From: an uncultured Spirochaetales bacterium | Lineage (GTDB): Bacteria > Spirochaetota > Spirochaetia > SPDA01 > CAZSGZ01 | Reading direction: 5' to 3' | DNA length: 64,000 nucleotides | Assembly (NCBI GenBank): GCA_964440465.1 | Contig: CAYTSI010000005.1 | Span: forward strand, 151 to 64,150 | Part shown: positions 1 to 64,000 of the stretch, piece after piece | How the letters are laid out: each line of letters begins with the position of its first letter | Position numbering within the stretch: the stretch's first letter is position 1 | Translations under genes and position numbers: made by a program | Notes under the pieces: generated by a model | What the model was told of the DNA's origin: nothing | Seen by the model: the letters and a program-made list of their open reading frames with translations, nothing else | Databases searched by the model: none

Positions 1-736
1 CTTCGGTAATGCCGCCGTCGGTGATAAAGGCGTCGAAATCTTTTAAATCGGCGAAGTGGGTTGAATGCACCTTCCCGATTTTTGATGAATCGGCAACGAG
101 GATCGAAGATATACTCGAATCGATAATCGCCTTTTTTGTTTCCATCTCGTACTGGTTTGGGCAGGTAACGCCTAGATCTTTGCTGATTCCCCCGGCGGAG
201 ATAAAAGCTTTCGACGCCCTGGACCGCCGTATCAGGGAGATCCCCTCGGGGCTTTCAAACATCATCGTATTTTCATGAAGATATCCCCCGGCGAAGATGA
301 CGCGGCAGTTCTTCTTTTTCTGCAATTCCGCGAGGATGTTGAAAGAGTAGCAGATTACCGTCAGCGGCAGGTCCGCGGGAATGGAGCGCGCGATGTATTC
401 GGTAGTGGACCCGGCATCGATGCTGATAACGTCCTCCGCTTCGATGAGGGACGCGGCGTACCGGCCGATGGCTGCTTTTTCTTTCGTCTGTTTCGATCCC
501 GCCGTGATAAGGGAATAACTGATTTCACCCGATGGCGGTCCGCTGTTCTGGGCCGGATTTAAGACCGCGCCGCCGTGAAGGAGCTGGATGTAGTTTTGAT
601 CCTCGAGTTCCTGCAGGTCCCGCCGGATAGTCATGTGGGAAACGCCGAGCTTGTCGGCAAGTTCGTTTACCGACGCGGCATTATAAATCCGGAGAATTTT
701 CAGTATTTCATCTAACCGTTCCTTTTTATCGGCCAT
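1..736 (-). CDS. DeoR/GlpR-family transcriptional regulator, probably of the adjacent BMC operon. The start is at 734-736 and the C-terminus runs off the window edge.
   Basis: The reverse-strand translation begins MADKKERLDEILKILRIYNAASVNELADKLGVSHMTIRRDLQELE, which is an N-terminal HTH followed by a DeoR-type sugar-phosphate sensor domain. The ORF continues past position 1. It is absent from the ORF track only because it is truncated. Confidence 0.8.
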   Translation of the reverse strand, partial: MADKKERLDEILKILRIYNAASVNELADKLGVSHMTIRRDLQELEDQNYIQLLHGGAVLNPAQNSGPPSGEISYSLITAGSKQTKEKAAIGRYAASLIEAEDVISIDAGSTTEYIARSIPADLPLTVICYSFNILAELQKKKNCRVIFAGGYLHENTMMFESPEGISLIRRSRASKAFISAGGISKDLGVTCPNQYEMETKKAIIDSSISSILVADSSKIGKVHSTHFADLKDFDAFITDGGITE

Positions 737-747
737 TTCCCCCGCCT

Positions 748-777
748 TTACTTGACAAAAATGTATTATGGAATGTA
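748..777 (+). promoter_or_regulatory. Candidate sigma70-like promoter for the BMC operon: a TTGACA -35 box at 748-753 with an AT-rich -10 roughly 17-18 bp downstream.
   Basis: Sequence cTTGACAaaaatgtattatggaatgTAAAAT read directly. The site lies in the 125-bp gap between the divergent deoR-like gene and the first BMC gene. Confidence 0.35.
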
Positions 778-794
778 AAATAACTATCAATATA

Positions 795-835
795 TGTTAA
801 CAAAATACCATCGTTATGTTAAAATTATAACGTAA
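795..835 (+). promoter_or_regulatory. Direct-repeat candidate operator (ATGTTAACA ... ATGTTAAAA) upstream of the BMC operon, a possible DeoR binding site.
   Basis: Two ATGTTAA(C/A)A copies about 20 bp apart were seen in the sequence. DeoR-family repressors characteristically bind direct repeats. Confidence 0.25.
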
Positions 836-860
836 AACCAAGAAAAAGAAAAGGGAAGGG

Positions 861-1508
861 ATGAAAATTATGAATAATATTGATTTACGGACCTATATCT
901 ACTTAGATTCACTGCAGCCGCAGATGGCATCGTATATATCCACCATTTCCCGGGGATATTTTCCGGTGGCAGGTCAGGCGTGTATGGTCGTGGAGATCTC
1001 GCCGGGTATCGAGATCAACCGGCTGACGGACATCGCTTTAAAAGCGACGAACGTACGGCCTGGAATACAAATCGTCGAGCGGCTGTTCGGGCTCTTAGAG
1101 CTCCATTCCGACAGTCAGGCCGACGCGCGGCAGTCGGGGGAGTCGATCCTGAAAGAGCTCGACTTAACCGAAGCGGACAGGATGAAGCCGACGGTACTGA
1201 CCAGTCAGCTGATAAAAAACGTGGACGACCATCACGCTCAGCTTATCAATAAAGTGCGCTACGGCAACATGATCCTCCGGGGGGACACCCTCTATGTACT
1301 GGAGCTGCAGCCGGCGGGATATGCCTATTACGCCGCGAACGAGGCGGAAAAGGCCTCGCATATAAATATTATCAACGTGCAGGGCTACGGCAGTTACGGC
1401 CGTATTTATATAGCGGGACCGGAAGCGGAAGTTCTGGTCAGCCAGCAGATTGTTGAATCCCGCCTTTTGTCGTTAAGCGGCAGGGAAGCGGGCGGTAAAA
1501 AAGAATAA
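861..1508 (+). CDS. BMC-T shell protein of the permuted tandem-domain type (EutL/PduB-like).
   Basis: The 215-aa protein has two repeated halves that resemble EutL. Compare VEISPGIEINRLTDIALKATNVRPGIQIVERLFG with GDTLYVLELQPAGYAYYAANEAEKASHINIINVQGYG. The gene sits first in the BMC operon. Confidence 0.6.
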   Translation: MKIMNNIDLRTYIYLDSLQPQMASYISTISRGYFPVAGQACMVVEISPGIEINRLTDIALKATNVRPGIQIVERLFGLLELHSDSQADARQSGESILKELDLTEADRMKPTVLTSQLIKNVDDHHAQLINKVRYGNMILRGDTLYVLELQPAGYAYYAANEAEKASHINIINVQGYGSYGRIYIAGPEAEVLVSQQIVESRLLSLSGREAGGKKE

Positions 1509-1547
1509 CTAAAAGAATAACTAAAAGAATAACTAGAGGAGAAAAAA

Positions 1548-1856
1548 ATGGCAGAGGTATTTGAAAACGCATTGGGAATGATCGAAACAAAGAGCTTCGC
1601 CGCGATGGTTGAAGCATCGGACGCCATGGTCAAGGCGGCAAGGGTTGAACTGACGAACTGGGTCAACACAGGCGGCGGTTATGTAACATCCATCGTCCGG
1701 GGCGATGTCGCAGCGGTACGGGCGGCCTTAGACGCGGGCGGCCGGGCGGCTGAAAAAGTCGGTGAACTGATCAGCGTTCATATTATTCCCCGTCCCCATG
1801 ACAATGTGGACAGCGCGCTTCCGTTGGGACGGACACCGCAGGGCGGAAAGAAATAG
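1548..1856 (+). CDS. BMC-H hexameric shell protein (PduA/EutM-like).
   Basis: ALGMIETKSFAAMVEASDAMVKAARVEL ... VTSIVRGDVAAVRAALDAGGRAAEKVGELISVHIIPRPH is the canonical BMC domain (Pfam PF00936). Confidence 0.9.
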   Translation: MAEVFENALGMIETKSFAAMVEASDAMVKAARVELTNWVNTGGGYVTSIVRGDVAAVRAALDAGGRAAEKVGELISVHIIPRPHDNVDSALPLGRTPQGGKK

Positions 1857-1860
1857 GTAG

Positions 1861-2160
1861 ATGGTACTCGCGAAAGTAGTCGGAACGGTTGTAGCTACCC
1901 GAAAAGAGCCGAAGATCGAAGGGATAAAATTCCTGCTGATAGAAAAACTGGACCCGGCAACCATGAAGGGAAAAAAAGACTTTCTCGTGGCCATGGACAG
2001 TGTCGGCGCCGGTCCCGGAGAGGTTGTCTTTTACGTGTCCGGAAGTTCGTCGAGAATGACCGCGACGACGGAGGGCAAACCGAGCGACGCGACCATAACG
2101 GCGATCGTGGACGTAATCGAAATGGACGGGAAGACCGTTTATCACAAGGACAGGCCTTAA
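1861..2160 (+). CDS. BMC-P pentameric vertex protein (EutN/CcmL/PduN family), paralog 1.
   Basis: [15 protein letters not shown]...FLLIEK...[15 protein letters not shown] is the EutN/CcmL fold signature. Confidence 0.85.
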
Positions 2161-2163
2161 GCG

Positions 2164-2451
2164 ATGATTTTTGCACAAACTGTGGGAACGGTGGTGAGCA
2201 CCGCCCGAAGCGATGAGATAGAAGGGGCGAAATTCCTTTTAGTGCGGGAATGCAGCTACAAAGGAGAACTTTCTGACAATTACATGATCGCCCTCGACGC
2301 GGTGCAGACCGGCCCGGGAGAGATGGTCCTCATTGCCCAAGGCAGTTCCTGCCGTCAGACGGAAAACACCTTCCAGAAGCCGGTGGATGCCCTGATTGTG
2401 GGAATCGTCGATTCCATAGACGAGGGAGGGGACCTTGTCTTTAGAAAGTAA
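2164..2451 (+). CDS. BMC-P vertex protein, paralog 2.
   Basis: MIFAQTVGTVVSTARSDEIEGAKFLLVRE...ALDAVQTGPGEMVLIAQGSS is a EutN/CcmL family sequence. Confidence 0.85.
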   Translation: MIFAQTVGTVVSTARSDEIEGAKFLLVRECSYKGELSDNYMIALDAVQTGPGEMVLIAQGSSCRQTENTFQKPVDALIVGIVDSIDEGGDLVFRK

Positions 2452-3790
2452 GACCGCTGTCCGTCTCGCGGAGGCGGTCCGGGAGGCGGGTATCGTCGGC
2501 GCCGGCGGCGCCGGCTTCCCCACCCATAAAAAGCTCGGCGGGACCTGCCGCACGGTAATTGCCAACGGAGCCGAGTGTGAACCCCTTCTGCAGAGCGACA
2601 AATACATTATGGAAACGGAGGCGGAGAAAATCGCCGCCGCCCTCGAGCTTGCGGTGAATGAACTGCGGGCGGAAGAGGGGATTATCGCGGTAAAGGAGAA
2701 GAACAGCCGGGCTGTGGAGCGGCTCGAAGCAGCGGCGGCATCAAGGGTTGCTCTGTCCCTCTATCACCTTGAAAACTTCTATCCAGCGGGGGACGAGCAT
2801 GTGTTAGTCCATGAGATAACCGGAAAGGTAGTGCCCGAGGGGGGTATCCCGATTGCCGTGGGTGTTGTTGTCCTGAATGTGGAAACGCTGTTGAACATCT
2901 GCAACGCGGTATATGAATCGGCCCCGGTCACCCTGCGCACCGTTACCTGTACGGGAGAGGTGAAGACGCCGAAGGTGCTGCGGGTTCCGGTCGGTACGGC
3001 CATGCGGGACGTAATTCATGAGTGCGGGGGTGCTCTGGTGGAAGAACCCGCTATAATCATCGGCGGACCGATGATGGGAAAGGTCACCACCGATGTAGAT
3101 ACGCCGGTTGATAAACTGACCGGCGGAATTATCGTTTTGCCGAGGGACCACGATTGCATTCAACGGAAAACACGGCCGTTAGAAGTGCAGGTGCGGCTCT
3201 CGCGGAGCGCCTGCTGTCAGTGCGTACTGTGCAGCGAGCTCTGTCCCCGGGAGATGCTCGGGCATAATCTGTATCCGCACTTAATTATGCGGCAGATCAA
3301 TTACGGTCTTGATTTGCCGGAAGAAGCGCTGGCAGCGGCGGCGCTCTGCTGTGAATGCGGAGTGTGCGAGGTGTTCGCGTGTCCTATGGGGCTTTCCCCC
3401 TCCTTTATCAACGGAATTATCAAACAGCGGTTTGCCGAGGGGGGGTACAAGCCGGAGTTCCCCGACAGGGAGCCTAAGCCGCATGAGATGCGGGAATACC
3501 GCAAGGTGCCGGCACAGCGGATAATAGGCCGTTTGCGGCTTAACCGCTACGACGAGCCGATGTATGACCGGGGAGGCGCCGTTACACCGGAACGGGTTGA
3601 ATTGCCGCTGCGGCAGCACATCGGGGCGCCGGCGGTGCCGGTGGTTTCCCCCGGGGCAGCGGTGAAACGGGGAGACTTAATCGGGGAAATTCCCGAAGGG
3701 AGCTTAGGGGCACGGGTGCACGCCTCGGTTACGGGGACCGTTACACTGGTGGAGGAAAGCCGGATACTTATTACGGCATCAGGGGCATAA
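2435..3790 (+). CDS. PduS/RnfC-like Fe-S flavoprotein, a BMC-associated NADH-dependent oxidoreductase. A TTG start is used in the ORF track and the true start is uncertain.
   Basis: It carries the GAGGAGFPTHKKL nucleotide-binding motif and two 4Fe-4S ferredoxin motifs (CCQCVLCSELCP and CCECGVCEVFACP). The C-terminal barrel-sandwich-like domain gives the same domain order as PduS. Confidence 0.75.
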   Translation: MSLESKTAVRLAEAVREAGIVGAGGAGFPTHKKLGGTCRTVIANGAECEPLLQSDKYIMETEAEKIAAALELAVNELRAEEGIIAVKEKNSRAVERLEAAAASRVALSLYHLENFYPAGDEHVLVHEITGKVVPEGGIPIAVGVVVLNVETLLNICNAVYESAPVTLRTVTCTGEVKTPKVLRVPVGTAMRDVIHECGGALVEEPAIIIGGPMMGKVTTDVDTPVDKLTGGIIVLPRDHDCIQRKTRPLEVQVRLSRSACCQCVLCSELCPREMLGHNLYPHLIMRQINYGLDLPEEALAAAALCCECGVCEVFACPMGLSPSFINGIIKQRFAEGGYKPEFPDREPKPHEMREYRKVPAQRIIGRLRLNRYDEPMYDRGGAVTPERVELPLRQHIGAPAVPVVSPGAAVKRGDLIGEIPEGSLGARVHASVTGTVTLVEESRILITASGA

Positions 3791-3793
3791 CAT

Positions 3794-4345
3794 ATGGAAT
3801 ACAGCGTAATCGGAGTACTTGAATTTTCGGCAACGGCGGCGGGCATTCTGGCCTTAGACAGCATGGTGAAGGCCGCGCCGGTGAAAATTATCGACGCGAA
3901 AACGATTTGTCCCGGCAAGTTCTATATTATCGTTACCGGAGACGTTGCCTCGGTTGATGCCGCGCTGACGGCGGGCAAAAAAGCGGGCGAGGGGTACTTG
4001 ATCGACGAGCTCTTTATTACCAACCTGCAGGAGCAGGTAATTCCGGCCATTTTAGGAACGGTGGAAACGACGAAGTGGGAATCTTTAGGCGTTATCGAAT
4101 CGTTTTCCATTGTGTCGAGTATCGTCGCGGGGGATTTGGCGGCGAAAGCGGCGGCGGTGGAGCTGCCTGAAATCAGGCTTGCTACGGGAATGGCGGGTAA
4201 ATCGTATGTAAAGATGATCGGGACGGTGCATGAGGTGGAGGTCTCCATGAAGGCGGCGAAAGAGTATGTGGGAAAGCAGGGCCTGTTATGTAAGGACGTT
4301 ATTATTCCCCACGCGCACCCGGAAATGAAGCCGTTTATTTTATAG
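3794..4345 (+). CDS. BMC-T shell protein with tandem BMC domains (PduT-like).
   Basis: The 183-aa protein has two consecutive BMC domains, VIGVLEFSATAAGILALDSMVKAAPVKI and LGVIESFSIVSSIVAGDLAAKAAAVEL. The size and architecture match PduT. Confidence 0.8.
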   Translation: MEYSVIGVLEFSATAAGILALDSMVKAAPVKIIDAKTICPGKFYIIVTGDVASVDAALTAGKKAGEGYLIDELFITNLQEQVIPAILGTVETTKWESLGVIESFSIVSSIVAGDLAAKAAAVELPEIRLATGMAGKSYVKMIGTVHEVEVSMKAAKEYVGKQGLLCKDVIIPHAHPEMKPFIL

Positions 4346-4369
4346 GCACGGCGGAGGTAGGATACAGAT

Positions 4370-5815
4370 ATGCAGATAGATGAAAAAACGATACGGACGG
4401 TTGTCGAAGAGGTGTTAAAAGAGGTGAGCGCGGCGGCGGTGTCGTCCGCCTCGCCGCCCCGGACCCCTTCCCCGGCAGCCTCCTCTACATATCAGGGCTC
4501 ATTCAGTACCATGGACGCAGCCGTGCGCGCGGCGCATCAGGCGCATCTGGATTTAATGAACACGACGCTGGAAATACGGAGAAAAATGATCGATGCCATG
4601 CGGGAGACCATATGGTCCAATCTTTTTGTCCTGTCAAAAAAAGCGGTGGAGGAGACCGGCTTCGGCCGCACCGACGACAAGGTGAAGAAAAACCTTCTCG
4701 CGGCGAAGATGACACCCGGTGTGGAGGATTTAACGCCGACATCGTATACGGATGACCACGGACTTACCCTGACCGAACTCGCACCCTACGGCGTTATCGG
4801 GGCGATTGCTCCGAGTACGAACCCGACGGAGACGATTATCAGCAATGCCATTGGAATGGTAGCAGGCGGAAACACGGCGGTGTTTGGTCCCCACCCGGCC
4901 GCGAAGGAAGTTTCGAAATATACCATCTGCTTGTTAAACACGGCCATTCAGAAAGCCGGCGGACCGGCAAATGTTCTTACAACGGTGGACGAACCGACCA
5001 TCGAGGCCGCCCAGACGATGATGGACCATCCTCTCGTTTCGCTCTTAGTCGTGACCGGCGGCCCGGGAGTAGTAAAAGAGGCGATGAAACGGGCGAAAAA
5101 GGTCATTGCCGCGGGACCGGGGAACCCGCCGGTGGTGGTGGATGAAACCGCGGACATCGTGAAGGCCGGGAAAGATATCGTCGCGGGCGCGGGTTTGGAC
5201 AACAACATCATCTGTATTGACGAGAAAGAAGTCCTGGCGGTGGACTCTATTGCCGATCAGCTGAAGGCGGAAATGAAGAAAAACGGCGCCTTTGAACTGG
5301 ACCGGCAGCAGGCGGAGGCCCTGACGAAAATCGTCATTTCCGATCCCGGACGGCCGGGGCATGAAGGAATGGCGAATAAAAAATACGTGGGAAAAAACGC
5401 GTCCGTATTGGCGGACCTCATCGGCCTGAAGGTCCCCGAAGATACGCGCATCCTCATTGCCGAAGTCGACCGCGACCATCCGATGGTATGGACGGAACAG
5501 CTGATGCCCTTTATTCCGCTGGTGCGGATGAAGAGCGCCGATGAGGCGATCGATTTTGCCGTAGAATGCGAACACGGGTTTCGGCACACGGCAAGCATGC
5601 ATTCGAAAAACATCGAGCGGCTCTCAAGGATGGCGAAAGTCATGAACTGTTCCCTCTTTGTAAAAAACGGTTCGAATTTTAACGGCATGGCCTTCGGCGG
5701 CGCGGGCTACACCTCCTTTACCATTGCCAGTCCCACCGGCGACGGCTTTACCCGGGCGAGGACCTTTACCCGGGAACGGCGGTGTTCGCTCATTGATTAT
5801 TTTCGGATTGTGTAG
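4370..5815 (+). CDS. CoA-acylating aldehyde dehydrogenase (EutE/PduP-like) carrying an N-terminal encapsulation peptide.
   Basis: It has the ALDH-family core with GPGNPPVVVDETADI. The N-terminus is an amphipathic helix, IRTVVEEVLKEV, followed by a Pro/Ser/Ala-rich linker. That arrangement is typical of BMC cargo. Confidence 0.85.
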   Translation: MQIDEKTIRTVVEEVLKEVSAAAVSSASPPRTPSPAASSTYQGSFSTMDAAVRAAHQAHLDLMNTTLEIRRKMIDAMRETIWSNLFVLSKKAVEETGFGRTDDKVKKNLLAAKMTPGVEDLTPTSYTDDHGLTLTELAPYGVIGAIAPSTNPTETIISNAIGMVAGGNTAVFGPHPAAKEVSKYTICLLNTAIQKAGGPANVLTTVDEPTIEAAQTMMDHPLVSLLVVTGGPGVVKEAMKRAKKVIAAGPGNPPVVVDETADIVKAGKDIVAGAGLDNNIICIDEKEVLAVDSIADQLKAEMKKNGAFELDRQQAEALTKIVISDPGRPGHEGMANKKYVGKNASVLADLIGLKVPEDTRILIAEVDRDHPMVWTEQLMPFIPLVRMKSADEAIDFAVECEHGFRHTASMHSKNIERLSRMAKVMNCSLFVKNGSNFNGMAFGGAGYTSFTIASPTGDGFTRARTFTRERRCSLIDYFRIV

Positions 5816-5840
5816 GTTAAGGAAAATAGGAAGTGATGGA

Positions 5841-6113
5841 ATGAAATTAGGGAAAGTAATCGGAACGGTGGTGAGTACACAAAAGGTGGAGTCCTTCGAG
5901 GGGGTAAAGCTTCTTTTAGTACAGCCGTTAGATGAAAATTACGACGAGAAAGGCGGACCCTTAGCGGCGTGTGATACCGTTCAGGCGGGAGTTGGAGACA
6001 TTGTCCTTTATGAAGGCGGCCGGGAAGCCGCCCTGACGCTGGAAAACTGGTACAATCCGTCGGACGCGGCGGTAATGGCTATTGTCGACAGTACAAACCT
6101 GGAGGCAACCTAA
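5841..6113 (+). CDS. BMC-P vertex protein, paralog 3. The internal ATG at 5841 preceded by an aggaag RBS is preferred over the 5724 start.
   Basis: MKLGKVIGTVVSTQKVESFEGVKLLLVQ...DTVQAGVGDIVL is a EutN/CcmL family sequence. A Shine-Dalgarno sequence lies 7 nt upstream. Confidence 0.85.
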   Translation: MKLGKVIGTVVSTQKVESFEGVKLLLVQPLDENYDEKGGPLAACDTVQAGVGDIVLYEGGREAALTLENWYNPSDAAVMAIVDSTNLEAT

Positions 6114-6388
6114 TGCTTGTGGCTAAAGTAATCGGAACGGTTGTCGCCACGCGGAAGCATCCCGTTTTACAGGGGTATAAGCTGTTAATTGTGCAGCCGA
6201 AGGGGCCTGACGGAACGGATGCCGGCGGGATCGAGATTGCCCTCGATACGGTACAGGCAGGGACCGGCGAAACGGTGCTGCTGTTGACGGAGGGCAACTC
6301 TTCGAGGATGATTATCGGCGACGACATGGCCCCGGTACGTGCGGTGGTGGTCGGCATTATCGATGAGGTACAGTACGATGCAGTATAA
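6113..6388 (+). CDS. BMC-P vertex protein, paralog 4.
   Basis: [28 protein letters not shown]...DTVQAGTGETVLL is a EutN/CcmL family sequence. It overlaps the previous stop (TAATG). Confidence 0.85.
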   Translation: MLVAKVIGTVVATRKHPVLQGYKLLIVQPKGPDGTDAGGIEIALDTVQAGTGETVLLLTEGNSSRMIIGDDMAPVRAVVVGIIDEVQYDAV

Positions 6389-6929
6389 AAGTGATTCATC
6401 CATTGTACAAAATATCGTTTCCACGCTTCACACGGCCGCGGACCGGCCGCTTCCGGTGGAGAATACCGCGAACCAGGAAGACAAGGTCCTTCGGGTTGCC
6501 CTCGGGGCGGACCACGGCGGCTTCGAGGCGAAGGAGGCCCTGCGGGAGTATCTGAAGTCCTTAGGTTACCGTGTTACCGACGTCGGGACCGACAGTACCG
6601 AAAGCGTCGACTATCCCGATTTCGCGGTAAAGGTGGCGAAAAAAGTGGCCTCCGGGGAATGCGAGCGGGGAATTATGATCGACGGCGCGGGAATCGGATC
6701 GACGATGGTATGCAACAAGGTGCGGGGCATCCGCGCGGCGCTGTGCTACGATGTGAAAACAATCAGCAACAGCAGGGTGCACAATAACGCGAACGTGCTG
6801 TGCTTAGGCGGCCCCCTGCACGGCAGAGAGGAAATTTTTGAAATGGCAAAGCTGTGGCTAACCACGCGATTCGAGGGCGGCAGACACTGGCCGCGGATTA
6901 ATAAAATGATGGCAGTTGAACGAGGATAA
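6378..6929 (+). CDS. rpiB: Ribose-5-phosphate isomerase B / galactose-6-P isomerase family (RpiB/LacAB) with an N-terminal extension. The start is taken at ATG 6378.
   Basis: LRVALGADHGGFEAKEAL...GIMIDGAGIGSTMVCNKVRGIRAALCYD is the RpiB/LacAB signature. An extra amphipathic segment of about 35 aa (SIVQNIVSTLH) precedes the catalytic domain. Confidence 0.85.
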   Translation: MQYKSDSSIVQNIVSTLHTAADRPLPVENTANQEDKVLRVALGADHGGFEAKEALREYLKSLGYRVTDVGTDSTESVDYPDFAVKVAKKVASGECERGIMIDGAGIGSTMVCNKVRGIRAALCYDVKTISNSRVHNNANVLCLGGPLHGREEIFEMAKLWLTTRFEGGRHWPRINKMMAVERG

Positions 6930-6941
6930 GAGGATAGACAG

Positions 6942-7820
6942 ATGGAGCAGAAAGATTTAGTAGAAAAATTGACGAAAGAGGTTATCGCGCGGCTTACGCA
7001 GGAAGGCAGCGGCGTTACAGGCGGCGCGCCTGCAGGCGGCAGCAGGACAACGGCCTCCGGCGGCGTCGGCGGCAATATGGGCGGCGGCCGGTCATCGGGC
7101 GCCGTACAGGAAGGCGGCTCGGCTCAGGCGGCCGGTTCCGGGGAGCTCCGTCCCTCCGACCTCAATAAATATATCGACCACACTCTGCTCAAACCGGAGG
7201 CGACGAAAGAGCAGATCGACAAGCTCTGCGATGAGGCGAAGGAATACTCTTTTTATTCGGTATGCGTCAACTCGAGCTGGGTGGAATACTGCGCGAAAAA
7301 ACTCCGCGGAAGCGGAGTCAAAATCAGTGCCGTAGTGGGGTTCCCCTTAGGCGCCATGGAAGGCCGTGCGAAGGGTTATGAAACAAGACACGTCGTCGAG
7401 GCGGGTGCCGATGAAATAGATATGGTGATGAACGTGGGCGCCCTGAAATCGGGAGACACGAAAAAGGTTGAAGAAGACATCCGCTGGGTCCGCCGGTCCA
7501 CCCGGCAGAAGACGGTTGTAAAAGTAATTATCGAAGCGGCCCTGCTGACCGATGACGAGAAGGTGCTCGCCTGTCAGATTTCGAAAAACGCCGGCGCCGA
7601 TTTCGTAAAAACGTCCACCGGGTTTGCAAAAGGCGGCGCCACCGCCGAAGATGTCGCCCTGATGCGGCGCACCGTCGGTCCGAAGACGGGCGTTAAAGCT
7701 GCCGGGGGGATCCGCTCCTTCGAAGATGCTGTGAAGATGATCAATGCCGGCGCGACTCGCTTAGGCACCAGTTCCAGCGTAGAGATTGTTACGGGGCAAA
7801 AGAGCACGTCGGCGTACTAA
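6942..7820 (+). CDS. deoC: Deoxyribose-phosphate aldolase (DERA) with an N-terminal encapsulation peptide and Gly-rich linker.
   Basis: The DeoC core is present (YIDHTLLKPEAT...VCVN...KVIIE..L...VKTSTGF, with the Schiff-base lysine region). The first 70 aa are an amphipathic helix, DLVEKLTKEVIARL, followed by a GGAPAGGSRTTASGGVGGNMGGG linker. Confidence 0.9.
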   Translation: MEQKDLVEKLTKEVIARLTQEGSGVTGGAPAGGSRTTASGGVGGNMGGGRSSGAVQEGGSAQAAGSGELRPSDLNKYIDHTLLKPEATKEQIDKLCDEAKEYSFYSVCVNSSWVEYCAKKLRGSGVKISAVVGFPLGAMEGRAKGYETRHVVEAGADEIDMVMNVGALKSGDTKKVEEDIRWVRRSTRQKTVVKVIIEAALLTDDEKVLACQISKNAGADFVKTSTGFAKGGATAEDVALMRRTVGPKTGVKAAGGIRSFEDAVKMINAGATRLGTSSSVEIVTGQKSTSAY

Positions 7821-7907
7821 AGACCGGACACCAGCCTCCCAAAAAGGTCCGGCGAAACGCGAAACGCTAATATTGACAACCAGTATTCAAATCGCTATCG
7901 TTATCAT

Positions 7908-8276
7908 ATGGGGACGTTTCATATCAGCTGTAAAGTAGAAAACCATATTGACCGCGGGAAAAATACTACAGTTAAAAACCTATTAGTAGACACCGGAAGC
8001 GGATTTACCTGGCTCCCCGCCTCGGAACTGGAGAACATCGATGTTGCCCGTGAGAAAAAAGATCTGCCTTTTATTATGGCAAACGGTCAAAGGATTACCA
8101 GGGACGCCGGCTTCGCGATCATCCGTGTAGAAGACCATTTCACCATTGATGAGGTTGTATTCGCGGAGGAAGGGGACTTGCTGCTGTTAGGCGCCCGCAC
8201 TTTAGAAGGACTGAACCTCCGGGTCGATTCGGTCCGGAAGAAACTCGTGGCCGCCGGACCGCTCCCGGCCGCGTAG
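7908..8276 (+). CDS. Retropepsin-like (clan AA) aspartic protease domain protein. It is cytoplasmic and has a single DTG.
   Basis: LLVDTGSGFTWL contains the D-T/S-G-S active-site motif. Length is 122 aa with no signal peptide. It resembles the bacterial Asp_protease_2 / Ddi1-like families. Confidence 0.6.
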   Translation: MGTFHISCKVENHIDRGKNTTVKNLLVDTGSGFTWLPASELENIDVAREKKDLPFIMANGQRITRDAGFAIIRVEDHFTIDEVVFAEEGDLLLLGARTLEGLNLRVDSVRKKLVAAGPLPAA

Positions 8277-8286
8277 AATCTCCCTG

Positions 8287-8517
8287 TTGCCCCGCCGAGT
8301 CCTCTTTGGTATGATGGGACGGGAGATGGACAATACTCCAAAGAAAGCTCCGAACTGCCTGAAATGCCGTTTTTTTTCGGTTTCCTGGGACAGACGTTAC
8401 CCCCGGGCATGTTCCGTATTTGGTATTAAATCGAAGCAGCTTCCCAGCATGGAGGTATACCGGGCCACCGGGCGGCATTGTCCAATGTTTCAAAAATCCG
8501 AAAAAATAAAGGACTAA
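8287..8517 (+). CDS. Small Cys-containing hypothetical protein of up to 76 aa, possibly a zinc ribbon.
   Basis: It is an ORF only. The pattern NCLKC...C...C suggests metal binding. The start codon is ambiguous among three in-frame Met codons. Confidence 0.3.
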   Translation: MPRRVLFGMMGREMDNTPKKAPNCLKCRFFSVSWDRRYPRACSVFGIKSKQLPSMEVYRATGRHCPMFQKSEKIKD

Positions 8518-8533
8518 ACTGAAGGAATACATC

Positions 8534-9682
8534 ATGAATAGAGAACGAAAAAAAAGGCGGACACTAAAAAAGAGCGGGCCGATGATGTCCCGCCTGTACG
8601 GAGACACCGGCGTTAACGTTTCCGCGTTAGGTTTCGGCGGGATGCGGTTTGAGAAACCGGACGATATCGAGCATTCCGCCGAGACGGTGTTCCACGCCTT
8701 CGAGCGGGGGATTACCTATTTCGATACGGCGCCGGGGTATTTCGACGGTAAGTCGGAGGAGGCCGTCGGTACGGCGGTAAACGAGATGAAGAAAACCGGC
8801 AGGCCTTTTTATATATCCACGAAATCAAACAAGGCGGACGGTGCCGTGGTCCGGAAAGAGCTGGAAGAAAGCCTGAAGCGGCTGAATCTCGACTGTATCG
8901 ATTTTTATAACTGCTGGTACGTACTGACATTAGAGGATTGGGAAAAACGGAAAAACGGCGGGGCAGTGGAAGCAATTCTAAAGGCGCGGGACGAGGGGCT
9001 TGTCCGCTTTCCGGTATTTTCCACCCACCTTCCGGGAGACGCGGTACGTACGGTCATTGAAGAGGGATATTTCCGCGGCGTTACCCTCGGCTATTCGGCC
9101 ATCAATTTTCCCTACCGGGAAGAGGGGATACGGGCAGCCGGAGAGAACAATCTCGGTGTTGTCGTTATGAACCCCTTAGGGGGAGGAACAATTGTAAACA
9201 ATGCCGATGCCTTTCAATTTATCAAACGGGACAGCAAACAGACCGTTTTAGAGGCGGCCCTTCATTTTCTCTGGGCCCACGATGAAATTACGGTCGCGTT
9301 AGTAGGATGCAGGAACAAGTCCGATGTGGACGATGCCGCTGCCGCCGCGGCATCGTACGTACCCTATTCGGACGAAGATATCTCTAAAATAAAGAAGAAC
9401 ATTACCCGGGACTTCAACCAGCTGTGTACAAGCTGTACCTACTGTGATGTTTGTCCCGAAGACATCCCTGTCTGGAAGTTTGTGGAAACTGCAAACCATG
9501 TTATTTTAGGCTCTTCCGCGTCACTGTCCGGACGACTGAAATACTACTGGGGGGCTGATCCGACGGCCATGGAGCGGTGTATCCGGTGCGGGCAGTGTGA
9601 AAGTGCCTGCACCCAGCATATACCGATTATGGAACGGTTTGAGATGCTGAAAACAGCATTGACGGAGGAACCTACAAAGTAA
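8534..9682 (+). CDS. Aldo/keto reductase with a C-terminal 2x[4Fe-4S] ferredoxin-like domain. The start may instead be at 8582.
   Basis: AKR N-terminal motifs are present (GxxVSALGFGGMRF, YFDTAPGY). The C-terminal motifs are CTSCTYCDVCP and CIRCGQCESAC. Confidence 0.8.
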   Translation: MNRERKKRRTLKKSGPMMSRLYGDTGVNVSALGFGGMRFEKPDDIEHSAETVFHAFERGITYFDTAPGYFDGKSEEAVGTAVNEMKKTGRPFYISTKSNKADGAVVRKELEESLKRLNLDCIDFYNCWYVLTLEDWEKRKNGGAVEAILKARDEGLVRFPVFSTHLPGDAVRTVIEEGYFRGVTLGYSAINFPYREEGIRAAGENNLGVVVMNPLGGGTIVNNADAFQFIKRDSKQTVLEAALHFLWAHDEITVALVGCRNKSDVDDAAAAAASYVPYSDEDISKIKKNITRDFNQLCTSCTYCDVCPEDIPVWKFVETANHVILGSSASLSGRLKYYWGADPTAMERCIRCGQCESACTQHIPIMERFEMLKTALTEEPTK

Positions 9683-9795
9683 CAGCGCCGAAAAATGGCT
9701 GTAGCTTTGTCTGAGTACAGATGATGTCCCCGCGTGCAGCCGAAAAGAGGATATATCCCGGAAGATTTGATAAATCACTTGCAGATTAGCCGAAA

Positions 9796-10953
9796 TTGTA
9801 TCAAAATAGAGGTATGGAAGAAAGAAAAGTATTAATAAAAGATTTCGAGAAAAAAATCCAATCCAATGAGGAAAAAATCAGGCTGCTGCTGATACAAACG
9901 GGTGAATACCTCTTTGCAAAGGCGAAAAAAGATACCCGGTCCGCGGCGCAGGATGATTATGATGCCGCGAAACGGCAGCTGGATTCCCTGGAACAATACA
10001 AGGACAGCAAAAAACGGATTCTTGCCATTCTCGAACGGCTTTCTGAGATTAAAGAAGAGATGACCAATTCCGGCGGGCAGATTGAGATCATAGAACGGGC
10101 GAATCTGCCGGTATATGAAGTCATAGGAGAAAAGGCCTACGAACACCTGCGTCATGATCCGTCCCGGTATAATCAGTACAGCGATGTATTTGTGGATGTC
10201 AATAATCAGATAGAGGACATTGAAAATATAGAAAATGACATTGAAGCAATACACGCGCAGAAAAAGCAGCGTAAATTCTTTGAAAAAATTGCGGACACCG
10301 GTCAGGTAACCTATTTAAAGGGGATCAAGATGGTCCGGGCAAAAACAATGCCCCGGCTGTACCGGGAGGCCGGGCAAAAGCTCACGGAAACCAATTTTTT
10401 GGAAACAACAGGAAACGAAGAAATCGTAAGCGCCGCCGGACCGTACCTGCAGAACAAAGAAAAATTGAAGGAACTGCATACCCGGATGGAGCATCTCTCG
10501 GAAGAGGAAAAGAGTTTAGAGTCGGAACTGATCAATTTAGGAGTGGACAAACGGGCAGACCGGCGAACGGACGAACTCGACCGGAATATTGCCGCTGCCC
10601 AGGAGAAATACACGGAAAAGCTTCTCGCGATTGCCCGGAAGGTGCGGGAAAACACCCCGGAGGCAATTGCCTCACTGTCGGACTATAAAGAATTTCTCAA
10701 AGAAATCGCGAAATGCGAAAAGCAGAATGATCAATACCGGGAAAATATTACAAAACTCAACGCGGCAATTGAGGCGGATAATTGTGCCCGCCAGCTTGAA
10801 AGAATGAATGAAAGTATCGGCGACCGCGAGCGGCGTATTCGGGAGTACGAACAGGAAATAGAAGACCTGCAAAAACGGATAGCGGAAACGGAGAAAGAGA
10901 AAAAGCGCTACGAGGAAATCAGGGGTCCTAAGGAACTGACACTTCAGTCGTAA
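9796..10953 (+). CDS. Hypothetical coiled-coil protein rich in E/K/R/Q, with no recognisable catalytic motif.
   Basis: It is a 385-aa ORF that reads as heptad-like charged repeats throughout. It sits 94 bp upstream of the SbcD-like gene on the same strand. Confidence 0.5.
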   Translation: MYQNRGMEERKVLIKDFEKKIQSNEEKIRLLLIQTGEYLFAKAKKDTRSAAQDDYDAAKRQLDSLEQYKDSKKRILAILERLSEIKEEMTNSGGQIEIIERANLPVYEVIGEKAYEHLRHDPSRYNQYSDVFVDVNNQIEDIENIENDIEAIHAQKKQRKFFEKIADTGQVTYLKGIKMVRAKTMPRLYREAGQKLTETNFLETTGNEEIVSAAGPYLQNKEKLKELHTRMEHLSEEEKSLESELINLGVDKRADRRTDELDRNIAAAQEKYTEKLLAIARKVRENTPEAIASLSDYKEFLKEIAKCEKQNDQYRENITKLNAAIEADNCARQLERMNESIGDRERRIREYEQEIEDLQKRIAETEKEKKRYEEIRGPKELTLQS

Positions 10954-11046
10954 TGTCTGCCCGCGGCATCCCATAACAACCTTCCACTGACAGCCCGTTC
11001 GGATAACTCCGGCCGGGCTGCTCTTTTTTGTAAGCTGTGATAGGAT

Positions 11047-12174
11047 ATGTTCCGTATGAACCGGTTTACGATGTGCGCGGCAGCCGACTTTCACCTCGGC
11101 ATGAGGTTCTCTTCCTACCCTTCTGTGCAAAAGGAGCTGATACGGGCGAGGTTTTCCGCGCTCCGGCGGGTGGTGGACCGGGCAAATGCCGAACAATGCG
11201 CTCTTCTTGTGATAGCGGGAGATTTGTTTGATCGTATCAACATCCCGGTAAAAGAAGCGGAGGAAGTGATAGAAATTCTCGGCGGATTTCAGGGTGATTG
11301 CATTGCGGTTTTACCGGGTAACCACGATTATTTCAGCGGTGCAAAGAGCGGTGTCTGGAAAACCGTTACGGAGAATGGACCGGATAACCTCCTGCTGCTG
11401 TCGGAGAAGAAAAAATACTACCTCAATGATTTCCATTTGCCGGTTGTTTTATATGCCGGCCCATGCAGTTCTCAGCACGGACGTGAAAACGCGGTATCGT
11501 GGATCGGCCCGGCGGACCGAAAGGACAGAGAATTGTTTCATATAGGGGTAGCCCACGGCAGCATTGAGGGGATTTCCCCCGACGTAACCAAGCAGTATTT
11601 CCCGATGAACAGGAAGCAGCTGGAGTCCGCCGGTCTCGATTTGTGGATTATCGGGCACACCCATATACCCTTCCCGGAGCGGGAGGAAACGGTATCGCCT
11701 TTTATTATACCCGGCACACCCGAACCGGACGGTTTTGATTCCGGCGGGGACGGAGCTGCTTGGATTATTTCGGTAAATGATAACAAGGCGGTACACAAGA
11801 AGCGGTTTACTGCCGGCTCATACCGTTTTACGCGGCAGATAAAGGAAATACACTCCGCCGGGGACATTGAGGAGGCGGTCCGTGAAATGAGCGGAACGGC
11901 CGGTCCTTCCGTTCTCCTGCAGCTGAAACTGCGGGGCACTCTTGTGAAGGGCGATTTTCCCCTTTTAGGTCCGGCAATGGAAGAATTGGCACAGCGGTTT
12001 TTTTATACGGATATTGATACGGAAAGCGTGAAAACAAAGCTGACCCCCGGAGAAATCGGCAATGAATTCCGGGAAGGGACCTTTCCCTATATTCTTCTTT
12101 CCCGTCTCTCCGAGTACGGCGATACCGAGGCGCTCGAGCGGGCTTACAGGATCCTAGAGGAGATGAGGAAATGA
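11047..12174 (+). CDS. SbcD/Mre11-like metallophosphoesterase of the YhaO type (DNA-repair exonuclease).
   Basis: Calcineurin-like phosphoesterase motifs are present: CAAADFHLG (I), AGDLFD (II), PGNHD (III), GHTH (V/VI). Confidence 0.8.
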   Translation: MFRMNRFTMCAAADFHLGMRFSSYPSVQKELIRARFSALRRVVDRANAEQCALLVIAGDLFDRINIPVKEAEEVIEILGGFQGDCIAVLPGNHDYFSGAKSGVWKTVTENGPDNLLLLSEKKKYYLNDFHLPVVLYAGPCSSQHGRENAVSWIGPADRKDRELFHIGVAHGSIEGISPDVTKQYFPMNRKQLESAGLDLWIIGHTHIPFPEREETVSPFIIPGTPEPDGFDSGGDGAAWIISVNDNKAVHKKRFTAGSYRFTRQIKEIHSAGDIEEAVREMSGTAGPSVLLQLKLRGTLVKGDFPLLGPAMEELAQRFFYTDIDTESVKTKLTPGEIGNEFREGTFPYILLSRLSEYGDTEALERAYRILEEMRK

Positions 12175-14651
12175 TCATCCGGGACCTGCACATTCATACC
12201 TTCGGGGACTTTCAGGATGTCCGGCTGCAGTTTGCAGACGGGTGTAATATTGTCCTTGGTGAAAATGAAGCGGGTAAGTCAACGGTTTTCAATGTAATCG
12301 ATCATCTGCTGTTTACTCCCGTCAAGCTGACGAAGCGTGAAATGGAAAAAAGCTTGAATCGATGGTTTCCCGTTGGAGGCGGGGATACGTTGAGCGCGGA
12401 ATTATCTGCCGAACTCGGGGACAGAGCTGTTCGGTACTTCAAGTGCTGGGGCGGGAATCCGGAAGGAACAATTCGATTTTCACCGGGAGGGACCTATTCG
12501 GGCGATGATGCCCTCGCTGCGGAAACGGAAAAATTGTGGGGATACTCTCCGGAGACGGTGCGGCAGGTTTGCCTGCTGCGGCAGAGTACCCTCGCGGATA
12601 CGCTGCCTTCCTACCAGAATTCGAAGGAGGTATTGCAGTCTCTTACCGACATCCTGCAAAATTCTTTAATAGAAGGCGGCGGTATTTCCACCTCCGGTTT
12701 TATTGAAACTCTCCGGGACCGGTACAGCTTGTTTTTTTCAAGATGGGACAGAGACCGGAACTATCCGGAAAAAAACAGAGGGATTGAAAATCCATGGTCG
12801 GTAAACGTGGGTACGGTTTTGAAATGGTGGTATGAAATGAAGCGGGCCGAGTTAGAGGTCCGGCGGGTAGAGCAGCTGGAAGACTCAATATGTTTACTGC
12901 AGAGCAGCCAAAAAGAAAAAAAGAAGGAAACGGCAGCTCTCGAGTCGTTTCTTTCTGCCTTTGAGACAGTCTACAACACTGCCGGAGACAGAAAAAGCCT
13001 GGAATTGGAACTGCGGGAAATTATCGGTACGATGGAGCGGATAAAGAAAGACAGTCAATCCTGGGGACGGGGGAGGGATGGTCTTGAACAGGCGCTCCGG
13101 GAGCGGAAAGAAGGGAACGAAGAACTTGGAAAGCTCCGCGGGCGGATCGAAAGCAGGGATGAAGTAACGGCGAAACGGAAACGGTTCGAAAAATATCGTC
13201 GGCTGCTGGAGGTGAAAACAAAACTCGACGCCCTGGAGGCAAAGCTCAGAGAACAGCCGGCAATACCGGAAAAGGATTTGCAGGCACTCCGTGAATCAAG
13301 GTTGGCAATTCGGGAAAGTGAGGTGAAACTGCAGTCCGGAACACTCTTTGCACAGCTGACCGCGAAGAAAAATATCAGTTTTTCCTATACTCCCGGATTG
13401 GGCACTGAAAAGCGGCGTGACCTTATGGCAGGGAATTCGCTTGAAATAACGGCGGAAGGGAAAATTCGGCTGAGCCACGAAGACTGGGAGCTGGATGTTT
13501 ATTCGGGAAACGAAGATTACGAAACCGTCAAAAAGGAGCTGGAGGCAGGCAAAAAAGAGTTTAACGCTCTCTGTGAGAAGTACGGTGTTGTTTCCGTCGA
13601 GGAAGGAGAAGCACAGCGGAAGGTTTATACTGATCTGGAAGGGGAAACGGCACGGGCGCGGAAACAATTTTCCGAGGAACGCGGAGAGGACTCTTTTGAA
13701 GCCCTGAAGAAGGAAGTCGAAAGTTTTGGGGCCCTTCCTGAGGAAACCGACAGTACCGAGCTGGGAAGAGAATACGGTTCTCTCAATGAACGGCTTGCCG
13801 CGCTTGAAAAAACAATACAGGAACATCGGGAACGGTTGTCGTATTTGGAAGAGACATATGGGACGGAGGAAAAGCTTCTGGACATGCTCGCGGACCTCCG
13901 CGGCCGGCAGCGGGACTTGGAGAAACAAGTGGCTGCTCTTCCGGAAATTCCTGACCCCTTCGAAACGGCGGAAGAATTTCTTGAGGCATACAGGGAAAAA
14001 CAAAGAAAAAGGGAGACGCTCCGTCAGGAAATATTTGAGTTAGATAAGGCGGCCGCCCTTGCGGTAAAAGACCTCCCGGACATCTCCCTCGAGGAGCTCG
14101 AAGCGGACGCTGAAGCCGCGCGGCGGCGTTTTCAATCCGCGCTTTCGGAGGGGGAGACAATCGGCCGGATTCTCGAGACAGCGCTGCGGATCCAAAAAGA
14201 AATTCAGGAGAACCCCTATACCGCCTTTATGGAGGCGGCGGAAGCAAACCTTAAAAAAATGACCGGGCAGAGGCTGCAGTATAAAAGCAGATCAGGCGGG
14301 GGGGACGGTCAGGCAGCGGCCCCTTTTCACGGTGATGTTAGAAACAGCCGGGGAGAAATTCTGGCGTACGGACAGCTTTCAGGCGGAACGAAAGACGCGG
14401 TTTCTCTAGCCGTCCGGCTGGCAATGGCGGAGTATTATCTGAAAAATAAAGCAGGGTTTCTCCTCTTTGATGATCCCCTAGTGGAAATGGACCCGCGGCG
14501 CCAGAAGGCCGCCGCCGAACTGCTTTCCGAAACCGCCCGGCGCTACCAGTCGATAATCTTTACCTGTCATCCCCACATGCGCGATTTATTCCCGAATGCC
14601 AATGTAATTGAGCTGCATCGGGACGGGGAACGGAGGCGTGTTAAATTTTAA
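12171..14651 (+). CDS. SbcC/Rad50-like AAA ATPase with a long coiled-coil insert (YhaN type). It is translationally coupled to the upstream nuclease by an ATGA overlap.
   Basis: It has Walker A (GENEAGKST), a long E/K/R/L-rich coiled-coil centre, the ABC signature LSGGTKDA, Walker B/D-loop (LLFDDPLVEMD) and an H-loop (FTCH). No CxxC zinc hook was seen. Confidence 0.8.
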   Translation: MIIRDLHIHTFGDFQDVRLQFADGCNIVLGENEAGKSTVFNVIDHLLFTPVKLTKREMEKSLNRWFPVGGGDTLSAELSAELGDRAVRYFKCWGGNPEGTIRFSPGGTYSGDDALAAETEKLWGYSPETVRQVCLLRQSTLADTLPSYQNSKEVLQSLTDILQNSLIEGGGISTSGFIETLRDRYSLFFSRWDRDRNYPEKNRGIENPWSVNVGTVLKWWYEMKRAELEVRRVEQLEDSICLLQSSQKEKKKETAALESFLSAFETVYNTAGDRKSLELELREIIGTMERIKKDSQSWGRGRDGLEQALRERKEGNEELGKLRGRIESRDEVTAKRKRFEKYRRLLEVKTKLDALEAKLREQPAIPEKDLQALRESRLAIRESEVKLQSGTLFAQLTAKKNISFSYTPGLGTEKRRDLMAGNSLEITAEGKIRLSHEDWELDVYSGNEDYETVKKELEAGKKEFNALCEKYGVVSVEEGEAQRKVYTDLEGETARARKQFSEERGEDSFEALKKEVESFGALPEETDSTELGREYGSLNERLAALEKTIQEHRERLSYLEETYGTEEKLLDMLADLRGRQRDLEKQVAALPEIPDPFETAEEFLEAYREKQRKRETLRQEIFELDKAAALAVKDLPDISLEELEADAEAARRRFQSALSEGETIGRILETALRIQKEIQENPYTAFMEAAEANLKKMTGQRLQYKSRSGGGDGQAAAPFHGDVRNSRGEILAYGQLSGGTKDAVSLAVRLAMAEYYLKNKAGFLLFDDPLVEMDPRRQKAAAELLSETARRYQSIIFTCHPHMRDLFPNANVIELHRDGERRRVKF

Positions 14652-14667
14652 GGCACCCGCGAAAGAA

Positions 14668-15645
14668 TTATGAATCGAAGCTGTATTCCCCGCGCCATGA
14701 AACAATGTATTCCCAGACATTTCCCCGCGGCGGCCGTACCGATCCTCCTGTGCCGGGGTCGTACGTCCACGTTCCCGTAATCCCCTTTTCCGCGGCGGCG
14801 GCTTCGAAATGATACATTGCAATTCCCGTATCGATCCGCTGTAGGTCAATGTGCTTCCTGAAAAGCCCGTAAGCTCTGTCCCTTTGCAGAAAAAAATGCA
14901 CCAGGTTCTCCGCTTTCCCGCTGCCCCGGAAGGTGATTATCAGCCGCCATGGCTGCTTGTTTGATGCCGAGGGAGCAAGTCGCACGCATTCGAGAATGAT
15001 CTTTGTTTTTTCGGAAACTTCACTGGGTTGCAGAGGTTTGAGGGGGACAGAGCTGCAGGTAACGAAAAACAGTTTTTCCCACGGTTTCCGGCGTTTCGAT
15101 CCCGCGGCAAATCTGATGAAGCGTGCAGCCGGCCGCCTACGTTCCGCCGGATATCCCACAGGTGTTATTGCAGGGATAATTTCGTTGTCTGGAAGATTGA
15201 GGTATTCTGAAAGTTTCCCGCGCTGAAAAGTTCCCCCGAGCCAGCAGGTCCCGAGGCCGAGATTCGTCAACTGCAGGATAATATGTTCAAAGGTGTAGCC
15301 GAGGTCCGTCATTTTCTGAGGGACAGAGCTGCCTTTTGAGGAATTTTCTATGTTTCGCTTCCGATTTGCAGTGTCCGCCGCGACTGATTTTTCTGTAACT
15401 GTAACAATGCCCGCGGCAAAAAGGCGTGCCCCTCGTATAAAACCGTAAGTACCAAGTGAGCTCCGCCACTCCTCCGGCATACCGGATAGGTCAATCAGCG
15501 TAAACCGGATGCGCGATCCGAACGGCGGGACAGCACCGGGATGTACGATGAGTTTTTCAATTTTATTTACCAGTTCCGGTTCGCAATGCCGCCCAGAATA
15601 AGAGCGGATCGACCTTCTCCGAAGTATTGTATCGTGTATCGTCAT
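14668..15645 (-). CDS. Nitroreductase-family flavoprotein of 325 aa. The internal Met at 15645 is preferred over 15723.
   Basis: RRRSIRSY is near the N-terminus, and GLGTCWLGG and APSASNKQPWRL are nitroreductase signatures. Confidence 0.75.
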   Translation of the reverse strand: MTIHDTILRRRSIRSYSGRHCEPELVNKIEKLIVHPGAVPPFGSRIRFTLIDLSGMPEEWRSSLGTYGFIRGARLFAAGIVTVTEKSVAADTANRKRNIENSSKGSSVPQKMTDLGYTFEHIILQLTNLGLGTCWLGGTFQRGKLSEYLNLPDNEIIPAITPVGYPAERRRPAARFIRFAAGSKRRKPWEKLFFVTCSSVPLKPLQPSEVSEKTKIILECVRLAPSASNKQPWRLIITFRGSGKAENLVHFFLQRDRAYGLFRKHIDLQRIDTGIAMYHFEAAAAEKGITGTWTYDPGTGGSVRPPRGNVWEYIVSWRGEYSFDS

Positions 15646-15836
15646 CGTCTCTTGTCGAGGGTAATTATATTCACAGGTAGGAGAATACTCTAATTGGGAG
15701 TCTACTTCTATGGGCGACCTCAAGTTTTCCCTTACTGGTCTGGAGATGTAAAGCGTTTAGGAAAATCAGCTACTTACTCTTAATGCTCCGTCCCTCATCA
15801 ACAGCACCGGTTATCGCTCACCGGTATTCGGCATTA

Positions 15837-16343
15837 TCAGCGTAACTTCATCCAAACCCGCCGCAGGAAATCATTAGGCGGCCGCTCTAATATGTCCAGC
15901 TGTCCCTTATAGATCAAACTCATGCCGCTGTATTTATAGTCTGTCGCGTATTGGACCATTTTGGCGCGAACTGGGTTATTGGCTATATAAACAAATGTGG
16001 CAAGATATTGCAGGAAACTGTGAATTATTTTGCTTTTAAACCGCTCGTTCCATACATGGCCGGTTAGCCCAAATGTTTTATTATACTGCATCGCGAAAAC
16101 GCTTAAAACCCATTGCATAATGGCCGATAAGCTCTCATTATTCAGCGGTTTTATGATGAAATGGTAATGGTTTCCCATTATACAGAAGTTTTTGATAGTG
16201 AAGCGGTATTTTTTTTTTGCCCTTCTGATGACTTCCATAAACATTTCTTGTATTTCCGGTGTTTTGAATATTACTTCTTTGCGGTTCACTCTGGAAACTA
16301 CGTGATAACTTGCCCCATACTGTAATTGCCTTGGTTTTCTCAT
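15837..16343 (-). mobile_element. REP-associated tyrosine transposase (RayT / IS200-like Y1 HUH transposase). It is a single ORF with no obvious inverted repeats.
   Basis: YHVVSRVNRKEVIF ... GNHYHFIIKP (HuH motif) ... NNPVRAKMVQYATDYKYSG (the catalytic Tyr region) closely matches the RayT/TnpA_REP consensus. The gene and its flanks are low in GC. Confidence 0.75.
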
Positions 16344-16464
16344 TCTTTACCCCCTCGAATAGTCGGTATTTTTTTTTGCCTATACTTAATAAGAAGGGGT
16401 AAATAGGATTGCTGATTTTAAAATTCGGTCATTTTTTTTATTTTTTTTGCTCTGTCCCCATCTT

Positions 16465-17661
16465 TTAGCTTTTTAACCGCTTGAGAAGTTCCCGGGCGAC
16501 AGCTGTCTCAACTTTATCCTCTGTCCCTAGCCCGCATACAGTACGGACCATGTGTTCATGTCCGTTTGCGGCCAGTTCTTCAGCGAACTGCTTGTCCCCT
16601 GGGAAAAGAATGCCGTTTTCGTCGGATCCGCGGAATGCAAACCCGGCGGCGGCTGCCTCGGCAATTGCGCTATAGGGAAGCCCGTGGGTTTCGGCTAAAA
16701 GCATTGCTCCGACCAGCCTATCGTCTTTGGCAAGTTTCCGTTGAAGGTCCCGGCCGACCCGGAAAATGGTATCACCCAATGCTTTATTTCGGAACCTGTT
16801 TAGAAGGTCGCCAATGTGTTCTCGGAGCGCGTCCAGAGAGAGATCGGCCGGGTACGCGGCGTGAAGGGCTTCTCCTGACTGTTCCATTGCTTTTTGTACT
16901 TTATCCTTAATTTCCGGAAGCTCAAGGGGTTCCCAGATGTAGGTAAACCCGGGTTCCTTACGATATCCGATATACGCCGCCGCCGCGTGACCCATATTAT
17001 GAATGAACAGTTTCCTGTCTACGTAGGCGGTTATATTTTCCACTGCTTTTATCTCGGGGAAATCCGGCACTTCTCGGACAAATCCGTGTTTATCAAGGAT
17101 AAGCGTATTGTATTCTTCCGAGAATACCCACAGTGGATCTTCGTTTTTGTCTTCCTCCCGCATAATCGGTACCATTTTCCCAATACTCGTTTCAACCAGG
17201 CCCACTGTTTTCTGAATGGGGAAGCCGGGAGGTAGATATTTCTGCAGTTCCCTTCTAAAAAAAGCAGCTCCGTCCCTCATATTTTCAGCAATAATGATGT
17301 CGATTTTTGCCGCTTCCGTCCGCATTTTTATCCCTTCGGCAATAACGGGGATTATATGCGGTAAGACCCCCTTCCCAACAGACGTGGCAATGTACGCCGC
17401 TTTGGAAATTTCTTCCGCTACTGCAGCTCTGTCCCTGCCGTCGACGGCTCGGACACCGGTAACGAAGACCTCTTCATCTTCCTGATTGTTCCGTTTAATA
17501 ATGACACGATAGGAGTTCCTGCTGTTCAACTCCCGTATCAGCGTTTCATCAATATCGACAAAGACAACCTCATAACCGTTGCCTGCAAACACCTTCCCGA
17601 TAAATGATCTGCCGATATTTCCGGCACCGAACTGCACTAGTTTTTTCTGTTTTTCCTGCAT
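16465..17661 (-). CDS. mtlD: Mannitol-1-phosphate 5-dehydrogenase / mannitol dehydrogenase family.
   Basis: The N-terminal FGAGNIGRSF Rossmann motif and overall similarity to the MtlD family, including NMGHAAAAYIG. Confidence 0.85.
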   Translation of the reverse strand: MQEKQKKLVQFGAGNIGRSFIGKVFAGNGYEVVFVDIDETLIRELNSRNSYRVIIKRNNQEDEEVFVTGVRAVDGRDRAAVAEEISKAAYIATSVGKGVLPHIIPVIAEGIKMRTEAAKIDIIIAENMRDGAAFFRRELQKYLPPGFPIQKTVGLVETSIGKMVPIMREEDKNEDPLWVFSEEYNTLILDKHGFVREVPDFPEIKAVENITAYVDRKLFIHNMGHAAAAYIGYRKEPGFTYIWEPLELPEIKDKVQKAMEQSGEALHAAYPADLSLDALREHIGDLLNRFRNKALGDTIFRVGRDLQRKLAKDDRLVGAMLLAETHGLPYSAIAEAAAAGFAFRGSDENGILFPGDKQFAEELAANGHEHMVRTVCGLGTEDKVETAVARELLKRLKS

Positions 17662-17794
17662 ACCCTATTATAAAGTGTTCGTGTACTCCGATACAAGCCG
17701 AGCGGGAGAGCCTGTCCTTGCCTCCGAAGGCCTTCAGTGCTCTGTCCCCGGAATTGCCGGAATTGCGGAATTGAACTGTCTGCCATTGCACTAG

Positions 17795-18769
17795 ATGATC
17801 ATATTTGAAATACTAAAGAAAAGTGAGGCTGATGTGAAACCAGTAATAACTGCATATGGCGAGGCCCTGTGGGACCTTCTGCCGGAAGGCCCGGTCTTAG
17901 GCGGGGCATTGCTGAATTTTACCTACCGGGCAAAGAGCTTAGGCGCTGACGCGGAATGTATCAGCAGGCTCGGTATGGACGATTTGGGGGACAGAGCTGC
18001 CGGAAAAATGAACGACTTGGGGTTTGATATGAATTATATTCAGAGGGACAGTGCTCACTCTACCGGGACGGTCCCAGTCAGTTTTGATGAACAGAAAAAT
18101 CCCAGCTATGTCATTACCCCGGAGGTTGCGTTTGATTTTATTGAAGACACGGAAAATCTTGAGGCCAGAATACAACAATCCGACTGCCTCTGCTTCGGGA
18201 GCCTTATTCAGCGCGCTCCGGTTTCGCGGGAAACCCTCTACAAACTGATCGAGCAATTCGGGGGCAGGTACCTGCTTTTCGATATCAATTTACGAAAAGA
18301 CTGTTATTCCTCCAAAACGGTGCGCACGTCCCTGGAAAAATGTCATATTGCGAAGCTCAATGAGGACGAACTGCATGAGCTTAAAGAATTAATTGGAATT
18401 TCCGGGAATTCAGTCCGGAAACTGACGCAATCCTGTGTTGAAACCTACGGTTTGACCTATTGTCTCGTAACTTTAGGAGACAAGGGGCTTTTTGCCGCGG
18501 CTGATTCGGGGACAGAGGTGTATGTTCCGGGTATTGTCGTCGACCTTGTCGACCCGATTGGTGCCGGGGACGCCTGTACGGCAGGGTTTATTTTTTCTCT
18601 CCTGCAGGACAGTCCTCTCGATTACGCGTGCAAATATGCCAATGCAATCGGTGCGGCGGTCGCGGAAACTTCCGGGGCCACCGGTTTTGTATCGAAAGAG
18701 CGGATCGAAGCGGTCCTCCGCGGTGGGGACTATTCGGAGCCTCATCCAGAATTTCGGAGGAAGTACTGA
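17795..18769 (+). CDS. PfkB-family carbohydrate kinase, ribokinase/fructokinase-like.
   Basis: DPIGAGDACTAGFIFSL is the PfkB signature 2. An N-terminal GG dipeptide motif region is also present. Confidence 0.8.
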   Translation: MIIFEILKKSEADVKPVITAYGEALWDLLPEGPVLGGALLNFTYRAKSLGADAECISRLGMDDLGDRAAGKMNDLGFDMNYIQRDSAHSTGTVPVSFDEQKNPSYVITPEVAFDFIEDTENLEARIQQSDCLCFGSLIQRAPVSRETLYKLIEQFGGRYLLFDINLRKDCYSSKTVRTSLEKCHIAKLNEDELHELKELIGISGNSVRKLTQSCVETYGLTYCLVTLGDKGLFAAADSGTEVYVPGIVVDLVDPIGAGDACTAGFIFSLLQDSPLDYACKYANAIGAAVAETSGATGFVSKERIEAVLRGGDYSEPHPEFRRKY

Positions 18770-18822
18770 ACTTTTAGTTGATTTTTTTGCGCTTTACTAT
18801 TATTATATCTCGAAACAACTAA

Positions 18823-19008
<186 letters not shown>

Positions 19009-19046
19009 CACTTTTACGTAAGCAGTGTTAAGCTGCATTTTGTATG

Positions 19047-19090
19047 AAAGCTGCTGCCGGCCGTTGGTGCCGACGGCAGCTTTTTGTTTG
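19047..19090 (+). terminator. Rho-independent terminator downstream of the ferredoxin gene.
   Basis: The hairpin is gctgccg-N13-cggcagc, followed immediately by TTTTTGTTTG. Confidence 0.6.
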
Positions 19091-19119
19091 CCCGGCGAAG
19101 CCGGCAAACCTGCCGCGGT

Positions 19120-19130
19120 GGGGACAGAGC
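19120..19130 (+). repeat. Intergenic copy of the hyper-abundant motif GGGGACAGAGC.
   Basis: An exact match to the core 10-mer that is seen 19 times in the window. Confidence 0.7.
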
Positions 19131-19156
19131 ATGCCGATCGATGCCTAATTAATTCG

Positions 19157-19185
19157 TTGACAGGGGACAGAGCCGAAGGTAAACT
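19157..19185 (+). promoter_or_regulatory. Sigma70 consensus promoter for the downstream secreted-protein gene: TTGACA, a 17-bp spacer, then TAAACT. The spacer is itself a copy of the GGGGACAGAGC motif (19163-19173).
   Basis: Read directly as gTTGACAggggacagagccgaaggTAAACT. It is followed by an aaggag RBS and a GTG start at 19204. Confidence 0.5.
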
Positions 19186-19203
19186 TTTTTTAAGGAGTGT
19201 GGT

Positions 19204-19875
19204 GTGAAAAAAATACTAAGTGCTCTCGTGTTGTTGTTCTTTTGCCGCGTTTTTCCTGTTTTTTCCTTCAATCCGGAGGAACTGAACACAATTACCTTTC
19301 ATAATAATACAGGTTACGATATTTACTATATTTTCCTCTCCCCGGGAGACAGCGACTTTTGGGGGCCGGAGGTGCTCGGGGCCGACCGCGTCCTTGGCGC
19401 CGGGGAAAGCCTGGGGTTTTATATTCATTACCCCGATTTTTCGAACACTTTCGATATTATGGCCATCGATGACGACGGGTATACCTTTATTCTGTGGGAC
19501 TATGAAGTCTCCGACGATGCTCCGGCGGAACTGACTTTCGATTTTGAAGACCTTTTGGACGATCCTCCGGACCTGGAGTTTATTACACTCAATGTAACAA
19601 ATGAAACGGTGCCGGTTTATCTTCTTTTCGTATCTCCCGAAGATTCAAACATGTGGGGTGTCGATTTGCTGGATGAATATACCATTTTAGAATCGGAAAA
19701 ATCCTTCAGTGTTCTCGTTCCGGTGGGTGGGACTACAACAACCTACAACGTTCTGGCGGTGGACGAGGACATGGATGAATACATCTTTGATATTCACCTC
19801 AACACCCGCTATGCCGATTCCGAAGGGACCATGTACGAGGCCGTTACCCTGGATGATTTGGTTACCGGCTACTGA
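19204..19875 (+). CDS. Secreted acidic hypothetical protein with an internal tandem duplication of a domain of about 75 aa.
   Basis: It has a signal peptide (MKKILSALVLLFFCRVFPVFS). Two homologous halves are ITFHNNTGYDIYYIFLSPGDSDFWGPEVLG... and ITLNVTNETVPVYLLFVSPEDSNMWGVDLL... Confidence 0.55.
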   Translation: MKKILSALVLLFFCRVFPVFSFNPEELNTITFHNNTGYDIYYIFLSPGDSDFWGPEVLGADRVLGAGESLGFYIHYPDFSNTFDIMAIDDDGYTFILWDYEVSDDAPAELTFDFEDLLDDPPDLEFITLNVTNETVPVYLLFVSPEDSNMWGVDLLDEYTILESEKSFSVLVPVGGTTTTYNVLAVDEDMDEYIFDIHLNTRYADSEGTMYEAVTLDDLVTGY

Positions 19876-21944
19876 ACCGTAAGTTCTTTCAGCGGCTGCG
19901 GTTTCGATATTTCGTACCCCTGAGCGTAGTCGACACCGATTTCCGTTAGTTTTTCGAGGATCGTACTATTTCGAACAAATTCGGCAATTGTTTCTATTCC
20001 CATGACATGACCTAACGTGTTAATAGCTTCAACCATAGCTGAGTTGACGCTGTTTTCATCCATATCTTTTACAAAGGAACCGTCTATTTTGAGGTAATCG
20101 ACAGGCATATTTTTCAGGTAATTGAAAGAGGAAAAACCGCTCCCGAAATCGTCCAATGAAAATGTACATCCCATTTTTTTCAGCTCGTGAATAAACTGGC
20201 TTGCCGTGGTCATATTGCTGATGGTGACGGTTTCGGTTATTTCAAAGCAAAAGTTTTCCGGCGCCGCGCCGCTGCTGTGAAGCTGGTTCTGTATAAACTC
20301 GAGAAAATGCTCATCCGCCATACTTTCGGCGGAAAGATTGATGGAAAATACCTTTTTCCCGGCGCCGCCGTTCAACTTGTTAAACATCCCGACCGCTGTT
20401 TTCACGACCCAGCGGTCCACGAGGGGCATTAAATTGTAGCGTTCCGCGGCGGGAAGAAAATCGATCGGGGGGATTATCCCTCCGTTTTCGTCTATCATCC
20501 GGATGAGGACCTCCATTTTTTCCGACGTGCTGGCAACCGCGTGGGGCGAAATGGGCATAATCGTCTGATAGTAGAGCTCAAACCTGTCTTCTTCCAAAGC
20601 CTTGGTTAATCGGGTTACCCACTGCATTTCTCCGCGGCGCTGTTTAAATTGTTTGTCCGATGTTTTATAGACCCGGATCCGCCTTCCCCCCTCGTCTTTT
20701 GCGATGTAGCAGGCATCGTCGGCGGCGGCTAAAACCGAATGGATGTCTTCGCTTGTATCATCGATTACAACGAGGCCGATACTCGAGTGGATGTTGAACG
20801 CGTTCTGGCCCCATACCAGGCGCCGTTCCTTCAGCCGGTTCTGCAGCCGCTCGGCGATAATGTGGGCGGTTTCCTGGTCGGTGTTGTTCAGGACAATACC
20901 GAACTCGTCGCCGCCGAGCCGCGCGCAGATGTCACTGCTTCGAAATACGTTTTTGACAATTGCCGTAGTCTCGAGCAGCAGCTCATCTCCCGCGGCGTGG
21001 CCGATGGTGTCGTTTATCAGCTTAAACTGGTCGAGGTCGAGATAGATGAGGGCGTGCTGTGCCCCTTCTTTTTTCGCGGAATTGATAAGGCCCTTCAATG
21101 CCTGTGAAAAAGCGTCCCGATTTAAAAGGCCGGTAAGAGCGTCGTGGCTTGCCTGATAGGAAATTTTGTTCGACATCTCCCTCAGTTCCGAGATGTCCCG
21201 TACTGCTATTACCTGTCCCTCGATTCCCGATTGGCTGTCCCGGATACTGGCTACCGTACCTTCGACGGGGATCGTTTCGCCGTTTTTGTTCTTGATTACC
21301 GCTTCTTTGAAGAAAAATGTTCCCTGTTGAGGGTTTTTAACGTCGATATCGGGAAGCATAATCTCTTGCTTGGTATTTTCGTCATATATCTTTATCACCG
21401 ATGCAATATGCTTTGCTTTGGCTTCGGTTTCTTCGAGTCCCGTTATCGATTCCGCAACGGGATTCATGAATTCCACGTTCCGCTGATTGTCGGTTGCAAT
21501 TATCCCGTCGGCAATGCTGTGAAGAATAGCTGAAAACCGCCGTTCCTGCCGTTTCAGGGTTTTATCCACCTGGTATTTATAGATTGCTATATCAATGGTA
21601 GTGTAGAGTTCTTTTTCTTTAAAGGGTTTGAGAATGTAGCCGAAAGGTTCCGCTTCTTTCGCCCGGTTTAAGGTCTTTTCATCGGCATAGGCCGTGAGAA
21701 AAATGACGGGTATCTGGTTCCGGTCTTTAACGATTTTTGCCGCGTCGATACCGTCGATATCACCTCCGCCAAGCATAATGTCCATAAGAATGATATCCGG
21801 GTTAAGTTCCGCCGCTTTATCTATAGCTTCCTGTCCGGTAGTGCAGAGCCCGACAACATCGTAGTCGAATTTTTCCAAACGCCGCTGCAGGTCGAGGGAA
21901 ATTATTTTTTCATCTTCAACAATAAGAATTCGTTCTTTACTCAT
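19869..21944 (-). CDS. Response regulator with REC, PAS, GGDEF and EAL domains (c-di-GMP turnover).
   Basis: The N-terminal receiver has the phospho-acceptor Asp (ILMDIML). The GGDEF domain has RLGGDEFGIV. The C-terminal EAL domain region has EVLIRM. Confidence 0.85.
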   Translation of the reverse strand: MSKERILIVEDEKIISLDLQRRLEKFDYDVVGLCTTGQEAIDKAAELNPDIILMDIMLGGGDIDGIDAAKIVKDRNQIPVIFLTAYADEKTLNRAKEAEPFGYILKPFKEKELYTTIDIAIYKYQVDKTLKRQERRFSAILHSIADGIIATDNQRNVEFMNPVAESITGLEETEAKAKHIASVIKIYDENTKQEIMLPDIDVKNPQQGTFFFKEAVIKNKNGETIPVEGTVASIRDSQSGIEGQVIAVRDISELREMSNKISYQASHDALTGLLNRDAFSQALKGLINSAKKEGAQHALIYLDLDQFKLINDTIGHAAGDELLLETTAIVKNVFRSSDICARLGGDEFGIVLNNTDQETAHIIAERLQNRLKERRLVWGQNAFNIHSSIGLVVIDDTSEDIHSVLAAADDACYIAKDEGGRRIRVYKTSDKQFKQRRGEMQWVTRLTKALEEDRFELYYQTIMPISPHAVASTSEKMEVLIRMIDENGGIIPPIDFLPAAERYNLMPLVDRWVVKTAVGMFNKLNGGAGKKVFSINLSAESMADEHFLEFIQNQLHSSGAAPENFCFEITETVTISNMTTASQFIHELKKMGCTFSLDDFGSGFSSFNYLKNMPVDYLKIDGSFVKDMDENSVNSAMVEAINTLGHVMGIETIAEFVRNSTILEKLTEIGVDYAQGYEISKPQPLKELTVQ

Positions 21945-22031
21945 AGATGCTTATCTTTTCCTTATTACGTTGTATAATATTACCATGATTATTGCAACAT
22001 CAATCTTAATAAATATATACTATTATATAAT

Positions 22032-23165
22032 ATGCAGTTTGTAAATAAAATAAATGTTATGGAGTTGCAAAAACGGGAGCGTCCACGGGAGGAAGATCTG
22101 CGGGGGGCCTTTTTCAGGGACACTACCGCTATTATTCACTCCTATCCTTTCCGAAGGCTGCGGCACAAAACACAGGTATTTTTTTCACCGAAAAACGATC
22201 ATATCTGTACGCGCATCGAACATGTCATGCATGTCGCGACTGTGGCGACCACCATCTGCAAAGCCTTGAAACTCGATACCGACCTGGCTTGGGCAATCAG
22301 CATGGGCCACGACTTAGGGCATACTCCCTTCGGGCATTCCGGCGAAAAAATTATCGAGAAGATGTTTGCCGACCGGGGAGGGTTCGCCCACGAACTCTAC
22401 TCCCTTCGGGTGGTGGACAAACTCCACAAATACGGAAAGGGAATGAACCTGACCTATGCCGTGCGGGACGGAATTGTTACCCACTGCGGAGAAAAGTTTG
22501 AGCAGTTTATTTCCCCCGACCACAGGGTAAAAGAACTTTCTTCCATTACCGACAGGGAGTCCTATCCGGCAACGTGGGAAGGGGCTGTTGTCCGGATGTC
22601 CGACAAAATTGCTTACTTAGGAAGGGACATGGAGGATGCCGTACGGCTGAATGTTATCACTCCGAAAGAGCTTCCCGATACTGTAGTACGGGTCTTAGGA
22701 ACGCGGAACAGCGATATTATTGACACCCTCGTACGTGACTGTGTAGCAACTTCGACAGCTGAGGGACAGATCGGGTTCAGCCCGCGGGTCTACTCCGCTC
22801 TTATCGATTTAAAAGATTTCAACTATGAGCATATTTATACAAGCAGGGCCCTCTCCCGCTATACAGCCTTCTTTGAAAGGATCCTTACGACATTGTTTTT
22901 GTATTTGGAGCGAATTTTTAAAGCTTACCGCTTTACATTTGCCGATTACCAGCGGGAGCATACAATTCTTGCCATCCGCTTTGGAGATTACCTGTCTAAA
23001 ATGCAGTCCTTCTACACCGCCGAGAGAGCGGGGGACGATCAGATAGTAATTGATTATGTAGCAGGAATGACCGACGATTACGCGATAGACTGTATAGAAG
23101 AGATTATGGTCCCAAAAGAGTTTGAACATTACGACAGAGAGCTGTACACAAAGTTGAATTTATGA
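22032..23165 (+). CDS. dGTP triphosphohydrolase-like HD-domain protein (Dgt family).
   Basis: HSYPFRRLRHKTQVF ... the HD motif MGHDLGHTPFGH ... a conserved C-terminal Dgt-like region. Confidence 0.75.
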   Translation: MQFVNKINVMELQKRERPREEDLRGAFFRDTTAIIHSYPFRRLRHKTQVFFSPKNDHICTRIEHVMHVATVATTICKALKLDTDLAWAISMGHDLGHTPFGHSGEKIIEKMFADRGGFAHELYSLRVVDKLHKYGKGMNLTYAVRDGIVTHCGEKFEQFISPDHRVKELSSITDRESYPATWEGAVVRMSDKIAYLGRDMEDAVRLNVITPKELPDTVVRVLGTRNSDIIDTLVRDCVATSTAEGQIGFSPRVYSALIDLKDFNYEHIYTSRALSRYTAFFERILTTLFLYLERIFKAYRFTFADYQREHTILAIRFGDYLSKMQSFYTAERAGDDQIVIDYVAGMTDDYAIDCIEEIMVPKEFEHYDRELYTKLNL

Positions 23166-23192
23166 TTTAATGCAGATATTAGAGGAAAATGA

Positions 23193-23561
23193 ATGCCGTT
23201 TAGTATTTTGGAAAAAGACAGGAAGACATTTGAATATTTTAAAAAATACGTTGAGTTTTTAGAGCTCGAGGAAAACACCTGTCTCATCCTTGACAACAAG
23301 ATACAATCCGAGGAAATCCAGGAGCATTTGCGCCGGACCGGTCATAACAGCGGAATGGATGGAAGGAAAAAAGAGATTATTTCACAGTGGATTAAAGAAA
23401 ATGCCCGTCCGTTCCGGGATTATCTGAACAGCATCAAACTTGCCTATGTCGTATGGAAATGCATGGGCAAAGAATGGTCCGAGATAACCTGGGAAGAGTT
23501 CTTCAAAATCGAAGAGCGCCTCAATTCCCTCAAGTACAAATGTCTCGATACGATTTTTTAA
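23193..23561 (+). CDS. Hypothetical protein of 122 aa.
   Basis: ORF only. No motif was recognised. Confidence 0.35.
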   Translation: MPFSILEKDRKTFEYFKKYVEFLELEENTCLILDNKIQSEEIQEHLRRTGHNSGMDGRKKEIISQWIKENARPFRDYLNSIKLAYVVWKCMGKEWSEITWEEFFKIEERLNSLKYKCLDTIF

Positions 23562-25399
23562 GAAAACATCATGCTGTTCACGTAATCGTCCATAAACTCC
23601 GGCGAAGATGACAATTCAATATATTCGGTCTGTTCACTCAGTGCCCCGCATTCCTGTAATTTTTCCCGGGACAGCAGCGCCATAATCGCGCCGGAGCCGG
23701 CTGCATTGCCGATAACTTCAATCTTGTTTTCCAGTTCTTTGGGAATAAGGCCGATATGTATTGCGTGATGTTTATCGATATAGCTGCCGAATCCGCCCGC
23801 GAGGAACACCCGTTCGATATCATGAACGCTCTTACCGGCGGTTTTCATGAGGGTGGTTATTCCCGCTGCAATTGAAGCTTTCGCGTTTTGCACCTCCCGT
23901 ATGTCCTTCTGGGTAAGAAGAATTGCATCGCCGTGGGACGTATCTTCAGCCTTTACCAAGGTGTAGGCGGTCTGTTTGTCGAGTTTGGTCAGGTTTTCCG
24001 CTAAATGCTTTCCGGTTTCGTTTTCTATATCATCGGCATCAACCATCCTGCCGGTTTCATCGATAATACCGGCATAGAGCAGGTTGGAAATGGCATCCAC
24101 AATTCCGGAACCGCAAATGCCTAAAGGTTTTTTATCGGCAATGGTAGTACAGGATATCGATGAATCGTGAAGGGCGACCGTATCGATTGCTCCGGCTATT
24201 CCTCCGACTCCGTCCCTGATGGTGGCGCCTTCAAATGCCGGTCCGGCCGCGGTGGAACAGGAAAGCAGCCGGTCCTTGTTTCCGAGCATAATTTCACCGT
24301 TTGTTCCGATGTCGATGAGGAGGCTCAAGCTTTCTTCTTTTGCCATTCCGCTGGCCAATGTAGCGGCGGTAATGTCCGCGCCGATATAGGCTGAAATCCC
24401 GGGCAGCAGATAGATCCACCCCTGTTCGGCAATGGCAATCCCCATTTCAGCCGCGGTTGTCCGCGTCATTTCCAGACTGGCGGGGATAAAGGGCGCCGCG
24501 GCGATATTTTTCGGAGGTATTCCCGCCGCGAGGTGCATCATGGTGGAGTTCCCCACGATGGTCATGCTGTAGATGCTCTTCCGGTCAATTGCATATTTGG
24601 AGACAAGCGAATCGATGAGGTCATTCAGCTGCCCGATAATGCCGTTGTGCAGTGTTTCCAAGCCCTGTTCATTCGTCATGGTGTGATTTATCCGGGCAAT
24701 AACGTCCTGTCCGTAACTTTTCTGCACGTTCAGGCCGGAGGCCACGCCGATTTTTTTCCCGGAAGTCATGTCTAAAAGATAGACGACCACGGTTGTTGTC
24801 CCGATATCCACCGCCAGGCCGTAATTGATATCTTCGGTGTTCCCCTGCTCGATGGTCAGAATCTGCGCGTCGTTGTAGACCGCGGTAGCGGAAAAACCGT
24901 TGTCCCGAAGCACCGAGGGCAGTTTTCCGATCTCATTCAGCGTAATCCTGTGGTCCGGCAGTTTGAGTTCGTCCCGAAGCCTTTTCAGGTCGTCCCGCTG
25001 GTCTTCTAAGGTCGGCTTGGAAAGGGAAACATATTTCTTTTTAATGCATGGGTTTAGATGTTCCCGAAACTCGCTGCTGTCCTCTAATATAACGATCTGT
25101 CCGGACTTGTCGTTTAAGGTAACGGTAATGTCTCCGGTTATCTGAGTAGAACAGGCAAGTCTGTATCCCCGGGCGAGTTCGGTTTCCGACAGTTTTTTCT
25201 TTTCAATTTCGGTAACGCCGGAAGCTCCGTCCCCCTCTACACGGACAAGGCATTTGCCGCAGGTCCCCCTCCCCCCGCAGGGTGTTTCGATAAACGACCT
25301 GTATTTTTCACCCACCGCTTCTAAAATCGTAGTTTCTTTTTTGCATGATACCGTTTCTGTTTCGTTTTCGGTAATAATGGTAACGTTGTATTCTGACAT
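23558..25399 (-). CDS. RACo-type ATP-dependent reductive activase of corrinoid proteins: a 2Fe-2S ferredoxin domain plus an ASKHA ATPase (DUF4445).
   Basis: The N-terminal plant-type ferredoxin motif is CGGRGTCGKC. It is followed by a Gly-rich ASKHA-fold region of about 550 aa, as in RamA/RACo. Confidence 0.7.
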   Translation of the reverse strand: MSEYNVTIITENETETVSCKKETTILEAVGEKYRSFIETPCGGRGTCGKCLVRVEGDGASGVTEIEKKKLSETELARGYRLACSTQITGDITVTLNDKSGQIVILEDSSEFREHLNPCIKKKYVSLSKPTLEDQRDDLKRLRDELKLPDHRITLNEIGKLPSVLRDNGFSATAVYNDAQILTIEQGNTEDINYGLAVDIGTTTVVVYLLDMTSGKKIGVASGLNVQKSYGQDVIARINHTMTNEQGLETLHNGIIGQLNDLIDSLVSKYAIDRKSIYSMTIVGNSTMMHLAAGIPPKNIAAAPFIPASLEMTRTTAAEMGIAIAEQGWIYLLPGISAYIGADITAATLASGMAKEESLSLLIDIGTNGEIMLGNKDRLLSCSTAAGPAFEGATIRDGVGGIAGAIDTVALHDSSISCTTIADKKPLGICGSGIVDAISNLLYAGIIDETGRMVDADDIENETGKHLAENLTKLDKQTAYTLVKAEDTSHGDAILLTQKDIREVQNAKASIAAGITTLMKTAGKSVHDIERVFLAGGFGSYIDKHHAIHIGLIPKELENKIEVIGNAAGSGAIMALLSREKLQECGALSEQTEYIELSSSPEFMDDYVNSMMFS

Positions 25400-25444
25400 A
25401 GGACATCCTTTCTTACATATAGAATTTTTAATATATTGATTAAT

Positions 25445-25720
25445 TTACATCGATTTTATCAATTGTTCAAGTCTGTTTTCGGTAATAATTGAACCGGCAC
25501 TGACCTGTTTTCCCCGAACAAGAAGGGCGGGAAACTGATGAATTTCAACACCGGGTACCGTGCATTCTTCATCCGCCCGGAGTTTTACATGATTTATTTG
25601 TATATCGGGATGTTTGGTCTGTATCTCACGCAATACTTCACGAACAATTTGATCGCTAATTGTGCAGGAAGCGCAATGCTGGTCTTTTGAAACAAGGGTA
25701 ATGGTAACAGGTTCAGCCAT
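25445..25720 (-). CDS. Small thioredoxin-like protein with a CxxC motif.
   Basis: The 91-aa protein has CASC and a thioredoxin-like layout. Confidence 0.5.
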   Translation of the reverse strand: MAEPVTITLVSKDQHCASCTISDQIVREVLREIQTKHPDIQINHVKLRADEECTVPGVEIHQFPALLVRGKQVSAGSIITENRLEQLIKSM

Positions 25721-26651
25721 TTCCTTCTATTGTACACGCTTTAATGCTTTGCGCAAGAGATTCTTCGCTGATGCTGCCGCGGATAAGGACGATTTTGCTG
25801 CTGTTTGCTTCGAGAAGCGCGGGAACAGGGGGTTTTTCGGAATAGACGCCGTCAATAATTTCAAAGTACTTCGGACCTTCGGGAAAGCGGAGGACCCCTT
25901 TGCCACGGAGTATTTCCGGTTGTATTTTTTTAATATACGCCTCCCATTTCCCCCGGTCGAGGAGGGCTTTCAGTTCAATACTGAAAGAGAAAAAATTATC
26001 CGGCGGTGTATCGCTGCATTTTTCGGGGACATCCTTCTGCCGCGGCGCGATTTCTTCCAGTGCGTCCCGGGAAACTTCCCCGAAACGGGCGGGAAAGATG
26101 GGGGCGGATTCATTATGTTCCCGCAGAAGCTTTTCCGTTTCTTCCAACCGCTCCGGCGTTACCGTGTCGACTTTATTCAGAATAAAGGCGTCGGCGTATT
26201 CTGCCTGGATCTGTACCGCCTCTAAGGTGGCCTCGACTTTATGAAAATTCGCCGCGTCGATAACACAGAAATTCTGTTCCAGTGATATCAGCTTATCGAG
26301 CCCGTCGAGGCGCATCATGGCATACATATCATCCACCCGGGCGATCCCGGTTGCTTCGATAAGGAGAAAATCGGGCCGCGTCTTCTCCGCTATGTTTTTC
26401 AGCTCCGCGATAAAATCGGTGCGCATGCATACGCAGAAAATGCTGCCCTTGTTGAGTTCGATTTTGTAAAAATCGCCCTCCCGTACCAGGGCGCCGTCAA
26501 TCCCGATGGACCCGAACTCATTAATCATCACCGCGAGTTTTCCGCCCCGGGTACTGTACCATTCGATAAGCCGGTTAATAAGTGTCGTTTTCCCGGCGCC
26601 TAAGAACCCCGTAACCAGGACGGTTTTAATTAGAGGATAGCTTTGATCCAT
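25713..26651 (-). CDS. COG0523 (CobW/ZNG1-like) G3E-family GTPase, a putative metallochaperone.
   Basis: The P-loop is GFLGAGKTT, and the C-terminal CobW_C-like region is present. Confidence 0.8.
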   Translation of the reverse strand: MDQSYPLIKTVLVTGFLGAGKTTLINRLIEWYSTRGGKLAVMINEFGSIGIDGALVREGDFYKIELNKGSIFCVCMRTDFIAELKNIAEKTRPDFLLIEATGIARVDDMYAMMRLDGLDKLISLEQNFCVIDAANFHKVEATLEAVQIQAEYADAFILNKVDTVTPERLEETEKLLREHNESAPIFPARFGEVSRDALEEIAPRQKDVPEKCSDTPPDNFFSFSIELKALLDRGKWEAYIKKIQPEILRGKGVLRFPEGPKYFEIIDGVYSEKPPVPALLEANSSKIVLIRGSISEESLAQSIKACTIEGNG

Positions 26652-28249
26652 TCCTTAATAACCTCTTTGTCGATTACCTTTCCGAAAGATTTGAGTTCTT
26701 TTTTAACGGAAATGACCGCCGGCAGTTTTTTTACCTTTAAATCGCGGATTTCGTCGGTATCATTAACCCGTTCGATGGTAATATTGCTTCCCAGTTCCCG
26801 CTGGGCCCTGTTGATGTTGTCGAGCAGCTCCATCGATTCGTCGGAACCGTCGTCTATAACGATCAGTTTCGAGTCGGCCCGCTTAATCCGCGCCCGTTCA
26901 ATCATCCTCTTGTAGACGGCATGGACTAAGTCTTCCCGTTTCGGGATTTGGCTGATAAAAGCAACCTGCCCGTCGATACAGATGGTGGGCACTTTTTCCA
27001 CATGCAGAGCCTCCATCAGTTCGATGGATTCCTTTGTTTTAATTTTATGTTCCCGCCATTCGACCACCCCTTCGAACTCCGGCGCGATTTCCTGCACGCT
27101 TTCCACCATGTACTGACAGGGGGCGCAGGATTCGGAGTCAAGGGTTATGATATCAACCTTGATTTTATCCAGGCCGCCGTAATCGGACATGTCCAGGTCG
27201 GAATGTTCGGCCACCTCTGTCCCCACTAACTCCATGGCAACCTGAAGCTTGTAATCGTCCTTCAGCATTTCCGAAACGGCGATAATGTTTTCCTTCGGTA
27301 CGCCGAAGGGAATATCGCATCCCGGGGCGAGGATAAATCCCGTTTTTCCGCCGGTCTGCAGGCATTCCGCCGCGTGCCGGAGGTTGTCCTTTTCATCCCC
27401 GAAGAGCATGATCGTTGTCAGGCGCATATTGCCGCCGAAGGAAACGTTGTATTTTTCAGCGGTCTCCCGAACGTAATCGAGGGGAATGTTTTCATCAATT
27501 GATACATTGTCGGGCCTGCATTTACACATGGCCTCGACATTTTTCTGGGCGTGGCCGCATACAAAAAAGGATGAGTAGGTGTTTTCCTCCCGAATATGGG
27601 AAAAAATGTCGGAGCAGTATTTTGAGACGTAGGTCCCGAAATCTTTCGGGCTTATCTGGCTTGTCATAGGATCGACAACCGCAATCACATCGCAGCCGTT
27701 TTTTATGTAGTAGGAAGCCATTTTTTTCCCAATTTCCGTACCGAATCGCATTACCTCATGGACTTTCTCCGGATTATCGTACATTTCCATAAAGATTTCC
27801 GGCCCTAACAGGTGCAGTGACAATGTAAAGGGCCCTGTTATCAGGCCGTACAGGGCCACTTCGGGGTATTTCTCCCGGATCTTCCGGGTAACTTCCATAA
27901 TCATCGGAATACGACCCTTGGTTTCATTCAATTCCGGAAGGTCCTCCAGTTTTTTTCCGCCTGTAAGGGCGTGGCTGGATACCGCCGGCGGATTGTCCCG
28001 GGCCCAGATCAGGTCGCAGCCTAAAATTTCCGCTTCCACCTGCAGGTCGAAAATGACCGGGATCCCGTCGGGCCGGTAGGTGTCAACTGCCGCGGAAATG
28101 CCCGCGATCATATTGTCTTTGCTTTTTAAAAACTCCTCGGCCCCCATTCCCAGAAGGGCCGCCGCGTGCACCCCCACAAAGGGGACATAGGGTACACGGA
28201 GGGTCTCTTTATTTTGAATAGCTGTTACTACGAGTTCTTTACCTGTCAA
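26630..28249 (-). CDS. Uroporphyrinogen-decarboxylase (URO-D) family methyltransferase, MtaA/CmuA-like, fused to a C-terminal thioredoxin-like domain.
   Basis: It has an N-terminal URO-D/MtaA-like barrel of about 340 aa. The C-terminal segment of about 180 aa has CAPC and a Trx-like VPTICIDGQ motif. Confidence 0.65.
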   Translation of the reverse strand: MTGKELVVTAIQNKETLRVPYVPFVGVHAAALLGMGAEEFLKSKDNMIAGISAAVDTYRPDGIPVIFDLQVEAEILGCDLIWARDNPPAVSSHALTGGKKLEDLPELNETKGRIPMIMEVTRKIREKYPEVALYGLITGPFTLSLHLLGPEIFMEMYDNPEKVHEVMRFGTEIGKKMASYYIKNGCDVIAVVDPMTSQISPKDFGTYVSKYCSDIFSHIREENTYSSFFVCGHAQKNVEAMCKCRPDNVSIDENIPLDYVRETAEKYNVSFGGNMRLTTIMLFGDEKDNLRHAAECLQTGGKTGFILAPGCDIPFGVPKENIIAVSEMLKDDYKLQVAMELVGTEVAEHSDLDMSDYGGLDKIKVDIITLDSESCAPCQYMVESVQEIAPEFEGVVEWREHKIKTKESIELMEALHVEKVPTICIDGQVAFISQIPKREDLVHAVYKRMIERARIKRADSKLIVIDDGSDESMELLDNINRAQRELGSNITIERVNDTDEIRDLKVKKLPAVISVKKELKSFGKVIDKEVIKEWIKAIL

Positions 28250-28388
28250 TATATTCTCCTTACATATGAATATACAAAAATTGCCGCTCTGGAGAAAGGA
28301 TGATCTTTCTAATTTTTGTAATTCCTCTTCCTCCGTCCCCTCATTTATGGTATTTTAGCTGTGGACCCGCAAAATAGAAGGAGAAGAT

Positions 28389-29285
28389 ATGGCACGAACG
28401 ACAATAACAGAGGCAATAGCGGCGCGGAAAGTACTCGTTTCCGACGGCGCGTGGGGAACAATGATGCAGATGGGGGGGCTCTCGCCGGGTGAATGCCCGG
28501 AGGCCTGGAACACGGAAAAGGCCGATACGGTATTCGAAATCGGCAAGGCGTATATCGATGCCGGGTCCGATATTATCGAGACAAACAGCTTCGGCGGAAC
28601 ATCATATAAATTGAAGTACTACGGTCTTGAAGACCGGGTCGAAATACTGAATAAACTGGCCGCGGAATTGTCCCGGAAGGCCGCCGGCGAGGACAGATGG
28701 GTAATGGGGTCCATGGGACCGACAGGGAAGCTAACGGTAATGGGGGACATAACGGAAGAGGAATATTTCACCGCCTTCACCGAGCAGGCAAAGGCCCTCG
28801 AGGCTGGCGGCGCGGACGCGCTGATGATAGAAACCCAAATGGCCCTTGATGAGGCGTTGGCAGCGGTCCGGGCCGGGAAAGAACATACCTCTCTCGAGAT
28901 TATCGCCTCGTTTACTTTTGAAGAAACCGAAAAAGGCGGTTTTAAAACGATGATGGGTGTAAGCCCCGCGCGGGCGGTTACGGCTGCCGTGGACGCCGGG
29001 GCCTCGATTATCGGCGCGAACTGCGGCAGAGGCTATGCAGGAATGGAACGGGTAATACGGGAGTTCAAGGAGGCCCGCCCGGATGTACCTGTCCTTATTC
29101 AGACAAATGCCGGAATTCCGAAGCAGGAGGACGGGGTAGATGTGTTCCCCGCGACACCGGAGGAGATGGCGGGACAGGTGCCGCTATGGATTGAAGCCGG
29201 GGCCTCGATTATCGGCGGCTGCTGCGGAACGACGGAACAGCATATTGCCGCGATCCGGAAAGCCGTCGATGAATATCTACGCTGA
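28389..29285 (+). CDS. Homocysteine S-methyltransferase domain protein (Pfam PF02574). The donor is probably a methyl-corrinoid or S-methylmethionine.
   Basis: VLVSDGAWGTMMQ, GANCGRG and the GGCCGTT zinc-ligand motifs are characteristic of the Hcy-binding domain of MetH/BHMT/MmuM. Confidence 0.8.
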   Translation: MARTTITEAIAARKVLVSDGAWGTMMQMGGLSPGECPEAWNTEKADTVFEIGKAYIDAGSDIIETNSFGGTSYKLKYYGLEDRVEILNKLAAELSRKAAGEDRWVMGSMGPTGKLTVMGDITEEEYFTAFTEQAKALEAGGADALMIETQMALDEALAAVRAGKEHTSLEIIASFTFEETEKGGFKTMMGVSPARAVTAAVDAGASIIGANCGRGYAGMERVIREFKEARPDVPVLIQTNAGIPKQEDGVDVFPATPEEMAGQVPLWIEAGASIIGGCCGTTEQHIAAIRKAVDEYLR

Positions 29286-29299
29286 CAAAAGGACGGAAC

Positions 29300-30349
29300 A
29301 TGGACCGAAAACTGAAGCTCTCGATTAGGAAAACTGAAAATGAAAAACTCCGGGGGGAAATTCAAACCCGCCTCGACGACTTGACGAAGCCCCCGGGAAG
29401 CCTGGGACGGTTGGAAGAACTGGTTATGCAGTACTGTCTCTGCAGAGGTAATGCCGATGCCGTACTTGAAAAAATGAAGATTTTTACCTTTGCCGGGGAC
29501 CACGGGATTACCGAAGAAGGCGTCAGCCCCTATCCCTCGGAGGTTACCATGCAGATGGTGATGAACATGGCCGCCGGCGGGGCCGCTATCAGTGTGCTCT
29601 GTAAGAACGCGGGAATCGAATATTCCGTTGTGGATATCGGCGTTGCCGGGGACCTTCCGAAGATTGACGGCATTATCTATCAAAAAATTGCACGGGGGAC
29701 GGAGAATTTTGCCAAAGGGCCGGCAATGACGGAGGAGCAGTGCTTCAATGCCCTGCAGGCGGGCATTGATCTCGCCGGCGCGGGACCCCGCGACCTGTAT
29801 GGCGTCGGGGAGATGGGGATTGGCAACACTTCATCCGCTTCCGCCCTCTGTGCCCTTTTGCTGGGAATACCGGCCGAGGAAACAGTCGGTGCCGGGACCG
29901 GAGCGTCGGGAGATCTTCTGGCGCGAAAAAAAGAAGTCATACGGGCGGCGGTTCATTTTCACCGAAAGTCCTGGGACGGAAGCGGGTTTGACGCCCTGCG
30001 CCGTGTCGGGGGGTATGAACTTGCCGGAATGGCCGGTGTCATGCTGGGTGCCGCCGCGAAAAGGGTCCCGACCGTGGTCGACGGCTTTATCTCCTCCGCG
30101 GCGGCGCTGGCGGCGCTTCGTATCTGTCCCGAAACGGAGGATTATCTTATCTTTTCTCACGCATCGGCGGAACATTATCACCGGGCTTTTTTAGAAAAAC
30201 TTTCCGTCAAGCCGGTAATGGACCTGCGGATGCGTTTAGGTGAGGGGACCGGTTCCGCCCTGGCAATGCAGATTATTCAGCAGGGAATGAACTGCTATCA
30301 CCAGATGGCCACCTTCAGTTCCGCCGGGGTTTCGGGGACGGAGGAATAG
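29300..30349 (+). CDS. cobT: Nicotinate-nucleotide--dimethylbenzimidazole phosphoribosyltransferase.
   Basis: The CobT family signature region is DIGVAGD...[14 protein letters not shown]...AGMAG. Confidence 0.85.
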
Positions 30350-30356
30350 CCGCGGC

Positions 30357-31271
30357 ATGCCGATTAAAATACCCGACAATTTACCCGCCCACCTTGTCTT
30401 GTCCCGGGAAAACATCTTCGTTATGGACGAGACCCGGGCAATCCATCAGGATATCAGGCCGTTAAAAATCCTTTTACTCAATTTGATGCCGACAAAAATT
30501 ACGACGGAAACCCAGGTGATGCGTCAGCTTTCCAACTCGCCCCTGCAGATCGAGGTTGAGCTGCTGCATCCGAAAACGCATATACCGAAAAACACCCCTT
30601 CCGAGCATCTGCTGGCTTTTTATAAAACCTTTGACGATGTGAAACATCAAAAATACGACGGCCTTATTATTACCGGCGCGCCTGTTGAGCGTATCGAATT
30701 TGAAGAGGTCACCTACTGGGAAGAGCTTACCCGCATTATGGAATGGTCGATACATCATGTAACGTCGACAATGCACGTCTGCTGGGCCGCCCAGGCGGGG
30801 CTGTACTATCATTACGGGATAAAAAAGCACGATCTTTCGAAAAAAATGTTCGGTGTCTTCCCGCATTCCACCCTGAACAGATCGATACCCCTAGTCCGCG
30901 GCTTCGATGACGTGTTTGTCGCCCCCCATTCGAGGCATACGGAGGTCCGGCGGGAAGAAATCGCGGCCCATCCGGAGCTCGAACTTTTAAGTGAATCCCA
31001 GGAGGCGGGAGTATACATCGTTTTGGCGAAAAACGGCATGATTTTCGTAACCGGTCATGCCGAATACGATCCCCTTACCCTGAAGGAGGAGTACGAACGG
31101 GACCGGCAGAAGGGGGAGTACATCGAATTACCGAAAAACTACTTTATCAATGATGATCCGGGACTAGGCGTTATCGTCCGCTGGCGAAGCCACGCCCAGC
31201 TCCTCTTTTCGAACTGGCTTAATTACTACGTCTACCAGCTTACCCCCTATGATATGAACCAGATCCGGTAG
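30357..31271 (+). CDS. metA: Homoserine O-acyltransferase (MetA family).
   Basis: The N-terminal [14 protein letters not shown] and an HVCWAAQAG catalytic Cys region are typical of MetA. Confidence 0.85.
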
Positions 31272-31273
31272 CT

Positions 31274-32800
31274 TTACTCCTGAAAGATCCGTTTTGTCGC
31301 GTAGACAGGGTCCGCCGTCAAGTTTACGCCGATCCTCCTCAGTCCCGCCTCATCGCCGGGGCTCGGAATATGGGTCAGATGCATTTTGCAGCCCCGAATT
31401 TCGTGCAGTTTATCCATGCAGGCCTTGACCATCGGGGTGAGGGCGGAACTTATCGCTAAAGCGATCAGGGCCTCATCCACATCAAGACTGGGATGTTTCC
31501 CGCCTCCCACTTCCCGTTTAAAACCGGCGATGGATTCGATAATCAGCGGGGAAAGGAGGTGTATCGAATCCGGTACGCCCGCGAGTCTCTTCAGCCCGTT
31601 AATGATTGCCGCGGTTGCCGCGTGCAGCAGGTGGGAATTTTTTCCCGTTATCATTTCTCCCGAGGAAAGTTCCAAAGCGGCACCGCAGATGGTAAGTCCG
31701 TCGGCAACACCCCCTTTCGCGCCCAAACGTTCCGCTCTTTCCTCCACCGTTTTTCGGGCGGGAGTTACAACCGGCCGATACTCCGGTGTTATCCCCAGCT
31801 CCTTCAGAAGCATATGGGCTTTATTGAGAGACTCTATGTCAGCTAATCCCATCATATACTCACAGGCCGTCCGAAAATATCTGTAAACGGTTTCCTGCTT
31901 TGCCGATTCACGGGCAGCGTCGTCGTTAACAATAGCGAATCCCACGCGGTTTACCCCCATTTCCGTTGGGGACCGGTAGATCGGCCGGGAAGCGGTAATA
32001 CGTTCTAGTATCGCCTTTAAAATAGGAAAGGACTCCACGTCCCGGTTGTAGTTGATTGCACTTTCCCCCGCGGCCTCCAGGTGGAAAGGGTCGATACAAT
32101 TAACGTCCTTGAGGTCCAGTGTAGCAGCTTCGTAGGCAATATTGACGGGGTGTTTAAAGGGGAGGTTCCACACGGGGAAGGTTTCGAACTTCGCGTACAT
32201 TGCGGGGACCCCCCGTTTATAATCATGGTAAACCTGGGAGAGGCATGTTGCCATTTTCCCCGAACCGGGGCCGGGACCGGTAACCACCACCAGGGGGCTC
32301 GAGACTTCGATCCTGGGATTCGCGCCGTACCCTTCGCCGGAAACAATAAGGTCGATATCGGCAGGATAGCCGCTGATCGGCGCGTGCGTGTAGACCCTGA
32401 GTCCGCGGTTCTCCAGCTTCGTTTTGAATACTTTTGCCTGGCGCTGCCCCTCCCACCGGGTAATGACCACCGCGGACACGGCAAGACTTCTTTCGGCGAG
32501 ATCGTCGATGAGTTTCATGGCGTCGGCATCGTAGGTTATCCCGTAATCGGCCCGGATCTTCCGCTGTTCGATGGCTCCCGCGTGGATGCATAAAAGGATG
32601 TCCGCCTCCTTCTTAAGTTCCTTGAGAAGTCTGACTTTTATATTCGGATCATATCCGGGAAGGACCCGGGCGGCATGGAAGTCATTCAGCAGCTTTCCTC
32701 CGAATTCCAGGTAGAGCCTTCCTTTTGATGTACGCATCCGTTCTCTGATGCAAGAGGTCTGTTCTTGGAGGTAAATTTCGTTATCGAATGCCTTTTCCAT
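31274..32800 (-). CDS. UPF0371/DUF1846 family protein.
   Basis: The 508-aa ORF is similar overall to the UPF0371 family found in Firmicutes and Spirochaetes. Confidence 0.6.
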   Translation of the reverse strand: MEKAFDNEIYLQEQTSCIRERMRTSKGRLYLEFGGKLLNDFHAARVLPGYDPNIKVRLLKELKKEADILLCIHAGAIEQRKIRADYGITYDADAMKLIDDLAERSLAVSAVVITRWEGQRQAKVFKTKLENRGLRVYTHAPISGYPADIDLIVSGEGYGANPRIEVSSPLVVVTGPGPGSGKMATCLSQVYHDYKRGVPAMYAKFETFPVWNLPFKHPVNIAYEAATLDLKDVNCIDPFHLEAAGESAINYNRDVESFPILKAILERITASRPIYRSPTEMGVNRVGFAIVNDDAARESAKQETVYRYFRTACEYMMGLADIESLNKAHMLLKELGITPEYRPVVTPARKTVEERAERLGAKGGVADGLTICGAALELSSGEMITGKNSHLLHAATAAIINGLKRLAGVPDSIHLLSPLIIESIAGFKREVGGGKHPSLDVDEALIALAISSALTPMVKACMDKLHEIRGCKMHLTHIPSPGDEAGLRRIGVNLTADPVYATKRIFQE

Positions 32801-32886
32801 GGTAACGCCTTGTCCCGGGGCAGTCTAACCGGTATCCGGTCTTTTGGGAATAGAACAGATTGAATGATGTTTATTCCCCGCCGATG

Positions 32887-32915
32887 TTACAACTTTTTTA
32901 CAATTGTTTTACACT
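32887..32915 (+). promoter_or_regulatory. Three direct repeats TTACAAC, TTACAAT, TTACACT at exactly 11-bp periodicity, a candidate OmpR/PhoB-family response-regulator binding array upstream of the vWA-HK-RR operon.
   Basis: Read directly as gTTACAACttttTTACAATtgttTTACACT. The array lies about 40 bp upstream of the vWA gene start. Confidence 0.45.
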
Positions 32916-32953
32916 GGTCTGACTAAAAAAAATCTCCGGGATATAGATTTGTA

Positions 32954-34321
32954 ATGAAAGAATCTAATTGCAAGGAGAAAGAAATGAAAAAAAGCGGTAT
33001 TATAACGGTGTTTTTGGCGGCAGCGGTCGTTATCGGCGGTGTTTTCGGAGGGACAGAGCTGTCCGCGCAGACTGTGGACTTGAAGGTTTCCGTGTCGAAC
33101 CCGTATCTGCTCGCTGGGGAGCGGCAGAGTGTCTTTCTGAAGGTGGGGCTGACCGGGTTTGAGCTGGATGGACGGATAGACAGGCCGCCCGCGAATGTTT
33201 CTATTGTGCTGGACAAGTCGGGGTCGATGGAGGGGGAAAAGCTGGTCCGGGCGAAGGAAGCGGCGCTGTTAGCGGTGGAGATGCTCGGAGACAGGGACAT
33301 TGTTTCGATTGTGACCTATTCCGATACTGTATCGGTCCTGGTGCCCGCGACACGGGTATCGGAGCGGAGTTATATCCGGCGGCGGATCGAGTCGATTTTT
33401 GCCGGGGGATCGACGGCGCTGTTTGCCGGGGTGAGCAAAGGGGCCGACGAGGTGTCGAAATTCTTAGAGCGGAACAAGGTAAACCGGGTCATTCTTCTTT
33501 CCGACGGTCTGGCGAATGTGGGGCCGGATTCGCCTATGGCGTTAGGCAGTTTGGGAGAATCGTTGAAGCGCACGGGGATTTCGGTGACCACTATCGGCCT
33601 CGGCTTGGGTTACAATGAAGACTTGATGGTTGCTTTAGCGGAACGGAGCGACGGGAACCATGCTTTTGTGGAAAATTATCGCGATTTGACAAGGATTTTT
33701 CAGTATGAGTTTCAGGACATTCTGTCCGTGGTGGCGCAGGACGTGAAAATAGAAATTATATGCGACGAACGGATTGTTCCCCGGCGGATTTTAGGCAGAA
33801 ACGCGGAAATTATCGGGAACAAAGTGTATACCAACCTCAATCAGCTTTACAGCAATCAGGAAAAGTATCTGCTTATCGAGCTCGAAGTGCCCCCGTTTCA
33901 GGAGGGGACACAGATTGATGCCGCCCGGGTAAGTATACAGTATGATAATATGGGGACATACAAGTCCGATTATCTAACGGGGGCCGCGGCCGTCAGTTTT
34001 ACCCGGTCGAAGCAGGCTGTCGACGATGCGAAGGACCGGGCGACATTGGTAGACGCGGTAAAGCAGATAGCAACGGAACGGAGTGAAGAGGCCATCAGTC
34101 TGCGGGACAAGGGAGAGGTGGAGGAAGCACGGCGGGTTTTGCAGGCGAATTCCGAGTTTTTGCTGGAAGAGGCGGAAGAACTGGCATCGCCGGAACTGGA
34201 AGGATTAAGCCAGTCGATTCAGATGGACGCGGCGGCAATTGAGGATGATGCCGAGTGGAATTCCAACCGGAAACGGATGAAGAAGGAGTCCTATGAAGTC
34301 CAGAATCAGCAGAGTTACTAA
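32954..34321 (+). CDS. Secreted von Willebrand factor A (vWA) domain protein.
   Basis: It has a signal peptide and a MIDAS motif (VLDKSGSMEG ... S ... T ... SDG). Confidence 0.75.
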   Translation: MKESNCKEKEMKKSGIITVFLAAAVVIGGVFGGTELSAQTVDLKVSVSNPYLLAGERQSVFLKVGLTGFELDGRIDRPPANVSIVLDKSGSMEGEKLVRAKEAALLAVEMLGDRDIVSIVTYSDTVSVLVPATRVSERSYIRRRIESIFAGGSTALFAGVSKGADEVSKFLERNKVNRVILLSDGLANVGPDSPMALGSLGESLKRTGISVTTIGLGLGYNEDLMVALAERSDGNHAFVENYRDLTRIFQYEFQDILSVVAQDVKIEIICDERIVPRRILGRNAEIIGNKVYTNLNQLYSNQEKYLLIELEVPPFQEGTQIDAARVSIQYDNMGTYKSDYLTGAAAVSFTRSKQAVDDAKDRATLVDAVKQIATERSEEAISLRDKGEVEEARRVLQANSEFLLEEAEELASPELEGLSQSIQMDAAAIEDDAEWNSNRKRMKKESYEVQNQQSY

Positions 34322-35954
34322 CAAAAAACTAATTGCGGTTTTTCTACTATTGACCGCGGTACCGGTAGGGCTGCTGGGCTGGCTTGCCGTAGTGGGCTAC
34401 AGGTCCGAAGCGGAACGGACTCGGCAGCAGCTCGAGGCCCTGGGGAGGGAACGCCTTACCACCGTTAATCTGCAGATAGAACACCATTTTTCTTCCCTGG
34501 AATCGGAGCTGCTGGGCCTGCCGAATCTGTATGAGGCATTTACCCGCGGCGCCGGCGAAGGCGCCGGCGCCGCGGGGACGGAGGAGCTGCGGGAACTTAC
34601 CCGTGAAAATTTTCTTTTTCGCCAGGTTTTTATCCTCGATAGCGAAAACCGCATGCTTTTCCCCGATGCTGAAATGCCGTTAAGCGAAAATGAACGTGAT
34701 TTTCTCCTTCGGACAAAGGAGATTGGGCTCTCCCGGGGGCTGTTTGAAAATAGCAGCGAGAAACGTACCGGTACACAGGAGTACGGCTGGTATACCTGGT
34801 ATTTAGGTGAAGGCATCAATTTTATTTTCTGGCAAAAAGGGGAACAAAAAGGGGGGACAGAGCAAGAAAAAAGCGTGATAACCGCTGTTGAATTAAACCG
34901 TATGGCCGTTATTTCCGGTGTTATCCGGGGACTTCCGGCAACCGACCCTAAGAGCGGTGACAGGTTTCGCGTGGTTTTAAAGGATGTCGGGAATAATGAA
35001 GTGTATATATGGGGCAGCTATGTTCCTGAAGAGGGGATTCCGCCAACGGCAACTGCTTCGGTAGTACCGCCGCTTGCCGCGTGGAGTCTCGAATATTACC
35101 TTCCGCCGGGGACAGAGGAGGCGGCCGCGGGAAGAATTATCCCGCTGTTCGGCGTAATCGGGTTTGTTTCCCTGGCGATTATCGGTTTGGCGGTGTATTT
35201 TTACCGGGAAAGTAGGAGGGAAGTCCGTGAAGCGTATAAAAAGGTCAGTTTCGTCAATCAGGTCAGCCATGAATTGAAAACTCCGTTAACGAATATCCGA
35301 ATGTACGCGGAGCTTCTCGAGAACAGGCTGCCTGAAGAGGATGAGAGGGGAAGCAGCTATCTCGATATCGTTATATCCGAAAGCAGAAGGCTGGGCAGGC
35401 TGATAGGCAATGTGCTTACCTTTGCAAGAGAGGGGCAAAACGGGGCCGCGTTTTCTCCCTCGGAGGAAGTCCCGGACCGGATCGTACAAGCGGTGGTCGG
35501 GAATTTTCGCGCCTCCCTGGAATCGAAAAAAATTCACGTTGAGTTGGACCTTCATGCCGGTACGGCGGTGATGATAGACAGGGACATTACCGAACAAATA
35601 GTGAGTAATCTAATCAGCAATGTGGAAAAGTATGCCGCCTCCGGCGAGTACCTGGGAATACAAACAAAGCAGTACGGGCAAACCGCGAAGAGCTTTACTA
35701 CTGAAATTACCGTTGTCGACAAGGGGCCGGGAATTCCGAAGGGTTTGCGGGAAAAGGTGTTTTCGCCGTTTTTCAGAATCAGCAGCAAGTCGACAGACGG
35801 GATTTCCGGGACCGGTATCGGTTTGTCGATTGTCCGCGGTCTGGCAAAGAAACACGGCGGAAGCGCGGCTGTAATTTCCGGCGGGGGGCCGGGGACAGAG
35901 CTGCGGGTTGTTTTGAAAACTGAAAGAGGACAAAATGAAAATACTGTTAGCTGA
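34293..35954 (+). CDS. Sensor histidine kinase with two TM segments and a periplasmic sensor domain.
   Basis: The TM segments are at about aa 15-35 and 265-290. The HisKA H-box is VSHELKTPLTNI. HATPase_c N, G1 and G2 boxes are present (GTGIGLSIV). Confidence 0.8.
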   Translation: MKSRISRVTNKKLIAVFLLLTAVPVGLLGWLAVVGYRSEAERTRQQLEALGRERLTTVNLQIEHHFSSLESELLGLPNLYEAFTRGAGEGAGAAGTEELRELTRENFLFRQVFILDSENRMLFPDAEMPLSENERDFLLRTKEIGLSRGLFENSSEKRTGTQEYGWYTWYLGEGINFIFWQKGEQKGGTEQEKSVITAVELNRMAVISGVIRGLPATDPKSGDRFRVVLKDVGNNEVYIWGSYVPEEGIPPTATASVVPPLAAWSLEYYLPPGTEEAAAGRIIPLFGVIGFVSLAIIGLAVYFYRESRREVREAYKKVSFVNQVSHELKTPLTNIRMYAELLENRLPEEDERGSSYLDIVISESRRLGRLIGNVLTFAREGQNGAAFSPSEEVPDRIVQAVVGNFRASLESKKIHVELDLHAGTAVMIDRDITEQIVSNLISNVEKYAASGEYLGIQTKQYGQTAKSFTTEITVVDKGPGIPKGLREKVFSPFFRISSKSTDGISGTGIGLSIVRGLAKKHGGSAAVISGGGPGTELRVVLKTERGQNENTVS

Positions 35955-36621
35955 AGATGATCAGTTTACCCGGGAGGGACTATCGGAGATTTTTGAACGG
36001 GAAGGGTACAACGTAACCACCGCGGGGGACGGAGCCGCGGCAATTGAGCTGTTTCGGGAAAGTCGGCCGGATATGGTTGTTCTTGATATTATGATGCCGG
36101 AGATAAGCGGCTATGATGTCTGCAGGAAAATTAGAAAAGAGGACAAACACGTGCCCGTCATCTTTTTAAGTGCAAAATCGGAGGAAATTGACAAGGTTGT
36201 AGGGCTCGAACTGGGGGCAGACGACTATATTTCGAAGCCCTTCGGCGTGCGGGAAGTTGTCGCGCGGATCCGGGCCGTTACGAGGAGAGTGATGAATGCA
36301 GGATCAGAATCACCTGCTGCCGTTGAAACCTTCGTGCTGGGAGACCTTGAGGTATATCCGGCCGAGCTGAAGGCCCAGAGAGGGACGGAGGAAATCGATT
36401 TGAGTCTGCGTGATGTGAAAATACTGTCGCTTTTTGCCCGAAACAGGGGGAAAGTCCTTAGCCGGGACGAGATCTACAACACCGGCTGGGGAATCAGCCA
36501 CATGCCGAATTCACGGACCCTCGATCAGCATATATCACAACTGAGAAAAAAAATCGAAGTAGACCCCAAAAATCCTCAGATTATTACGACTGTCCATTCC
36601 GCGGGCTACCGGTATCCCTGA
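35935..36621 (+). CDS. OmpR/PhoB-family response regulator.
   Basis: The REC domain is MKILLAEDD...DMVVLDIMMP. The C-terminal winged helix ends in TVHSAGYRY. Confidence 0.85.
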   Translation: MKILLAEDDQFTREGLSEIFEREGYNVTTAGDGAAAIELFRESRPDMVVLDIMMPEISGYDVCRKIRKEDKHVPVIFLSAKSEEIDKVVGLELGADDYISKPFGVREVVARIRAVTRRVMNAGSESPAAVETFVLGDLEVYPAELKAQRGTEEIDLSLRDVKILSLFARNRGKVLSRDEIYNTGWGISHMPNSRTLDQHISQLRKKIEVDPKNPQIITTVHSAGYRYP

Positions 36622-36722
36622 GGCGGTTCGATAGGTGTTATTTGTACAGTCCTATTTCGGAAACTTGGATATCGGCATCGAATTCGGCTTTTGCCGCTAC
36701 TACGGCAATACTTTTTAGGTGT

Positions 36723-37592
36723 TCAGTTTTTACATCGGGCGGTCTGCCGTTTAAAAACAATGTCCCCGAGGGTGACTCCAAGTTCCCGGGCCACGCAGAC
36801 GCATTTCGTCCTCAAAAGAAAGTAGATATTTGCTTCGAGTTCGGAGAGGGTTTCAAAGTTTGCATGCCCCTTGCTGATGATGATATCGGCACTGGAAAAG
36901 CAGTTTTTGAATTCATCGGAAGTGTGGTCCCAATGAACACCCAGATGCCCCGATCCGGTCCCGATAACCTTGACAATATCGGTCAGTCCGGCGAATTCGG
37001 CGTCTTCCATGGTTACATCGTTGATAATCGGGGCTGATTTTACAGAATATGTCAGCTCTGTCCCCAGTTCCAGCAGTTCTTCAACGAAGACCCGGTCAAA
37101 AATGATTTCTCCCGAGTTGTCTCCAATGTAAAGGACCTTTGCGCCCGGCCCGATGTCTTCGCGGAATTGTTCAATATCGTCAATTGCAAAGGTCTGTTCC
37201 GCAATCGGCAGTACGTCACGCTCGACTTTCAGGTCCGGATTAATTCCGAAATCGATAATATTTCCCGCCACGGCCATGTGGACCGCGCTGCGTAACGGGT
37301 CATCCGAGGTAAACACCAGTTTTTCCAGCGTCGGCAGCAGGTCCTTCGCCTGTCTGTTAGTCTCTGCTTTCATGCTTTTATACGGATCGGCTTCTCCGGT
37401 AACCTCCGTAACAATATCGTACACGTGCTGCGAAACTGCCGCCGGGGTGTCCCGGTCTAACACCATTTCTTTTACGCGATCGGCAAGCCGCCGGATAACT
37501 TCTTCCCATTCATCCGGATTATTCGACGCTATTTTTGATGTACGTATCGCCTGGCCGAAAATACAGGAGAGGCATTCAGGATATGCTTTCAT
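36723..37592 (-). CDS. DUF89 (ARMT1-like) metal-dependent phosphatase/carbohydrate damage-control family protein.
   Basis: The overall DUF89 pattern is present, including the conserved Cys near the N-terminus (CLSCIF) and a DNSGE motif. Confidence 0.6.
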   Translation of the reverse strand: MKAYPECLSCIFGQAIRTSKIASNNPDEWEEVIRRLADRVKEMVLDRDTPAAVSQHVYDIVTEVTGEADPYKSMKAETNRQAKDLLPTLEKLVFTSDDPLRSAVHMAVAGNIIDFGINPDLKVERDVLPIAEQTFAIDDIEQFREDIGPGAKVLYIGDNSGEIIFDRVFVEELLELGTELTYSVKSAPIINDVTMEDAEFAGLTDIVKVIGTGSGHLGVHWDHTSDEFKNCFSSADIIISKGHANFETLSELEANIYFLLRTKCVCVARELGVTLGDIVFKRQTARCKN

Positions 37593-37693
37593 GCTGTTTC
37601 ATACCATGCCTCGGTGTCTTGTGCAAGAGCGGCTCGTTTAAAAGATTTGCCGGAATGATTGTATTTCGGCACAAATTTGCGTACTTTTATGAT

Positions 37694-40273
37694 ATGAAAA
37701 ACAGGCAAGGACGAATATGGACTGCGGTTGTCGTTTCAACATTGTTTCTCGGCTCATGTTCCTCAATGGCCGGGAGGTATATCGGGTATAGGCTGAATCC
37801 CGATACCGTACAAACAACAGGAACGATAGAAGTTGATGTCGAAGCTGACCTGCAGCAGCCGGTAACAGTATACCTGGACGATTACGCGGTGCCCCACATC
37901 CAGGCTGACAGCGAGTACGATCTCTATTTTGCCCTCGGCTATATGCAGGGGCGGGACAGGCGGTTTCAGCTCGAGATGTTCAAGATGCTTGCATACGGCA
38001 GGCTGCGGGAGTTAGTCGGCGACCGGGACAAAACGGGGATCCTTAAGCAGACTGAAATGATGAGCAGGATGCTCGGTTTTTATAAAGATGCTGAGTATCT
38101 TCTGCGGGAGGCCTCGGAAGAGGATGCGCGGCTGCTCGAGGCATTTTCGGCAGGCATCAACGAGGCGACCCGGCTCGAACCTCGGCCCATGGAATTCCGG
38201 GTGCTGGATTATCAGCCGGAGGAGTGGAAGCCGGAAGATTCGATGGTTATTTTTGCAATGATTTCCTTCGGTTTATGTAAAAACTGGGAACACGAATTGA
38301 GCAGGCTGGAACTGATAGTGCATCAGCTCAGAATCGGCCAAAGTATTGATCGAAGCTTACAGATATATAAACCCGTTTATGAATTACCGCCGTATCTTAT
38401 CAGTGACGGGGCTGCCAATACCTACTCACCAAACGGGAGCGGATACCGCTCTCCTGCCGACGGCGGCGTTTCTCTTATTTCCCCGGAGCTTGTCAGTTAT
38501 TTAGAAGCGTTTGTTGAAGATTATCCCGAACCGGACATGGAAAACCCGGCCGAAGATGCCGGACTTGTCTACAGAGGGATGGATAACTGGTACCGCGGCA
38601 ACAGCGCAAGCAACAACTGGGCGGTTGACGGCAGCTGGACCGGCACCGGCAAAGCGGCGCTGGCAACGGATTCACATATGCCGCATATGCTGCCGTCGAT
38701 GGGATATCTTTTTCACCTGGAAAAAGAGGGTGCATATTCGGCAATCGGGGCGGGCTTTACCGGCCTGCCCGCGGTCCCATTCGGGACAAACGGTAACGTT
38801 GCGTGGGGTGCGACTTCGAACTGGGCGGACGTAACGGACCTGTTTGTTGAAAAACCCGTATCGGGCGATCCGGATTTTTACTATTTTGAAGGGGAAGCTG
38901 TCCCGTTCGAAAAGCGGGTCGAGACATTTAAAATTCGCCGTGACGACGGCAGTTTTACGGAAGAAACCTATACGGTAAGGGAGTCGCGTCACGGGGTTAT
39001 CCTCAACGATTTTATAGAACGGATTGGCGGCGATTTTCCTCTTTTGGCACTGCGAAGAAACCGCATATTGGGAGAGCCCCTCAGTGCTCTCCGGCGGGCT
39101 TATAACGCTTATAATGTGGATGATGCGAGAGGGGCCTTTGAGGATTTCTATGGTTTTACCGGACACTGGGCCCTGGCGGATGTAAACGGGGACATAGGCT
39201 ATGTTGGAAGTGTCAGGCTGCCGCGGCGGCAGTTTCATCCGGGGACTCTCCCGGTACCGGGATGGATTGATCGGTATGAATGGAAGGAATATGTAGGGAC
39301 GGAGGAACTTCCGTTTATCAAAAACCCGCCGGCGGGACACCTCGGCACTGCAAATAATCAGGTCGTCGACCCTGAGTCAGTTTCATATCCGTTAAACCTG
39401 GACGGCTCTACGCCATTTCGCTATCAGCGAATAAAGGAAGTATTGGATAAAGGCAGCGAGGGCAGGGAAATATCGGAGATTATGTCGGAATTACAGATGG
39501 ACGACAAATTTATGGGCTGGGAGCTTCTCCGTTCCCGCTTTGGGGCCTTTCTAACCCCATTGTTACATGATGCTGATCCGCTTGTTGCTGATGCTTCCGC
39601 GATATTGCTGGAGTGGGACGGTCGGAATATTGATACGAGTACCGGGCCGACGATTTTTAATATTTTCCAGATCCAGGCATTCATTGCGGCCCTCGAGGAT
39701 GAGGTAAGTCCGAAAACGCTTCATTTCTACCTTTCCTTTTATAATATGGAGCCGCTTGTTTACGATCTTCTCGGTGATCCTGAAAATCCGGCCTGGGATG
39801 ATATCCGGACGTCCGGAAGGGAAACCTATGAAGAGGTCCTCGATGAGGCTTTCCGGAAGACTGTTTCCATGTGTGCCGATCTATATGGGGAAAAGGTTGA
39901 AAAATGGAGATGGGACCGGGGAGCGACCTTTATTTTAGAACACCCCTTCGGGACGGAAAAGGCCCTTGCCGGCTTTTTAAACAGGGGCCCCCTGCCGCTC
40001 CGCGGTGCTACCGACACACTGTTTGCACATCAAATCCAGAGGAGTGAAATCGACCACTTCGATATCAAAGGCGGTCCGGTTCTTCGTGTAGTCGTCGATT
40101 TTGGTGATCTTGAGCGTTCTTTTATGAGTTTACCAGGTGGTCAGTCGGGACGTCCTGTATCCGGCCACTATGACGATATACTTCCGCTGTATGTGAAAGG
40201 GAAGGGAATACCGATGTTAACCGATTTTTACCGGCTTGACTCCAACGCGAAGGGGCGGATAATTCTTTATTAG
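37694..40273 (+). CDS. Penicillin-acylase-family (Ntn-hydrolase S45) lipoprotein, possibly an acyl-homoserine-lactone or beta-lactam acylase.
   Basis: A lipobox signal (LFLGSC) is present. The SNNWAV motif is the autoproteolytic N-terminal Ser nucleophile of the beta-subunit. The size is about 860 aa. Confidence 0.8.
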   Translation: MKNRQGRIWTAVVVSTLFLGSCSSMAGRYIGYRLNPDTVQTTGTIEVDVEADLQQPVTVYLDDYAVPHIQADSEYDLYFALGYMQGRDRRFQLEMFKMLAYGRLRELVGDRDKTGILKQTEMMSRMLGFYKDAEYLLREASEEDARLLEAFSAGINEATRLEPRPMEFRVLDYQPEEWKPEDSMVIFAMISFGLCKNWEHELSRLELIVHQLRIGQSIDRSLQIYKPVYELPPYLISDGAANTYSPNGSGYRSPADGGVSLISPELVSYLEAFVEDYPEPDMENPAEDAGLVYRGMDNWYRGNSASNNWAVDGSWTGTGKAALATDSHMPHMLPSMGYLFHLEKEGAYSAIGAGFTGLPAVPFGTNGNVAWGATSNWADVTDLFVEKPVSGDPDFYYFEGEAVPFEKRVETFKIRRDDGSFTEETYTVRESRHGVILNDFIERIGGDFPLLALRRNRILGEPLSALRRAYNAYNVDDARGAFEDFYGFTGHWALADVNGDIGYVGSVRLPRRQFHPGTLPVPGWIDRYEWKEYVGTEELPFIKNPPAGHLGTANNQVVDPESVSYPLNLDGSTPFRYQRIKEVLDKGSEGREISEIMSELQMDDKFMGWELLRSRFGAFLTPLLHDADPLVADASAILLEWDGRNIDTSTGPTIFNIFQIQAFIAALEDEVSPKTLHFYLSFYNMEPLVYDLLGDPENPAWDDIRTSGRETYEEVLDEAFRKTVSMCADLYGEKVEKWRWDRGATFILEHPFGTEKALAGFLNRGPLPLRGATDTLFAHQIQRSEIDHFDIKGGPVLRVVVDFGDLERSFMSLPGGQSGRPVSGHYDDILPLYVKGKGIPMLTDFYRLDSNAKGRIILY

Positions 40274-40433
40274 TGCCGTTTAACAAGTGCCGTTTAACAA
40301 GGGACCGCTTGCCGATACTATTTTTTCAGGAAGCCCTAAGTACAGAAATGAAAAGATATCTCTATTAATTTTCAAAAGGACCTGAAAGTTTTTATGTGGA
40401 AGTCAATACCGTTGTACTAGTTGTACTATATGT

Positions 40434-40472
40434 GCAAGAGAAACAAGGCAATGCAATTGCCTTGTTTCTCTT
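40434..40472. repeat. Perfect 18-bp inverted repeat with a 3-nt loop (caagagaaacaaggcaat-gca-attgccttgtttctcttg).
   Basis: Read directly. It lies just downstream of the minus-strand lipoprotein gene and is not followed by a U-tract on either strand. Confidence 0.8.
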
Positions 40473-40478
40473 GAGATA

Positions 40479-40760
40479 TTATTCGCCTGTTATAATAGTA
40501 GTTATTTTATACCCGACGAAAAACCAGTTGTATTCTATATCAACAGTACCAATCTTGGAGATACCTCCATTTTGGGCGGCTTTTCTAAGTCCGGCATCAC
40601 CGGTTGCTGGGAAAAACAGAATACTCGTCATTTCCGATCGTCCAACTTTTGATCCCACTTTGCCACTGGCGCCGGCATCAAATGGCCTTACATTAACACA
40701 AGATCCAAGTAATGCAATAATGAACACCACAGTAATAGCTAACATTACCCCTTTTTTCAT
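40479..40760 (-). CDS. Small lipoprotein, hypothetical, in a low-GC islet.
   Basis: MKKGVMLAITVVFIIALLGSC has a lipobox. Local GC is about 38%, against about 55% for the surroundings. Confidence 0.4.
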   Translation of the reverse strand: MKKGVMLAITVVFIIALLGSCVNVRPFDAGASGKVGSKVGRSEMTSILFFPATGDAGLRKAAQNGGISKIGTVDIEYNWFFVGYKITTIITGE

Positions 40761-40914
40761 GAAAATACTCCTTAGGCTAAGTTTTTTTATGCAGTTTGTA
40801 TGATATAATATTAATAAAATCATGTCAATCTGTTTTTTTTCGAACTTTTTGCGAGATTATCCAAATTTCTTTGATATTTTCTAGGCTGCTTTATACCATT
40901 TAACCTGGGTAAGC

Positions 40915-41283
40915 TTACTCGATTGGATATAACTTGTAATAGTGTTCTTCTTGGGGGCCGTAAACCCATAAAAGAGGCCACGGAGCAAAGAAGAATGGAA
41001 TACTAGCAATAATAGCCCCTGCCTTTATCTCTTTTTCCAATTGAGCAGAAACTTCTTGGTATCCTTGTTTTTTTATTTTTACGTTGTAGGTGTTGCCAGC
41101 AAAATCACTCAATTCCGTTTTCACCGGAGTAGCTCCGACGTACCTATGATTAATGAATACATCGGATCCTTTCGGTTCACTATCAATCGAAACAACTGTT
41201 GTGCAACTTATTAGCGTAGCAATTAAAATAATAGATGTAATATTCTTGACGAAAATCATAAGCCTTTTAAAATTATAATACAT
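40915..41283 (-). CDS. PEGA-domain lipoprotein.
   Basis: The lipobox is LISC. VFINHRYVGATPVKTEL is PEGA-like. Confidence 0.45.
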   Translation of the reverse strand: MYYNFKRLMIFVKNITSIILIATLISCTTVVSIDSEPKGSDVFINHRYVGATPVKTELSDFAGNTYNVKIKKQGYQEVSAQLEKEIKAGAIIASIPFFFAPWPLLWVYGPQEEHYYKLYPIE

Positions 41284-41289
41284 GGCTGC

Positions 41290-42864
41290 CTACTCCGGCG
41301 GCATGGTGGTGAGGGTTAGAAACGCCTCTCCAACTTTTACGTCGGTGCTGCCCGTCTCGCTCTGCTTTTTTCGCAGTCCCCGTGTTTGAGCGACAACCGC
41401 CTTCGCGTCTCCAAACACTTCGTAACGCTCGCCGTCAATGTAATCGATAATGACGTTTGCCGGCGGCGGTTCCTTTGAGAAGGCCGTTACCATGAGATGT
41501 TCGACGCCGTACGGCGGGACAACTTCAAATTCGTACGAGTATTTCACTACCCGGTTAACCATATCCATGCCGATATAAAAGGATTCTTCTAAAAGCACCT
41601 TTTCTCCGGTTGCCAAATCGTAGGTAAGCTGGAGGAACGCCGGCTGGTTGACCTTGAAATAGAGCTGTAGAGATTCTCCGCCTGTAAAAACGAGAACATC
41701 TCCATTTCTGCCTCTGTTTGTCCATATGTCTACCTTCAGTCCCCCGTCGGTAAAGGCGCCGTCGGCTATGGCATACTGTGTTTTCAGTGCTTCTTCGGCG
41801 TTTTGCGGTTTTATGTCATATCCCCCGGGGGCGGAGGAAACCGGAAACTCGGCAAAACCGCTGCCGAGGCTTTGCCCCGTCTCGACCGACCTCGCGACGA
41901 CCATCAGTTCAATGGAATCGCCTTTTTCCCAGTATGTGCCCCGCACTGCAATTTTGCTCTGTCCCCGTGTAAGCCGGGTATTGACGAGATTTTCAAGTTT
42001 CCGTGAAGCATAATTGCCGAAAGCGCTGGTAAAGTCGGAGTTCTGATACAAAAGAGGCGGGACTTGAAAGGAGCCGCCTTGTACCTGCTGCGTGGCGAGC
42101 ATAACGACGATTTTGTCCAGCGCGGCGTCGAGGTCGGGGACAGAGCCTTTCTGCAGGGTGGTTATTTTATTTCTAATCTCACCTTCTAAGCGGAAAAAGG
42201 TGTCCGCGTTGGTAATCCCGCCGACATTTCCCGCGGGGAAAAAACCGCTTTCGTAGCTCCCTTCCGCTAAGACATTGAAAATTGACCGGTTTTCGAGTAC
42301 ATCGGAAAAATACGGCAGTATGCCGATATATATGTCGATGGCGGACCCGATATCTCCCGCGCGTTCGGCATTTTCCGCCCGGTTTTTCCCCTGGACGATC
42401 TTTTGAAGCGCCTCCGTCCCTCTGCTCAGGAACGTATTCCGAAGCGGCCCCTTCGCGGCGTAGGCGAGGGCGTAGTGATGCTTCCAGTCGCCTGCAATTT
42501 CAAAGTCGATGTTGGTCAGTTTCATATTGCTGATGCTCCTGCTGACCATGGATACACTGGAGGACGCCGTCCCGCCGCTATCGGCCGTCGACGTGGTAAT
42601 GGTACTGGAAACCTGTACCCTGATTTTACGAATTAAATCGTCTAACGCGCCGGTTTTCGCGGCTTCCAGGGACTCGGCATCATCCGCTCCCCGCTCAGCC
42701 ATCCCGAATCCGGTAATGTGCCGCGTATCGGAGTAGGGTGATTGTAAGCCGTACTCCCGCGCCCATTCCGGCAGGCTTTGAGCGCCGGCAGGTCCGGGAA
42801 CTAGTACCGCCGCAAAGAGAAAAAGCGGCAGCGCGGCATGGAGTGTCACTTTTTTCATCATCAC
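41290..42864 (-). CDS. Secreted protein with an N-terminal LPP20-like domain and a C-terminal DUF4384-like domain.
   Basis: It has a signal peptide, an ITGFGMAERGADDAESLEAAKTGALDDL LPP20-like segment, and a C-terminal beta-rich domain. The annotation is tentative. Confidence 0.45.
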   Translation of the reverse strand: MMMKKVTLHAALPLFLFAAVLVPGPAGAQSLPEWAREYGLQSPYSDTRHITGFGMAERGADDAESLEAAKTGALDDLIRKIRVQVSSTITTSTADSGGTASSSVSMVSRSISNMKLTNIDFEIAGDWKHHYALAYAAKGPLRNTFLSRGTEALQKIVQGKNRAENAERAGDIGSAIDIYIGILPYFSDVLENRSIFNVLAEGSYESGFFPAGNVGGITNADTFFRLEGEIRNKITTLQKGSVPDLDAALDKIVVMLATQQVQGGSFQVPPLLYQNSDFTSAFGNYASRKLENLVNTRLTRGQSKIAVRGTYWEKGDSIELMVVARSVETGQSLGSGFAEFPVSSAPGGYDIKPQNAEEALKTQYAIADGAFTDGGLKVDIWTNRGRNGDVLVFTGGESLQLYFKVNQPAFLQLTYDLATGEKVLLEESFYIGMDMVNRVVKYSYEFEVVPPYGVEHLMVTAFSKEPPPANVIIDYIDGERYEVFGDAKAVVAQTRGLRKKQSETGSTDVKVGEAFLTLTTMPPE

Positions 42865-42909
42865 CTCCTGTAGATAGTATAGCGCTTTTTTTCCGGAAAA
42901 CCAGGCCCC

Positions 42910-43671
42910 CTATACTCCTCGAACTTCGCAGTTGATGCCCGTTTCTCGGACGATTTCAGCCGCGCGGCGCAGTTCAGTCCCGAAATAGGGACAGAGCTCG
43001 CTGAACGCGGGGTCGAGGGTCGTGCCGGGCCTGAATTGCGTCAGAATGTACCTGCCCGCGCTTTGCGGGTCCCGGGCCGCCGAAGTATAAGCCGATTTCA
43101 GGAGTTCCGCTATTGCTGCCGCCTCCTCCGTCCCCGCTATACCCGGGGCCATGGTGGTGCGGAATTCGTGGCGCACCCCGGAAGAGATGATGATTTCAAT
43201 GCTTTGCCGCAGGGCGTTTTCCACAGTGTCGACAGCCGCGGATGCCGGAGGGACAGAGCTGCTGAGAAGGCCGTATTTCTCCGGGACCGTTTTGATGTCC
43301 ATGGCAATATAGTCGGTCCGTGCAAGCAGCGGACGAAGCAGGCGGGGAAAGCAGCCGTTCGTGTCGAGTTTTACTTTTAAACCGAGGTTTTTACAGAAAT
43401 CGATAAACCCTATCAGGTCCGTATGCAGAAGCGGTTCGCCGCCGGTAACGCAGACCCCCCCGAGGACGGAAGCGCGTTTTGCTACAAACCGCCGCACCTC
43501 TTCAATCGGCAGCAGGTCATCCGGAAACGGCGGTATAACGAGCTCGGGATTGTGGCAGTAGGGGCAGCGGAGGTTGCAGCCCGGTGTAAACACCGTGGCC
43601 GCAACCTCTCCCGGAAAGTCGATTAAGGTCGTTTTAACCAGCCCTGCCCTGGTAAGCGTCATGGCCGGCAC
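42910..43671 (-). CDS. nrdG: Anaerobic ribonucleoside-triphosphate reductase activating protein (radical SAM).
   Basis: CNLRCPYCHN is the radical-SAM CxxxCxxC motif. The size and operon context fit NrdG. Confidence 0.85.
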   Translation of the reverse strand: MPAMTLTRAGLVKTTLIDFPGEVAATVFTPGCNLRCPYCHNPELVIPPFPDDLLPIEEVRRFVAKRASVLGGVCVTGGEPLLHTDLIGFIDFCKNLGLKVKLDTNGCFPRLLRPLLARTDYIAMDIKTVPEKYGLLSSSVPPASAAVDTVENALRQSIEIIISSGVRHEFRTTMAPGIAGTEEAAAIAELLKSAYTSAARDPQSAGRYILTQFRPGTTLDPAFSELCPYFGTELRRAAEIVRETGINCEVRGV

Positions 43672-43691
43672 ACTAACCGGAGAAAACGACC

Positions 43692-44228
43692 CTAGGAGAC
43701 GCCGGCTTCCGCAAGTGAAAACACCTGCTCCATGGTTTCGGTGTTATTCGCCCGAAACACCTCGTGATCCTGGACGTCGAAAAAGATCACCGTTGGAGAG
43801 GCAAGTACCTGATGCTCTATCGCCGAATCCATTCCTTCGGGGGTATCAACATCGACGGAACTGCCGGGCATGGAAAGCTTGTTTACATATTCTTTAACCG
43901 GAGGACAATTCGGGCATGTGCCGCGGTAAAAAAACGTATAGGAAGCGGCCGATTCCGCGATGTCCCGGGGAGGGGACCCGCCGGTGCCCATCTCTTTTCC
44001 CGCGAATTCCGGCTGCCTCGAGCCGTGTTTTATCATGTTTTTCGGTTCCGAAAACAGCTTTCGGTAGTCGTATTCCTCCCGCTTCCCCTTGTTCCAATTT
44101 GCCACGGAACGGTAATATCCGACAATCCGCGTATATACTTCGGTTTTCGTACCGGTCACGCCCCGCAGATGCTGTTGTAATTCGGCTATTTCTTTGTCCA
44201 CCTGTTCAACTGTTCGTGTCGCGTTCAT
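43692..44228 (-). CDS. Stand-alone NrdD C-terminal glycyl-radical domain fused to a thioredoxin-like domain. It overlaps the nrdD stop by ATGA.
   Basis: TRIVGYYRSVANWNKGKREEY matches the class III RNR glycyl-radical loop (RxxGY...WNxGK.E). A downstream CPNCPP motif sits in a Trx-like segment. Confidence 0.6.
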   Translation of the reverse strand: MNATRTVEQVDKEIAELQQHLRGVTGTKTEVYTRIVGYYRSVANWNKGKREEYDYRKLFSEPKNMIKHGSRQPEFAGKEMGTGGSPPRDIAESAASYTFFYRGTCPNCPPVKEYVNKLSMPGSSVDVDTPEGMDSAIEHQVLASPTVIFFDVQDHEVFRANNTETMEQVFSLAEAGVS

Positions 44229-46351
44229 TTCTTCTCTCCCTTCTGTGTTTTAACCAGTTTCTGCTTTTCTGTTTGCAGTTCATCGAGCCGCCGCTGGATT
44301 TTCTCCCGTTCTTCATCGGCGCATTTCGGGCAGGCGAAATGTTCACCGTTTAAATATCCGTGTATCGGGCAGATAGAGAACGTCGGCGAGATGGTAAAAT
44401 AGGGGAGCCTGTAATTCCAGGCAATGGCGCGCACGAGATTTCTGCATGCCTCCCAGTTGTCCACGGCTTCACCCAGAAATCCATGGAATACAGTCCCCCC
44501 TGTATATTTAATTTGAAGCTCGTCCTGATGGTCGAGGGCCTCAAAAATGTCCGAAGTAAAATCGACGGGCATCTGCGTCGAATTGGTGTAGAAGGGCTCC
44601 TGAACGCCGCTGGTAATAATGTCCGGATACCGCTCTCTGTCGTGTTTTGCCAGCCTGTAGGAGGTGCTCTCCGCGGGTGTTGCCTCAAGATTGAACAGGT
44701 CTCCCGTGTCTTCCTGCAGGTCCGCAAGGTGCCGCCGCATGTAGTCGAGAATTTCCAGAGCAAATTCGCGGCCTGTTTCGGTGGTCATGTCCTCTCCTGA
44801 AAAATTAAGAGTGCATTCGTTCATCCCCACGATGCCGATAGTCGAAAAGTGGTTGTCCAGGTGTTTCAGGTACCGTTTGGTATATGGAAACAGTCCGGCT
44901 TCCATCAGCCTGTTGATTACCTTCCGTTTAATAGTGAGGGACTCCGCGGCGGTGTCCATCAGTTCGGTAAGCCGGTGGAAGAAATCCACTTTCGTGTTCG
45001 AAAGATATCCGATTCTCGGAAGGTTGATGGTTACCACCCCGATAGACCCGGTAAACTCGTCGGAACCGAAGAGGCCGCCCCCCCGTTTCCGGAGTTCCCG
45101 CTTGTCCAGCTGCAGCCGGCAGCACATGGAGCGGACATCCCCGGGATTCAGGTCGCTGTTGACGAAATTCTGAAAGTAGGGTGTTCCGTACTTCGAGGTC
45201 ATTTCAAACAGCAGTTTCGCGTTTTCCGAATCCCAGTTGAAATCGTCGGTAATGTTGTAGGTGGGTATAGGATATTGAAACCCCCGGCCGTTGGCGTCAC
45301 CGTCAATCATAAGATGAATGAAAGCCTTGTTGATGAGGTCCATCTCCCGCTGACAGTCGCCGTAGGTAAAGTCAAGATCTTCACCCCCCACAATTGCCGG
45401 CCGTTCCTGCAGGTCGGAAGGAACATTCCAGTCCAGGGTAATGTTGGTGAACGGCGCCTGACTTCCCCAGCGGGACGGTGTATTAACACCGAAAATAAAA
45501 CTCTGGATTGCCTGTTTTACCTGTTCGAAGCTTAAATCATCAATTTTTACAAAGGGGGCCAAGTAGGTGTCGAAACTCGAAAGCGCCTGCGCGCCGGCCC
45601 ATTCGTTCTGCATAATCCCTAAAAAATTGACAATCTGCTGAATTAAGGTGTTTAAGTGCTTTGCCGGTTTCGACGTAATTTTATCGGGAACGCCGCCTAA
45701 GCCTTCCATAATCAGCTGACGCAGGGACCAGCCGGCGCAGTAGCCGGAAAACATTGACAGATCGTGGATATGAAAATCGGCATTCTGATGGGCCATGGAA
45801 ACGTCCTCGGGATAGATGTTTTTAAGCCAGTAATTTGCCGTGATGGTACCCGAATTGTGAAGGACCAGCCCGCCTAATGAAAAATTAACGTTGGCGTTTT
45901 CGTTTACCCGCCAGTCGGACTGGCTTAAGTATCCGTCCATGGTTGAGCTGATGTCCAGTGTCAGCTTTCTGGTGTCCCTTATTATCTCATGTTTGGCCCG
46001 GTAGATAATATAGGCTTTTGCAATATCGAACTGCTTCCTTTCCATCAGGACCGTTTCCACTAAGTCCTGTATCTCCTCTATTGCCGGTACCGAGTTCGGA
46101 TGCCGTGCGGACATTACCTTCCGCATCCGTTCCTCCACCTGACTTGTAAGCTCCTCTACAAAGTCGAGGTCTTCCTCTCCCCGGACTGCCCGGACCGCTT
46201 TCCCGACGGCCCCGGCAATTTTCCATCGGTCATACTTTTCCAATTTCCCGTTTCTTTTAATAACCTGCCGTATCACTGCCCCTGCAGCCGGCTTCTCGGA
46301 ACTCTCTATGCCGAGAAACTCCTCCCAATAGCTGCGTCCTGTATGCTCCAA
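44225..46351 (-). CDS. nrdD: Anaerobic ribonucleoside-triphosphate reductase large protein (class III RNR). It has an ATP-cone and a C-terminal Zn ribbon but lacks the glycyl-radical loop.
   Basis: The N-terminal ATP-cone is VIKRNGKLEKYDRWKI. The NrdD core is present. The C-terminus is CPIHGY...CPKC followed by a K/E-rich tail with no RxxGY motif. Confidence 0.8.
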   Translation of the reverse strand: MEHTGRSYWEEFLGIESSEKPAAGAVIRQVIKRNGKLEKYDRWKIAGAVGKAVRAVRGEEDLDFVEELTSQVEERMRKVMSARHPNSVPAIEEIQDLVETVLMERKQFDIAKAYIIYRAKHEIIRDTRKLTLDISSTMDGYLSQSDWRVNENANVNFSLGGLVLHNSGTITANYWLKNIYPEDVSMAHQNADFHIHDLSMFSGYCAGWSLRQLIMEGLGGVPDKITSKPAKHLNTLIQQIVNFLGIMQNEWAGAQALSSFDTYLAPFVKIDDLSFEQVKQAIQSFIFGVNTPSRWGSQAPFTNITLDWNVPSDLQERPAIVGGEDLDFTYGDCQREMDLINKAFIHLMIDGDANGRGFQYPIPTYNITDDFNWDSENAKLLFEMTSKYGTPYFQNFVNSDLNPGDVRSMCCRLQLDKRELRKRGGGLFGSDEFTGSIGVVTINLPRIGYLSNTKVDFFHRLTELMDTAAESLTIKRKVINRLMEAGLFPYTKRYLKHLDNHFSTIGIVGMNECTLNFSGEDMTTETGREFALEILDYMRRHLADLQEDTGDLFNLEATPAESTSYRLAKHDRERYPDIITSGVQEPFYTNSTQMPVDFTSDIFEALDHQDELQIKYTGGTVFHGFLGEAVDNWEACRNLVRAIAWNYRLPYFTISPTFSICPIHGYLNGEHFACPKCADEEREKIQRRLDELQTEKQKLVKTQKGEKK

Positions 46352-46367
46352 TTGGTCCCCCTTCCCC

Positions 46368-46835
46368 TCATGACGATTTATTTGACAACTTTCCTATTTC
46401 ATCGATAAATTGATCAACATTTTCAAACATCCGGTATACCGAGGCAAACCGGACATACCCCACCATATCAACGTCGAATAATTTTGAAAGCACCATTTCC
46501 CCTAATTTCCGCGAGGTAATCTCATGGGTGCTTTTTGCCTGCATGGCCGCTTCATCTTCCAATTCGTGAAGCATTTCTTCTACTTTCAGCTGGGGGACCG
46601 GCCGTTTTTCCAGGGAAATTTGAATACCCCGTTCGAGTTTGGTCAAATCGAACTGCTGCCGCCGGCCGTCACGCTTTACAACCATCAGCTTTTTTTCTTC
46701 AATGTGTTCGTAGGATGTGAATCGATACCCGCAGTGCAGACATTCCCTCCGCCGGCGTATGGACGTGCCGCTGGCGTTCTGTCTGGACTCGAGGACCCTG
46801 TCTTCGTGACTTTCACAAAGCGGGCATTTCACAAC
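46368..46835 (-). CDS. nrdR: Transcriptional repressor NrdR. The probable GTG start is near 46832-46835, and the ORF-track start at 46964 is too far upstream.
   Basis: VKCPLCESHEDRVLESR...CLHCGYRF is the NrdR zinc ribbon. It is followed by an ATP-cone (LMVVKRDGRRQQFDLTKL). Confidence 0.8.
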   Translation of the reverse strand, partial: VVKCPLCESHEDRVLESRQNASGTSIRRRRECLHCGYRFTSYEHIEEKKLMVVKRDGRRQQFDLTKLERGIQISLEKRPVPQLKVEEMLHELEDEAAMQAKSTHEITSRKLGEMVLSKLFDVDMVGYVRFASVYRMFENVDQFIDEIGKLSNKSS

Positions 46836-46865
46836 CTTCCCCCAATTAACGCGGCCGCCCAAAAC

Positions 46866-46923
46866 CTCTATATATAGTGGAATTAGCCGCAACAATATCA
46901 CTATATCACACCATATATTGTGT
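46866..46923 (-). promoter_or_regulatory. Two NrdR-box-like palindromes (cCTCTATATATAGTGG at about 46866-46881 and ACACCATATATTGTGT at 46908-46923) upstream of nrdR.
   Basis: Both match the NrdR box consensus acaCwAtATaTwGtgt. They lie just upstream of the proposed nrdR start on the same strand. Confidence 0.55.
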
Positions 46924-47039
46924 TGCAACACAATTCTAATATTTTTATCGACATTTCTTGCCAAACCCTAAACGGATGTGTGTAAAATTTTCGGTAACGG
47001 GTATATACTGATACCAATGACCACTGTAAGGAGATATGA

Positions 47040-50000
47040 ATGAAACGGACCGTAATGCTGATTGCCCTTTTACTAGGCAGCATACTGCTTGTTTTTACCG
47101 GCTGCACCAGGGAGGAAGCCCCCGGGGCGAAACCTGCTACGGAGGAAAACACGGAGGAGATGAGTGAAAGCCAAAAAATCCAGCGGCAGCTGTATCAAGA
47201 CGCGGCAATTAACGAGGACCTAGCCTCCTATGACATTACCTACTACGAGCCGGACTCGATACAAACGGTAGCGGCGCCGGTGAAGGAATCGGACGAACCG
47301 TTTCAAATTGTCGATTACGGTCCCGTCGAGGAGCTTCCCCCGGAGGTCGTTTATCCGTCGATGTATGTCGTTTTCTCCCAGCCGGTGGTGCCTCTGCGGC
47401 AGCTGGGAGAACCTATGCGTTCGTCTGACATTATGTCAATTGACCCGCCCATACAAGGTACCTTCCGATGGTACGGGACCAGGCTTTTGAGTTTTGACGC
47501 CGATGAAAAGGCCCTTCCCCAGCGGCGTTACACCGTTTCAATTTCGGATACCGCGCGGTCATTAGGCGGCAAAGAGCTGACGGGAGAGAAATCCTTCAGT
47601 TTTCATACCGAATATCTTTCGATTCGGGACTTTTTTACCGGTACAGCGGAGGGGGACTACAGCTTAGATGATGTGCCCCCAGACGAAGCAAAAACAATCC
47701 ACATCGTATTTTCCCACAAGGTCAACCTCAATGTTATCAAAAATTATCTGTCCGTCGAAGCGGGAGGCCGCGGCTATAATTTTACCATTGCCCGTCCCGA
47801 CGACCCGGAAAATCGGCTGTCCGAAGAAATCAAGGAACGGACGGCAGTCCTGCATGTGGAAGGTCTGTTCCCTGAAGATACCGATGTTACCGTAACAGTA
47901 CGGAAAGGGGCGCGGAGTGAAGCCGATTTTATCGGTACGCCGGTGAACATAACACGGAGTTTTCATACCCTCAGGCCCTTCCGGTTTGTGGATTACGATA
48001 CCTGTTCCTGGTCCTTTCCCCGGAGCAGGCAGGGCGAAGCAAATCCGGTATATCTAAAGTTCAGTCATTCCGTAAAAGCCGAGGACCTCACGGGTAAGGT
48101 CCGCACCAATCCGGCAATGGAAATAACGGAAGAGAATGTCGAGGTTTACCGGGACCGGGTCCGGATCAACAATCTGCCCGTTGCCCCCGAGTCGGTATAC
48201 ACTCTGTTTCTGGACGCCGGTATTACCGACGTGTACGGGAGAAAACTACAAAGGAGCGAACAGGTCCGAGTCGAGGTCCCTCCGGCGGAACGCTACGCCT
48301 ATTTTCCGAATACCGGGCCCCGGATGCTGGAGGCCGCGTTCCCGAAGCGGATTATGTGGGAGCACCAGAATGTTTTCGAAGGCCTGTGGAAGGCGGATAC
48401 CGTTTCCGACCCCTACGGGACGTTCAGTCATGAGGAGCTCAGGCCCTACAATTTCGGAGAAATCGAGAGGAATAAACGGTATTTTGAGGTCTACAATTTC
48501 AAGGACTATTTGAACAGTGAAGGATACGGCTGGGTCGGCTTCTCCTGGAACTTCGGGAAGAGGAACAACGACGGCACCATGCCGACATGGACGAAACGGG
48601 ACCTTCGGCTGCAGGTTACCGATTTGGGCCTTACGGTCCGCCACGGTTACAATAAAATTATTACCCTTGTTACTTCCCTCGCGACAGGCGAGGCGGTAGA
48701 GGGTGCCGAGGTAAGCATTACGCGGAAACAGGCCGTTAAAAAGAGCACCGAAACGGATGCCGACGGCTTAGCGGTATTCGAGCTGGAAGAAGGGGAATAC
48801 TTTGAATATTTCGGGGTCCCCGGACGGACCTATGAAAATGAACTGCGGATACGGGTCAAGTACGGAAACGACAAAATAGAATTTAAACCGAATTACAGTC
48901 ACGATACGTGGCGTTCCAATATATACAACACCGCGGCGCCGACACAGATCGGGACCCCGAATATGGTCACCTATCTGTTTACCGACCGCAAACTGTACAA
49001 GCCGGGGGAAACGGTCACCTTCAGAGGTATCGACCGGAACCAGCAGTACGGTAAATACACGCCTTTTTCCGGCGGGTACGATATCGCCGTTCGTGAGTCC
49101 CGGTACCGCGGAAGAGAAATAACCCGTTTCCGCGGTGAAACAACCGGTTCCGGCGGGTTGTACGGGAGTTTTACCCTGCCGGAGGACGCGGAACCGGGGT
49201 GGTATGAAATTGCTTACAGCCGGGACGAAAAAACGGTCCGGGAGCTGTTCCAGGTGGCCCACTTCCGGCGGCTTCTCTTTTCCGTCGATATGTCGAGTCC
49301 CGACATTACCCATTATCAGGGGGACACGGTGAGTTTTACCGTTGCCTCGGAATATCTTGCAGGCGGGGCTCTCAGCCGGGGAAATTACGAGGTCTATTGG
49401 TCGAAACGTCCGGTTACCTACACGCCGCCGGGAGATGACTGGAAGGATTACCGGTTCGGACCGGAAGGGTACGACAGCAGACACAGCCTGGAAACTGCCG
49501 AAGGCAGCCTGCCGCCGACGGGTACTATCAATGTGAAGCAGAAAACATCACCCGAGGGCATCGAGGGGAGGGCCTATGTTTATGAAGCAGAAGCGCGAAT
49601 CAGCGACGTCAGCAATCAGCTTGTAGCAAAGCGGGAGGGTGTAACGGTCCATCCCGCCGCTTTTTACATCGGCGCCCGGGTGAAGGACGCTGCCGGCTCC
49701 TGGTATACCTTTGTGGAAAAGGGAAAGGAGATGGAGTGTGAGGTCCGGCTGGTTACACCGGAAGGCGGCCTTGTAAAAGACGGAGAAAAAATCAGCCTTA
49801 CAGGTGAATTGTATAAAATCGAGTGGAAACTGGCCCAGCAGCAGGGGGTGTATGATACCATCAACTCCCGCTGGGAGCGGGTGGAGACGAAAATCGCCGA
49901 CGAGGAAATAACCCTAAGCAGCGGAAAGGGGACGGCGCGGTTTACCCCCGGGGAGAGCGGTTCGTATTATATCAAATTTACCGCCGAGGACGCCATGGAG

Positions 50001-52820
50001 CGGAAAGCGGTAACGGAACTGAGCTTGTACGCCACCGGCGGCGGGTGGGTCCGCTGGGGGTCCGGAGACGCGGACATGCTGGAGCTGAAACCGGACAAGC
50101 AGCTGTATAAGCCGGGAGATACGGCGAAAATCCTGCTGCAGTCTCCCATTCCCGAAGGGGACTACCTGATAACCGTCGAGCGGGAGGGAATTTTCAATGA
50201 GAGAAAAATCAGCGTGGAAGGATCGGCGAAGCTGATCGAGGTCCCGATTACGGAGGACTATCTGCCGGTTGTGTATGTCAGCGTTTCCTCCTATACGGTG
50301 AGGACCGGCAAACCGGAGCATACCTACTTCGAACCCGATTTAGACAAGCCGAAGGGACTCTACGGCGTTACGCCGCTGCGGGTTGAAACGGCGGCGAAAT
50401 TGATCGATATCAGTATCGAACCGGCGGCACCTGCCTATTTGCCGGGGGCTGAGGCGGAAGTGGTCCTTACCGCGACACAAAACGGCAGGCCCGTGGAAAA
50501 CGCGGAGCTTACCTTTTTGGCAGTCGACCGCGGGGTTTTAGACCTCATCAACTACCATATTACGGACCCGCTTGCATTTTTCTACAGTGAAGGACGGTTT
50601 CCCCTGGCCGTGGAGGGGGCGGATTCCCGGTCCCTCTTAATCGACCCGGTTACCTACGACGTGCCCGACCTGGCAGGGGGCGACGGGAAAGACGGAGAAG
50701 ACGAGGGAGGCGCCGGTATGGGGATGAAAAGGCGGGAGGATTTTAACCCTACCGCGGTTTTCGAGCCGTTTCTCAGTACCGATGAAGAGGGCAGAGTAAC
50801 GGTGCGCTTTACCCTTCCCGATACCCTTACAACGTACCGCTTAACCGCCGTTGCGGTACGGGACAACAGCTTCGGTATTCAGGAAAAAGAGCTGAAGGTC
50901 CAGAATCCCATCAACGTAAAAACCGCCTTTCCGCGGCGTCTCCGCTACCGGGACACCGCCGTCGGCAGCGTGCTGCTTACCAATTTAGACGGCAAAGAGC
51001 ACGAAGTTACCCTGAATATCGAATCGGACATTCTCGGTATCGGAGGAAAAAACTCCAAGACCGTTGCCATACCCGCGGCGTCCACCTTGGAAGTGCCGTT
51101 TCAGCTCTTAGCTGTTTCGCCGGGTACGGCGGAAATTACGGTCACCACGAAGTCCGAAGTCCTGGAAGAACAGCTTGTGGAAACACTAATTGTTGAAAAG
51201 CCCTACATTTTCGAAACATTTGCCACTATCGGGCAGGCGGAGGACTCCGCGGGAGAGGGGATTGTACTTCCTTCCTATGTCGACGACGATGAGGGGAGCC
51301 TTACCATTAACCTTTCCGGTTCCCGGGCCGCCTCGTTAGGAGAGGCAATCGACTATGTAATCGGATATCCGTACGGCTGCATGGAGCAGCGGGCGAGCAA
51401 ACTCTTGCCGCTGGTGCTTTTAGAGGATTATGTCGACGATTTCGCTTTGGAAAATCCCGTCGGGGACATCAGGGGAACGGTGCAGGCCGACCTCGACTTG
51501 TGGGGAGCGTATCAGCGTTCCGACGGGGGGTTCCCCTTCTGGCCGGTCCGGGAAGGTGTATATTCATCCTACTATGCCACTGTCCGTGCCGGACACCTCC
51601 TGGCCCTCGCACGGGACCGGGGCTACACGATTCCGGACGGCCTCAGTGTTCCCGGGCTGCTCGACTATCTGGCCAATCCCCCCTCCTCCGCGCGGGGGAA
51701 CAATTACCTCATGCTCTACGGGCTCTATGTCCGCTCCCTCCTCGGTGCCGGAGTTTCCGGGGAGGCGGCCCGCTATTTTGCCAGGGGTGATGAAATTGGT
51801 ATTTCAGGATACGGATTTTTAGGGCTTATTTACCTGGACCAAAACCAGGACAATCAGGCGGAGCAGTGCCTGAACAGAATTAAGCAGTTTGTCCGGCCCG
51901 GTACCCGGTCCGTTGATCTAACGGAAACATACGAAAGCTCCTCGTTTTATAATTCCCAGGTTGAGCAGCTGGCGCTGTTTCTCATGCTTTACAGCCGGAT
52001 CGACCCCGAAAGCGATATGGTAACCAGGATTACCAACACCCTCATGGACAGACAGAAGGGGGGAATCTGGAAAAATACCGCCGATACAAACTGGGCCATT
52101 CAGGCCTTTACCTCATTACTGCAAGCCGAAGGCGGGGGAGGGCCCGATTTTGCCGCGGAGGTGACAATCGACGGTGAGACAATCGCGGAAGCTGAAATCG
52201 ATTCGATCGCGGAAATTTTCAACCGGAAGCTGCCCCTGTCGGGAAGCGTGCTTACGGGATTCGACCGGGACACCATGTATCCCCTTACATTTACAAAAGA
52301 GGGGGCGGGCCGCCTCTACTATACCGCGAGTCTGCGTTACGCAATTCCTTCGGAAATAAGCTACCCCCGGGACGAGGGGATAGGGATTGTCTATGAAATC
52401 AGCACCGTAGACGGGCAGAAGGTGGAGGGTGCTGCCCTTACCGTCGGTAAAACGTACCGTCTGAAAGCGGTAGTTTCCAGCCACCGCGGCCGGAGCTACG
52501 TAGCTGTCCGTCTGCCCGTGCCGTCGGGGGCGGAAATCCTCGATGCCGCTTTCGTTACCACACCGAAGTACGACGAATTTCAGGACCCGGACGTCGACTG
52601 GTCCCGGTATGTTCCATTCGGGTCGAAAATATTCGACAACGAAGTGCGCTATTTCTGGGACGAGTTCCCCCGGGGGCGGCAGGAGGTGAGTTTTCTCTTC
52701 CGGACGACCAGCGGCGGTGTTTTTCCCACGCCTCCGGCAACGGCGGAATGTATGTACGAACCGGAAATTTTCGGCCGGACCGGGGGGAGGATCTTTATTA
52801 TCAAACGGGATGAGGAGTAG
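47040..52820 (+). CDS. Bacterial alpha-2-macroglobulin lipoprotein of 1926 aa with an apparently intact thioester motif.
   Basis: The lipobox is VFTGC. MG-domain repeats are present. GYPYGCMEQRAS is the thioester CxEQ motif. Adjacency to pbpC is the classic bacterial A2M arrangement. Confidence 0.85.
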   Translation: MKRTVMLIALLLGSILLVFTGCTREEAPGAKPATEENTEEMSESQKIQRQLYQDAAINEDLASYDITYYEPDSIQTVAAPVKESDEPFQIVDYGPVEELPPEVVYPSMYVVFSQPVVPLRQLGEPMRSSDIMSIDPPIQGTFRWYGTRLLSFDADEKALPQRRYTVSISDTARSLGGKELTGEKSFSFHTEYLSIRDFFTGTAEGDYSLDDVPPDEAKTIHIVFSHKVNLNVIKNYLSVEAGGRGYNFTIARPDDPENRLSEEIKERTAVLHVEGLFPEDTDVTVTVRKGARSEADFIGTPVNITRSFHTLRPFRFVDYDTCSWSFPRSRQGEANPVYLKFSHSVKAEDLTGKVRTNPAMEITEENVEVYRDRVRINNLPVAPESVYTLFLDAGITDVYGRKLQRSEQVRVEVPPAERYAYFPNTGPRMLEAAFPKRIMWEHQNVFEGLWKADTVSDPYGTFSHEELRPYNFGEIERNKRYFEVYNFKDYLNSEGYGWVGFSWNFGKRNNDGTMPTWTKRDLRLQVTDLGLTVRHGYNKIITLVTSLATGEAVEGAEVSITRKQAVKKSTETDADGLAVFELEEGEYFEYFGVPGRTYENELRIRVKYGNDKIEFKPNYSHDTWRSNIYNTAAPTQIGTPNMVTYLFTDRKLYKPGETVTFRGIDRNQQYGKYTPFSGGYDIAVRESRYRGREITRFRGETTGSGGLYGSFTLPEDAEPGWYEIAYSRDEKTVRELFQVAHFRRLLFSVDMSSPDITHYQGDTVSFTVASEYLAGGALSRGNYEVYWSKRPVTYTPPGDDWKDYRFGPEGYDSRHSLETAEGSLPPTGTINVKQKTSPEGIEGRAYVYEAEARISDVSNQLVAKREGVTVHPAAFYIGARVKDAAGSWYTFVEKGKEMECEVRLVTPEGGLVKDGEKISLTGELYKIEWKLAQQQGVYDTINSRWERVETKIADEEITLSSGKGTARFTPGESGSYYIKFTAEDAMERKAVTELSLYATGGGWVRWGSGDADMLELKPDKQLYKPGDTAKILLQSPIPEGDYLITVEREGIFNERKISVEGSAKLIEVPITEDYLPVVYVSVSSYTVRTGKPEHTYFEPDLDKPKGLYGVTPLRVETAAKLIDISIEPAAPAYLPGAEAEVVLTATQNGRPVENAELTFLAVDRGVLDLINYHITDPLAFFYSEGRFPLAVEGADSRSLLIDPVTYDVPDLAGGDGKDGEDEGGAGMGMKRREDFNPTAVFEPFLSTDEEGRVTVRFTLPDTLTTYRLTAVAVRDNSFGIQEKELKVQNPINVKTAFPRRLRYRDTAVGSVLLTNLDGKEHEVTLNIESDILGIGGKNSKTVAIPAASTLEVPFQLLAVSPGTAEITVTTKSEVLEEQLVETLIVEKPYIFETFATIGQAEDSAGEGIVLPSYVDDDEGSLTINLSGSRAASLGEAIDYVIGYPYGCMEQRASKLLPLVLLEDYVDDFALENPVGDIRGTVQADLDLWGAYQRSDGGFPFWPVREGVYSSYYATVRAGHLLALARDRGYTIPDGLSVPGLLDYLANPPSSARGNNYLMLYGLYVRSLLGAGVSGEAARYFARGDEIGISGYGFLGLIYLDQNQDNQAEQCLNRIKQFVRPGTRSVDLTETYESSSFYNSQVEQLALFLMLYSRIDPESDMVTRITNTLMDRQKGGIWKNTADTNWAIQAFTSLLQAEGGGGPDFAAEVTIDGETIAEAEIDSIAEIFNRKLPLSGSVLTGFDRDTMYPLTFTKEGAGRLYYTASLRYAIPSEISYPRDEGIGIVYEISTVDGQKVEGAALTVGKTYRLKAVVSSHRGRSYVAVRLPVPSGAEILDAAFVTTPKYDEFQDPDVDWSRYVPFGSKIFDNEVRYFWDEFPRGRQEVSFLFRTTSGGVFPTPPATAECMYEPEIFGRTGGRIFIIKRDEE

Positions 52821-52832
52821 AAACAGCCGGTG

Positions 52833-52862
52833 ATTAACCCGCTCGGAAATGAGCGGGTTAAT
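52833..52862 (+). terminator. Stem-loop of 12 bp with a 6-nt loop, directly after the A2M stop. It lacks a U-tract.
   Basis: The hairpin is attaacccgctc-ggaaat-gagcgggttaat, read directly. Confidence 0.4.
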
Positions 52863-53118
52863 TAAGTGACAAGGCCCCTCGCCCGCGGAGGGTTCCCGGC
52901 CCCGTCCTGCTACGTCTTCTGGCTGACGGTATGAAAAGTATGCGGATAGTCCTTCCCGCTCACGTGGCAGTGGACCAACCGCGTAGAAACCCTCCACCGA
53001 ACACAGCAGCGCGTCTGCAGCGGAATTACACCGCAATTCCGTATAGCAGGACGGTTAGAAATCACCAACTGTCGGCAGTATACTATTCATCCGCCGGGAA
53101 TGCAAGCAAAAATCCGGC

Positions 53119-53696
53119 TTGATCTTCCGGTATCCGGGGTTTATATTTGTATTAATGAAAAAGACAATAATTCTCCTGCTGGTCCTGATGTGCGCGGTCC
53201 CGGTTTTCGGACTGGAGAGTATTTCCGTATATGGACGCCTGGTCGATTACGCCTGGGCGCATTCCTCGGATGAATTGGCCCTGCTGCTTTTTCGGGGGAA
53301 GGGCATCCCGATGTATATTTTTACAACGGACCTGAGCTGCTTCTGCGGACCGATGTATATCCCGGCATCATTACACTTGTAGGCTGGGATGAAGGGTACG
53401 CGTACTGCATGTCCGATGTACTCCTCGATGCGGGGATGACACAGGGTGAACGGGAGGAGTCGTACCGGAGGAGCGGAGAGGCCGAAGATGGCATTTCCTT
53501 TCGGGATTCGAAGTATTTTGTTGATGAACGGCTCAGGCTGTACCGGATCGATCCGGAAACAGGGACGGCGGTAGAATCCGAGAAATATTACAAGGAGCTG
53601 ATTAGCACTTCCTCCAGCGGTACCTACACTGTTGACTTTTCACAAATTACGCTTCCGGAGTCGGGATTCTCTCAGATTACCGTCAGCATTTTTTAA
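53119..53696 (+). pseudogene. Possible frameshifted small secreted protein. ORFs 53119-53382 (frame 1) and 53409-53696 (frame 3) may be one gene split at a T5G5 homopolymer near 53290.
   Basis: The frame-3 reading is open from 53274, overlapping the frame-1 ORF. The N-terminal ORF has a signal peptide. The join would sit at ctttttcggggga. Confidence 0.3.
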
Positions 53697-53851
53697 GCGG
53701 GCCGTATGGACCATCCCGGGCACGCCCGTCACCACCTTAAAATTGTTGAAGACCTGCCGCTGTCGCAAATAGAAGGGCTGAAAAGCGGCGCGAAGGAGAT
53801 GCTCCACGATCGGCATTTGATTCCCCTTTAAAAAAGGCGTACATTGTTGGC

Positions 53852-55759
53852 ATGAACGACAAAGAAAACCAATTTCAAAATCAATTTGACAAACTGCCCG
53901 GCTTTTCCGGCGGGGACAACGGCAACTTTTTCCGCAAATGGGGACCGCTGCTTCTCCTGCTCCTTCTGTTTACCATTCCCTGGATCGTGACCCTCTTTTC
54001 CGGAGGGGTAACCCGTACACAGGTAAGCTATTCCTTTTTTATTCAACAGCTGAACGAGGGAAATATCGAGTCCGTGCTGGTCCGCGGCGAAGAAATACAA
54101 GGAACGCTGAAGGAAAATGCCCTGACGCTGTCGACGGAAGGGGACGGCGGGGGGACGGAGGTGCGCCGGTTTACCACATTTTATCCGGCAAAGATCAGCA
54201 GTTCGCTCATTTCCGACCTCCAGGGCGGCAATGTTGTGGTATACACCCAGCCTGAAAGGGAGGGGGATTTTTTTACCGTTCTTCTGAATATTCTTCCGTT
54301 TCTTTTTATTTTCTGGATCATTTTTCGGCTTTCCAAACGGATGCGCGCCCAGGGCGGAGGGCTGTTCAATGTTGGCCGGAACAAAGCGAAAAAATATGAA
54401 AAGAAACGGCAGGAGGAAACCACCTTTGACGATGTGGCAGGGATAGAATCGGCGAAGGCCGAACTCAAGGAAATTGTCGATTTTTTAAAGAAGCCGGACA
54501 AGTACCGCAATTTCGGCGCGAAAACGCCGAAGGGAGTACTGTTAGTGGGTCCTCCGGGGACCGGAAAAACGCTCCTTGCCCGCGCGGTCGCGGGGGAGGC
54601 GGATGTGCCCTTTTTCAGCATCAGCGGTTCCGATTTTATGGAAATGTTTGTCGGTGTCGGCGCTTCACGGGTGAGAAATCTGTTTCGGGACGCAAAAAAG
54701 CAGCAGCCGAGTATTATTTTTATCGACGAACTCGACTCCATCGGCAGGAGCCGGGGCGCGGGTTTAGGGGGCGGACACGACGAGCGGGAACAGACCCTCA
54801 ATCAGCTCCTTTCCGAACTGGACGGATTCGAGCAGGACGAAAGCACAATCGTTCTAGCCGCTACCAATCGGCCGGACATTCTCGACCCCGCTCTGCAGCG
54901 CCCGGGAAGGTTTGACCGGCAGATTACCACAAATCTGCCGCCGAAGAAGGACAGAACGTCTATTCTGCGAATCCACAGTAAAAACAAACCATTGGCGGAA
55001 TCCGTGGACCTCGAGCGGCTTGCCTCGAGCACACCCGGGTTCAGCGGCGCGGATTTGGCAAACCTGCTGAACGAGGCGGCCTTGATCGCGGTAAAAAACG
55101 GGAAAAAGGAAATTGAACAGGAGGACCTTGATACGGCCAGGGACAAGGTGATACTTGGTCTTGAACGGAAAAGTGTCGTCATGAGCGACCGGGAAAAGGA
55201 GATTGTAGCGTATCACGAATCGGGGCATGCCTTAGTGGCGGCGCTCCTTCCCAATGCGGAGCCGGTCCACAAGGTCACCATTATCCCACGGGACCGTTCC
55301 ATGGGGGCGACGCAGCAGCTTCCCGAAGAAGACAGGTATCTGTATGAACTCGCCTATCTGCAGGACCGGATTTCGGTAATGATGGGAGGCCGGGCGGCTG
55401 AAAAACTGAAAACCGGTACCCTGACAAGCGGCGCGGAAAACGACTTGAAGGAGGCACAGAAACTCGCGCGGAAAATGGTCCTTGACTGGGGAATGGCGGA
55501 ACAATTCGAGAATATCGCCATGGGCAGCCAGCGGCAGAATGTTTTTTTAGGTGAACAGATCGCGGCTGAAAAAGAGTACAGCGAAGAGACAAACCGGCAC
55601 ATCGATGAAGCGGTGCAAAAACTGCTGACCGATGCTTTTAACCGGGCAACGGAAAACTTACAGGAGCAGGAGAAAGTCCTGGACGGTATTGCCGAAATAC
55701 TGCTGCGGGAAGAGGAGATATCCGGGCGGCAGATTTATGAAATGCTCCACACACAGTGA
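53852..55759 (+). CDS. ftsH: ATP-dependent zinc metalloprotease FtsH.
   Basis: It has two TM segments, AAA+ Walker A (GPPGTGKT) and Walker B (IIFIDELD), an SRH, and the HESGHAL zinc-binding HExxH motif. Confidence 0.9.
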
Positions 55760-55833
55760 AGTTGACCTGCATTTTTTCTTTTAGTATATTTACCGTATCA
55801 GTTTCGTAGAGGAGCTGAAAGAGGAGGAGACCT

Positions 55834-56217
55834 ATGGCTACAATAGATTCAACAATAATAGAGCAGCTGCAGTCGATTATCACTTCGGGGGTGGACGACA
55901 GTGAGCAGAAGTGTAAAGCGGCGTTTAAGGAAGTAATGCCGGAAAATCTGCCCGCTGATAAAATGTTTAACGAAGCGGCGGAGAAATTTTCCGACGAAGA
56001 ACTGGCGGAAGTGTGCGGAGAGGTTGCTTTAACGGTACACGCGGGATGCACCCGTGACGATTTTCACAATTGGAACTACGATCATCTCGAGTTTATCATT
56101 GACCTTTCGAACCGTTACGATTTTGATATACCGAAAAATTTTTTAAACGGGCTTCCCGAGCAGCTGATTATCCTGGTTGATTCGGACCATGTGAAAAAGC
56201 CCGAATGCGATGATTAG
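55834..56217 (+). CDS. Hypothetical acidic protein of 127 aa.
   Basis: ORF only. Confidence 0.35.
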   Translation: MATIDSTIIEQLQSIITSGVDDSEQKCKAAFKEVMPENLPADKMFNEAAEKFSDEELAEVCGEVALTVHAGCTRDDFHNWNYDHLEFIIDLSNRYDFDIPKNFLNGLPEQLIILVDSDHVKKPECDD

Positions 56218-56229
56218 AAAACAGGCTTA

Positions 56230-58476
56230 TTGAAAAGAAACGGTAACTATATACCGGTAATTGTCGCGGGAATAATTATTTTCCTGTTTGTTACCGGAGA
56301 AATTACACTGCGGCATCTCCCCTTTCCCGAACTTGAGGCGTTTCAGAACAGGGCGTACAGTACAATAGTAACCGACAGAAACGGCACAATTCTCAGAATT
56401 CTTCCTCTCGAAGGAGGATTGAGGCGGGAATACGTTCCCCTCGAAGAACTGCGCCCGGAGATTGTCCGGATTTTTATCGAAAGCGAAGACAAGCGGTTCT
56501 CTTTTCACCGCGGTGTGGACGGTTTTGCCGTGCTGCGCGGTTTTTTTCAAAACAGACGAGCGGGACGGACGGTTTCGGGGGCGTCCACCATCTCCATGCA
56601 GCTGGCGGGTCTTGTCCGCCCGCGAAAGCAGACCGTCGGGGGCAAGGTCCTTGAAGCCTGGGACGCCCTTCGCCTGGAGGCAAAACTCTCGAAACGGGAA
56701 ATCCTCGAGCTGTGGCTAAACTCTCTCCCCTTCGGCAGGCAGGCGGAGGGTGTCGGGAGCGGCAGCAGGGCCTACTTCAATATATCCGCCGCGGACCTCT
56801 CAATTCCGGAGGCGGCCCTTCTTGCCGTTGTTCCGAGGCATCCGAAAAAGTACAGCCCCGTCGACAATCCAGAGGGCGCGTATGAAGGCGCGCTCCGCAA
56901 TGCCGGGAGGCTTCGTACGGACATTTCCGCACAGGAGCTGCGGAAGGCCGCCCGGGCCGCGGAGCCGGGAAATTTTATCTACCACGCGCCCCATTTTCTT
57001 CGTCAAATAGGGACAGAGCTCGGCGGCAAGCAGGGCGGCAGGGTAACAACCACATTGGATCTGGAACTTCAGCAGCATTTTCACCGTCTTTTGTCCACCT
57101 ATCAGCAGCGGTACGCCCAAAGCCGCATTACCAGCGCCGCCGGAATGCTCATCGACAATCATACGGGCGAAGTCCTTGCCTACGTCGGTTCACTCGACTT
57201 TTTCTCCGGCAGAGCGGGGGAGCAGCTGGACGGGGTAACCGTCCCGCGGCAGCCCGGGTCCTGTCTTAAACCCTTTCTTTACGCGGCGGCGCTGGAGGAC
57301 GGGTGGTATCCGAACACACTGCTTCCCGACGTCCCGCTCAATTTCGGCGGGGGCGAGGTATATGTGCCTTCGAATTTCACAAATTCTTTTTCCGGTCCCG
57401 TCAGGCTTCGGGTTGCCCTCGGGTCGTCTCTGAACGTACCGGCGGTCTATCTGTTGGATGAGATCGGGTTGGAACGGTTCGGGGAGCTGCTGCGGGCGGC
57501 GGGTTTTCACGTCGGAGCGGGCGCGCTTGAGAAGGCGGGCCTCGGCGCCGCGTTGGGCAATCTGGATGTCTCCCTCCTGGAACTGACCCGGGGCTTCGCC
57601 CTTTTCCCCCGGCGTGGTGTGCCCCTGGAGCTTTCATGGACACTCCCCGAAGTTTTCGAAGGGCCCTCCCCCGCGGGACGGGCCGTTTCCGAATACACCG
57701 CCGATATTATCTGCGACATCCTCTCGGACCCGGCGGCGAGGGCCCGGGGGTTCGGGTACAATTCCGCTTTTACCCTTCCCTTTCCCGCCATGTTTAAAAC
57801 CGGGACAACCGATCAGTTTCAGCACATCTGGGCCCTTGCCGCGACGCCGGATTATACCGTGGGCATATGGATGGGAAACAACACCGGGGAAACGGTAATC
57901 GGCCGGACCGGTTCCTCCGTCCCCGCGCGGATAGCGGCTGAAGTGCTTACCTTCGCGCGGAAGGGGAGGGCGGAATTCCCGGTCCCGGCGGGGGCGGTGC
58001 CGGTGGAGATCTGCACAGTATCCGGGCAGCGGGGGACGGAGCTCTGTCCCTCCGTTGTTACCGAATACCTGCCGGCGGCCGGCGGGGAAGGGGCTGTACC
58101 CGGTCCCTGTACATTTCATATACTGCGAAACGGTACGGTAACAACCGAGTATCCGGAAAAATATCATGCATGGCTGCGGGAGCTGGGCCGGTCGGGGGGA
58201 TTTTCCTTCTCCGGCGGAGAAGGCCTTGAAATTATTCACCCCCGCGGCGGAGCGGTATTTTACTATGACCCGACAGTTTCCGCCGGAGTCCAGGCGCTGC
58301 GGGTCGAGGCAGCTGCCGGCAGGCCCGGGGCCTGCACACTCTATGTAAACGGCGAAAGGGCGGGTACTGTTTTCCATCCCCCCTATGTATGGTTTTTGCC
58401 GCTTCAGCGGGGAGCGTGGGAATTGACCGTATCGAATACCGGTTCCGAGGCGACGGTGCGCGTCGAAGTCCGCTAA
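56230..58476 (+). CDS. pbpC: Penicillin-binding protein 1C, with a GT51 transglycosylase domain, a transpeptidase domain and a C-terminal PBP1C domain.
   Basis: It has an N-terminal TM segment, the GT51 motifs EDKRFSFHRGVD and RPRKQTVGGKV, an SxxK-type transpeptidase region, and a C-terminal domain. It is paired with A2M. Confidence 0.85.
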   Translation: MKRNGNYIPVIVAGIIIFLFVTGEITLRHLPFPELEAFQNRAYSTIVTDRNGTILRILPLEGGLRREYVPLEELRPEIVRIFIESEDKRFSFHRGVDGFAVLRGFFQNRRAGRTVSGASTISMQLAGLVRPRKQTVGGKVLEAWDALRLEAKLSKREILELWLNSLPFGRQAEGVGSGSRAYFNISAADLSIPEAALLAVVPRHPKKYSPVDNPEGAYEGALRNAGRLRTDISAQELRKAARAAEPGNFIYHAPHFLRQIGTELGGKQGGRVTTTLDLELQQHFHRLLSTYQQRYAQSRITSAAGMLIDNHTGEVLAYVGSLDFFSGRAGEQLDGVTVPRQPGSCLKPFLYAAALEDGWYPNTLLPDVPLNFGGGEVYVPSNFTNSFSGPVRLRVALGSSLNVPAVYLLDEIGLERFGELLRAAGFHVGAGALEKAGLGAALGNLDVSLLELTRGFALFPRRGVPLELSWTLPEVFEGPSPAGRAVSEYTADIICDILSDPAARARGFGYNSAFTLPFPAMFKTGTTDQFQHIWALAATPDYTVGIWMGNNTGETVIGRTGSSVPARIAAEVLTFARKGRAEFPVPAGAVPVEICTVSGQRGTELCPSVVTEYLPAAGGEGAVPGPCTFHILRNGTVTTEYPEKYHAWLRELGRSGGFSFSGGEGLEIIHPRGGAVFYYDPTVSAGVQALRVEAAAGRPGACTLYVNGERAGTVFHPPYVWFLPLQRGAWELTVSNTGSEATVRVEVR

Positions 58477-58481
58477 ATACA

Positions 58482-59417
58482 ATGAAATGGCATGAAATAA
58501 TACAGAAATACTTCGGTCTCATATTTTTCGCGGCGATGGCGGCGGGATTTCTTTTTTCGGATGTTTTCCGTCCTCTTTCGGAAATTACCTATATTGTTTT
58601 AGGGGTAATTATTACCATATCCTTTCTCACCCTCGATTACCGGCAGTTCGCCCATACGCTGAAGCGCTTTTATGTTCCCGTCGGGGTGTTCATTGTCTAT
58701 AAACTGGTCATTCCCGCCGCCTTCTACTATATCATCTCTTTATGGGACAGAAATATCGCCCTTGCGGCACTCCTTCTGGCGGCCACACCCGTGGGGATGA
58801 TTACTCCGGCCCTTTCACAGCTCATCGGGGCCGATAGGGAATTTGTTCTTTCCATTGTAGTTATCACCTCATTCGCGGCCCCCTTTTATCTGCCCTTTCT
58901 TATTAAGCTGGTTGCCGGGGCCCATATCAGTGTCGATCCCGTTTCCATGATGTTTTCGCTTATCAAACTGATCTTTATCCCCTTTGCTGTTTCCCTCGTT
59001 GTGAGAAAATGGGGGAAACGGTTTATCGATACAACAAAGCACTTTCACAGCGCCCTTTCCGTTCTTTTGCTGATTTTCGTGCTGCTTGGAATTGTGGCAA
59101 AAGGCGCTCCCCATATCCGTGATAATTGGACGGTGTCTGTCGGTTTTCTCGGGATGTCCGTTGTTTTTTGCGCCGCGCTTGCCGGTCTGGGGTTCGGTCT
59201 GTTTTGGTTTTTATCGAAAGAAAAGCGGTTCGGACTTGCCGTTTCGGTCCCGTATATGAATTTGGCCATGTCCATCGTAATCGCGGCCGTTTATTTCCGG
59301 CCGGATGTTCTCCTGTTCTGCATTATGTATGAAGTTCCGGTAAATCTCCTGCCGGTCATTCTTCGCGGAATCAAGCGGAAGCCGGCCGCGGAAAGCGCGG
59401 CTGACGGAGGGGACTAA
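58482..59417 (+). CDS. Polytopic membrane protein, a putative BASS/AEC-like transporter. The internal start at 58482 is preferred.
   Basis: About nine predicted hydrophobic helices are present. No catalytic motifs were seen. Confidence 0.45.
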   Translation: MKWHEIIQKYFGLIFFAAMAAGFLFSDVFRPLSEITYIVLGVIITISFLTLDYRQFAHTLKRFYVPVGVFIVYKLVIPAAFYYIISLWDRNIALAALLLAATPVGMITPALSQLIGADREFVLSIVVITSFAAPFYLPFLIKLVAGAHISVDPVSMMFSLIKLIFIPFAVSLVVRKWGKRFIDTTKHFHSALSVLLLIFVLLGIVAKGAPHIRDNWTVSVGFLGMSVVFCAALAGLGFGLFWFLSKEKRFGLAVSVPYMNLAMSIVIAAVYFRPDVLLFCIMYEVPVNLLPVILRGIKRKPAAESAADGGD

Positions 59418-59450
59418 GTGTGTTACAATCACTACAACAGAGAATAAAAC

Positions 59451-60119
59451 GTGTTTCATATCGATAAAAACGACATTAAAAAGAAGCGGGTAGTTAAACT
59501 CTTTATAGAAGCCGCGTCGGATATTATCAGCAATGAAGGGATCGACGGAGTAACCATCCGAAAAGTTGCCGAACGTACCGGCTATAACAGTGCTTCCATC
59601 TATTCCTATTTTGATAATTTCCGGCAGCTGGTGTTCCTCGCCTCGGCGTCCTCGCTGCACGACTATGTTACCGCTATGCCGAAATATATTAAAAAGGGGA
59701 AAAACGCCCTGGATAAATTCCTGCTGATGTGGGAATGTTTCTGCCGGTATTCTTTTCAGAAGCCCCGGGATTATTACGCGGTATTTTCAGACGACATAGG
59801 GTCCGAGCCGGAGGCCCTGGTTGCCCATTATTATGAACTGTTTCCCGAAGAATTAGCGGAGGCCCCGAAGGACCTGCGTCCAATGCTTACAGAAACAGAC
59901 CTGAAGCGCAGAAACATGATTGCAATCAGCGGCTGCACGGAGGCGGGATTTTTCTCAGAAGCTGATGAAGAAGTCGTGGAGGAATCGATCCGGTTGATCT
60001 ATCAGGGGATGCTTACGCTGATGGTGAACCGCCGTGTGGAATATACGCCTGAAGAGGCGGTGAAACGGACAATGCGGAGCATTACAAAAATCGCGGAGAG
60101 TTATTCCCGGCGTTCCTGA
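59451..60119 (+). CDS. TetR/AcrR-family transcriptional regulator.
   Basis: The N-terminal HTH is GIDGVTIRKVAERTGYNSASIYSYFDN. Confidence 0.8.
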   Translation: MFHIDKNDIKKKRVVKLFIEAASDIISNEGIDGVTIRKVAERTGYNSASIYSYFDNFRQLVFLASASSLHDYVTAMPKYIKKGKNALDKFLLMWECFCRYSFQKPRDYYAVFSDDIGSEPEALVAHYYELFPEELAEAPKDLRPMLTETDLKRRNMIAISGCTEAGFFSEADEEVVEESIRLIYQGMLTLMVNRRVEYTPEEAVKRTMRSITKIAESYSRRS

Positions 60120-60132
60120 TAACCGGCTGCCG

Positions 60133-60175
60133 CGGGCTGCTGTGTATAGAAAAAACTCCAGCCGTAAACGGCAGG
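60133..60175. terminator. Structured inverted repeat (ctccagcc ... ggctggag with an inner cggcag/ctgccg hairpin) between convergent genes. It is probably a bidirectional terminator.
   Basis: Read directly. Confidence 0.4.
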
Positions 60176-60229
60176 ACAACTGCCGCCTGACCTGGCTGGA
60201 GAATTGGAAGGATTTTTACATAAACTTTT

Positions 60230-61654
60230 TTACATGTTCTTTTTTTTACTTACAAACCCTATAAGGTCTTTTTCCAGTTTTGGATCGATATCCGGTTTCT
60301 CCCATTCCTCAAGCCGCCGTTCGAGGATTTTTTCCGCGCGGTCAACCGCGAGGGGTTTACCGCTGCTTTCCCAGGAGGGGAAATCGGAAACAGTCATAAT
60401 TTCAGGATCGAAAAATTCGCTTCTGCACCGCTCGATAGTTTTGTCCTGGGTCATAAACTCTCCGCCGATTCCCGCCTCCCGGAACGCGGCGACGTCAATT
60501 TCGTCACCTGAAATTACAGTCGGCGTAATCAGTTTCCTGATCATTCCGGCAAGTTCTTCGTCGGCAAGGTATTTTTCATAACTCATTGCCAGATAGGAAC
60601 CGAGGATTCCGGCAGAATGGAGGATGAAATTGATGCCGCTTCGTATGGCCGTGGAAAGGGCCAGCGCGGACTGGGCACCGGCCTGGATGTCGGGGTAATT
60701 AGCATCCGTCAGTCCTCCGCCGCTCCGGGACGGCAGGTGGTAGTAGTGTGCCAACTGGGCGGTAAAGGAAACCAGCATGGAAAGTTCCGGCGCTCCGATG
60801 GAGAGGCCGCCGGTTTTCATGTCCATCGGTGCCGATGTGGAGCCGTAAATAACCGGCGCGCCGGGGCGAACGAGCTGGGCGAGGGTAAGCCCTGCCAGCA
60901 CTTCCGCGTTCTGCTGCGCCAATACTCCCGGCAGTGTAATAGGCCCGGAGGACCCCGCCATAATAAGGCTTGCGATAACACAAGCCTGTCCGCCGCGGAC
61001 CAAGGCAATCAGGCTCCCTGCCATCTCTTCCGAAAATCCCAGGGGAGACAGTGAATTGATCAGGGATACGGTGGCCGGGGCGCGTTCCATTTCCTCCTTT
61101 CCCCAGACAATTTCGAGCATTTCAGCGCACTCGTCCGCCCCCTGCCGTGAAACGGGGCTTCCCATAAACGGTTTATCACAGTGCAGTATATTAGCCAGCA
61201 GCATATCGAGGTGCGCGGTGGCGGCGGGAATACCCGACGGTTCGACCATCATAAAACCGTTCATATTGATGTGCCGGGATGTCTGCGCCAGTTTACAGAA
61301 GTTGTTGTAATCCTCCATGCTCGCTTCCCGCCGCGCCTTTTCCGCGGTAATAATGAATGGGGCCCCGTAGCCCGGTACAAGGGCAAAATCGTCTTTTCCA
61401 ATGGGAACACTTTTTTCAGGGTCCCGTGCCGTAACAATAAAGGTTTCCGGCGCCGAATCGAGGGCTTTCCTGATGTCCGCCTCCGATAAATAAACGACAT
61501 AACCGTCTGTTGTAACACCGTGTTTTTTAAATATCTCGATGGCCTCGTCTTCTTTAAACCGTATCCCGACCGAACTCAATATTTCCATCGAAGAAGAATG
61601 GATAAGTTCGAGGTCCGTTTTCGTCAATTCCTGTATTCGGTCATACATTGGCAT
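60230..61654 (-). CDS. MttB-superfamily methyltransferase, non-pyrrolysine type (quaternary-amine or other substrate to corrinoid).
   Basis: The 474-aa protein is similar overall to the trimethylamine methyltransferase MttB family (COG5598). There is no in-frame amber codon. Confidence 0.8.
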   Translation of the reverse strand: MPMYDRIQELTKTDLELIHSSSMEILSSVGIRFKEDEAIEIFKKHGVTTDGYVVYLSEADIRKALDSAPETFIVTARDPEKSVPIGKDDFALVPGYGAPFIITAEKARREASMEDYNNFCKLAQTSRHINMNGFMMVEPSGIPAATAHLDMLLANILHCDKPFMGSPVSRQGADECAEMLEIVWGKEEMERAPATVSLINSLSPLGFSEEMAGSLIALVRGGQACVIASLIMAGSSGPITLPGVLAQQNAEVLAGLTLAQLVRPGAPVIYGSTSAPMDMKTGGLSIGAPELSMLVSFTAQLAHYYHLPSRSGGGLTDANYPDIQAGAQSALALSTAIRSGINFILHSAGILGSYLAMSYEKYLADEELAGMIRKLITPTVISGDEIDVAAFREAGIGGEFMTQDKTIERCRSEFFDPEIMTVSDFPSWESSGKPLAVDRAEKILERRLEEWEKPDIDPKLEKDLIGFVSKKKNM

Positions 61655-61790
61655 TTACCCTCCTTATCTCCTTGGCTGAAATTCTACCATGGCTTTTTCC
61701 AGACGTCAATCAAGATTATTAATTAATCGCGATTATTTTGTTGTTATTTTTCATCTATACCTTTATACTGAATACAGAAGGGGGTATATA

Positions 61791-62462
61791 ATGAAAGTAA
61801 AAAAACTGATGACGCCTGCACCGATAACCGCCGGAACGAACACAAGCTACAATGAAGCCGTAAAACTGTTGCAGGAGAACGAAATTCGGCATTTGCCGGT
61901 TATCGGTAAAAAAGGAAAGCTTGTTGGAATAGTCTCTCTCGAGGACTTGTTAAGTGCAAAGCCTTCGGGAGTTTCTACATTGAGCGTTTATGAAATTGCC
62001 TCTCTGCTTGAATCCGTGAAGCTTGAAAAGGTTATGACGTCTCCGGTATATGCCGTTAGTGAAGATTGCAGTCTGACGAACGCGGCACGTTTTATGATCG
62101 AAAAAAAGATCGGCTGTCTTCCTGTTGTGCAAGATGATAAACTGATCGGCATTATTACCGACACCGATATTTTCCGCAGCTTTGTTGAAATCTCCGGAGG
62201 AGGTCAGCCGGGGACCCGAATTGAAATCAAGATGCCCGATAAAAAAGGTGAACTGGCAAAAATTATCCAGGCTTTGGCAGACGCCGGAAGCTATATTGTT
62301 TCCGTTACTCTCACGTACGAGAAAGGTGAACCGGTCTGTATTGCCGATATCAAAGAGCGGGACGGCGACGAAAAAAACCTCCGGGAGGAACTCGAAAAAC
62401 TCGAAGGGATGGAAATTACAACTTTCAGGCCCCACCGGGAGGATAAACTGCTGTCCTACTAA
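61791..62462 (+). CDS. CBS-pair plus ACT domain protein.
   Basis: There are two CBS motifs (IRHLPVIGKKGKLVGIVS and IGCLPVVQDDKLIGIIT) and a C-terminal ACT-like segment. Confidence 0.65.
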   Translation: MKVKKLMTPAPITAGTNTSYNEAVKLLQENEIRHLPVIGKKGKLVGIVSLEDLLSAKPSGVSTLSVYEIASLLESVKLEKVMTSPVYAVSEDCSLTNAARFMIEKKIGCLPVVQDDKLIGIITDTDIFRSFVEISGGGQPGTRIEIKMPDKKGELAKIIQALADAGSYIVSVTLTYEKGEPVCIADIKERDGDEKNLREELEKLEGMEITTFRPHREDKLLSY

Positions 62463-62482
62463 AACGGCACAGCGCTGCCTCA

Positions 62483-63454
62483 TTAAACCGGGGGGGTAAA
62501 TTGATCAGCGGGCTTTTTCGGATGCCGGTTCCGATTTAACATGATAAAAAGCGATACCCCTCCCACCACAAAGGTCGTGCCGATCCATTGGTAGAGGGTA
62601 AAGCTTTCCGAGAACAGCAGGGATGCATACAGAAATGCAACGGGAATTTCCGCCATGGAAAGTATTCCGGCAATGCTCACCTGTAGTTTCCGCAGTGTCG
62701 CGGTGTAAAGTGCAAACGGCAGAAGTGTTGAAATAATAACGAGCCCGCCAAGCCACAGGCAGGAAACCGCGGGAAAACTTGCCGGAGGCGGAACGAAGAA
62801 CTGGATTGGAAGGAGTACCAGCGCCCCGAAACCGAAGCCGTAGGTAAGAATTGTAAAAGGATGATACTTGCCGGTAATTTTTTTTCCAAAGAGATTAAAC
62901 AGAGCATAGGCTAGTGGAATAGAGAACCCGACAATGACACCGGTTATGTTTGCCGGCCCGGGACCGCCTCTAAGCAGTCCCGACAGAAAAACGGACCCGC
63001 TAAGAGTCAGCACGACGGCGATTATTTTCCTAAAATTAAACGCTTCTTTAAAAAAAAGCCGGGCCGCGACGGCAAGGATTATCGGCATAATCGCCTGCTG
63101 TACCGTGGAAACCGCTACACCGTTTATTCCCACGCCGAAATTCCACAGCAGGTGGAACACCCCGAGGCCGAGGCCGCCGAGTGCGGCAAGCCAGGGGATG
63201 TCCTTCCGGTCAACGCGAAGCAGGTCGCGCCTGAAGATGAGGAGAATAAACAAAAGACAGAAGAACGTTGCAAGATCTCGGTAGAAGGCCAGGGAGTATT
63301 CCGATATTTCCGCCGAGGACAATGTCAGCTTGATAAAAACGCCGGATGTCGCCCACATAACTGTGGTGGCGAAAACTCCGCCGTAATTCTTGGCTTCAGA
63401 GGTCTTTGTAGGAAACTTTGTTCCCCGTCGATTGCAGAAATTTTTTAAAATCAT
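62483..63454 (-). CDS. EamA/DMT-family transporter. The start is uncertain and may be the internal Met near 63358.
   Basis: The typical 10-TM duplicated EamA pattern is present. Confidence 0.65.
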   Translation of the reverse strand: MILKNFCNRRGTKFPTKTSEAKNYGGVFATTVMWATSGVFIKLTLSSAEISEYSLAFYRDLATFFCLLFILLIFRRDLLRVDRKDIPWLAALGGLGLGVFHLLWNFGVGINGVAVSTVQQAIMPIILAVAARLFFKEAFNFRKIIAVVLTLSGSVFLSGLLRGGPGPANITGVIVGFSIPLAYALFNLFGKKITGKYHPFTILTYGFGFGALVLLPIQFFVPPPASFPAVSCLWLGGLVIISTLLPFALYTATLRKLQVSIAGILSMAEIPVAFLYASLLFSESFTLYQWIGTTFVVGGVSLFIMLNRNRHPKKPADQFTPPV

Positions 63455-63884
63455 CTATGCTTATCGTTATAGTTGCCGTATTGACGTTCGGGTGAAACCC
63501 GATCCGTCCGCTTTTCAGAAGCTTGTTATCGACAATTACCTCGACTGCTTTCTTTTCGTCATTGATCAGCCCGAAAACAGATACGGCGCCTTTGGAGAGG
63601 CCGAGATGTTCTTGCAGCCTCCTGTCGGAGGCGAAACTCAGTGTTCCGGCTCCAATCTTGGATTGGAGGGACTTTATATCGAGGTTTTTCGCGCTGTCCA
63701 GAATAACAAGGAAATGACGGTTGCCTTTTTTGTTCCGAAAAAAAAGGTTTTTTGTATGGGACCCCTCGAGGGCCGCCCAGTGTTCATTTGCCTCCTCCAC
63801 CGTAAAAACCGGAGGGTGGGTTATTTTTTCGTACTCTATTCCAAGATCATTAAGTACTTCATACACGTTTTCTTCCGACGCCAT
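63396..63884 (-). CDS. YbaK/ProX-family aminoacyl-tRNA deacylase (Cys-tRNA(Pro) editing).
   Basis: YEKITHPPVFTVEEA...HTKNLFFRNKKGNRHFLVI...GFHPNVNTATI matches YbaK/EbsC. The start is at the Met of MASEENVYEV. Confidence 0.7.
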   Translation of the reverse strand: MASEENVYEVLNDLGIEYEKITHPPVFTVEEANEHWAALEGSHTKNLFFRNKKGNRHFLVILDSAKNLDIKSLQSKIGAGTLSFASDRRLQEHLGLSKGAVSVFGLINDEKKAVEVIVDNKLLKSGRIGFHPNVNTATITISIDDFKKFLQSTGNKVSYKDL

Positions 63885-64000
63885 AGCTGCCTCCTGGATA
63901 CTGTTGCTGAAAACAAGTATAGCAGAAGCATACGGGGGAGGCAAGGGAGTATCCGGCAAGGCAAACAGAAAACTGCAAAAAAGTAGTTAAATATTGTGTA

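Follow-up and report, generated by a model that had tools for sequence, protein, structure and literature searches.

Gene Content and Layout of the Locus

The window analyzed here is a 64-kb stretch of DNA from an uncultured microbial-mat bacterium of the Spirochaetales. Near its left edge, a tightly packed operon of 11 genes, all with intact open reading frames, runs along the forward strand from 861 to 7820 (Table 1). The operon encodes, in order, a CcmP-like BMC-Tdp, a BMC-H, two BMC-P, a PduS/RnfC-like flavoprotein, a PduT-like BMC-Ts, an aldehyde dehydrogenase (AldDH), two further BMC-P, an RpiB-like protein (RPI), and deoxyribose-5-phosphate aldolase (DERA). Spacing between the genes ranges from a 17-nt overlap to a 39-nt gap, and RBS-like purine-rich sequences precede most gene starts. 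An earlier sequence-only reading had described this same-strand operon with a divergent DeoR gene upstream, and every gene lies at or near the place where that reading had put it. Judged by sequence, 861–7820 is a complete and well-formed gene cluster for a protein-shelled organelle that degrades deoxyribose phosphate, its predicted substrate.

Table 1. Features of the locus and of the adjoining intergenic region, with the evidence for each.
Feature	Coordinates	Strand	Evidence
DeoR-family transcriptional regulator (C-terminal part beyond left window edge)	736 to <1	-	Divergent from operon
Promoter-like site TTGACA-18-TAAAAT	752-781	+	Consensus match only (11/12)
Imperfect inverted repeat ATGTTAACAAAA/TTATGTTAAAAT, candidate operator	794-825	+	Sequence only
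Promoter-like site	797-825	+	Consensus match only
BMC-Tdp, CcmP-like, permuted, double-stacking trimer type (215 aa)	861..1508	+	NCBIfam CcmP NF053796, PDB matches
BMC-H, hexamer shell protein	1548..1856	+	PF00936, 98.7 bits
BMC-P paralog 1, pentamer/vertex family	1861..2160	+	PF03319, 89.9 bits
BMC-P paralog 2	2164..2451	+	PF03319, 86.4 bits
PduS homologue, MNdh (metabolosome NADH dehydrogenase)	2435..3790	+	PF01512, PF10531, PF13534, PF13375
BMC-Ts, PduT type, BMC-T(SE), MNdh partner	3794..4345	+	Two PF00936 domains, 126 bits
CoA-acylating AldDH, PduP/EutE type	4370..5815	+	NF011927, 645.7 bits
BMC-P paralog 3	5841..6113	+	PF03319, 89.9 bits
BMC-P paralog 4	6113..6388	+	PF03319, 93 bits
RpiB-family protein	6378..6929	+	PF02502, 178 bits; TIGR01120, 149.7 bits, above cutoff
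DERA/DeoC, signature enzyme	6942..7820	+	PF01791, 52.8 bits

The translation of the divergent regulator begins MADKKERLDEILK, and a full-length copy of 262 aa on L001 matches HTH_DeoR and DeoRC. A DeoR gene also adjoins three related loci (L085, L086, and L087).

Across the 64 kb, there was no hit for phosphotransacylase (PTAC), Fe-ADH, TPI, or class II aldolase, and a PduL probe that matched nine control loci had no match in the window. The earlier statement that the window holds neither a PduL-like PTAC nor an alcohol dehydrogenase is upheld. Satellite shell genes are likewise absent from the window outside the operon, and no genes for nucleoside phosphorylase, phosphopentomutase, or deoxyribokinase occur within the operon. 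Corrinoid-related genes of the window are CobT (29300–30349), RACo (23558–25399), CobW (25713–26651), and MttB (60230–61654).

Shell Proteins

The shell-protein calls of the sequence-only reading were checked against Pfam thresholds, which BMC-H, BMC-Ts, and the BMC-P proteins pass. The product of 861–1508 fails PF00936, with 16.4 bits under a cutoff of 24.5, and this failure fits the circularly permuted BMC-Tdp type. By NCBIfam and PDB comparison the protein is nonetheless an unambiguous CcmP homologue at the sequence level, matching CcmP NF053796 over its full length (1.5e-84), the CcmP structures 4HT5/5LSR (1e-71), and HO BMC-T (6e-66); its precomputed Pfam call is CsoS1D_N. It is termed CcmP-like rather than CcmP because its 282.9 bits fall under the 340-bit equivalog cutoff. 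The gating Glu-Arg pair is kept as E73/R74 (...iqivERlfgl aligned with ...vqfiERlygl). An alternative start for this gene is possible at ATG 870. In BMC-H, the interface motifs are the standard KAA and PRPH, present as DAMVKAA and IIPRPH.

The four BMC-P proteins are distinct from one another. Paralog 1 has a mean identity of 73% to its positional orthologues, as opposed to at most 46% to other paralog groups, while paralogs 2, 3, and 4 form separate orthogroups with identities of 51% (mean, to positional orthologues), 63%, and 52%. For paralog 3, the start of the longest reading frame (5724) was rejected in favor of ATG 5841. The count of four given by the sequence-only reading is borne out, but its description as unusual is outdated. 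The published definition of SPU2, a subtype of sugar-phosphate-utilizing (SPU) BMC, already includes three BMC-P genes as a triplet and a fourth in addition (Sutter et al. 2021, Nat Commun 12:3809, Suppl. Data 2), and four BMC-P genes are present in all nine SPU2-type loci that have the whole operon on the contig. Paralog 3 always adjoins paralog 4 in SPU2-type loci, upstream of RPI and DERA.

Cargo Enzymes and the RpiB-Like Protein

The alignment of AldDH with the BMC AldDH structure 5JFL (3.7e-130) begins at residue 24 and includes the motif DNNIICIDEKE, which contains the catalytic cysteine. Its N-terminus is composed of a predicted encapsulation peptide (EP) at about residues 3–20 and a Pro/Ser/Ala-rich linker at about 21–42; no other segment of the protein exceeds the helix, KTIRTVVEEVLKEV, in hydrophobic moment. 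DERA is laid out similarly, with an N-terminal helix (3–22), a Gly-rich disordered linker (24–65), and a TIM barrel from about residue 71, and it aligns with DERA 5DBU from residue 73 (E = 9.5e-80). An AlphaFold2 model gives the helix a pLDDT of about 83 and residues 24–65 values below 50. In an alignment of 30 homologues, catalytic D160, K194, and K223 are invariant, and the helix pattern MxxxELVxxITxxVLxRL is kept in 29, the exception (P0113) being N-terminally truncated. Non-BMC DERAs of Streptococcus and Bacillus lack the helix and align only from about residue 72.

The RpiB-like protein begins with the amphipathic helix SSIVQNIVSTL and a linker of about 20 aa, and its helix is common to L004, L011, and other SPU subtypes. 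Its start at GTG 6339 is disfavored, and ATG 6378 is most likely (183 aa, as called on L001–L003). All these N-terminal helices rank top by hydrophobic moment, and those of AldDH and RPI are kept in orthologous loci with equal start positions. The sequence-only reading was thus right about the amphipathic extensions of the three enzymes, which are real and not a product of mis-called starts, and about the composition of the AldDH and DeoC linkers.

Its label of RpiB holds for the family, but the name of isomerase needs a caveat. The catalytic Cys is replaced by Asp and the Thr by Ala (IMIDGAGIG; imiDgAg against iviCgTg in Clostridium thermocellum RpiB 3HE8), and this replacement is constant across SPU loci. 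It agrees with a 2024 report of an RPI that is inactive and binds DERA (Dwyer, Sutter & Kerfeld, Commun Biol 7:1562). That study, on SPU6, recorded activity of DERA on deoxyribose-5-phosphate and little if any of RPI on ribose-5-phosphate, and it showed a DERA–RPI complex.

The protein does retain its residues for binding phosphate and sugar (DHGG, HNN, and GGRH..R), and its gene adjoins that of DERA in nearly all SPU2 loci. LacA of galactose-6-phosphate isomerase likewise has Asp at the Cys position, and RpiB enzymes are broadly specific. Class II aldolase or transaldolase genes also stand beside the loci of some relatives (L087). These points favor an unlikely alternative, a possibility left open by Dwyer et al., in which the compartment would use another sugar phosphate and the RpiB-like protein would be an active isomerase with Asp as its base, supplying or consuming a pentose phosphate or tetrose phosphate cleaved or formed by DeoC. 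Against it, both members of the catalytic pair are replaced here, the SPU6 activities lie with DERA and hardly at all with RPI, DERA has a fully canonical active site and matches 5DBU closely, and the locus has no transketolase to link ribose-5-phosphate to the aldolase, as Dwyer et al. argue. The RpiB-like protein is more probably a DERA-binding packaging partner than a ribose-5-phosphate isomerase.

The PduS Homologue and Its Partner

The flavoprotein contains Complex1_51K, SLBB, Fer4_17, and, at its C-terminus, RnfC_N (PF13375) domains, and scores 249.5 bits against TIGR01945 rnfC. One of its domains is of the FMN/NADH-binding kind, and the motifs CxxCxxCxxxCP and CxxCxxCxxxxCP mark two 4Fe-4S sites. 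Its gene is directly upstream of BMC-Ts, whose pore motif KTICPGKF carries Cys39. The earlier PduT-like call for BMC-Ts agrees with its two PF00936 domains and CPGK motif; the match to TIGR02526 eut_PduT (4.4e-31) is under the equivalog cutoff of that model.

Regeneration of NAD+ by PduS (MNdh) via the Fe-S pore of BMC-T(SE) was demonstrated in vitro in 2024 (bioRxiv 2024.07.15.603600, PMC11275729; commentary, PNAS 122:e2423449122), with electron transfer between MNdh and BMC-T(SE) supported by EPR, voltammetry, and NADH-oxidation assays on the pair of another BMC. The sequence-only reading had suggested that the flavoprotein may recycle the cofactor, which fits this mechanism, though its view of recycling as an open question is outdated. 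PduS is absent from the SPU2-type loci L005, L007–L009, L086, and L087, and from some three quarters of SPU2 loci overall, so NAD+ must be recyclable by another route too.

PduS was first described as a cobalamin reductase (PMC11275729), and that older annotation, along with the CobT, RACo, CobW, and MttB genes of the window, could suggest that the pair reduces cobalamin instead of recycling NAD+. This reading is very improbable, as is one in which the locus is a remnant that has decayed or lost its function. The locus has no B12-dependent signature enzyme, the corrinoid genes are more than 15 kb distant and part of methyltransferase systems, and the 2024 work argues against a cobalamin role of PduS in BMCs other than PDU and EUT (PMC11275729). 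Decay is at odds with 11 of 11 closely spaced reading frames being intact behind RBS-like sequences and with the retention of catalytic and cluster-binding residues. NAD+ recycling is the preferred role of the pair.

Proposed Mechanism

The locus is judged, with a probability of about 0.85, to encode an SPU2 compartment that works as follows. Deoxyribose-5-phosphate, predicted to stem from DNA or deoxynucleoside breakdown, would enter a shell built of one BMC-H, the gated CcmP-like BMC-Tdp, the PduT-like BMC-Ts, and four BMC-P paralogs. AldDH, DERA, and the RpiB-like protein would be recruited via N-terminal amphipathic helices on flexible linkers. Within the shell, DERA would cleave the substrate to glyceraldehyde-3-phosphate, which would exit, and acetaldehyde, which would be trapped and converted by the acylating AldDH to acetyl-CoA, yielding NADH. 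Without an alcohol dehydrogenase, NAD+ would be regenerated by the PduS homologue, with electrons passing from NADH to FMN, two 4Fe-4S clusters, the further 4Fe-4S cluster that the CPGK cysteines would bind in the BMC-Ts pore, and a putative cytosolic acceptor. Without PTAC, acetyl-CoA and CoA presumably cross via the large gated Tdp pore. The divergent DeoR probably induces the operon upon a sugar phosphate signal.

The conversion of deoxyribose-5-phosphate to acetyl-CoA, already proposed from the sequence, is supported. Gene identities, order, motifs, and the conservation of starts and helices were computed here, and every biochemical step is taken from the literature, which concerns the SPU6 (Chloroflexi) DERA/RPI pair and the MNdh/T(SE) pair of another BMC, not SPU2. 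To our knowledge, purification of an SPU shell together with its cargo has not been achieved for any subtype.

Comparison with Known Systems

The Tdp is homologous over its full length to CcmP of the beta-carboxysome and BMC-T2/T3 of H. ochraceum (4HT5, 5LSR, 5V74), with which it shares the gating pair; CcmP belongs to a carboxysome, whereas the Tdp here belongs to a catabolic metabolosome. With the MNdh/BMC-T(SE) module, the locus has in common PF01512, PF10531, the 4Fe-4S dicluster with its two Cys4 motifs, PF13375, the gene position upstream of a CPGK-pore BMC-Ts, and an AldDH without alcohol dehydrogenase. The pair here is a predicted counterpart in activity and complex formation.

The SPU6 DERA–RPI system resembles the one here in its adjacent genes, its DERA with an N-terminal extension and Asp/Lys/Lys active site, and its RPI with an N-terminal EP and substituted catalytic Cys. 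The DERA extension is a helix and two strands in SPU6, but here a single modeled helix followed by a Gly-rich disordered linker of about 40 residues. The RPI linker has about 75 residues in SPU6 and about 20 here, the AldDH EP is C-terminal in SPU6 and N-terminal here, and SPU6 lacks the PduS that this locus has.

The closest SPU loci are from Spirochaetota, one of the two main SPU2 phyla. The gene order, with or without PduS, recurs in Spirochaetota (L009, L086), in L084, L085, and L087, and in Bacteroidota (L007, L008); the contig fragments L004 and L005 match it over what they hold, and an Atribacterota fragment (L011) matches from AldDH onward. The SPU2 definition limits the enzymes to AldDh, pfam01791, and pfam02502 and includes a Tdp that resembles CcmP and a Ts whose pore carries a cysteine; about one locus in four pairs this Ts with PduS, few contain PTAC or alcohol dehydrogenase, and the hosts are chiefly Spirochaetes and Bacteroidetes (Sutter 2021, Suppl. 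Data 2). Tdp is typical of SPU loci without PTAC. The 2021 catalogue scored an N-terminal helix in about half of DERAs and a third of RPIs, low counts later ascribed to mis-annotated starts, whereas all three enzymes carry one here.

The locus has only these three enzymes with N-terminal EPs, one BMC-H, four BMC-P, the CcmP-like Tdp, and a PduT-type Ts with pore Cys, lacks PTAC, alcohol dehydrogenase, and TPI, and shares its gene order with loci in three phyla; it is among the roughly one-quarter of SPU2 loci that keep PduS beside Ts. By sequence, it matches the published definition feature by feature, with no essential difference. The SPU assignment of the sequence-only reading stands, but with more than 280 loci catalogued and DERA and RPI biochemistry published in 2024, the class can no longer be called little studied. 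What had been flagged as unusual or unresolved is already the published definition of SPU2, and the locus is real but ordinary.

Organization of the Operon

The eleven genes between 861 and 7820 all lie on the plus strand, as established by an open reading frame (ORF) listing and profile searches. They are tightly packed, with gaps of at most 39 nt and overlaps of up to 17 nt, and most starts are preceded by purine runs resembling ribosome-binding sites. The third BMC-P gene starts at ATG 5841, which corrects an earlier coordinate, and for the RpiB-like gene the most likely start is ATG 6378, the one called on three metagenome contigs. For the first gene, two in-frame ATGs (861 and 870) leave the exact start uncertain, which is functionally inconsequential; most near-identical database members are 212 aa long versus 215 aa here. 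On L001, a longer contig of the same population, this gene carries small indels relative to the window.

The intergenic region separating the divergent DeoR-family gene from the operon holds promoter-like sites at 752-781 and 797-825. An imperfect inverted repeat at 794-825, ATGTTAACAAAA / TTATGTTAAAAT, overlaps the second of these sites and is a candidate DeoR operator. At the other end, 87 nt separate DeoC from the following ORF (7908), and this gap contains a promoter-like site at 7873-7901.

Genes of the microcompartment operon and its divergent regulator, with the length of each product and the principal profile or structure matches
Feature	Coordinates	Strand	Product and matches
CcmP-like BMC-Tdp	861-1508	+	215 aa; NF053796 1.5e-84, PDB CcmP 1e-71
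BMC-H	1548-1856	+	102 aa; PF00936 98.7 bits
BMC-P 1	1861-2160	+	99 aa; PF03319 89.9 bits
BMC-P 2	2164-2451	+	95 aa; PF03319 86.4 bits
PduS/RnfC-like flavoprotein	2435-3790	+	451 aa; PF01512, PF10531, PF13534, PF13375
PduT-like BMC-Ts	3794-4345	+	183 aa; PF00936 x2 domains, 126 bits
Acylating AldDH	4370-5815	+	481 aa; NF011927 645.7 bits, PF00171 114.8 bits
BMC-P 3	5841-6113	+	90 aa; PF03319 89.9 bits
BMC-P 4	6113-6388	+	91 aa; PF03319 93 bits
RpiB-family protein	6378-6929	+	183 aa; PF02502 178 bits
DeoC-family aldolase (DERA)	6942-7820	+	292 aa; PF01791 52.8 bits
DeoR-family regulator	736 to beyond window edge	-	full 262-aa copy on L001

Shell Proteins

Among the shell-protein calls, only the first gene fails its Pfam threshold, scoring 16.4 bits on PF00936 against a cutoff of 24.5. 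The weak score is likely a consequence of the circular permutation of this class, and the possibility that the gene does not encode a shell protein was rejected, as its product is a full-length CcmP homologue. The NCBIfam CcmP model is its best match in that collection and aligns end to end (1.5e-84), and its PDB matches are CcmP (4HT5/5LSR, 1e-71), the H. ochraceum BMC-T (~6e-66), and CsoS1D (1.3e-51). The sequence-only reading had called a permuted BMC-T at this position, and these matches bear it out despite the Pfam score. CcmP structures outrank CsoS1D, which places the protein in the CcmP-like clade of BMC-Tdp found in SPU2, a subtype of the sugar-phosphate-utilizing (SPU) microcompartments. 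In the alignment, E73 and R74 line up with the Glu-Arg pair of the CcmP ER motif, which we take to be the pore gate of the CcmP and CsoS1D structures. Judged from its sequence, the 861-1508 product is a BMC-T of the double-stacking, gated Tdp type.

The four BMC-P genes, all matching PF03319, form two adjacent pairs and fall into four distinct orthogroups. Their mutual identity is 33-43%. Identity to the positional counterparts in five other loci is 73, 51, 63, and 52% for P1 to P4 (numbered in gene order), and identity to any other paralog group is at most 46%. Each protein is therefore closest to its positional counterpart, and the four are old orthogroups. Two other readings, that the copies arose recently by tandem duplication or that they are peculiar to this genome, were rejected on the same identities, with positional orthologues being closest even in Bacteroidota. 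Four copies are also present in L007, L008, L009, and L084-L087, and this holds wherever a contig spans the whole locus. The count of four given by the sequence-only reading thus stands; its description of that count as unusual is outdated, since a triplet plus one additional copy is the norm of SPU2 (Sutter et al. 2021, Suppl. Data 2).

The P3-P4 pair is always directly upstream of the genes for the RpiB-like protein (RPI) and deoxyribose-5-phosphate aldolase (DERA). A speculative proposal, to which only a small probability is assigned, is that these ancient, position-specific orthogroups of at least two phyla are not redundant vertex caps and that P3-P4 serve other purposes besides the capping of 12 vertices, such as docking of a DERA-RPI core, formation of mixed pentamers, or setting of shell size. 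The compact 11-gene operon is a convenient system in which to probe BMC-P specialization.

Enzymes and Their N-Terminal Helices

Two enzymes typical of SPU loci are present: an acylating aldehyde dehydrogenase (AldDH) of pfam00171 and, alongside the shell genes, a DeoC-type pfam01791 aldolase with a 70-aa N-terminal extension. Together with the BMC-P genes, they uphold the earlier assignment to the SPU class. The AldDH is nearest to the BMC-associated, CoA-acylating 5JFL (3.7e-130) and keeps the catalytic Cys motif. The core of the DERA matches the solved DERA 5DBU with E = 9.5e-80, and D160, K194, and K223 (an Asp and two Lys) are invariant in 30 homologues.

All three enzymes bear what is predicted to be an encapsulation peptide (EP), that is, a terminal amphipathic helix of ~15-20 residues with a flexible linker that is absent in non-encapsulated homologues. 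The hydrophobic moment of the helix ranks 1st of 467 windows in AldDH, 2nd of 169 in RPI, and 19th of 278 in DERA. Alignments to PDB homologues begin only at residue 24-38 in AldDH, 36-39 in RPI, and 55-77 in DERA. The DERAs of Streptococcus and Bacillus, in whose loci no shell genes were found, align only from about residue 72. An AlphaFold2 model of DERA, built on the 30-homologue alignment, has a helix at residues 3-22 (pLDDT ~83), a disordered segment at 24-65 (pLDDT <50), and a confident TIM barrel. The linkers are Pro/Ser/Ala-rich on AldDH and Gly-rich on DERA, as had been described.

Mis-called starts were considered as the source of the N-terminal extensions and rejected, as the helix and the position of the Met are kept in homologues and orthologous loci; the extensions are genuine, as first read. 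The extreme N-terminus of DERA follows M-x3-E-L-V-x2-I-T-x2-V-L-x-R-L in 29 of 30 homologues, the exception (P0113) being N-terminally truncated. After the helix comes a Gly/Ala/Ser/Pro linker of variable length, and then the barrel from L-x-P-x-D-L-x-x-Y-I-D-H-T. AldDH orthologues in SPU2-type loci begin M-x-I/L-x-E-x-x-I/V-R-x-V/I-V-x-E-V-L/I-K, followed by a variable linker. The RPI helix, SSIVQNIVSTL, fits (D/E)-x2-I-x2-I-V-Q-x-V-L in the comparison loci L004 and L011, and the pattern recurs in other SPU subtypes. The helix is missing from some RPIs of SPU2 (L005, L007-L009), which fits the figure of "a third" in the Sutter 2021 catalogue. After start correction, all SPU DERAs carry an N-terminal extension, and SPU RPI carries an EP (Dwyer, Sutter & Kerfeld 2024).

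The RPI belongs to its family by TIGR01120 (149.7 bits, cutoff 138.65) and departs from canonical RpiB at the active site. Against C. thermocellum RpiB (3HE8/3PH3), iviCgTg becomes imiDgAg, so that the catalytic Cys (E. coli C66, C. thermocellum C65) is Asp and the neighboring Thr is Ala. Every SPU-locus RPI that shows this motif within its 120-residue extract likewise has Asp. One RPI of SPU6, another subtype, is without the active-site Cys, isomerizes R5P barely if at all, and binds DERA in a ~1:1 complex (Dwyer et al. 2024). The name RpiB therefore denotes a fold and a family and not a demonstrated activity, a caveat to the original identification. The main rival to our reading takes the protein to be an active isomerase that uses the Asp as its base, with a broader true substrate range. 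We consider this improbable and favor a packaging partner of DERA.

Cofactor Recycling and Absent Enzymes

The PduS-type domains (PF01512, PF10531, 4Fe-4S dicluster, and PF13375) adjoin a BMC-Ts with the pore motif KTICPGKF, whose gene starts at 3794, 3 nt past the end of PduS (3790). A PduS-type protein beside a BMC-Ts with a CPGK or CSGK pore motif defines the module of metabolosome NADH dehydrogenase (MNdh) and Ts (PMC11275729), the latter being a PduT-type BMC-T with a pore Fe-S cluster, BMC-T(SE). A path for electrons that leads from NADH to FMN, through two 4Fe-4S clusters, to the CPGK-pore 4Fe-4S cluster of the adjacent Ts is supported by modeling, footprinting, EPR, voltammetry, and in vitro assays, and 361 loci have PduS/T without an alcohol dehydrogenase (AlcDH) (PMC11275729). 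PduS (MNdh) has been described as an alternative route of NAD+ recycling (Dwyer, Sutter & Kerfeld 2024).

Pfam scans across the window, which included 44 further ORFs of at least 90 aa chosen by greedy non-overlapping selection, found no phosphotransacylase (PTAC, PF06130), Fe-ADH (PF00465), TPI (PF00121), or class II aldolase (PF00596). Nor did the window yield a match to PduL of S. enterica used as a probe (best E = 0.66); nine comparison loci did, among them the Atribacterota locus L011 as positive control. The scans and the probe agree with the earlier observation that the window has no PduL-like PTAC or AlcDH, which is also the SPU2 norm, and neither a hidden PTAC, AlcDH, or TPI nor a satellite shell gene was found elsewhere in the 64 kb. 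PTAC-less SPU loci typically have a Tdp, a possible exit for acetyl-CoA (Dwyer, Sutter & Kerfeld 2024). In L011, a PduL-type phosphotransacylase gene (4353-5000) directly follows DERA, making it one of the few SPU2 loci with a PTAC.

A second speculative proposal, weaker than that on P3-P4, is that the cytosolic sink for MNdh electrons in this organism could be an ETF/FAD-oxidase (LctBCD-like) system directly downstream of DeoR. Left of the window start, L001 encodes at 3-2739 (-) ETF-beta, a 405-aa ETF-alpha, and a FAD_binding_4 protein (GlcD/LctD-like), a trio that looks like an LctBCD-type operon for ETF-dependent lactate dehydrogenase. The trio is missing next to the SPU2 loci L085-L087 and so is probably unrelated to the BMC; its membership in the system is not supported, and it could in principle be co-regulated.

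Related Loci and Neighboring Genes

Related loci, collected by a genome scan with the DERA alignment and by close-homologue look-ups, share the order (H)-Tdp-H-P-P-(PduS)-Ts-AldDH-P-P-RPI-DERA. It occurs in Spirochaetota (L009 and L086, with L004 and L005 as contig fragments that match over the part they hold), in Bacteroidota (L007 and L008), and on the metagenome contigs L084, L085, and L087; in the Atribacterota fragment L011, agreement begins at AldDH. Apart from the window locus, only L004, L084, and L085 among these loci carry PduS. A DeoR gene flanks L085-L087. The gene for a pyrimidine-nucleoside phosphorylase ends ~3.5 kb upstream of L085, and a PfkB kinase gene lies between DeoR and the shell genes of L086, supporting context for nucleoside or deoxyribose catabolism in some relatives.

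Downstream of DeoC lie genes for a retropepsin-like aspartyl protease domain protein (7908-8276, +; Pfam matches below threshold) and for an aldo/keto reductase (AKR) fused to a 4Fe-4S dicluster domain (8534-9682, +). L084, a relative with 87% identity, has both genes in the downstream position as well. They were rejected as locus members and are treated as neighbors, being kept only in L084 and preceded by a promoter-like site. A plain AKR gene sits beside DeoC on the opposite strand in L086, and it is conceivable that such AKR neighbors detoxify escaped aldehydes.

Farther along the window, the anaerobic ribonucleotide reductase NrdD appears split (43692-46351, -). ORF 44225-46351 covers Pfam NRDD positions 1-538 and an ATP-cone; ORF 43692-44228 follows with a 4-nt overlap and holds NRDD positions 532-562, the glycyl-radical motif TRIVGYY, and a Cys-containing, thioredoxin-like tail. 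The pair is flanked by the NrdG activase (42910-43671) and NrdR (46368-46964). A corrinoid-dependent methyltransferase set at 23558-31271 comprises a RACo-type activase, a CobW GTPase, a URO-D/MtaA-like methyltransferase-thioredoxin fusion, a homocysteine S-methyltransferase, and CobT, with which a separate MttB-family methyltransferase gene (60230-61654) is grouped. An IS200-like Y1 transposase gene (PF01797; 15837-16343, -) has a nitroreductase-like gene on one side and a mannitol-dehydrogenase/PfkB kinase pair on the other.

Functional Model and Comparison with SPU2

In the proposed model, EPs would recruit the cargo, and DERA would cleave deoxyribose-5-phosphate to G3P and acetaldehyde. 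Acetaldehyde would then be converted to acetyl-CoA, with NAD+ regenerated by MNdh/BMC-T(SE). The Tdp would let acetyl-CoA and CoA cross the shell, and the RPI-like protein would serve in packaging DERA. We assign this overall model a probability of about 85%. Gene identities, motifs, and conservation are shown by the present analysis; the chemical steps are all inferred, on the basis of homologues and of studies of other BMCs.

The locus lends support to the idea that compartmentalized catabolism, in anoxic sediments and mats, commonly draws on deoxyribose phosphate derived from DNA. In practice, it is useful as a small and complete example of 11 genes, among them an MNdh/BMC-T(SE) pair, in which each of the three enzymes has an EP-like helix. 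An SPU2 organelle could be reconstituted from it in a heterologous host, and it could serve to ask why SPU2 retains four paralogous pentamer proteins and an RPI with altered catalytic residues.

SPU microcompartments were defined by Axen 2014 and later extended to seven subtypes, with more than 280 loci from 26 phyla (Sutter et al. 2021). By composition, gene order, and nearest relatives, the locus is assigned to SPU2. It is one more intact example, from a bacterium of a microbial mat, probably a spirochaete, and conceptually nothing new: the four pentamer genes, the missing PTAC and AlcDH, and the possible PduS role are all already in print. The subtype statistics are those of Sutter 2021, Suppl. 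Data 2. SPU2 occurs mostly in Bacteroidetes and Spirochaetes, has one or two BMC-H and a CcmP-like Tdp, and carries N-terminal EPs (Sutter et al. 2021, Suppl. Data 2). Its enzymes are limited to AldDh, pfam01791, and pfam02502, the set found here, and TPI, PTAC, or alcohol dehydrogenase is present in only a few loci (Sutter et al. 2021, Suppl. Data 2). A PduS homologue co-occurs with its Ts in about a quarter of loci, and the pore cysteine is kept in 80% (Sutter et al. 2021, Suppl. Data 2). The window locus matches this description item by item.

Follow-up and report, generated by a model that had tools for sequence, protein, structure and literature searches.

Repeats partnered with a transposase are known from the REPtron of E. 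coli, Pseudomonas and Stenotrophomonas, in which a single-copy, vertically inherited REP-associated tyrosine transposase (RAYT) of the HUH/Y1 family is flanked by the short sequence that is hyper-abundant elsewhere as extragenic REPs (PMC8266576, PMC3116915, PMC5581495). All TnpA-REP enzymes studied so far require a stem-loop and a GTAG tag (PMC8266576). REPs are occasionally located within ORFs, where they take the form of insertions that add about 20-30 residues, and in TIRYTs the RAYT is flanked by long, moderately abundant terminal inverted repeats (Di Nocera et al. 2013, PMC3733652). A second group of short, dense repeats comprises the DNA uptake sequences DUS (Neisseriaceae) and USS (Pasteurellaceae) (PMC2817400, PMC2346458, PMC3630211). 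In DUS and USS genomes the encoded tripeptide about doubles in frequency (PMC2817400), and a favoured orientation within genes has been reported (PMC2346458). Here we describe a short, mostly intragenic word that flanks a RAYT gene in an uncultured spirochaete and that probably represents an unusual form of the known partnership between repeat and transposase.

A hyper-abundant linear word

The window, i.e. the complete 64-kb stretch of DNA analysed, contains 22 exact copies of the 10-mer GGGACAGAGC (14 on the + strand, 8 on the - strand) compared to 0.13 expected. Shuffled windows (n=100) never held more than two copies, and Markov models of orders 1-5 predict 0.08-1.4. One-mismatch neighbours are nearly lacking, with the exception of A to G at position 6 (7 copies) and C to G at position 10 (4 copies). 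A first-pass annotation had reported 19 copies of a hyper-abundant 10-mer; all 19 exist, albeit with many starts misplaced by 1-2 nt, and the over-representation is stronger than it had claimed. Overlooked were the copies at 2750(-), 3238(-) and 14873(-). For this reason the claim that the BMC locus (0-12 kb) is free of copies is wrong: GGGACAGAGC is found there at 2750(-) and 3238(-), and G-variants lie at 7146 and 11747. Extension to GGGACAGAGCTG is seen in 9 copies rather than 11. The remaining particulars were reproduced, namely the sub-families AAATAGGGACAGAGCTCG (42988 and 57010) and CGGAGGGACAGAGCTG (33050 and 43250), the near variants at 27215, 16519 and 18041, and an inverted dimer at 58033-58050.

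The consensus unit is R-GGGAC-R-GAG-[C/G]-[T/A] (S-W end), and its core GGGACRGAG, hereafter the word, occurs 46 times where about one copy is expected. Over its 9-12 bases the word lies about 40x above chance, one copy being met with about every 1.4 kb. Its core is sharply defined, its flanking consensus weaker. When the copies are aligned, conservation ends at positions -1 and +11. Since the flanks are unrelated and the copies reside in about 25 unrelated host genes, they are independent sites, as had been proposed, rather than paralogous sequence. Both strands are used, and 40 of the 46 copies (87%) lie inside ORFs that stay open, the other 6 being intergenic. Among the genic copies 30 of 40 are sense, 19 of which spell G-T-E. 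The sites outside the RAYT flanks are listed below; L004 and L209 are related lineages.

2751-2759, -: GGGACAGAGCAA, antisense in RnfC-like gene (2435-3790)
3239-3247, -: GGGACAGAGCTC, antisense in RnfC-like gene
7146-7154, -: GGGACGGAGCTC, antisense in DeoC-like gene
11747-11755, +: GGGACGGAGCTG, SbcD-like gene, sense phase 1
12418-12426, +: GGGACAGAGCTG, SbcC-like gene, sense phase 1 (G-D-R-A)
12745-12753, +: GGGACAGAGACC, SbcC-like gene, sense phase 1
13860-13868, +: GGGACGGAGGAA, SbcC-like gene, G-T-E
14874-14882, -: GGGACAGAGCTT, nitroreductase gene, sense phase 1
15044-15052, +: GGGACAGAGCTG, nitroreductase gene, antisense
15320-15328, +: GGGACAGAGCTG, nitroreductase gene, antisense
16519-16527, -: GGGACAGAGGAT, mannitol dehydrogenase C-terminus, G-T-E; orthologous L209 copy has the G spelling
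17268-17276, -: GGGACGGAGCTG, mannitol dehydrogenase, sense phase 1; no word in L209, substitutions only
17427-17435, -: GGGACAGAGCTG, mannitol dehydrogenase, sense phase 1; no word in L209, substitutions only
17740-17748, -: GGGACAGAGCAC, divergent intergenic region
17988-17996, +: GGGACAGAGCTG, PfkB, G-D-R-A; orthologous L209 copy has the G spelling
18509-18517, +: GGGACAGAGGTG, PfkB, G-T-E; GGGACCGAG in L209
19121-19129, +: GGGACAGAGCAT, intergenic
19164-19172, +: GGGACAGAGCCG, intergenic, 32 nt ahead of the gene at 19204
24208-24216, -: GGGACGGAGTCG, RACo, sense phase 1; common to L209, lost in L004 (GGGATGGAG)
25225-25233, -: GGGACGGAGCTT, RACo, sense phase 1; common to L004, not in L209
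27215-27223, -: GGGACAGAGGTG, URO-D-like gene, G-T-E
28331-28339, -: GGGACGGAGGAA, divergent intergenic region
29696-29704, +: GGGACGGAGAAT, DBI_PRT, G-T-E; GGGACGGAA in L004
30335-30343, +: GGGACGGAGGAA, DBI_PRT, G-T-E; A spelling in L004
33050-33058, +: GGGACAGAGCTG, vWA gene, G-T-E-L; adjoins a 3-nt indel relative to L004
34575-34583, +: GGGACGGAGGAG, histidine kinase gene, G-T-E
34854-34862, +: GGGACAGAGCAA, histidine kinase gene, G-T-E
35109-35117, +: GGGACAGAGGAG, histidine kinase gene, G-T-E
35892-35900, +: GGGACAGAGCTG, histidine kinase C-terminal tail, G-T-E-L
36026-36034, +: GGGACGGAGCCG, response regulator gene, G-D-G-A
36382-36390, +: GGGACGGAGGAA, response regulator gene, G-T-E
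37056-37064, -: GGGACAGAGCTG, ARMT1-like gene, G-T-E-L
39296-39304, +: GGGACGGAGGAA, penicillin amidase gene, G-T-E
41957-41965, -: GGGACAGAGCAA, LPP20-domain gene, sense phase 2
42137-42145, +: GGGACAGAGCCT, LPP20-domain gene, antisense
42412-42420, -: GGGACGGAGGCG, LPP20-domain gene, G-T-E
42988-42996, +: GGGACAGAGCTC, radical-SAM gene, antisense
43126-43134, -: GGGACGGAGGAG, radical-SAM gene, G-T-E
43250-43258, +: GGGACAGAGCTG, radical-SAM gene, antisense
54152-54160, +: GGGACGGAGGTG, FtsH variable periplasmic part, G-T-E
57010-57018, +: GGGACAGAGCTC, PBP1C, G-T-E-L
57915-57923, -: GGGACGGAGGAA, PBP1C, antisense
58033-58041, +: GGGACGGAGCTC, PBP1C, left half of the inverted dimer
58042-58050, -: GGGACAGAGCTC, PBP1C, right half of the inverted dimer

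The word is linear. No consistent hairpin was detected at the copies (mean MFE -24.4 kcal/mol; random windows, -21.4 kcal/mol), base counts per column show no GTAG (or CGTC) tag next to the 46 copies, and in place of a palindromic stem-loop of 20-40 nt the conservation is confined to 11-12 nt. The dimer is the single inverted pair of words in the window, and it is situated within a gene and not at a terminator.

Over-representation within genes, together with an SbcCD-like pair encoded nearby, would also suit a polar chromosomal signal such as Chi or KOPS, which RecBCD/AddAB or FtsK recognise in a single direction with respect to replication. However, 26 copies on the + and 20 on the - strand are found in one stretch over which the cumulative GC skew climbs from end to end, and the small + excess is what gene orientations and the codon-driven sense bias predict, in line with the earlier argument against Chi-like polarity. 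Moreover, known Chi sites measure 5-8 nt, and the word exceeds all of them in length and, by far, in enrichment; a polar signal also leaves the link to the RAYT gene described below unexplained, which makes this reading very improbable.

In several lineages, this one included, the word attains a density of about 0.7 per kb across tens of kb. Since RAYT served to retrieve the loci, nearly all word-rich samples come from within 48 kb of a RAYT gene. In two loci of an L209-like lineage that were fetched via FtsH, 13 kb hold no copy of the word.

Selection or drive on the DNA word

The encoded G-T-E raises the question of whether the word is a by-product of selection at the level of protein or codon, be it for the peptide, for codon pairs, for an mRNA signal or through paralogous domains. 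The 30 sense copies, 19 of them encoding G-T-E, could be read in this way. However, 19 of the 23 G-T-E tripeptides in the window are spelled by the word, although 32 spellings are possible and codon usage predicts 1.3. G-T-E occurs at 12.5 per 10,000 amino acids in the window and at 1.7 in relatives without the word, a 7x difference. Furthermore, five of the six frames are enriched 12-69 fold, all three antisense frames among them, and the ratio of sense to antisense in genic copies (3:1) is accounted for by a codon-shuffle null (3.9:1). As the sense excess equals the prediction from codon composition, the enrichment is strand-symmetric. The intergenic location of 6 copies and the unrelatedness of the host genes point in the same direction. 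An origin at the protein or codon level thus has next to no probability, the distribution over frames and orientations having refuted it.

The target of selection or drive is the DNA word and not the peptide, as the first-pass annotation had argued from reading frames that proved correct: the vWA, histidine kinase and PBP1C genes encode G-T-E, the SbcC-like and PfkB genes G-D-R-A. The 3:1 sense bias, a by-product of codon composition, had gone unmentioned there. The word occupies most of the positions permitted by the protein sequence and has shifted protein composition.

Conservation and origin of the copies

Between the window and L004, divergence within the word amounts to 3/117 positions (2.6%), compared to 49/312 (15.7%) in the flanking 12 nt on each side (P=5e-5) and 9.0% elsewhere. 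Copies are therefore kept between relatives, and they are conserved even though they are located in fast-evolving gene segments. In well-aligned sequence all lineage-specific sites (8/8) differ by substitutions with length unchanged, and the G-T-E of FtsH (54152) aligns without gaps to GKQ, GTK or GPQ in homologues. New copies thus arise in place by base replacement and not by insertion.

The spelling of the word differs between lineages. The orthologous sites 16450, 16519 and 17988 are spelled with A in the window and with G in L209. Comparing the dominant spelling (position 6 and position +9) with that of the RAYT-proximal copy gives AC/AC for the window, GC/GC for L209, AG/AG for L218 and GG/GG for L221; in L212 the spellings AG and GG are about equally frequent and the RAYT-proximal copy is GG. 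The local spelling of the word thus tracks the RAYT-proximal copy. A matching spelling would also be expected if this copy were merely under the same genome-wide pressure as all others.

Many of these properties are those of a DNA uptake sequence, in which case a competence receptor would prefer DNA carrying the word, uptake and recombination would accumulate it, and the copies at RAYT would be incidental or hitch-hiking. The density and sharp core with weaker flanking consensus, the occurrence on both strands, mostly within genes and in few preferred frames, the enriched tripeptide, the preferred orientation within genes, the conservation in fast-evolving segments and the gain of copies by substitution all agree with it. 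The lineage-specific spellings resemble DUS dialects (PMC3630211), and stretches without the word could be recently acquired DNA. On the other hand, single-mismatch variants are not enriched, the only inverted pair is intragenic and away from a terminator, and no competence genes are found at any locus examined, including about 65 kb of this genome. We know of no competence in these uncultured spirochaetes. Uptake is the main rival to the REP/RAYT-like reading developed below; in view of the RAYT flanks we consider it unlikely.

The RAYT gene and its flanking copies

The gene for a RAYT protein is located in the window with a copy of the word on either side:

15786-15794, -: word GGGACGGAGCAT, intergenic, 43 nt 3' of the RAYT stop codon, same orientation as the gene
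15837-16343, -: RAYT gene (HUH/Y1 family), 168 amino acids, identified by profile and structure matches
16450-16458, -: RAYT-proximal word GGGACAGAGCAA, sense to RAYT, starting 115 nt upstream of the start codon and followed by an A-rich tract

The protein contains the HUH motif as HYH and the catalytic tyrosine in YIANNPV. It matches the Pfam family Y1_Tnp (PF01797) with 57 bits and passes NCBIfam NF047646 (REP_Tyr_transpos) only just (80.2 bits, cutoff 80). The sole match in a PDB search was E. coli TnpA-REP (4ER8, E=1.3e-3); the similarity is weak, with HYH aligned to HMH and YIANNPV to YIYINPV. The exact protein occurs in 4 contigs, always in single copy and at the same locus; a homologue of 89% identity is present on another NCBI contig, and the locus is syntenic in a relative with a RAYT of 80% identity. 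In the contigs examined the gene is thus single-copy and vertically inherited. An IS200/IS605 element was rejected, since RAYT is single-copy, transpos_IS200 scores 32.7 (cutoff 55) and hairpin ends are missing.

RAYT homologues of 80, 68, 68, 65, 62, 61 and 53% identity occupy 6 further genomic contexts. In 7 of 7 independent contexts, the window included, a sense GGGACRGAG is positioned 73-125 nt before the RAYT start codon; Markov models predict 0.1-0.4 copies for the 20-kb RAYT locus as a whole. This upstream copy persists in L216, L219, L220 and L222, four lineages in which other copies are all but absent. In two of these, L219 and L222, RAYT is bracketed, the upstream sense copy being matched by an inverted one downstream of the gene at +271 and +234, respectively, whereas the two flanking copies of the window share one orientation. 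No complementary arm was found at the RAYT-proximal copies. The A-rich tract and the spacing are conserved along with the gene. The density of the word peaks within 2 kb of RAYT (2.4/kb, compared to 0.3-1.0/kb farther away), and the mean distance between word and RAYT is below that of uniform placement (P=0.006). In every lineage examined the word marks the ends of the RAYT cassette. An uptake sequence explains neither the fixed upstream copy in 7 of 7 contexts, the word-poor lineages included, nor the inverted bracketing, nor a density that peaks beside one gene instead of being gene-independent.

Alternatively, the word could be abundant for a host reason, e.g. because a nucleoid or repair protein binds it, and an IS200-like RAYT cassette could insert specifically into it and hence always adjoin a copy. 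Insertion into REPs is known for some insertion sequences, strand-symmetric enrichment fits a double-stranded binding site, and the cassette is found in differing genomic contexts. In L220 and L221, two different backgrounds, it adjoins an IS66 transposase, which suggests some mobility. However, in word-poor genomes 0.1-0.2 words are expected per 20 kb, yet the cassette has one at fixed distance and orientation. The inverted copies on both sides in two lineages look like the ends of an element rather than its target, and the spacing and the A-rich tract travel with the gene. Moreover, RAYT is syntenic and single-copy in the lineages of the window, L004 and L209, which indicates that it was inherited vertically and not inserted repeatedly. 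We regard such a host-determined word as improbable.

A probable REP/RAYT-like system

Taken together, these data suggest, with a probability of roughly 0.6, that the RAYT encoded at 15837-16343(-) has the word as its cognate DNA site, and that both form a REPtron-like pair whose repeat would be a short linear word instead of an extragenic hairpin. The link between word and RAYT is solely one of genomic association. Three causes had been put forward by the first-pass annotation with none picked: the comparative data favour a site for a RayT-type recombinase or endonuclease and weaken an uptake sequence. A restriction-modification motif is without support.

In the REP/RAYT-like reading, the RAYT protein would bind or nick the word in single-stranded DNA, and the ensuing repair or strand transfer would be biased towards creating and keeping the word. 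The outcome would be a molecular drive of the conversion type rather than cut-and-paste transposition. We know of no RAYT or HUH activity that writes a site through base replacement, and to our knowledge a conversion drive of this kind is without precedent.

More tentatively, and with less than even odds, a domesticated HUH/Y1 RAYT may read the linear word of 9-12 nt and drive it into coding DNA across the whole chromosome by a non-transpositional, conversion-type process. After nicking or strand transfer by RAYT, short-patch repair might use the word as its template; or RAYT might be relaxase-like, with each word a point at which the chromosome is nicked and by which the choice of the DNA passed on is biased. 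If true, this would constitute a second, mechanistically different route to genome-wide saturation with a word, otherwise known only from uptake sequences, and RAYTs would gain an activity that rewrites host proteins.

Comparison with known systems

HIP1, the highly iterated palindrome of cyanobacteria, is an 8-nt palindrome (GCGATCGC) linked to DNA methyltransferases; it is hyper-abundant within genes, whatever the frame, and better conserved than the sequence around it. The word is likewise short, gene-embedded, hyper-abundant and better conserved than its flanks; in contrast to HIP1 it is asymmetric, longer and RAYT-linked.

The similarity to DUS and USS extends from length, density and use of both strands to the intragenic location in preferred frames and poorly conserved segments, the enriched tripeptide, the dialects between lineages and the accumulation by point change, the signature of molecular drive. 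Here, however, the word is anchored to a RAYT gene with its density peak beside it, tripeptide enrichment is 7x instead of about 2x, single-mismatch variants are few, terminator-type inverted pairs are absent from the window, and evidence for competence or a pilin-type receptor is lacking at the loci examined.

With TIRYTs the RAYT locus shares the inverted terminal copies bracketing the gene (L219 and L222), but at about 10 nt the word is far from the long terminal repeats described there, and its intragenic copies add no residues by insertion.

As in the REPtron, a single-copy, vertically inherited HUH/Y1 RAYT is flanked by a short sequence that is hyper-abundant elsewhere, and copy number and sequence variant vary by lineage and track RAYT. 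The unit, however, measures 9-12 nt and is linear, with neither the stem-loop nor the GTAG that the known enzymes need. A screen built on 16-mers, as used for REPINs, would miss it. Unlike extragenic REPs, 87% of the copies lie within genes on either strand, where they arise by base replacement at unchanged length and have reshaped protein composition.

Results

The window holds 22 copies of the ten-nucleotide sequence GGGACAGAGC, of which 14 are on the forward and eight on the reverse strand. Dinucleotide-preserving shuffles yield a mean of 0.13 and a maximum of 2, and first- to fifth-order Markov models predict 0.08-1.4 copies. All 19 copies listed in the first-pass annotation exist, although many of their start coordinates are off by 1-2 nt. 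Three copies had been missed, at 2750(-), 3238(-) and 14873(-); the first two mean that the first 12 kb are not copy-free as had been stated. Nine rather than eleven copies extend to GGGACAGAGCTG. Among the 30 single-base neighbours of the 10-mer, only the A to G exchange at position 6 (n=7) and the C to G exchange at position 10 (n=4) are numerous, which identifies GGGACRGAG as the real unit. This core is present in 46 copies, 26 on the forward and 20 on the reverse strand. The over-representation noticed initially thus holds within the window, where the word lies far above both the Markov expectation and its one-mismatch neighbours.

A purine precedes the core, position +9 is C or G, and position +10 is T or A; beyond the purine and +10, no conservation was found around the 46 copies. 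Spellings are named here by the bases at positions 6 and +9. The minority spellings of the window, GGGACGGAGG (n=10) and GGGACGGAGC (n=7), can be read as older layers. The word does not lie within any longer repeat, MITE or hairpin. A hairpin or REP-like structure around the copies was rejected, since the folding energy of 89-nt windows centred on copies differs marginally from that of random windows (-24.4 versus -21.4 kcal/mol), a gap that is probably compositional. A metagenome search with the 18-nt inverted dimer GGGACRGAGCTCYGTCCC returned 41 stretches, all chance or unrelated matches and none from the window lineage, and GGGGACAGAGCTGC gave 78 single chance hits in viral sequences. Two unrelated metagenome contigs (L172, 455-682, and L177, 2449-2676) each carry six copies of GGGACAGAG in about 220 nt in both orientations; these clusters look like an iteron or operator array, unlike the dispersed pattern in the window.

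Within the window, which derives from a 65,018-bp contig of an uncultured Spirochaetales bacterium in a microbial-mat metagenome, 40 copies are located in about 25 unrelated genes (30 sense, 10 antisense) and six are intergenic. Gly-Thr-Glu is encoded by 19 copies and x-Asp-(Arg/Gly)-Ala by 10. Altogether 19 of the 23 Gly-Thr-Glu tripeptides in window genes are spelled GGGACRGAG, where codon usage predicts 1.3. The tripeptide reaches 12.5 per 10,000 residues and is thereby seven times commoner than in related spirochaete loci lacking the word (1.7 per 10,000), indicating that the word has altered protein sequences. Relative to a null model shuffling codons within genes, the word is enriched 25-69 fold in four of six reading frames; of the other two, an antisense frame shows 12-fold and a sense frame 5-fold enrichment. 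Since both the word and coding strands are purine-rich, the same model predicts a sense to antisense bias of 3.9:1, against the 3:1 observed. An mRNA-level or transcription-coupled role, suggested by the 30:10 sense bias and by intergenic copies co-oriented with genes, was ruled out by this prediction and by the equal enrichment of antisense frames. The orientation-neutral enrichment excludes explanations at the level of peptide, codon pair or mRNA, and the early proposal of selection on DNA rather than on peptide is borne out by the tripeptide spelling together with enrichment in both orientations. Likewise, the 26:20 strand split is that predicted from gene orientation, so the word has no Chi- or KOPS-like polarity, in agreement with the original case against a Chi-like signal.

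The copies are not evenly distributed. Up to 2 kb from the gene of a REP-associated tyrosine transposase (RAYT) their density is 2.4 per kb, compared with 1.0 per kb at distances of 2-5 kb and 0.3-0.9 per kb beyond, and the mean distance between copy and RAYT is below that of uniform placement (P=0.006). The stretches 19.2-24.2 kb, 43.3-54.1 kb and 58.1-64 kb are copy-free. The second of these contains the 5.8-kb gene of a 1926-aa alpha-2-macroglobulin (47040-52820) with zero copies, and could be a recent acquisition. PBP1C is the usual partner of alpha-2-macroglobulin, and its gene (56230-58476) holds five copies, two of which form the inverted dimer at 58033-58050. A cobalamin riboswitch at 52892-53065(-) (Rfam RF00174, 50.7 bits versus a gathering score of 31.5) lies within the 588-nt gap that follows the alpha-2-macroglobulin gene.

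Further features of the window concern its metabolic genes. Anaerobic ribonucleotide reductase NrdD is apparently split (43692-46351(-)): ORF 44225-46351 matches positions 1-538 of Pfam NRDD and ORF 43692-44228 positions 532-562, the glycyl-radical end, with a 4-nt overlap; the gene could be genuinely split, or a frameshift or misassembly could be the cause. A bacterial microcompartment locus, here in a spirochaete, occupies positions 1-8300 and comprises genes for a CcmP-like shell protein, an RnfC-like flavoprotein, a BMC-domain protein, an aldehyde dehydrogenase, two EutN/CcmL proteins, RpiB and a DeoC-type aldolase. Corrinoid-dependent methyl-transfer genes (23558-31271 and 60230-61654) include RACo activase, CobW, a URO-D/MtaA-like gene, an S-methyltransferase, DBI_PRT and an MttB-superfamily gene. 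The latter is probably a non-pyrrolysine member, since its score (304 bits) is well under the trimethylamine methyltransferase cutoff of 525.

The RAYT is a Y1 HUH protein matching Pfam Y1_Tnp. It barely passes the NCBIfam model for REP-associated tyrosine transposases (80.2 bits, cutoff 80), and its sole relative in the PDB is E. coli TnpA-REP (4ER8), with which the HUH motif and the catalytic tyrosine align. The gene is single-copy, occurring at one locus in four contigs, and is flanked by the word on both sides:

Features around the RAYT gene
15786-15794, sense to RAYT: word downstream of RAYT (+43)
15795-15836(-): hairpin ACCGGT-GAGCGATA-ACCGGT, just past the RAYT stop and 11 nt before the downstream word
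15837-16343(-): RAYT open reading frame
16344-16449(-): stretch from the upstream word to the RAYT start, with an A-rich tract followed by the conserved block AAAAATGAC..AATTTTAAAATCAGCA
16450-16458, sense to RAYT: word upstream of RAYT (-115)

The hairpin sequence was not found beside other copies of the word. The conserved block is common to the window and to the RAYT loci L209 and L212 of other genomes, and partly to L216; it may represent the RAYT promoter or leader.

The analysis covered about 65 kb of the window genome and 10-20 kb of each relative; contigs of relatives were mostly fetched through RAYT homologues, so that the abundance of the word seen in them may not extend genome-wide. 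A further RAYT, 89% identical to that of the window, is present on an NCBI contig. Comparison with plasmids gave a best identity of <=36% and no spirochaete hits. Loci L209-L211 (RAYT 80% identical) are syntenic and carry the word spelled GGGACGGAGCT(G); stretches of 15.9 and 9.3 kb contain 11 and 8 copies, respectively (0.7-0.9 per kb). In L212, L218 and L221 (68, 65 and 61% identity) the contexts differ, the DNA is word-rich and other spellings are used; L216, L219, L220 and L222 (68, 62, 61 and 53%) are AT-rich with 2-4 copies per 20 kb. All of the RAYT homologue contexts have one sense copy that precedes the RAYT start by 73-125 nt, where 0.1-0.4 copies are expected per whole 20-kb locus. 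Moreover, an inverted copy follows the RAYT stop after 271 nt in L219 and 234 nt in L222, so that the gene is bracketed there as by terminal inverted repeats. The commonest combination of positions 6 and +9 is that of the RAYT-upstream copy: A/C in the window, G/C in L209, A/G in L218 and G/G in L221. In L212, A/G and G/G are about equal and the RAYT-proximal copy is G/G. Three orthologous sites (16450, 16519 and 17988) have A in the window and G in L209.

Taken together, these comparisons argue for a word that is cognate to the RAYT, a reading to which we assign a probability of roughly 0.6. Its main rival, a DNA uptake sequence, would fit the population behaviour of the word, which resembles that of DUS and USS elements (PMC2817400; PMC2346458), but fixation beside one gene in otherwise word-lacking lineages is not expected of uptake sequences, and this explanation appears unlikely. 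Still less probable is that a RAYT element inserted into a word whose abundance has some other cause.

An absence of the word at 80% FtsH identity, suggested by loci L084 and L085, was dropped, as the word does occur on the RAYT-fetched contigs, in the G spelling and at a density of 0.7-0.9 per kb. These two loci, fetched by FtsH independently of RAYT, have 0 copies in 13 kb, in a region that is word-poor in the window as well; they probably belong to the L209-L211 lineage (L085 and L210 share one sample). In addition, L220 (1-20335) and L221 (1-12510) encode an identical RAYT protein within some 4.3 kb of common sequence (SLBB protein, RAYT, IS66 transposase). The flanks of this block differ, being word-rich in L221 (9 copies in 8 kb) and word-free with defence-type genes (DruA, SMODS/HEPN) in L220, which points to horizontal transfer of the RAYT block or to a chimeric assembly.

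Conservation of individual copies was assessed with L004 (CAZSGZ010000012.1), which is 91% identical in nucleotide sequence over window positions 21.3-40.0 kb. Ten of the 13 window copies in this stretch are identical in L004 and one shows an A/G switch at position 6. The other two have each been lost through one substitution, and two copies are found in L004 only. Divergence amounts to 3/117 positions in the word, 49/312 in the 12-nt flanks on each side and 9.0% elsewhere (Fisher P=5e-5 for word versus flanks, P=0.009 versus the rest). The word thus resides in fast-evolving segments, yet is itself protected. Accordingly placed is the Gly-Thr-Glu of FtsH, in the variable periplasmic domain, where it aligns without gaps to GKQ, GTK and GPQ of homologues. 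All eight lineage-specific sites in well-aligned sequence differ by substitutions at unchanged length:

Lineage-specific sites
17268, 17427, 18509, 25225, 20680: versus L209, substitutions only
24208, 29696, 39527: versus L004, substitutions only

Copies were therefore made in place, and an origin by in-frame insertion of 9 or 12 nt was ruled out. A few indels do adjoin copies (33050, 34575, 35892, 16519). Close relatives differ by few indels, and several of these fall no more than about 10 nt from a copy (33047, 34560, 35900, 16519; versus L004 and L209); numbers are small, and variable, indel-tolerant loops may be the simpler explanation, with a fragile site as the alternative. Variants with one mismatch show no enrichment, numbering 30 in 55 kb of window coding sequence and 89 in 194 kb of word-lacking relatives, so decayed copies are rare. 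As a mechanism, the word would be the cognate site of the RAYT and would have spread via a biased, conversion-like process, the second step being held less firmly than the pairing itself.

Discussion

RAYT genes are widespread domesticated transposases, usually sought via extragenic palindromes and abundant 16-mers. The present case suggests that a Spirochaetota RAYT clade partners with a short, hairpin-free and mainly intragenic word, which is conserved better than the surrounding codons, and bears on how RAYT-associated repeats spread and which role RAYTs play in the host. If the link is causal, the scope of REP-type systems widens, and uptake-like genome signatures would be possible without an uptake receptor and would not, alone, be evidence of competence. 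Biochemical work on the RAYT would then have a simple substrate in a 12-nt oligonucleotide. The word also serves as a practical lineage marker when metagenomic contigs from these uncultured spirochaetes are binned.

Literature searches with the word sequence returned only eukaryotic primers and similar entries, and the RAYT literature searched describes no such system and no link to spirochaetes or intragenic short words. Three features define REPs, namely a stem-loop, a GTAG tag and placement outside genes (PMC8266576; PMC5581495; PMC3733652); the word of the window fails on all three. Its likeness is to the REPtron, the unit of REP or REPIN repeats and their RAYT: a single-copy, vertically inherited RAYT is flanked by an abundant sequence that occurs in lineage-specific variants.

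What the first reader, a model, noticed from the sequence alone, without database searches (positions are those of the whole stretch)
12417..58050. Hyper-abundant 12-13-mer (G)GGGACAGAGCTG scattered on both strands, inside genes in several reading frames as well as between genes
The core 10-mer GGGACAGAGC occurs exactly 19 times. Thirteen copies are on the + strand, starting at 12417, 15043, 15318, 17987, 19120, 19163, 33050, 34853, 35891, 42136, 42988, 43250 and 57010. Six copies are on the - strand, starting at 16449, 17424, 17739, 37053, 41956 and 58039. Near variants sit at 27214, 16519 and 18041. Eleven copies extend to GGGACAGAGCTG. Two subfamilies share longer identity: AAATAGGGACAGAGCTCG at 42985 and 57004, and CGGAGGGACAGAGCTG at 33047 and 43247. 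The expected count of any given 10-mer in 2 x 64 kb is about 0.1. Copies inside genes fall in at least three different frames. They encode G-T-E-L in the vWA, histidine kinase and PBP1C genes, and G-D-R-A in the YhaN-like and PfkB genes, with other frames elsewhere. This points to selection acting on the DNA sequence rather than on the peptide. Distribution is patchy: none in the BMC locus (0-12 kb) and none between 20 and 33 kb except the variant at 27214. Strand use is mixed, which argues against a Chi-like polar signal. Possible explanations are a DNA-uptake-like sequence, a site for a sequence-specific recombinase or endonuclease (see the RayT finding), or a restriction/modification or nucleoid-protein motif. 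None of these can be decided from this window. The near-perfect palindrome GGGACgGAGCTCTGTCCC at 58033-58050 shows that the unit can occur as an inverted dimer.
Basis: seen in the sequence. Interest (0 to 1): 0.78.

Follow-up and report, generated by a model that had tools for sequence, protein, structure and literature searches.

The report
Transposase-like gene ringed by its motif
The repeated 10-12-base word is not a genome-wide signal but the recognition sequence of one domesticated transposase-like gene in the window, and copies of it have been written by point changes into the ordinary genes around that gene, a pattern that recurs around its relatives in many related bacteria.

Summary
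It is not genome-wide. The 3.6-Mb genome holds 29 copies, 22 of them on this one 65-kb contig. With its variants (GGGACRGAGS) the contig has 43 sites against 1.3 expected.

The cluster surrounds a single-copy gene at 15840-16343(-). It encodes a REP-associated tyrosine transposase (RAYT/TnpA_REP)-like HUH endonuclease.

- In 33 further loci from the same bacterial class, homologues of this gene sit among unrelated neighbours.
- 29 of the 34 loci carry at least 5 copies of a related 10-mer within 10 kb.
- Site density falls with distance from the gene.
- The motif variant tracks the protein clade, and even the paralogue within one genome.
- Sister genera with the same neighbouring genes but no such gene have no motif.

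Sites inside genes arose by substitution, not insertion. They use all six strand/phase classes and show no halo of decayed copies. They are also indel hotspots.

This is a REPtron-like system with hairpin-less, local, mostly intragenic sites: a new variant of a known kind. How the sites accumulate is inferred, not shown.

The parts
15840..16343 (-). Single-copy RAYT/TnpA_REP-like Y1 HUH endonuclease gene (168 aa; HuH motif NHYH, Tyr motif YIANNP)
   Evidence: Pfam Y1_Tnp E=2e-15. NCBIfam REP_Tyr_transpos 80.2 bits, cut-off 80. AF2 model pLDDT 90, best PDB match 4ER8 TnpA_REP, TM 0.75. Only copy in the genome. H59, H61, Y119, N123 invariant in 28 homologues.
16449..16458 (-). Gene-proximal cognate copy GGGACAGAGC, same strand as the Y1 gene, 106 nt upstream of its start
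   Evidence: 30 of 33 loci have a sense copy within 300 nt upstream of the Y1 start. Kept exactly in G001 although its flanks diverge.
16518..16527 (-). Variant GGGACAGAGG at the 3' end of the mannitol dehydrogenase gene, 175 nt upstream of Y1
   Evidence: G001 has GGGACAGAGC at this position.
15785..15794 (-). Variant GGGACGGAGC, intergenic, 43 nt downstream of the Y1 stop
2750..2759 (-). Exact copy, antisense in the RnfC/Nuo51-like gene of the BMC locus
3238..3247 (-). Exact copy, antisense in the RnfC/Nuo51-like gene
7145..7154 (-). Variant GGGACGGAGC, antisense in the DeoC-like gene
11747..11756 (+). Variant GGGACGGAGC in the SbcD-like gene (G-D-G-A)
   Evidence: Made by substitution relative to G002/G004.
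12418..12427 (+). Exact copy in the SMC/SbcC-like gene (G-D-R-A)
   Evidence: Substitution origin. G001 has an adjacent 15-nt duplication.
13860..13869 (+). Variant GGGACGGAGG in the SMC/SbcC-like gene
14873..14882 (-). Exact copy, sense in the nitroreductase-like gene
15044..15053 (+). Exact copy, antisense in the nitroreductase-like gene
   Evidence: Kept in G001 with unrelated flanks.
15320..15329 (+). Exact copy, antisense in the nitroreductase-like gene
   Evidence: Strain variant X4 has indels 10-20 nt away.
17267..17276 (-). Variant GGGACGGAGC in mannitol dehydrogenase (R-D-G-A)
17426..17435 (-). Exact copy in mannitol dehydrogenase (R-D-R-A)
   Evidence: Outgroups read T-D-T-D at the same columns.
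17739..17748 (-). Exact copy, intergenic, inside a 67-nt segment absent from G001
17988..17997 (+). Exact copy in PfkB kinase (G-D-R-A)
18509..18518 (+). Variant GGGACAGAGG in PfkB kinase
19121..19130 (+). Exact copy, intergenic, at the 3' end of a 43-nt segment absent from G001
19164..19173 (+). Exact copy, intergenic
25224..25233 (-). Variant GGGACGGAGC in the RACo-like gene
27214..27223 (-). Variant GGGACAGAGG in the URO-D-like gene
28330..28339 (-). Variant GGGACGGAGG, intergenic
30335..30344 (+). Variant GGGACGGAGG at the end of the CobT-like gene
   Evidence: G001 has GGGACAGAGG here.
33050..33059 (+). Exact copy in the vWA gene (G-T-E-L)
34575..34584 (+). Variant GGGACGGAGG in the histidine kinase
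34854..34863 (+). Exact copy in the histidine kinase
   Evidence: G001 has an assembly gap (N run) here.
35109..35118 (+). Variant GGGACAGAGG in the histidine kinase
   Evidence: G001 has GGGACAGAGC here.
35892..35901 (+). Exact copy in the histidine kinase
36026..36035 (+). Variant GGGACGGAGC in the response regulator
36382..36391 (+). Variant GGGACGGAGG in the response regulator
37055..37064 (-). Exact copy in the ARMT1-like phosphatase gene
39296..39305 (+). Variant GGGACGGAGG in the penicillin amidase gene
41956..41965 (-). Exact copy in the LPP20-domain gene (sense, phase 2)
42137..42146 (+). Exact copy, antisense in the LPP20-domain gene
42411..42420 (-). Variant GGGACGGAGG in the LPP20-domain gene
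42988..42997 (+). Exact copy, antisense in the radical-SAM (NrdG-like) gene
43125..43134 (-). Variant GGGACGGAGG in the NrdG-like gene
43250..43259 (+). Exact copy, antisense in the NrdG-like gene
54152..54161 (+). Variant GGGACGGAGG in FtsH
57010..57019 (+). Exact copy in PBP1C (G-T-E-L)
57914..57923 (-). Variant GGGACGGAGG, antisense in PBP1C
58033..58042 (+). Variant GGGACGGAGC, left arm of the inverted dimer in PBP1C
58041..58050 (-). Exact copy, right arm of the inverted dimer in PBP1C

Best explanation
The motif is the cognate DNA site of the single-copy RAYT/TnpA_REP-like Y1 HUH endonuclease encoded at 15840-16343(-). Its consensus is R-GGGAC(A/G)GAG(C/G)-W, with GGGACAGAGC the current form in this genus. 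The locus is a REPtron-like unit whose repeat is a bare 10-13-nt word rather than a palindromic REP.

One copy sits about 100 nt upstream of the gene on the gene's strand. Further copies pile up around the gene, falling from about 3.5 per kb next to it to 0.2-0.3 per kb at 4-10 kb. In this genome they extend over at least 55 kb.

**Shown**
- The association between gene and motif.
- The fall in site density with distance.
- Co-variation of motif variant with protein clade and paralogue.
- Origin of intragenic copies by substitution in existing codons.
- Maintenance of all ten core positions.
- An excess of indels next to sites.

**Inferred**
- The protein, made at low level and acting mainly near its own gene, binds and probably nicks the single-stranded motif.
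- Either nick-stimulated, short-patch templated repair or selection for nearby binding sites then creates near-matching words and keeps them perfect. This would be a locally acting molecular drive.
For: **Locality**
- 22 of the genome's 29 exact copies lie on C5, which has typical tetranucleotide composition.
- C5 has 43 GGGACRGAGS sites against 1.3 expected, P about 1e-48.

**Protein**
- Pfam Y1_Tnp and NCBIfam REP_Tyr_transpos at its cut-off.
- The best fold match is 4ER8 TnpA_REP, TM 0.75, against about 0.5 for IS200/IS608.
- The HuH and Tyr residues are invariant.

**Association**
- Same-genus G001 keeps the cluster at syntenic sites.
- Same-family G002-G004 have the same neighbouring genes but no Y1 gene was found, and they carry 2 sites in 70.6 kb.
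- 29 of 34 Y1 loci have at least 5 copies of their top variant within 10 kb.
- No other gene is shared as a neighbour across genera.
- In complete or near-complete genomes, 15 of 25 copies (G057) and about 15 (G021) lie within 21 kb of the gene.
- Random G021 DNA has 0.007 sites per kb.

**Specificity**
- Motif variants follow the protein tree.
- In G085 the paralogues on C4 and C6 are ringed only by ..GAGG and the one on C2 only by ..GAGC.

**DNA-level constraint**
- 8 of 8 intragenic sites checked arose by substitution that changed amino acids.
- All six strand/phase classes are used.
- There are 22 exact copies, but non-family one-mismatch words number 3 against about 3.5 expected.
- 18 of 29 sites are kept between G000 and G001, against 40% of random 10-mers.

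**Activity hint**
- 12 of 32 indels between G000 and G001 lie within 20 nt of a site, against 2.5 expected.

**Precedent**
- REPs accumulate near rayt genes in some gammaproteobacteria (PMC2817692, PMC8266576).
- The repeats flanking TIRYT genes share GGGGWSAS, which GGGGACAG fits (PMC3733652).
Against: - No binding or cleavage data exist, so the protein-site link is statistical.
- Known RAYTs recognise a hairpin plus GTAG. Here sites show no hairpin beyond what their G+C content gives, and dispersed copies share no flanks. The recognition mode would therefore have to differ.
- G010 has 21 copies of GGGACAGAGC but no Y1 gene was found in it; the genome is 91% complete.
- In this window the density beyond 4 kb is patchy rather than smoothly declining.
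- Nothing separates enzyme-driven conversion from ordinary selection on point mutations.
- The related genomes are kin and the loci were chosen through the Y1 gene, so the counts overstate independence.
- The indel excess could partly reflect alignment difficulty or assembly gaps at sites.
Confidence: 0.72

Rival explanations
1. The sites are real binding sites of the Y1 protein, but they accumulate by ordinary selection on point mutations because nearby sites are useful. They might act as auxiliary operators or as a local sponge that keeps a potentially harmful nuclease bound near its gene and repressed. No enzyme-driven copying would be involved.
For: - A sense copy sits at a conserved place upstream of the gene, next to a conserved TGAAGCA-like box, in 30 of 33 loci.
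- Density falls steeply with distance, as looping or local-concentration benefits would.
- Dispersed copies share nothing beyond about 12 nt.
- Copies arise by substitution.
- There are no decayed copies, which points to purifying selection.
Against: - The benefit of any one site tens of kb away would be tiny, yet clusters reach 55-110 kb.
- This model does not explain the indel excess at sites or the tandem arrays of the word.
- HUH Y1 proteins are known as single-strand DNA enzymes, not duplex operators (PMC3479197, PMC8266576).
Confidence: 0.2
2. The word marks a chromosomal domain, as parS, matS or Ter sites do, for chromosome organisation, segregation or fork arrest. The Y1 gene would either encode the domain protein or lie there by coincidence.
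For: - Local clusters of a short word near the gene of its binding protein are typical of ParB/parS and Tus/Ter (established knowledge).
- In G021 the cluster lies roughly 80-160 kb from the GC-skew switch that marks the origin.
Against: - The Y1 gene and its cluster sit among unrelated genes in different genera.
- Genomes with 4-5 paralogues have 4-5 clusters.
- Sister genera lack both gene and cluster in the same region.
- The cluster is not at the skew switch.
- The word is not palindromic and has no consistent polarity.
Confidence: 0.04
3. The contig is foreign DNA: either a mis-binned contig or an island acquired from a donor whose whole genome is rich in this word, such as an uptake sequence or Chi-like signal.
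For: Word density of about 1 per 1.5-3 kb resembles that of uptake sequences. The motif is confined to a single contig of a metagenome-assembled genome.
Against: - C5 is among the contigs closest to the genome's mean tetranucleotide usage, rank 52 of 54 by distance.
- It carries core genes: FtsH, NrdD, PBP1C, MetA.
- Its genes are syntenic with orthologues at family-level divergence in G002-G004, which lack the word.
- In complete genomes the word is local, not genome-wide.
- None of the 31 related genomes first searched shows genome-wide abundance.
Confidence: 0.02
4. The copies are paralogous sequence from a repeated gene family or a conventional miniature mobile element (REP/MITE) inserted many times.
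For: - A few intergenic copies lie inside short segments absent from G001 (17739, 19121).
- Inverted pairs and 18-19-nt tandem arrays occur in some genomes.
Against: - Flanks are unrelated.
- Host genes are unrelated families.
- 8 of 8 intragenic copies checked replaced existing codons; 7 have no length change at all, and the eighth lies beside a one-codon difference confined to genus g2.
Confidence: 0.02

Closest known systems
REPtron: RAYT/TnpA_REP gene with its cognate REP/BIME repeats (E. coli, Pseudomonas; PMC2817692, PMC3116915, PMC3333891, PMC3479197)
   Same: - The protein family matches: NCBIfam REP_Tyr_transpos at its cut-off, 4ER8 as best fold match, and the class-2 'Y---NP' tyrosine motif.
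- The gene is single-copy and behaves like a housekeeping gene.
- The repeat flanks the gene.
- The repeat sequence co-varies with the protein lineage.
   Different: - The repeat is a bare 10-13-nt word with no palindrome or hairpin and no GTAG.
- About 85% of the copies in this window lie inside coding sequences, where they arose by substitution rather than insertion.
- Copies are confined to tens of kb around the gene instead of being dispersed in extragenic space genome-wide.
RAYT-proximal REP accumulation in marine gammaproteobacteria, Thauera and Marinomonas REPtrons Ma/Mb (PMC2817692; PMC8266576)
   Same: Repeats are concentrated around the rayt gene, within at most about 200 kb, rather than genome-wide. 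This was read as new copies being produced preferentially near the gene.
   Different: - Those repeats are extragenic palindromic REPs, and the pattern was explained by recent arrival of the gene.
- Here the local pattern is seen in 21 of 88 sampled genera of a whole class.
- It is shared at orthologous sites by two species about 11% diverged.
- It involves non-palindromic intragenic words.
TIRtron/TIRYT: RAYT-like genes flanked by non-REP inverted repeats sharing GGGGWSAS (PMC3733652; subclass 2.1 of PMC6006769)
   Same: The 5' part of the word, GGGGACAG, fits GGGGWSAS. The flanking repeats are not REPs. Moderately abundant repeat families occur in some genomes.
   Different: - There are no long terminal inverted repeats.
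- The ancestral-looking variant GGGGACGG breaks the consensus at one position.
- The protein is 168 aa, without the C-terminal helix-turn-helix extension reported for subclass 2.1 (median 238 aa).
- Dozens of local intragenic copies were not described for that family.
IS200/IS605 transposases (IS608, ISDra2 TnpA)
   Same: Same HUH/Y1 fold and presumably the same single-strand cleavage and joining chemistry.
   Different: - No subterminal hairpins and no tnpB.
- One copy per genome here.
- The fold match is clearly weaker than to TnpA_REP.
- NCBIfam transpos_IS200 scores below its cut-off.
DNA uptake sequences (Neisseria DUS, Pasteurellaceae USS)
   Same: A short word accumulates inside genes in several frames by point substitution at tolerant positions. 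It is driven by a molecular preference rather than by the peptide it encodes.
   Different: Uptake sequences are spread over the whole genome at about 1 per kb and depend on the competence machinery. This word is at chance level away from the Y1 gene.
parS/ParB and Ter/Tus
   Same: Several copies of a protein's site are clustered near the gene that encodes the protein.
   Different: - Those are duplex, mostly palindromic or strictly polar sites.
- They occur at one chromosomal landmark and involve unrelated protein families.
- Here there is one cluster per paralogue, in any genomic context.

Membership tests
RAYT / TnpA_REP protein family (class 2 TnpA_Y1) | HUH/Y1 fold with HuH motif and catalytic tyrosine | tested here: met
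   Pfam Y1_Tnp. NHYH and Y119 are invariant across 28 homologues. AF2 model pLDDT 90, best match 4ER8, TM 0.75.
RAYT / TnpA_REP protein family (class 2 TnpA_Y1) | Class-2 tyrosine signature Y---NP (PMC6006769) and the NP(L/V)(R/K)xG motif (PMC2817692) | tested here: met
   The sequence is YIANNPVRAK. Y, N and P are conserved in the family alignment. The final G is present in some homologues and is K here.
RAYT / TnpA_REP protein family (class 2 TnpA_Y1) | Curated family model score | tested here: met
   NCBIfam NF047646 REP_Tyr_transpos scores 80.2 bits against a cut-off of 80, so it only just passes. transpos_IS200 scores 32.7 against 55.
RAYT / TnpA_REP protein family (class 2 TnpA_Y1) | The N-terminal threonine reported as 100% conserved in RAYTs (PMC2817692) | tested here: not met
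   In the HMMER alignment to 4ER8, the Thr of FFTVN aligns with V in YHVVSR. The family has V, I, A or T there. The alignment is weak (E=1e-3).
RAYT / TnpA_REP protein family (class 2 TnpA_Y1) | One or few diverged copies per genome, unlike an insertion sequence | tested here: met
   One copy in G000 and one in G001. Up to 5 diverged paralogues occur elsewhere, with one 98%-identical pair in G085.
REPtron (gene plus REP repeats) | The gene is flanked by its cognate repeat | tested here: met
   A sense copy lies within 300 nt upstream in 30 of 33 loci, and downstream copies are common.
REPtron (gene plus REP repeats) | The repeat is an imperfect palindrome (hairpin) with a conserved GTAG/CGTC tag | tested here: not met
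   There is no GTAG. Flanks are random. Folding energy around sites is only slightly below background (-19.1 against -17.0 kcal/mol). Only 15 of 56 close pairs are inverted.
REPtron (gene plus REP repeats) | Repeats are extragenic and dispersed genome-wide | tested here: not met
   37 of 43 sites in the window are intragenic. Outside C5 the word is at background level. Local accumulation has precedent in a minority of REPtrons (PMC2817692).
TIRtron / TIRYT | Flanking terminal inverted repeats containing GGGGWSAS | tested here: inconclusive
   GGGGACAG fits the consensus and GGGGACGG differs at one position. An inverted downstream copy exists at variable distance (101-1103 nt in several loci), but no extended TIR was seen.
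TIRtron / TIRYT | C-terminal HTH-like extension of subclass 2.1 proteins | tested here: not met
   The protein is 168 aa. The model shows only short C-terminal helices, and no second Pfam domain was found.
IS200/IS605 insertion sequence | Multiple near-identical copies with subterminal hairpins, often with tnpB | tested here: not met
   Single copy. No conserved neighbouring gene. Below the IS200 model's cut-off.
DNA uptake sequence / Chi / KOPS-type genomic word | Over-representation across the whole genome | tested here: not met
   7 copies in 3.53 Mb outside C5, against about 6.7 expected by chance. The same holds in the complete genomes G057 and G021.
parS/matS/Ter-type chromosomal landmark sites | A single cluster at a fixed chromosomal landmark, in a conserved context | tested here: not met
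   The contexts are unrelated. Each paralogue has its own cluster. The cluster is not at the GC-skew switch in G021.

The most novel reading that the evidence does not exclude
A domesticated HUH endonuclease 'writes' its own 10-12-nt recognition word into whatever genes lie near its own gene. By nicking single-stranded sites it would trigger short-patch, templated repair. That repair would convert near-matching words into perfect ones and keep existing ones perfect. The result would be a protein-directed, distance-limited molecular drive that overrides amino-acid sequence in housekeeping genes and co-evolves with the enzyme's specificity. This would also be the missing mechanism by which RAYTs seed new repeats.
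Probability: 0.27. Interest if true: 0.86.

Novelty: new variant of a known kind. Interest (0 to 1): 0.68.

Why it matters
What RAYTs do, and how their repeats spread, has been open since 2010. The papers read here still call the dissemination mechanism unresolved (PMC5581495, PMC8266576).

This family offers an unusually clean natural system:
- The repeat is stripped to a bare word.
- The copies are countable and local.
- Their birth can be read codon by codon against sister genera that lack the gene.
- Paralogues within one genome carry distinguishable words.

That turns 'does the enzyme create its own sites, and how far does it act from its gene?' into a direct test, using oligonucleotide assays and planted near-cognate sites.

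It also has practical consequences. A single gene can reshape the protein sequences of its neighbours (FtsH, PBP1C, kinases). Such words cause assembly gaps. And local k-mer anomalies should not be read as genome-wide signals or as contamination.

Tried and rejected
- **Genome-wide signal:** rejected by whole-genome counts.
- **Mis-binning:** rejected by tetranucleotide distance and synteny.
- **Another locally enriched word in the Y1-less sister genera:** none found.
- **Hairpin context:** only a small energy difference, attributable to the G+C-rich core.
- **Sense-strand targeting:** the 2.7:1 sense bias is the same for chance copies elsewhere in the genome, so it is compositional.
- **Convergent polarity on the gene:** seen in G021, G057 and G028 but not in the pooled data. 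The pooled data show only co-orientation with the gene nearby.
- **Replication landmark:** the GC-skew switch in G021 is 80-160 kb away.
- **Conserved partner gene:** none.
- **A small mobile element at 19080-19130:** no other copy in the genome.
- **Sequencing runs:** only assembled contigs were available, from microbial-mat metagenomes, and no RNA holder was listed. Laying them gave contig breaks, one weak 229-nt joint (side 28) and strain indels near 14873 and 15320, but nothing decisive on excision or nicking.
- **Literature search for the word itself:** only irrelevant eukaryotic hits. No paper on TIRYT or REPtrons later than those cited describes this pattern.
- **The single genome-contig scan with one protein:** returned mostly distant homologues with ordinary REP-like repeats.
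- **Polarising gains against losses between G000 and G001:** not possible without a closer outgroup.

Full report
**1. The observation**

GGGACAGAGC occurs 22 times in the window: 13 on the + strand and 9 on the - strand. Dinucleotide shuffles expect 0.13. Markov models of order 1-4 expect 0.08-0.37.

Nine copies, not eleven, continue as ...CTG.

Aligning the copies gives R at -1 (13 G, 9 A). At +1 there are T (14), A (6) or C (2), never G. Flanks are otherwise random.

**2. The motif is local, not genome-wide**

The assembly has 3.6 Mb in 235 contigs. The window is C5:151-64150.

- The assembly holds only 29 copies: 22 on C5 and 7 singletons on 7 other contigs. Seven is the chance number for 3.5 Mb.
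- C5 is compositionally typical, ranking 52nd of 54 large contigs in tetranucleotide distance from the genome mean.
- The one-mismatch words GGGACGGAGC and GGGACAGAGG, and the two-mismatch word GGGACGGAGG, are also concentrated on C5.
- As the family GGGACRGAGS, C5 has 43 sites against 1.3 expected (Poisson P about 1e-48).
- The other 28 possible single-mismatch words total 3 on C5, against about 3.5 expected. The copies are therefore 'digital': there is no halo of decaying relics.

**3. What the cluster surrounds**

The window carries ordinary chromosomal genes:

- a BMC locus and an SbcCD-like pair;
- mannitol dehydrogenase and a PfkB kinase;
- a GGDEF/EAL protein, CobT and MetA;
- a vWA protein with a two-component pair;
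- penicillin amidase, NrdD/NrdG, alpha-2-macroglobulin, FtsH and PBP1C.

The densest zone has 19 of the 43 sites between 11.7 and 19.2 kb. It centres on a 168-aa gene at 15840-16343(-). The evidence on that gene is:

- Pfam Y1_Tnp;
- NCBIfam REP-associated tyrosine transposase at its cut-off, and below cut-off for IS200;
- closest solved sequence, and closest fold of a confident model (pLDDT 90), is E. coli TnpA_REP 4ER8, with TM 0.75 against about 0.5 for IS200/IS608/ISDra2;
- it carries NHYH and YIANNP, and the catalytic residues are invariant in 28 homologues;
- it is the only Y1 gene found in the genome.

**4. The link between gene and motif**

*Same-genus genome G001.* Its public record is labelled an uncultured Spirochaetales MAG. 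It has 27 copies against 5 for the control pattern. Sixteen of them lie on two contigs syntenic with C5. Most sites are at orthologous positions even where the flanks have diverged or carry indels.

*Same-family genomes G002-G004.* They keep the neighbouring genes in synteny at 30-63% protein identity. No Y1 gene was found in them by protein or Pfam search; they are 90-94% complete. They have no enriched k-mer and only 2 family sites in 70.6 kb.

*Homologues elsewhere in the class.* They occur in 29 of 151 sampled genomes, or 21 of 88 genera. I fetched 32 further loci.

- They share no other neighbouring gene across genera.
- 29 of the 34 loci carry at least 5 copies of one related 10-mer within 10 kb.
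- The 10-mers are GGGACGGAGG (the commonest), GGGACAGAGG, GGGACAGAGC, GGGACGGAGC, GGGACAGACC and GCACAGAGCT.
- The five poorer loci are mostly short contigs or have the gene near a contig end.

*Complete and near-complete chromosomes.* In G057 (4.5 Mb), 15 of 25 GGGACGGAGG copies lie within 21.6 kb around the gene. G021 gives the same picture, and in G028 the cluster spans about 110 kb. Twenty random 20-kb samples of G021 hold 0.007 sites per kb.

*Position relative to the gene (33 loci pooled, G001 left out as a near-duplicate of the window).*

| Distance from the gene | Sites per kb |
|---|---|
| under 250 nt | 3.5 |
| 0.25-1 kb | 1.1-1.3 |
| 1-4 kb | 0.6 |
| 4-10 kb | 0.2-0.3 |

Thirty of the 33 loci have a copy on the gene's own strand within 300 nt upstream. 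It is usually followed by a TGAAGCA-like box.

*Specificity.* Variants map onto clades of the protein tree, needing 10 changes against 16.9 for shuffled labels. Kin share labels, so this is descriptive. In G085 the five paralogues have separate clusters. The two 98%-identical copies on C4 and C6 are ringed only by ..GAGG, and the one on C2 only by ..GAGC.

**5. How the copies arise and persist**

- All eight intragenic sites that could be compared with the Y1-less outgroups occupy pre-existing codons and changed the amino acids. One example is T-D-T-D-R becoming R-D-R-A-A in mannitol dehydrogenase. There is no inserted segment: seven show no length difference at all, and the eighth lies beside a one-codon difference confined to genus g2.
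- The 37 intragenic sites in the window use all six strand/phase classes.
- The 2.7:1 excess on the coding strand equals that of chance copies elsewhere, so it reflects composition.
- Between G000 and G001 (89% identity), 18 of 29 sites are kept exactly against 40% of random 10-mers. Three more switch between family variants.
- Together with the missing halo of one-mismatch copies, this shows a force holding all ten positions at the DNA level.
- Dispersed copies share no flank identity beyond chance.
- Sites are indel hotspots. Outside the poorly aligned nitroreductase gene, 12 of 32 indels lie within 20 nt of a site against 2.5 expected, and 10 of 30 sites have such an indel (P about 2e-4). 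A second strain in another sample shows indels 10-20 nt from the sites at 14873 and 15320.
- In some genomes the word also forms inverted pairs and 18-19-nt tandem arrays, next to assembly gaps.

**6. Mechanism**

*Shown:* a RAYT-like gene and a word family that follows it in place, in sequence variant and across contexts. The word is created in resident DNA by substitution and is actively maintained.

*Inferred:* the protein recognises the word, probably as single-stranded DNA as TnpA_REP and IS608 TnpA do. It acts mainly near its own gene.

Two routes to accumulation remain.

- **A local drive.** Nicking at sites would provoke short-patch templated repair that converts near-cognate words and re-perfects old ones. 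I favour this modestly. It accounts together for the distance decay, the independence from context, the absence of decayed copies, the concerted change of variant, the indel excess and the tandem arrays.
- **Ordinary selection for nearby binding sites.** These could serve autoregulation or titration of a nuclease.

Neither route is tested.

**7. Comparison with what is known**

RAYT genes flanked by cognate REPs (REPtrons) are well described. Local accumulation of REPs within at most about 200 kb of the rayt gene was reported for marine gammaproteobacteria, Thauera and Marinomonas. It was read as new copies being produced near the gene (PMC2817692, PMC8266576).

RAYT-like genes flanked by non-REP repeats that share GGGGWSAS were named TIRYTs (PMC3733652). 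GGGGACAG fits that consensus.

The present family differs in three ways:

- the repeat has no hairpin and no GTAG;
- it lies mostly inside genes, where it arose by substitution;
- the local pattern is old and general across a class.

The classification papers read here do not mention spirochaete members or such intragenic words. Searches for later work found none. I therefore file it as a new variant of a known kind. The protein passes the family tests except for the N-terminal threonine. The repeat fails the defining REP features.

**8. Rivals**

- A genome-wide signal (uptake, Chi, KOPS or R-M) fails on distribution.
- A chromosomal landmark fails on unrelated contexts, on one cluster per paralogue, and on the cluster lying 80-160 kb from the skew switch in G021.
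- Foreign or mis-binned DNA fails on composition, core gene content and synteny.
- A paralogous or inserted element fails on unrelated flanks and the substitution origin.

**9. Limits**

- No biochemistry and no raw reads were available.
- The related genomes are kin and were reached through the gene.
- G010 has 21 copies of the word, scattered on 14 contigs, and no Y1 gene was found in it (91% complete). This is unexplained.
- The cluster reaches both ends of C5, so its full extent in this genome is unknown.

Noticed in passing
G010 (same order), e.g. G010:C18:18787-22157, C10, C26, C67, C89: This genome has 21 copies of GGGACAGAGC (control 5), scattered over 14 contigs. No Y1_Tnp gene was found by protein or Pfam search; the genome is 91% complete. 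It is either an orphan cluster left after gene loss or an unassembled gene.
   Followed up: partly
L069 (G048:C25) 5577-5640 and 14024-14210; G001:C12 near the sites matching window 15004 and 34854: The word forms tandem arrays with an 18-19-nt period. Runs of N (assembly gaps) sit right at or beside copies. The word seems to break short-read assemblies.
   Followed up: partly
L063 9442-10104 and L064 9531-10194 (G085:C6 and G085:C4): A 665-bp unit is 98% identical between two contigs of one genome. It comprises an inverted pair of the word (13-bp arms, 17-18-nt spacer), the TGAATCA box and most of the Y1 gene. It begins right after an upstream terminator, which suggests recent duplication or mobility of the gene unit.
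   Followed up: partly
window 16344-16448 (-) and the equivalent stretch in 30 other loci: A conserved T(T)GAAGCA / TGAATCA box lies 10-35 nt downstream of the gene-proximal motif copy and about 30-50 nt before the Y1 start codon. It could be a promoter element or part of the enzyme's substrate.
   Followed up: no
window 52892-53065 (-): A cobalamin riboswitch (Rfam RF00174, 50.7 bits) lies between the alpha-2-macroglobulin gene and FtsH.
   Followed up: no
window 43692-46351 (-): Anaerobic ribonucleotide reductase NrdD appears as two overlapping ORFs. The first (708 aa) has the ATP-cone plus NRDD positions 1-538. The second (178 aa) matches only the last 30 NRDD positions. The NrdG-like radical-SAM gene follows. 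This is either a split gene or a frameshift.
   Followed up: no
window 14668-16343 compared with G002:C254 4590-5796 and G004:C12: The nitroreductase-like gene and the Y1 gene together occupy a slot between the SMC-like and mannitol dehydrogenase genes. In the sister genera that slot holds about 1.2 kb of unrelated sequence. The nitroreductase gene is also the most diverged stretch between G000 and G001.
   Followed up: partly
window 861-12174 (+): A bacterial microcompartment locus encodes an RnfC/Nuo51-like flavoprotein, a tandem-BMC shell protein, an aldehyde dehydrogenase, RpiB, a DeoC-type aldolase and an aldo-keto reductase with Fe-S domains. This suggests a sugar-phosphate or aldehyde-handling compartment.
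   Followed up: no
window 47040-52817 (+) and 56230-58473 (+): A bacterial alpha-2-macroglobulin (1926 aa) and PBP1C lie close together, a known functional pairing. Here FtsH and the riboswitch-controlled stretch separate them.
   Followed up: no
G000 contigs C68, C32, C129: These contigs show mild excesses of GGGACGGAGG (3-5 sites each, Poisson P about 4-7e-4). They may be the chromosomal neighbours of C5 or remnants of an older cluster.
   Followed up: no
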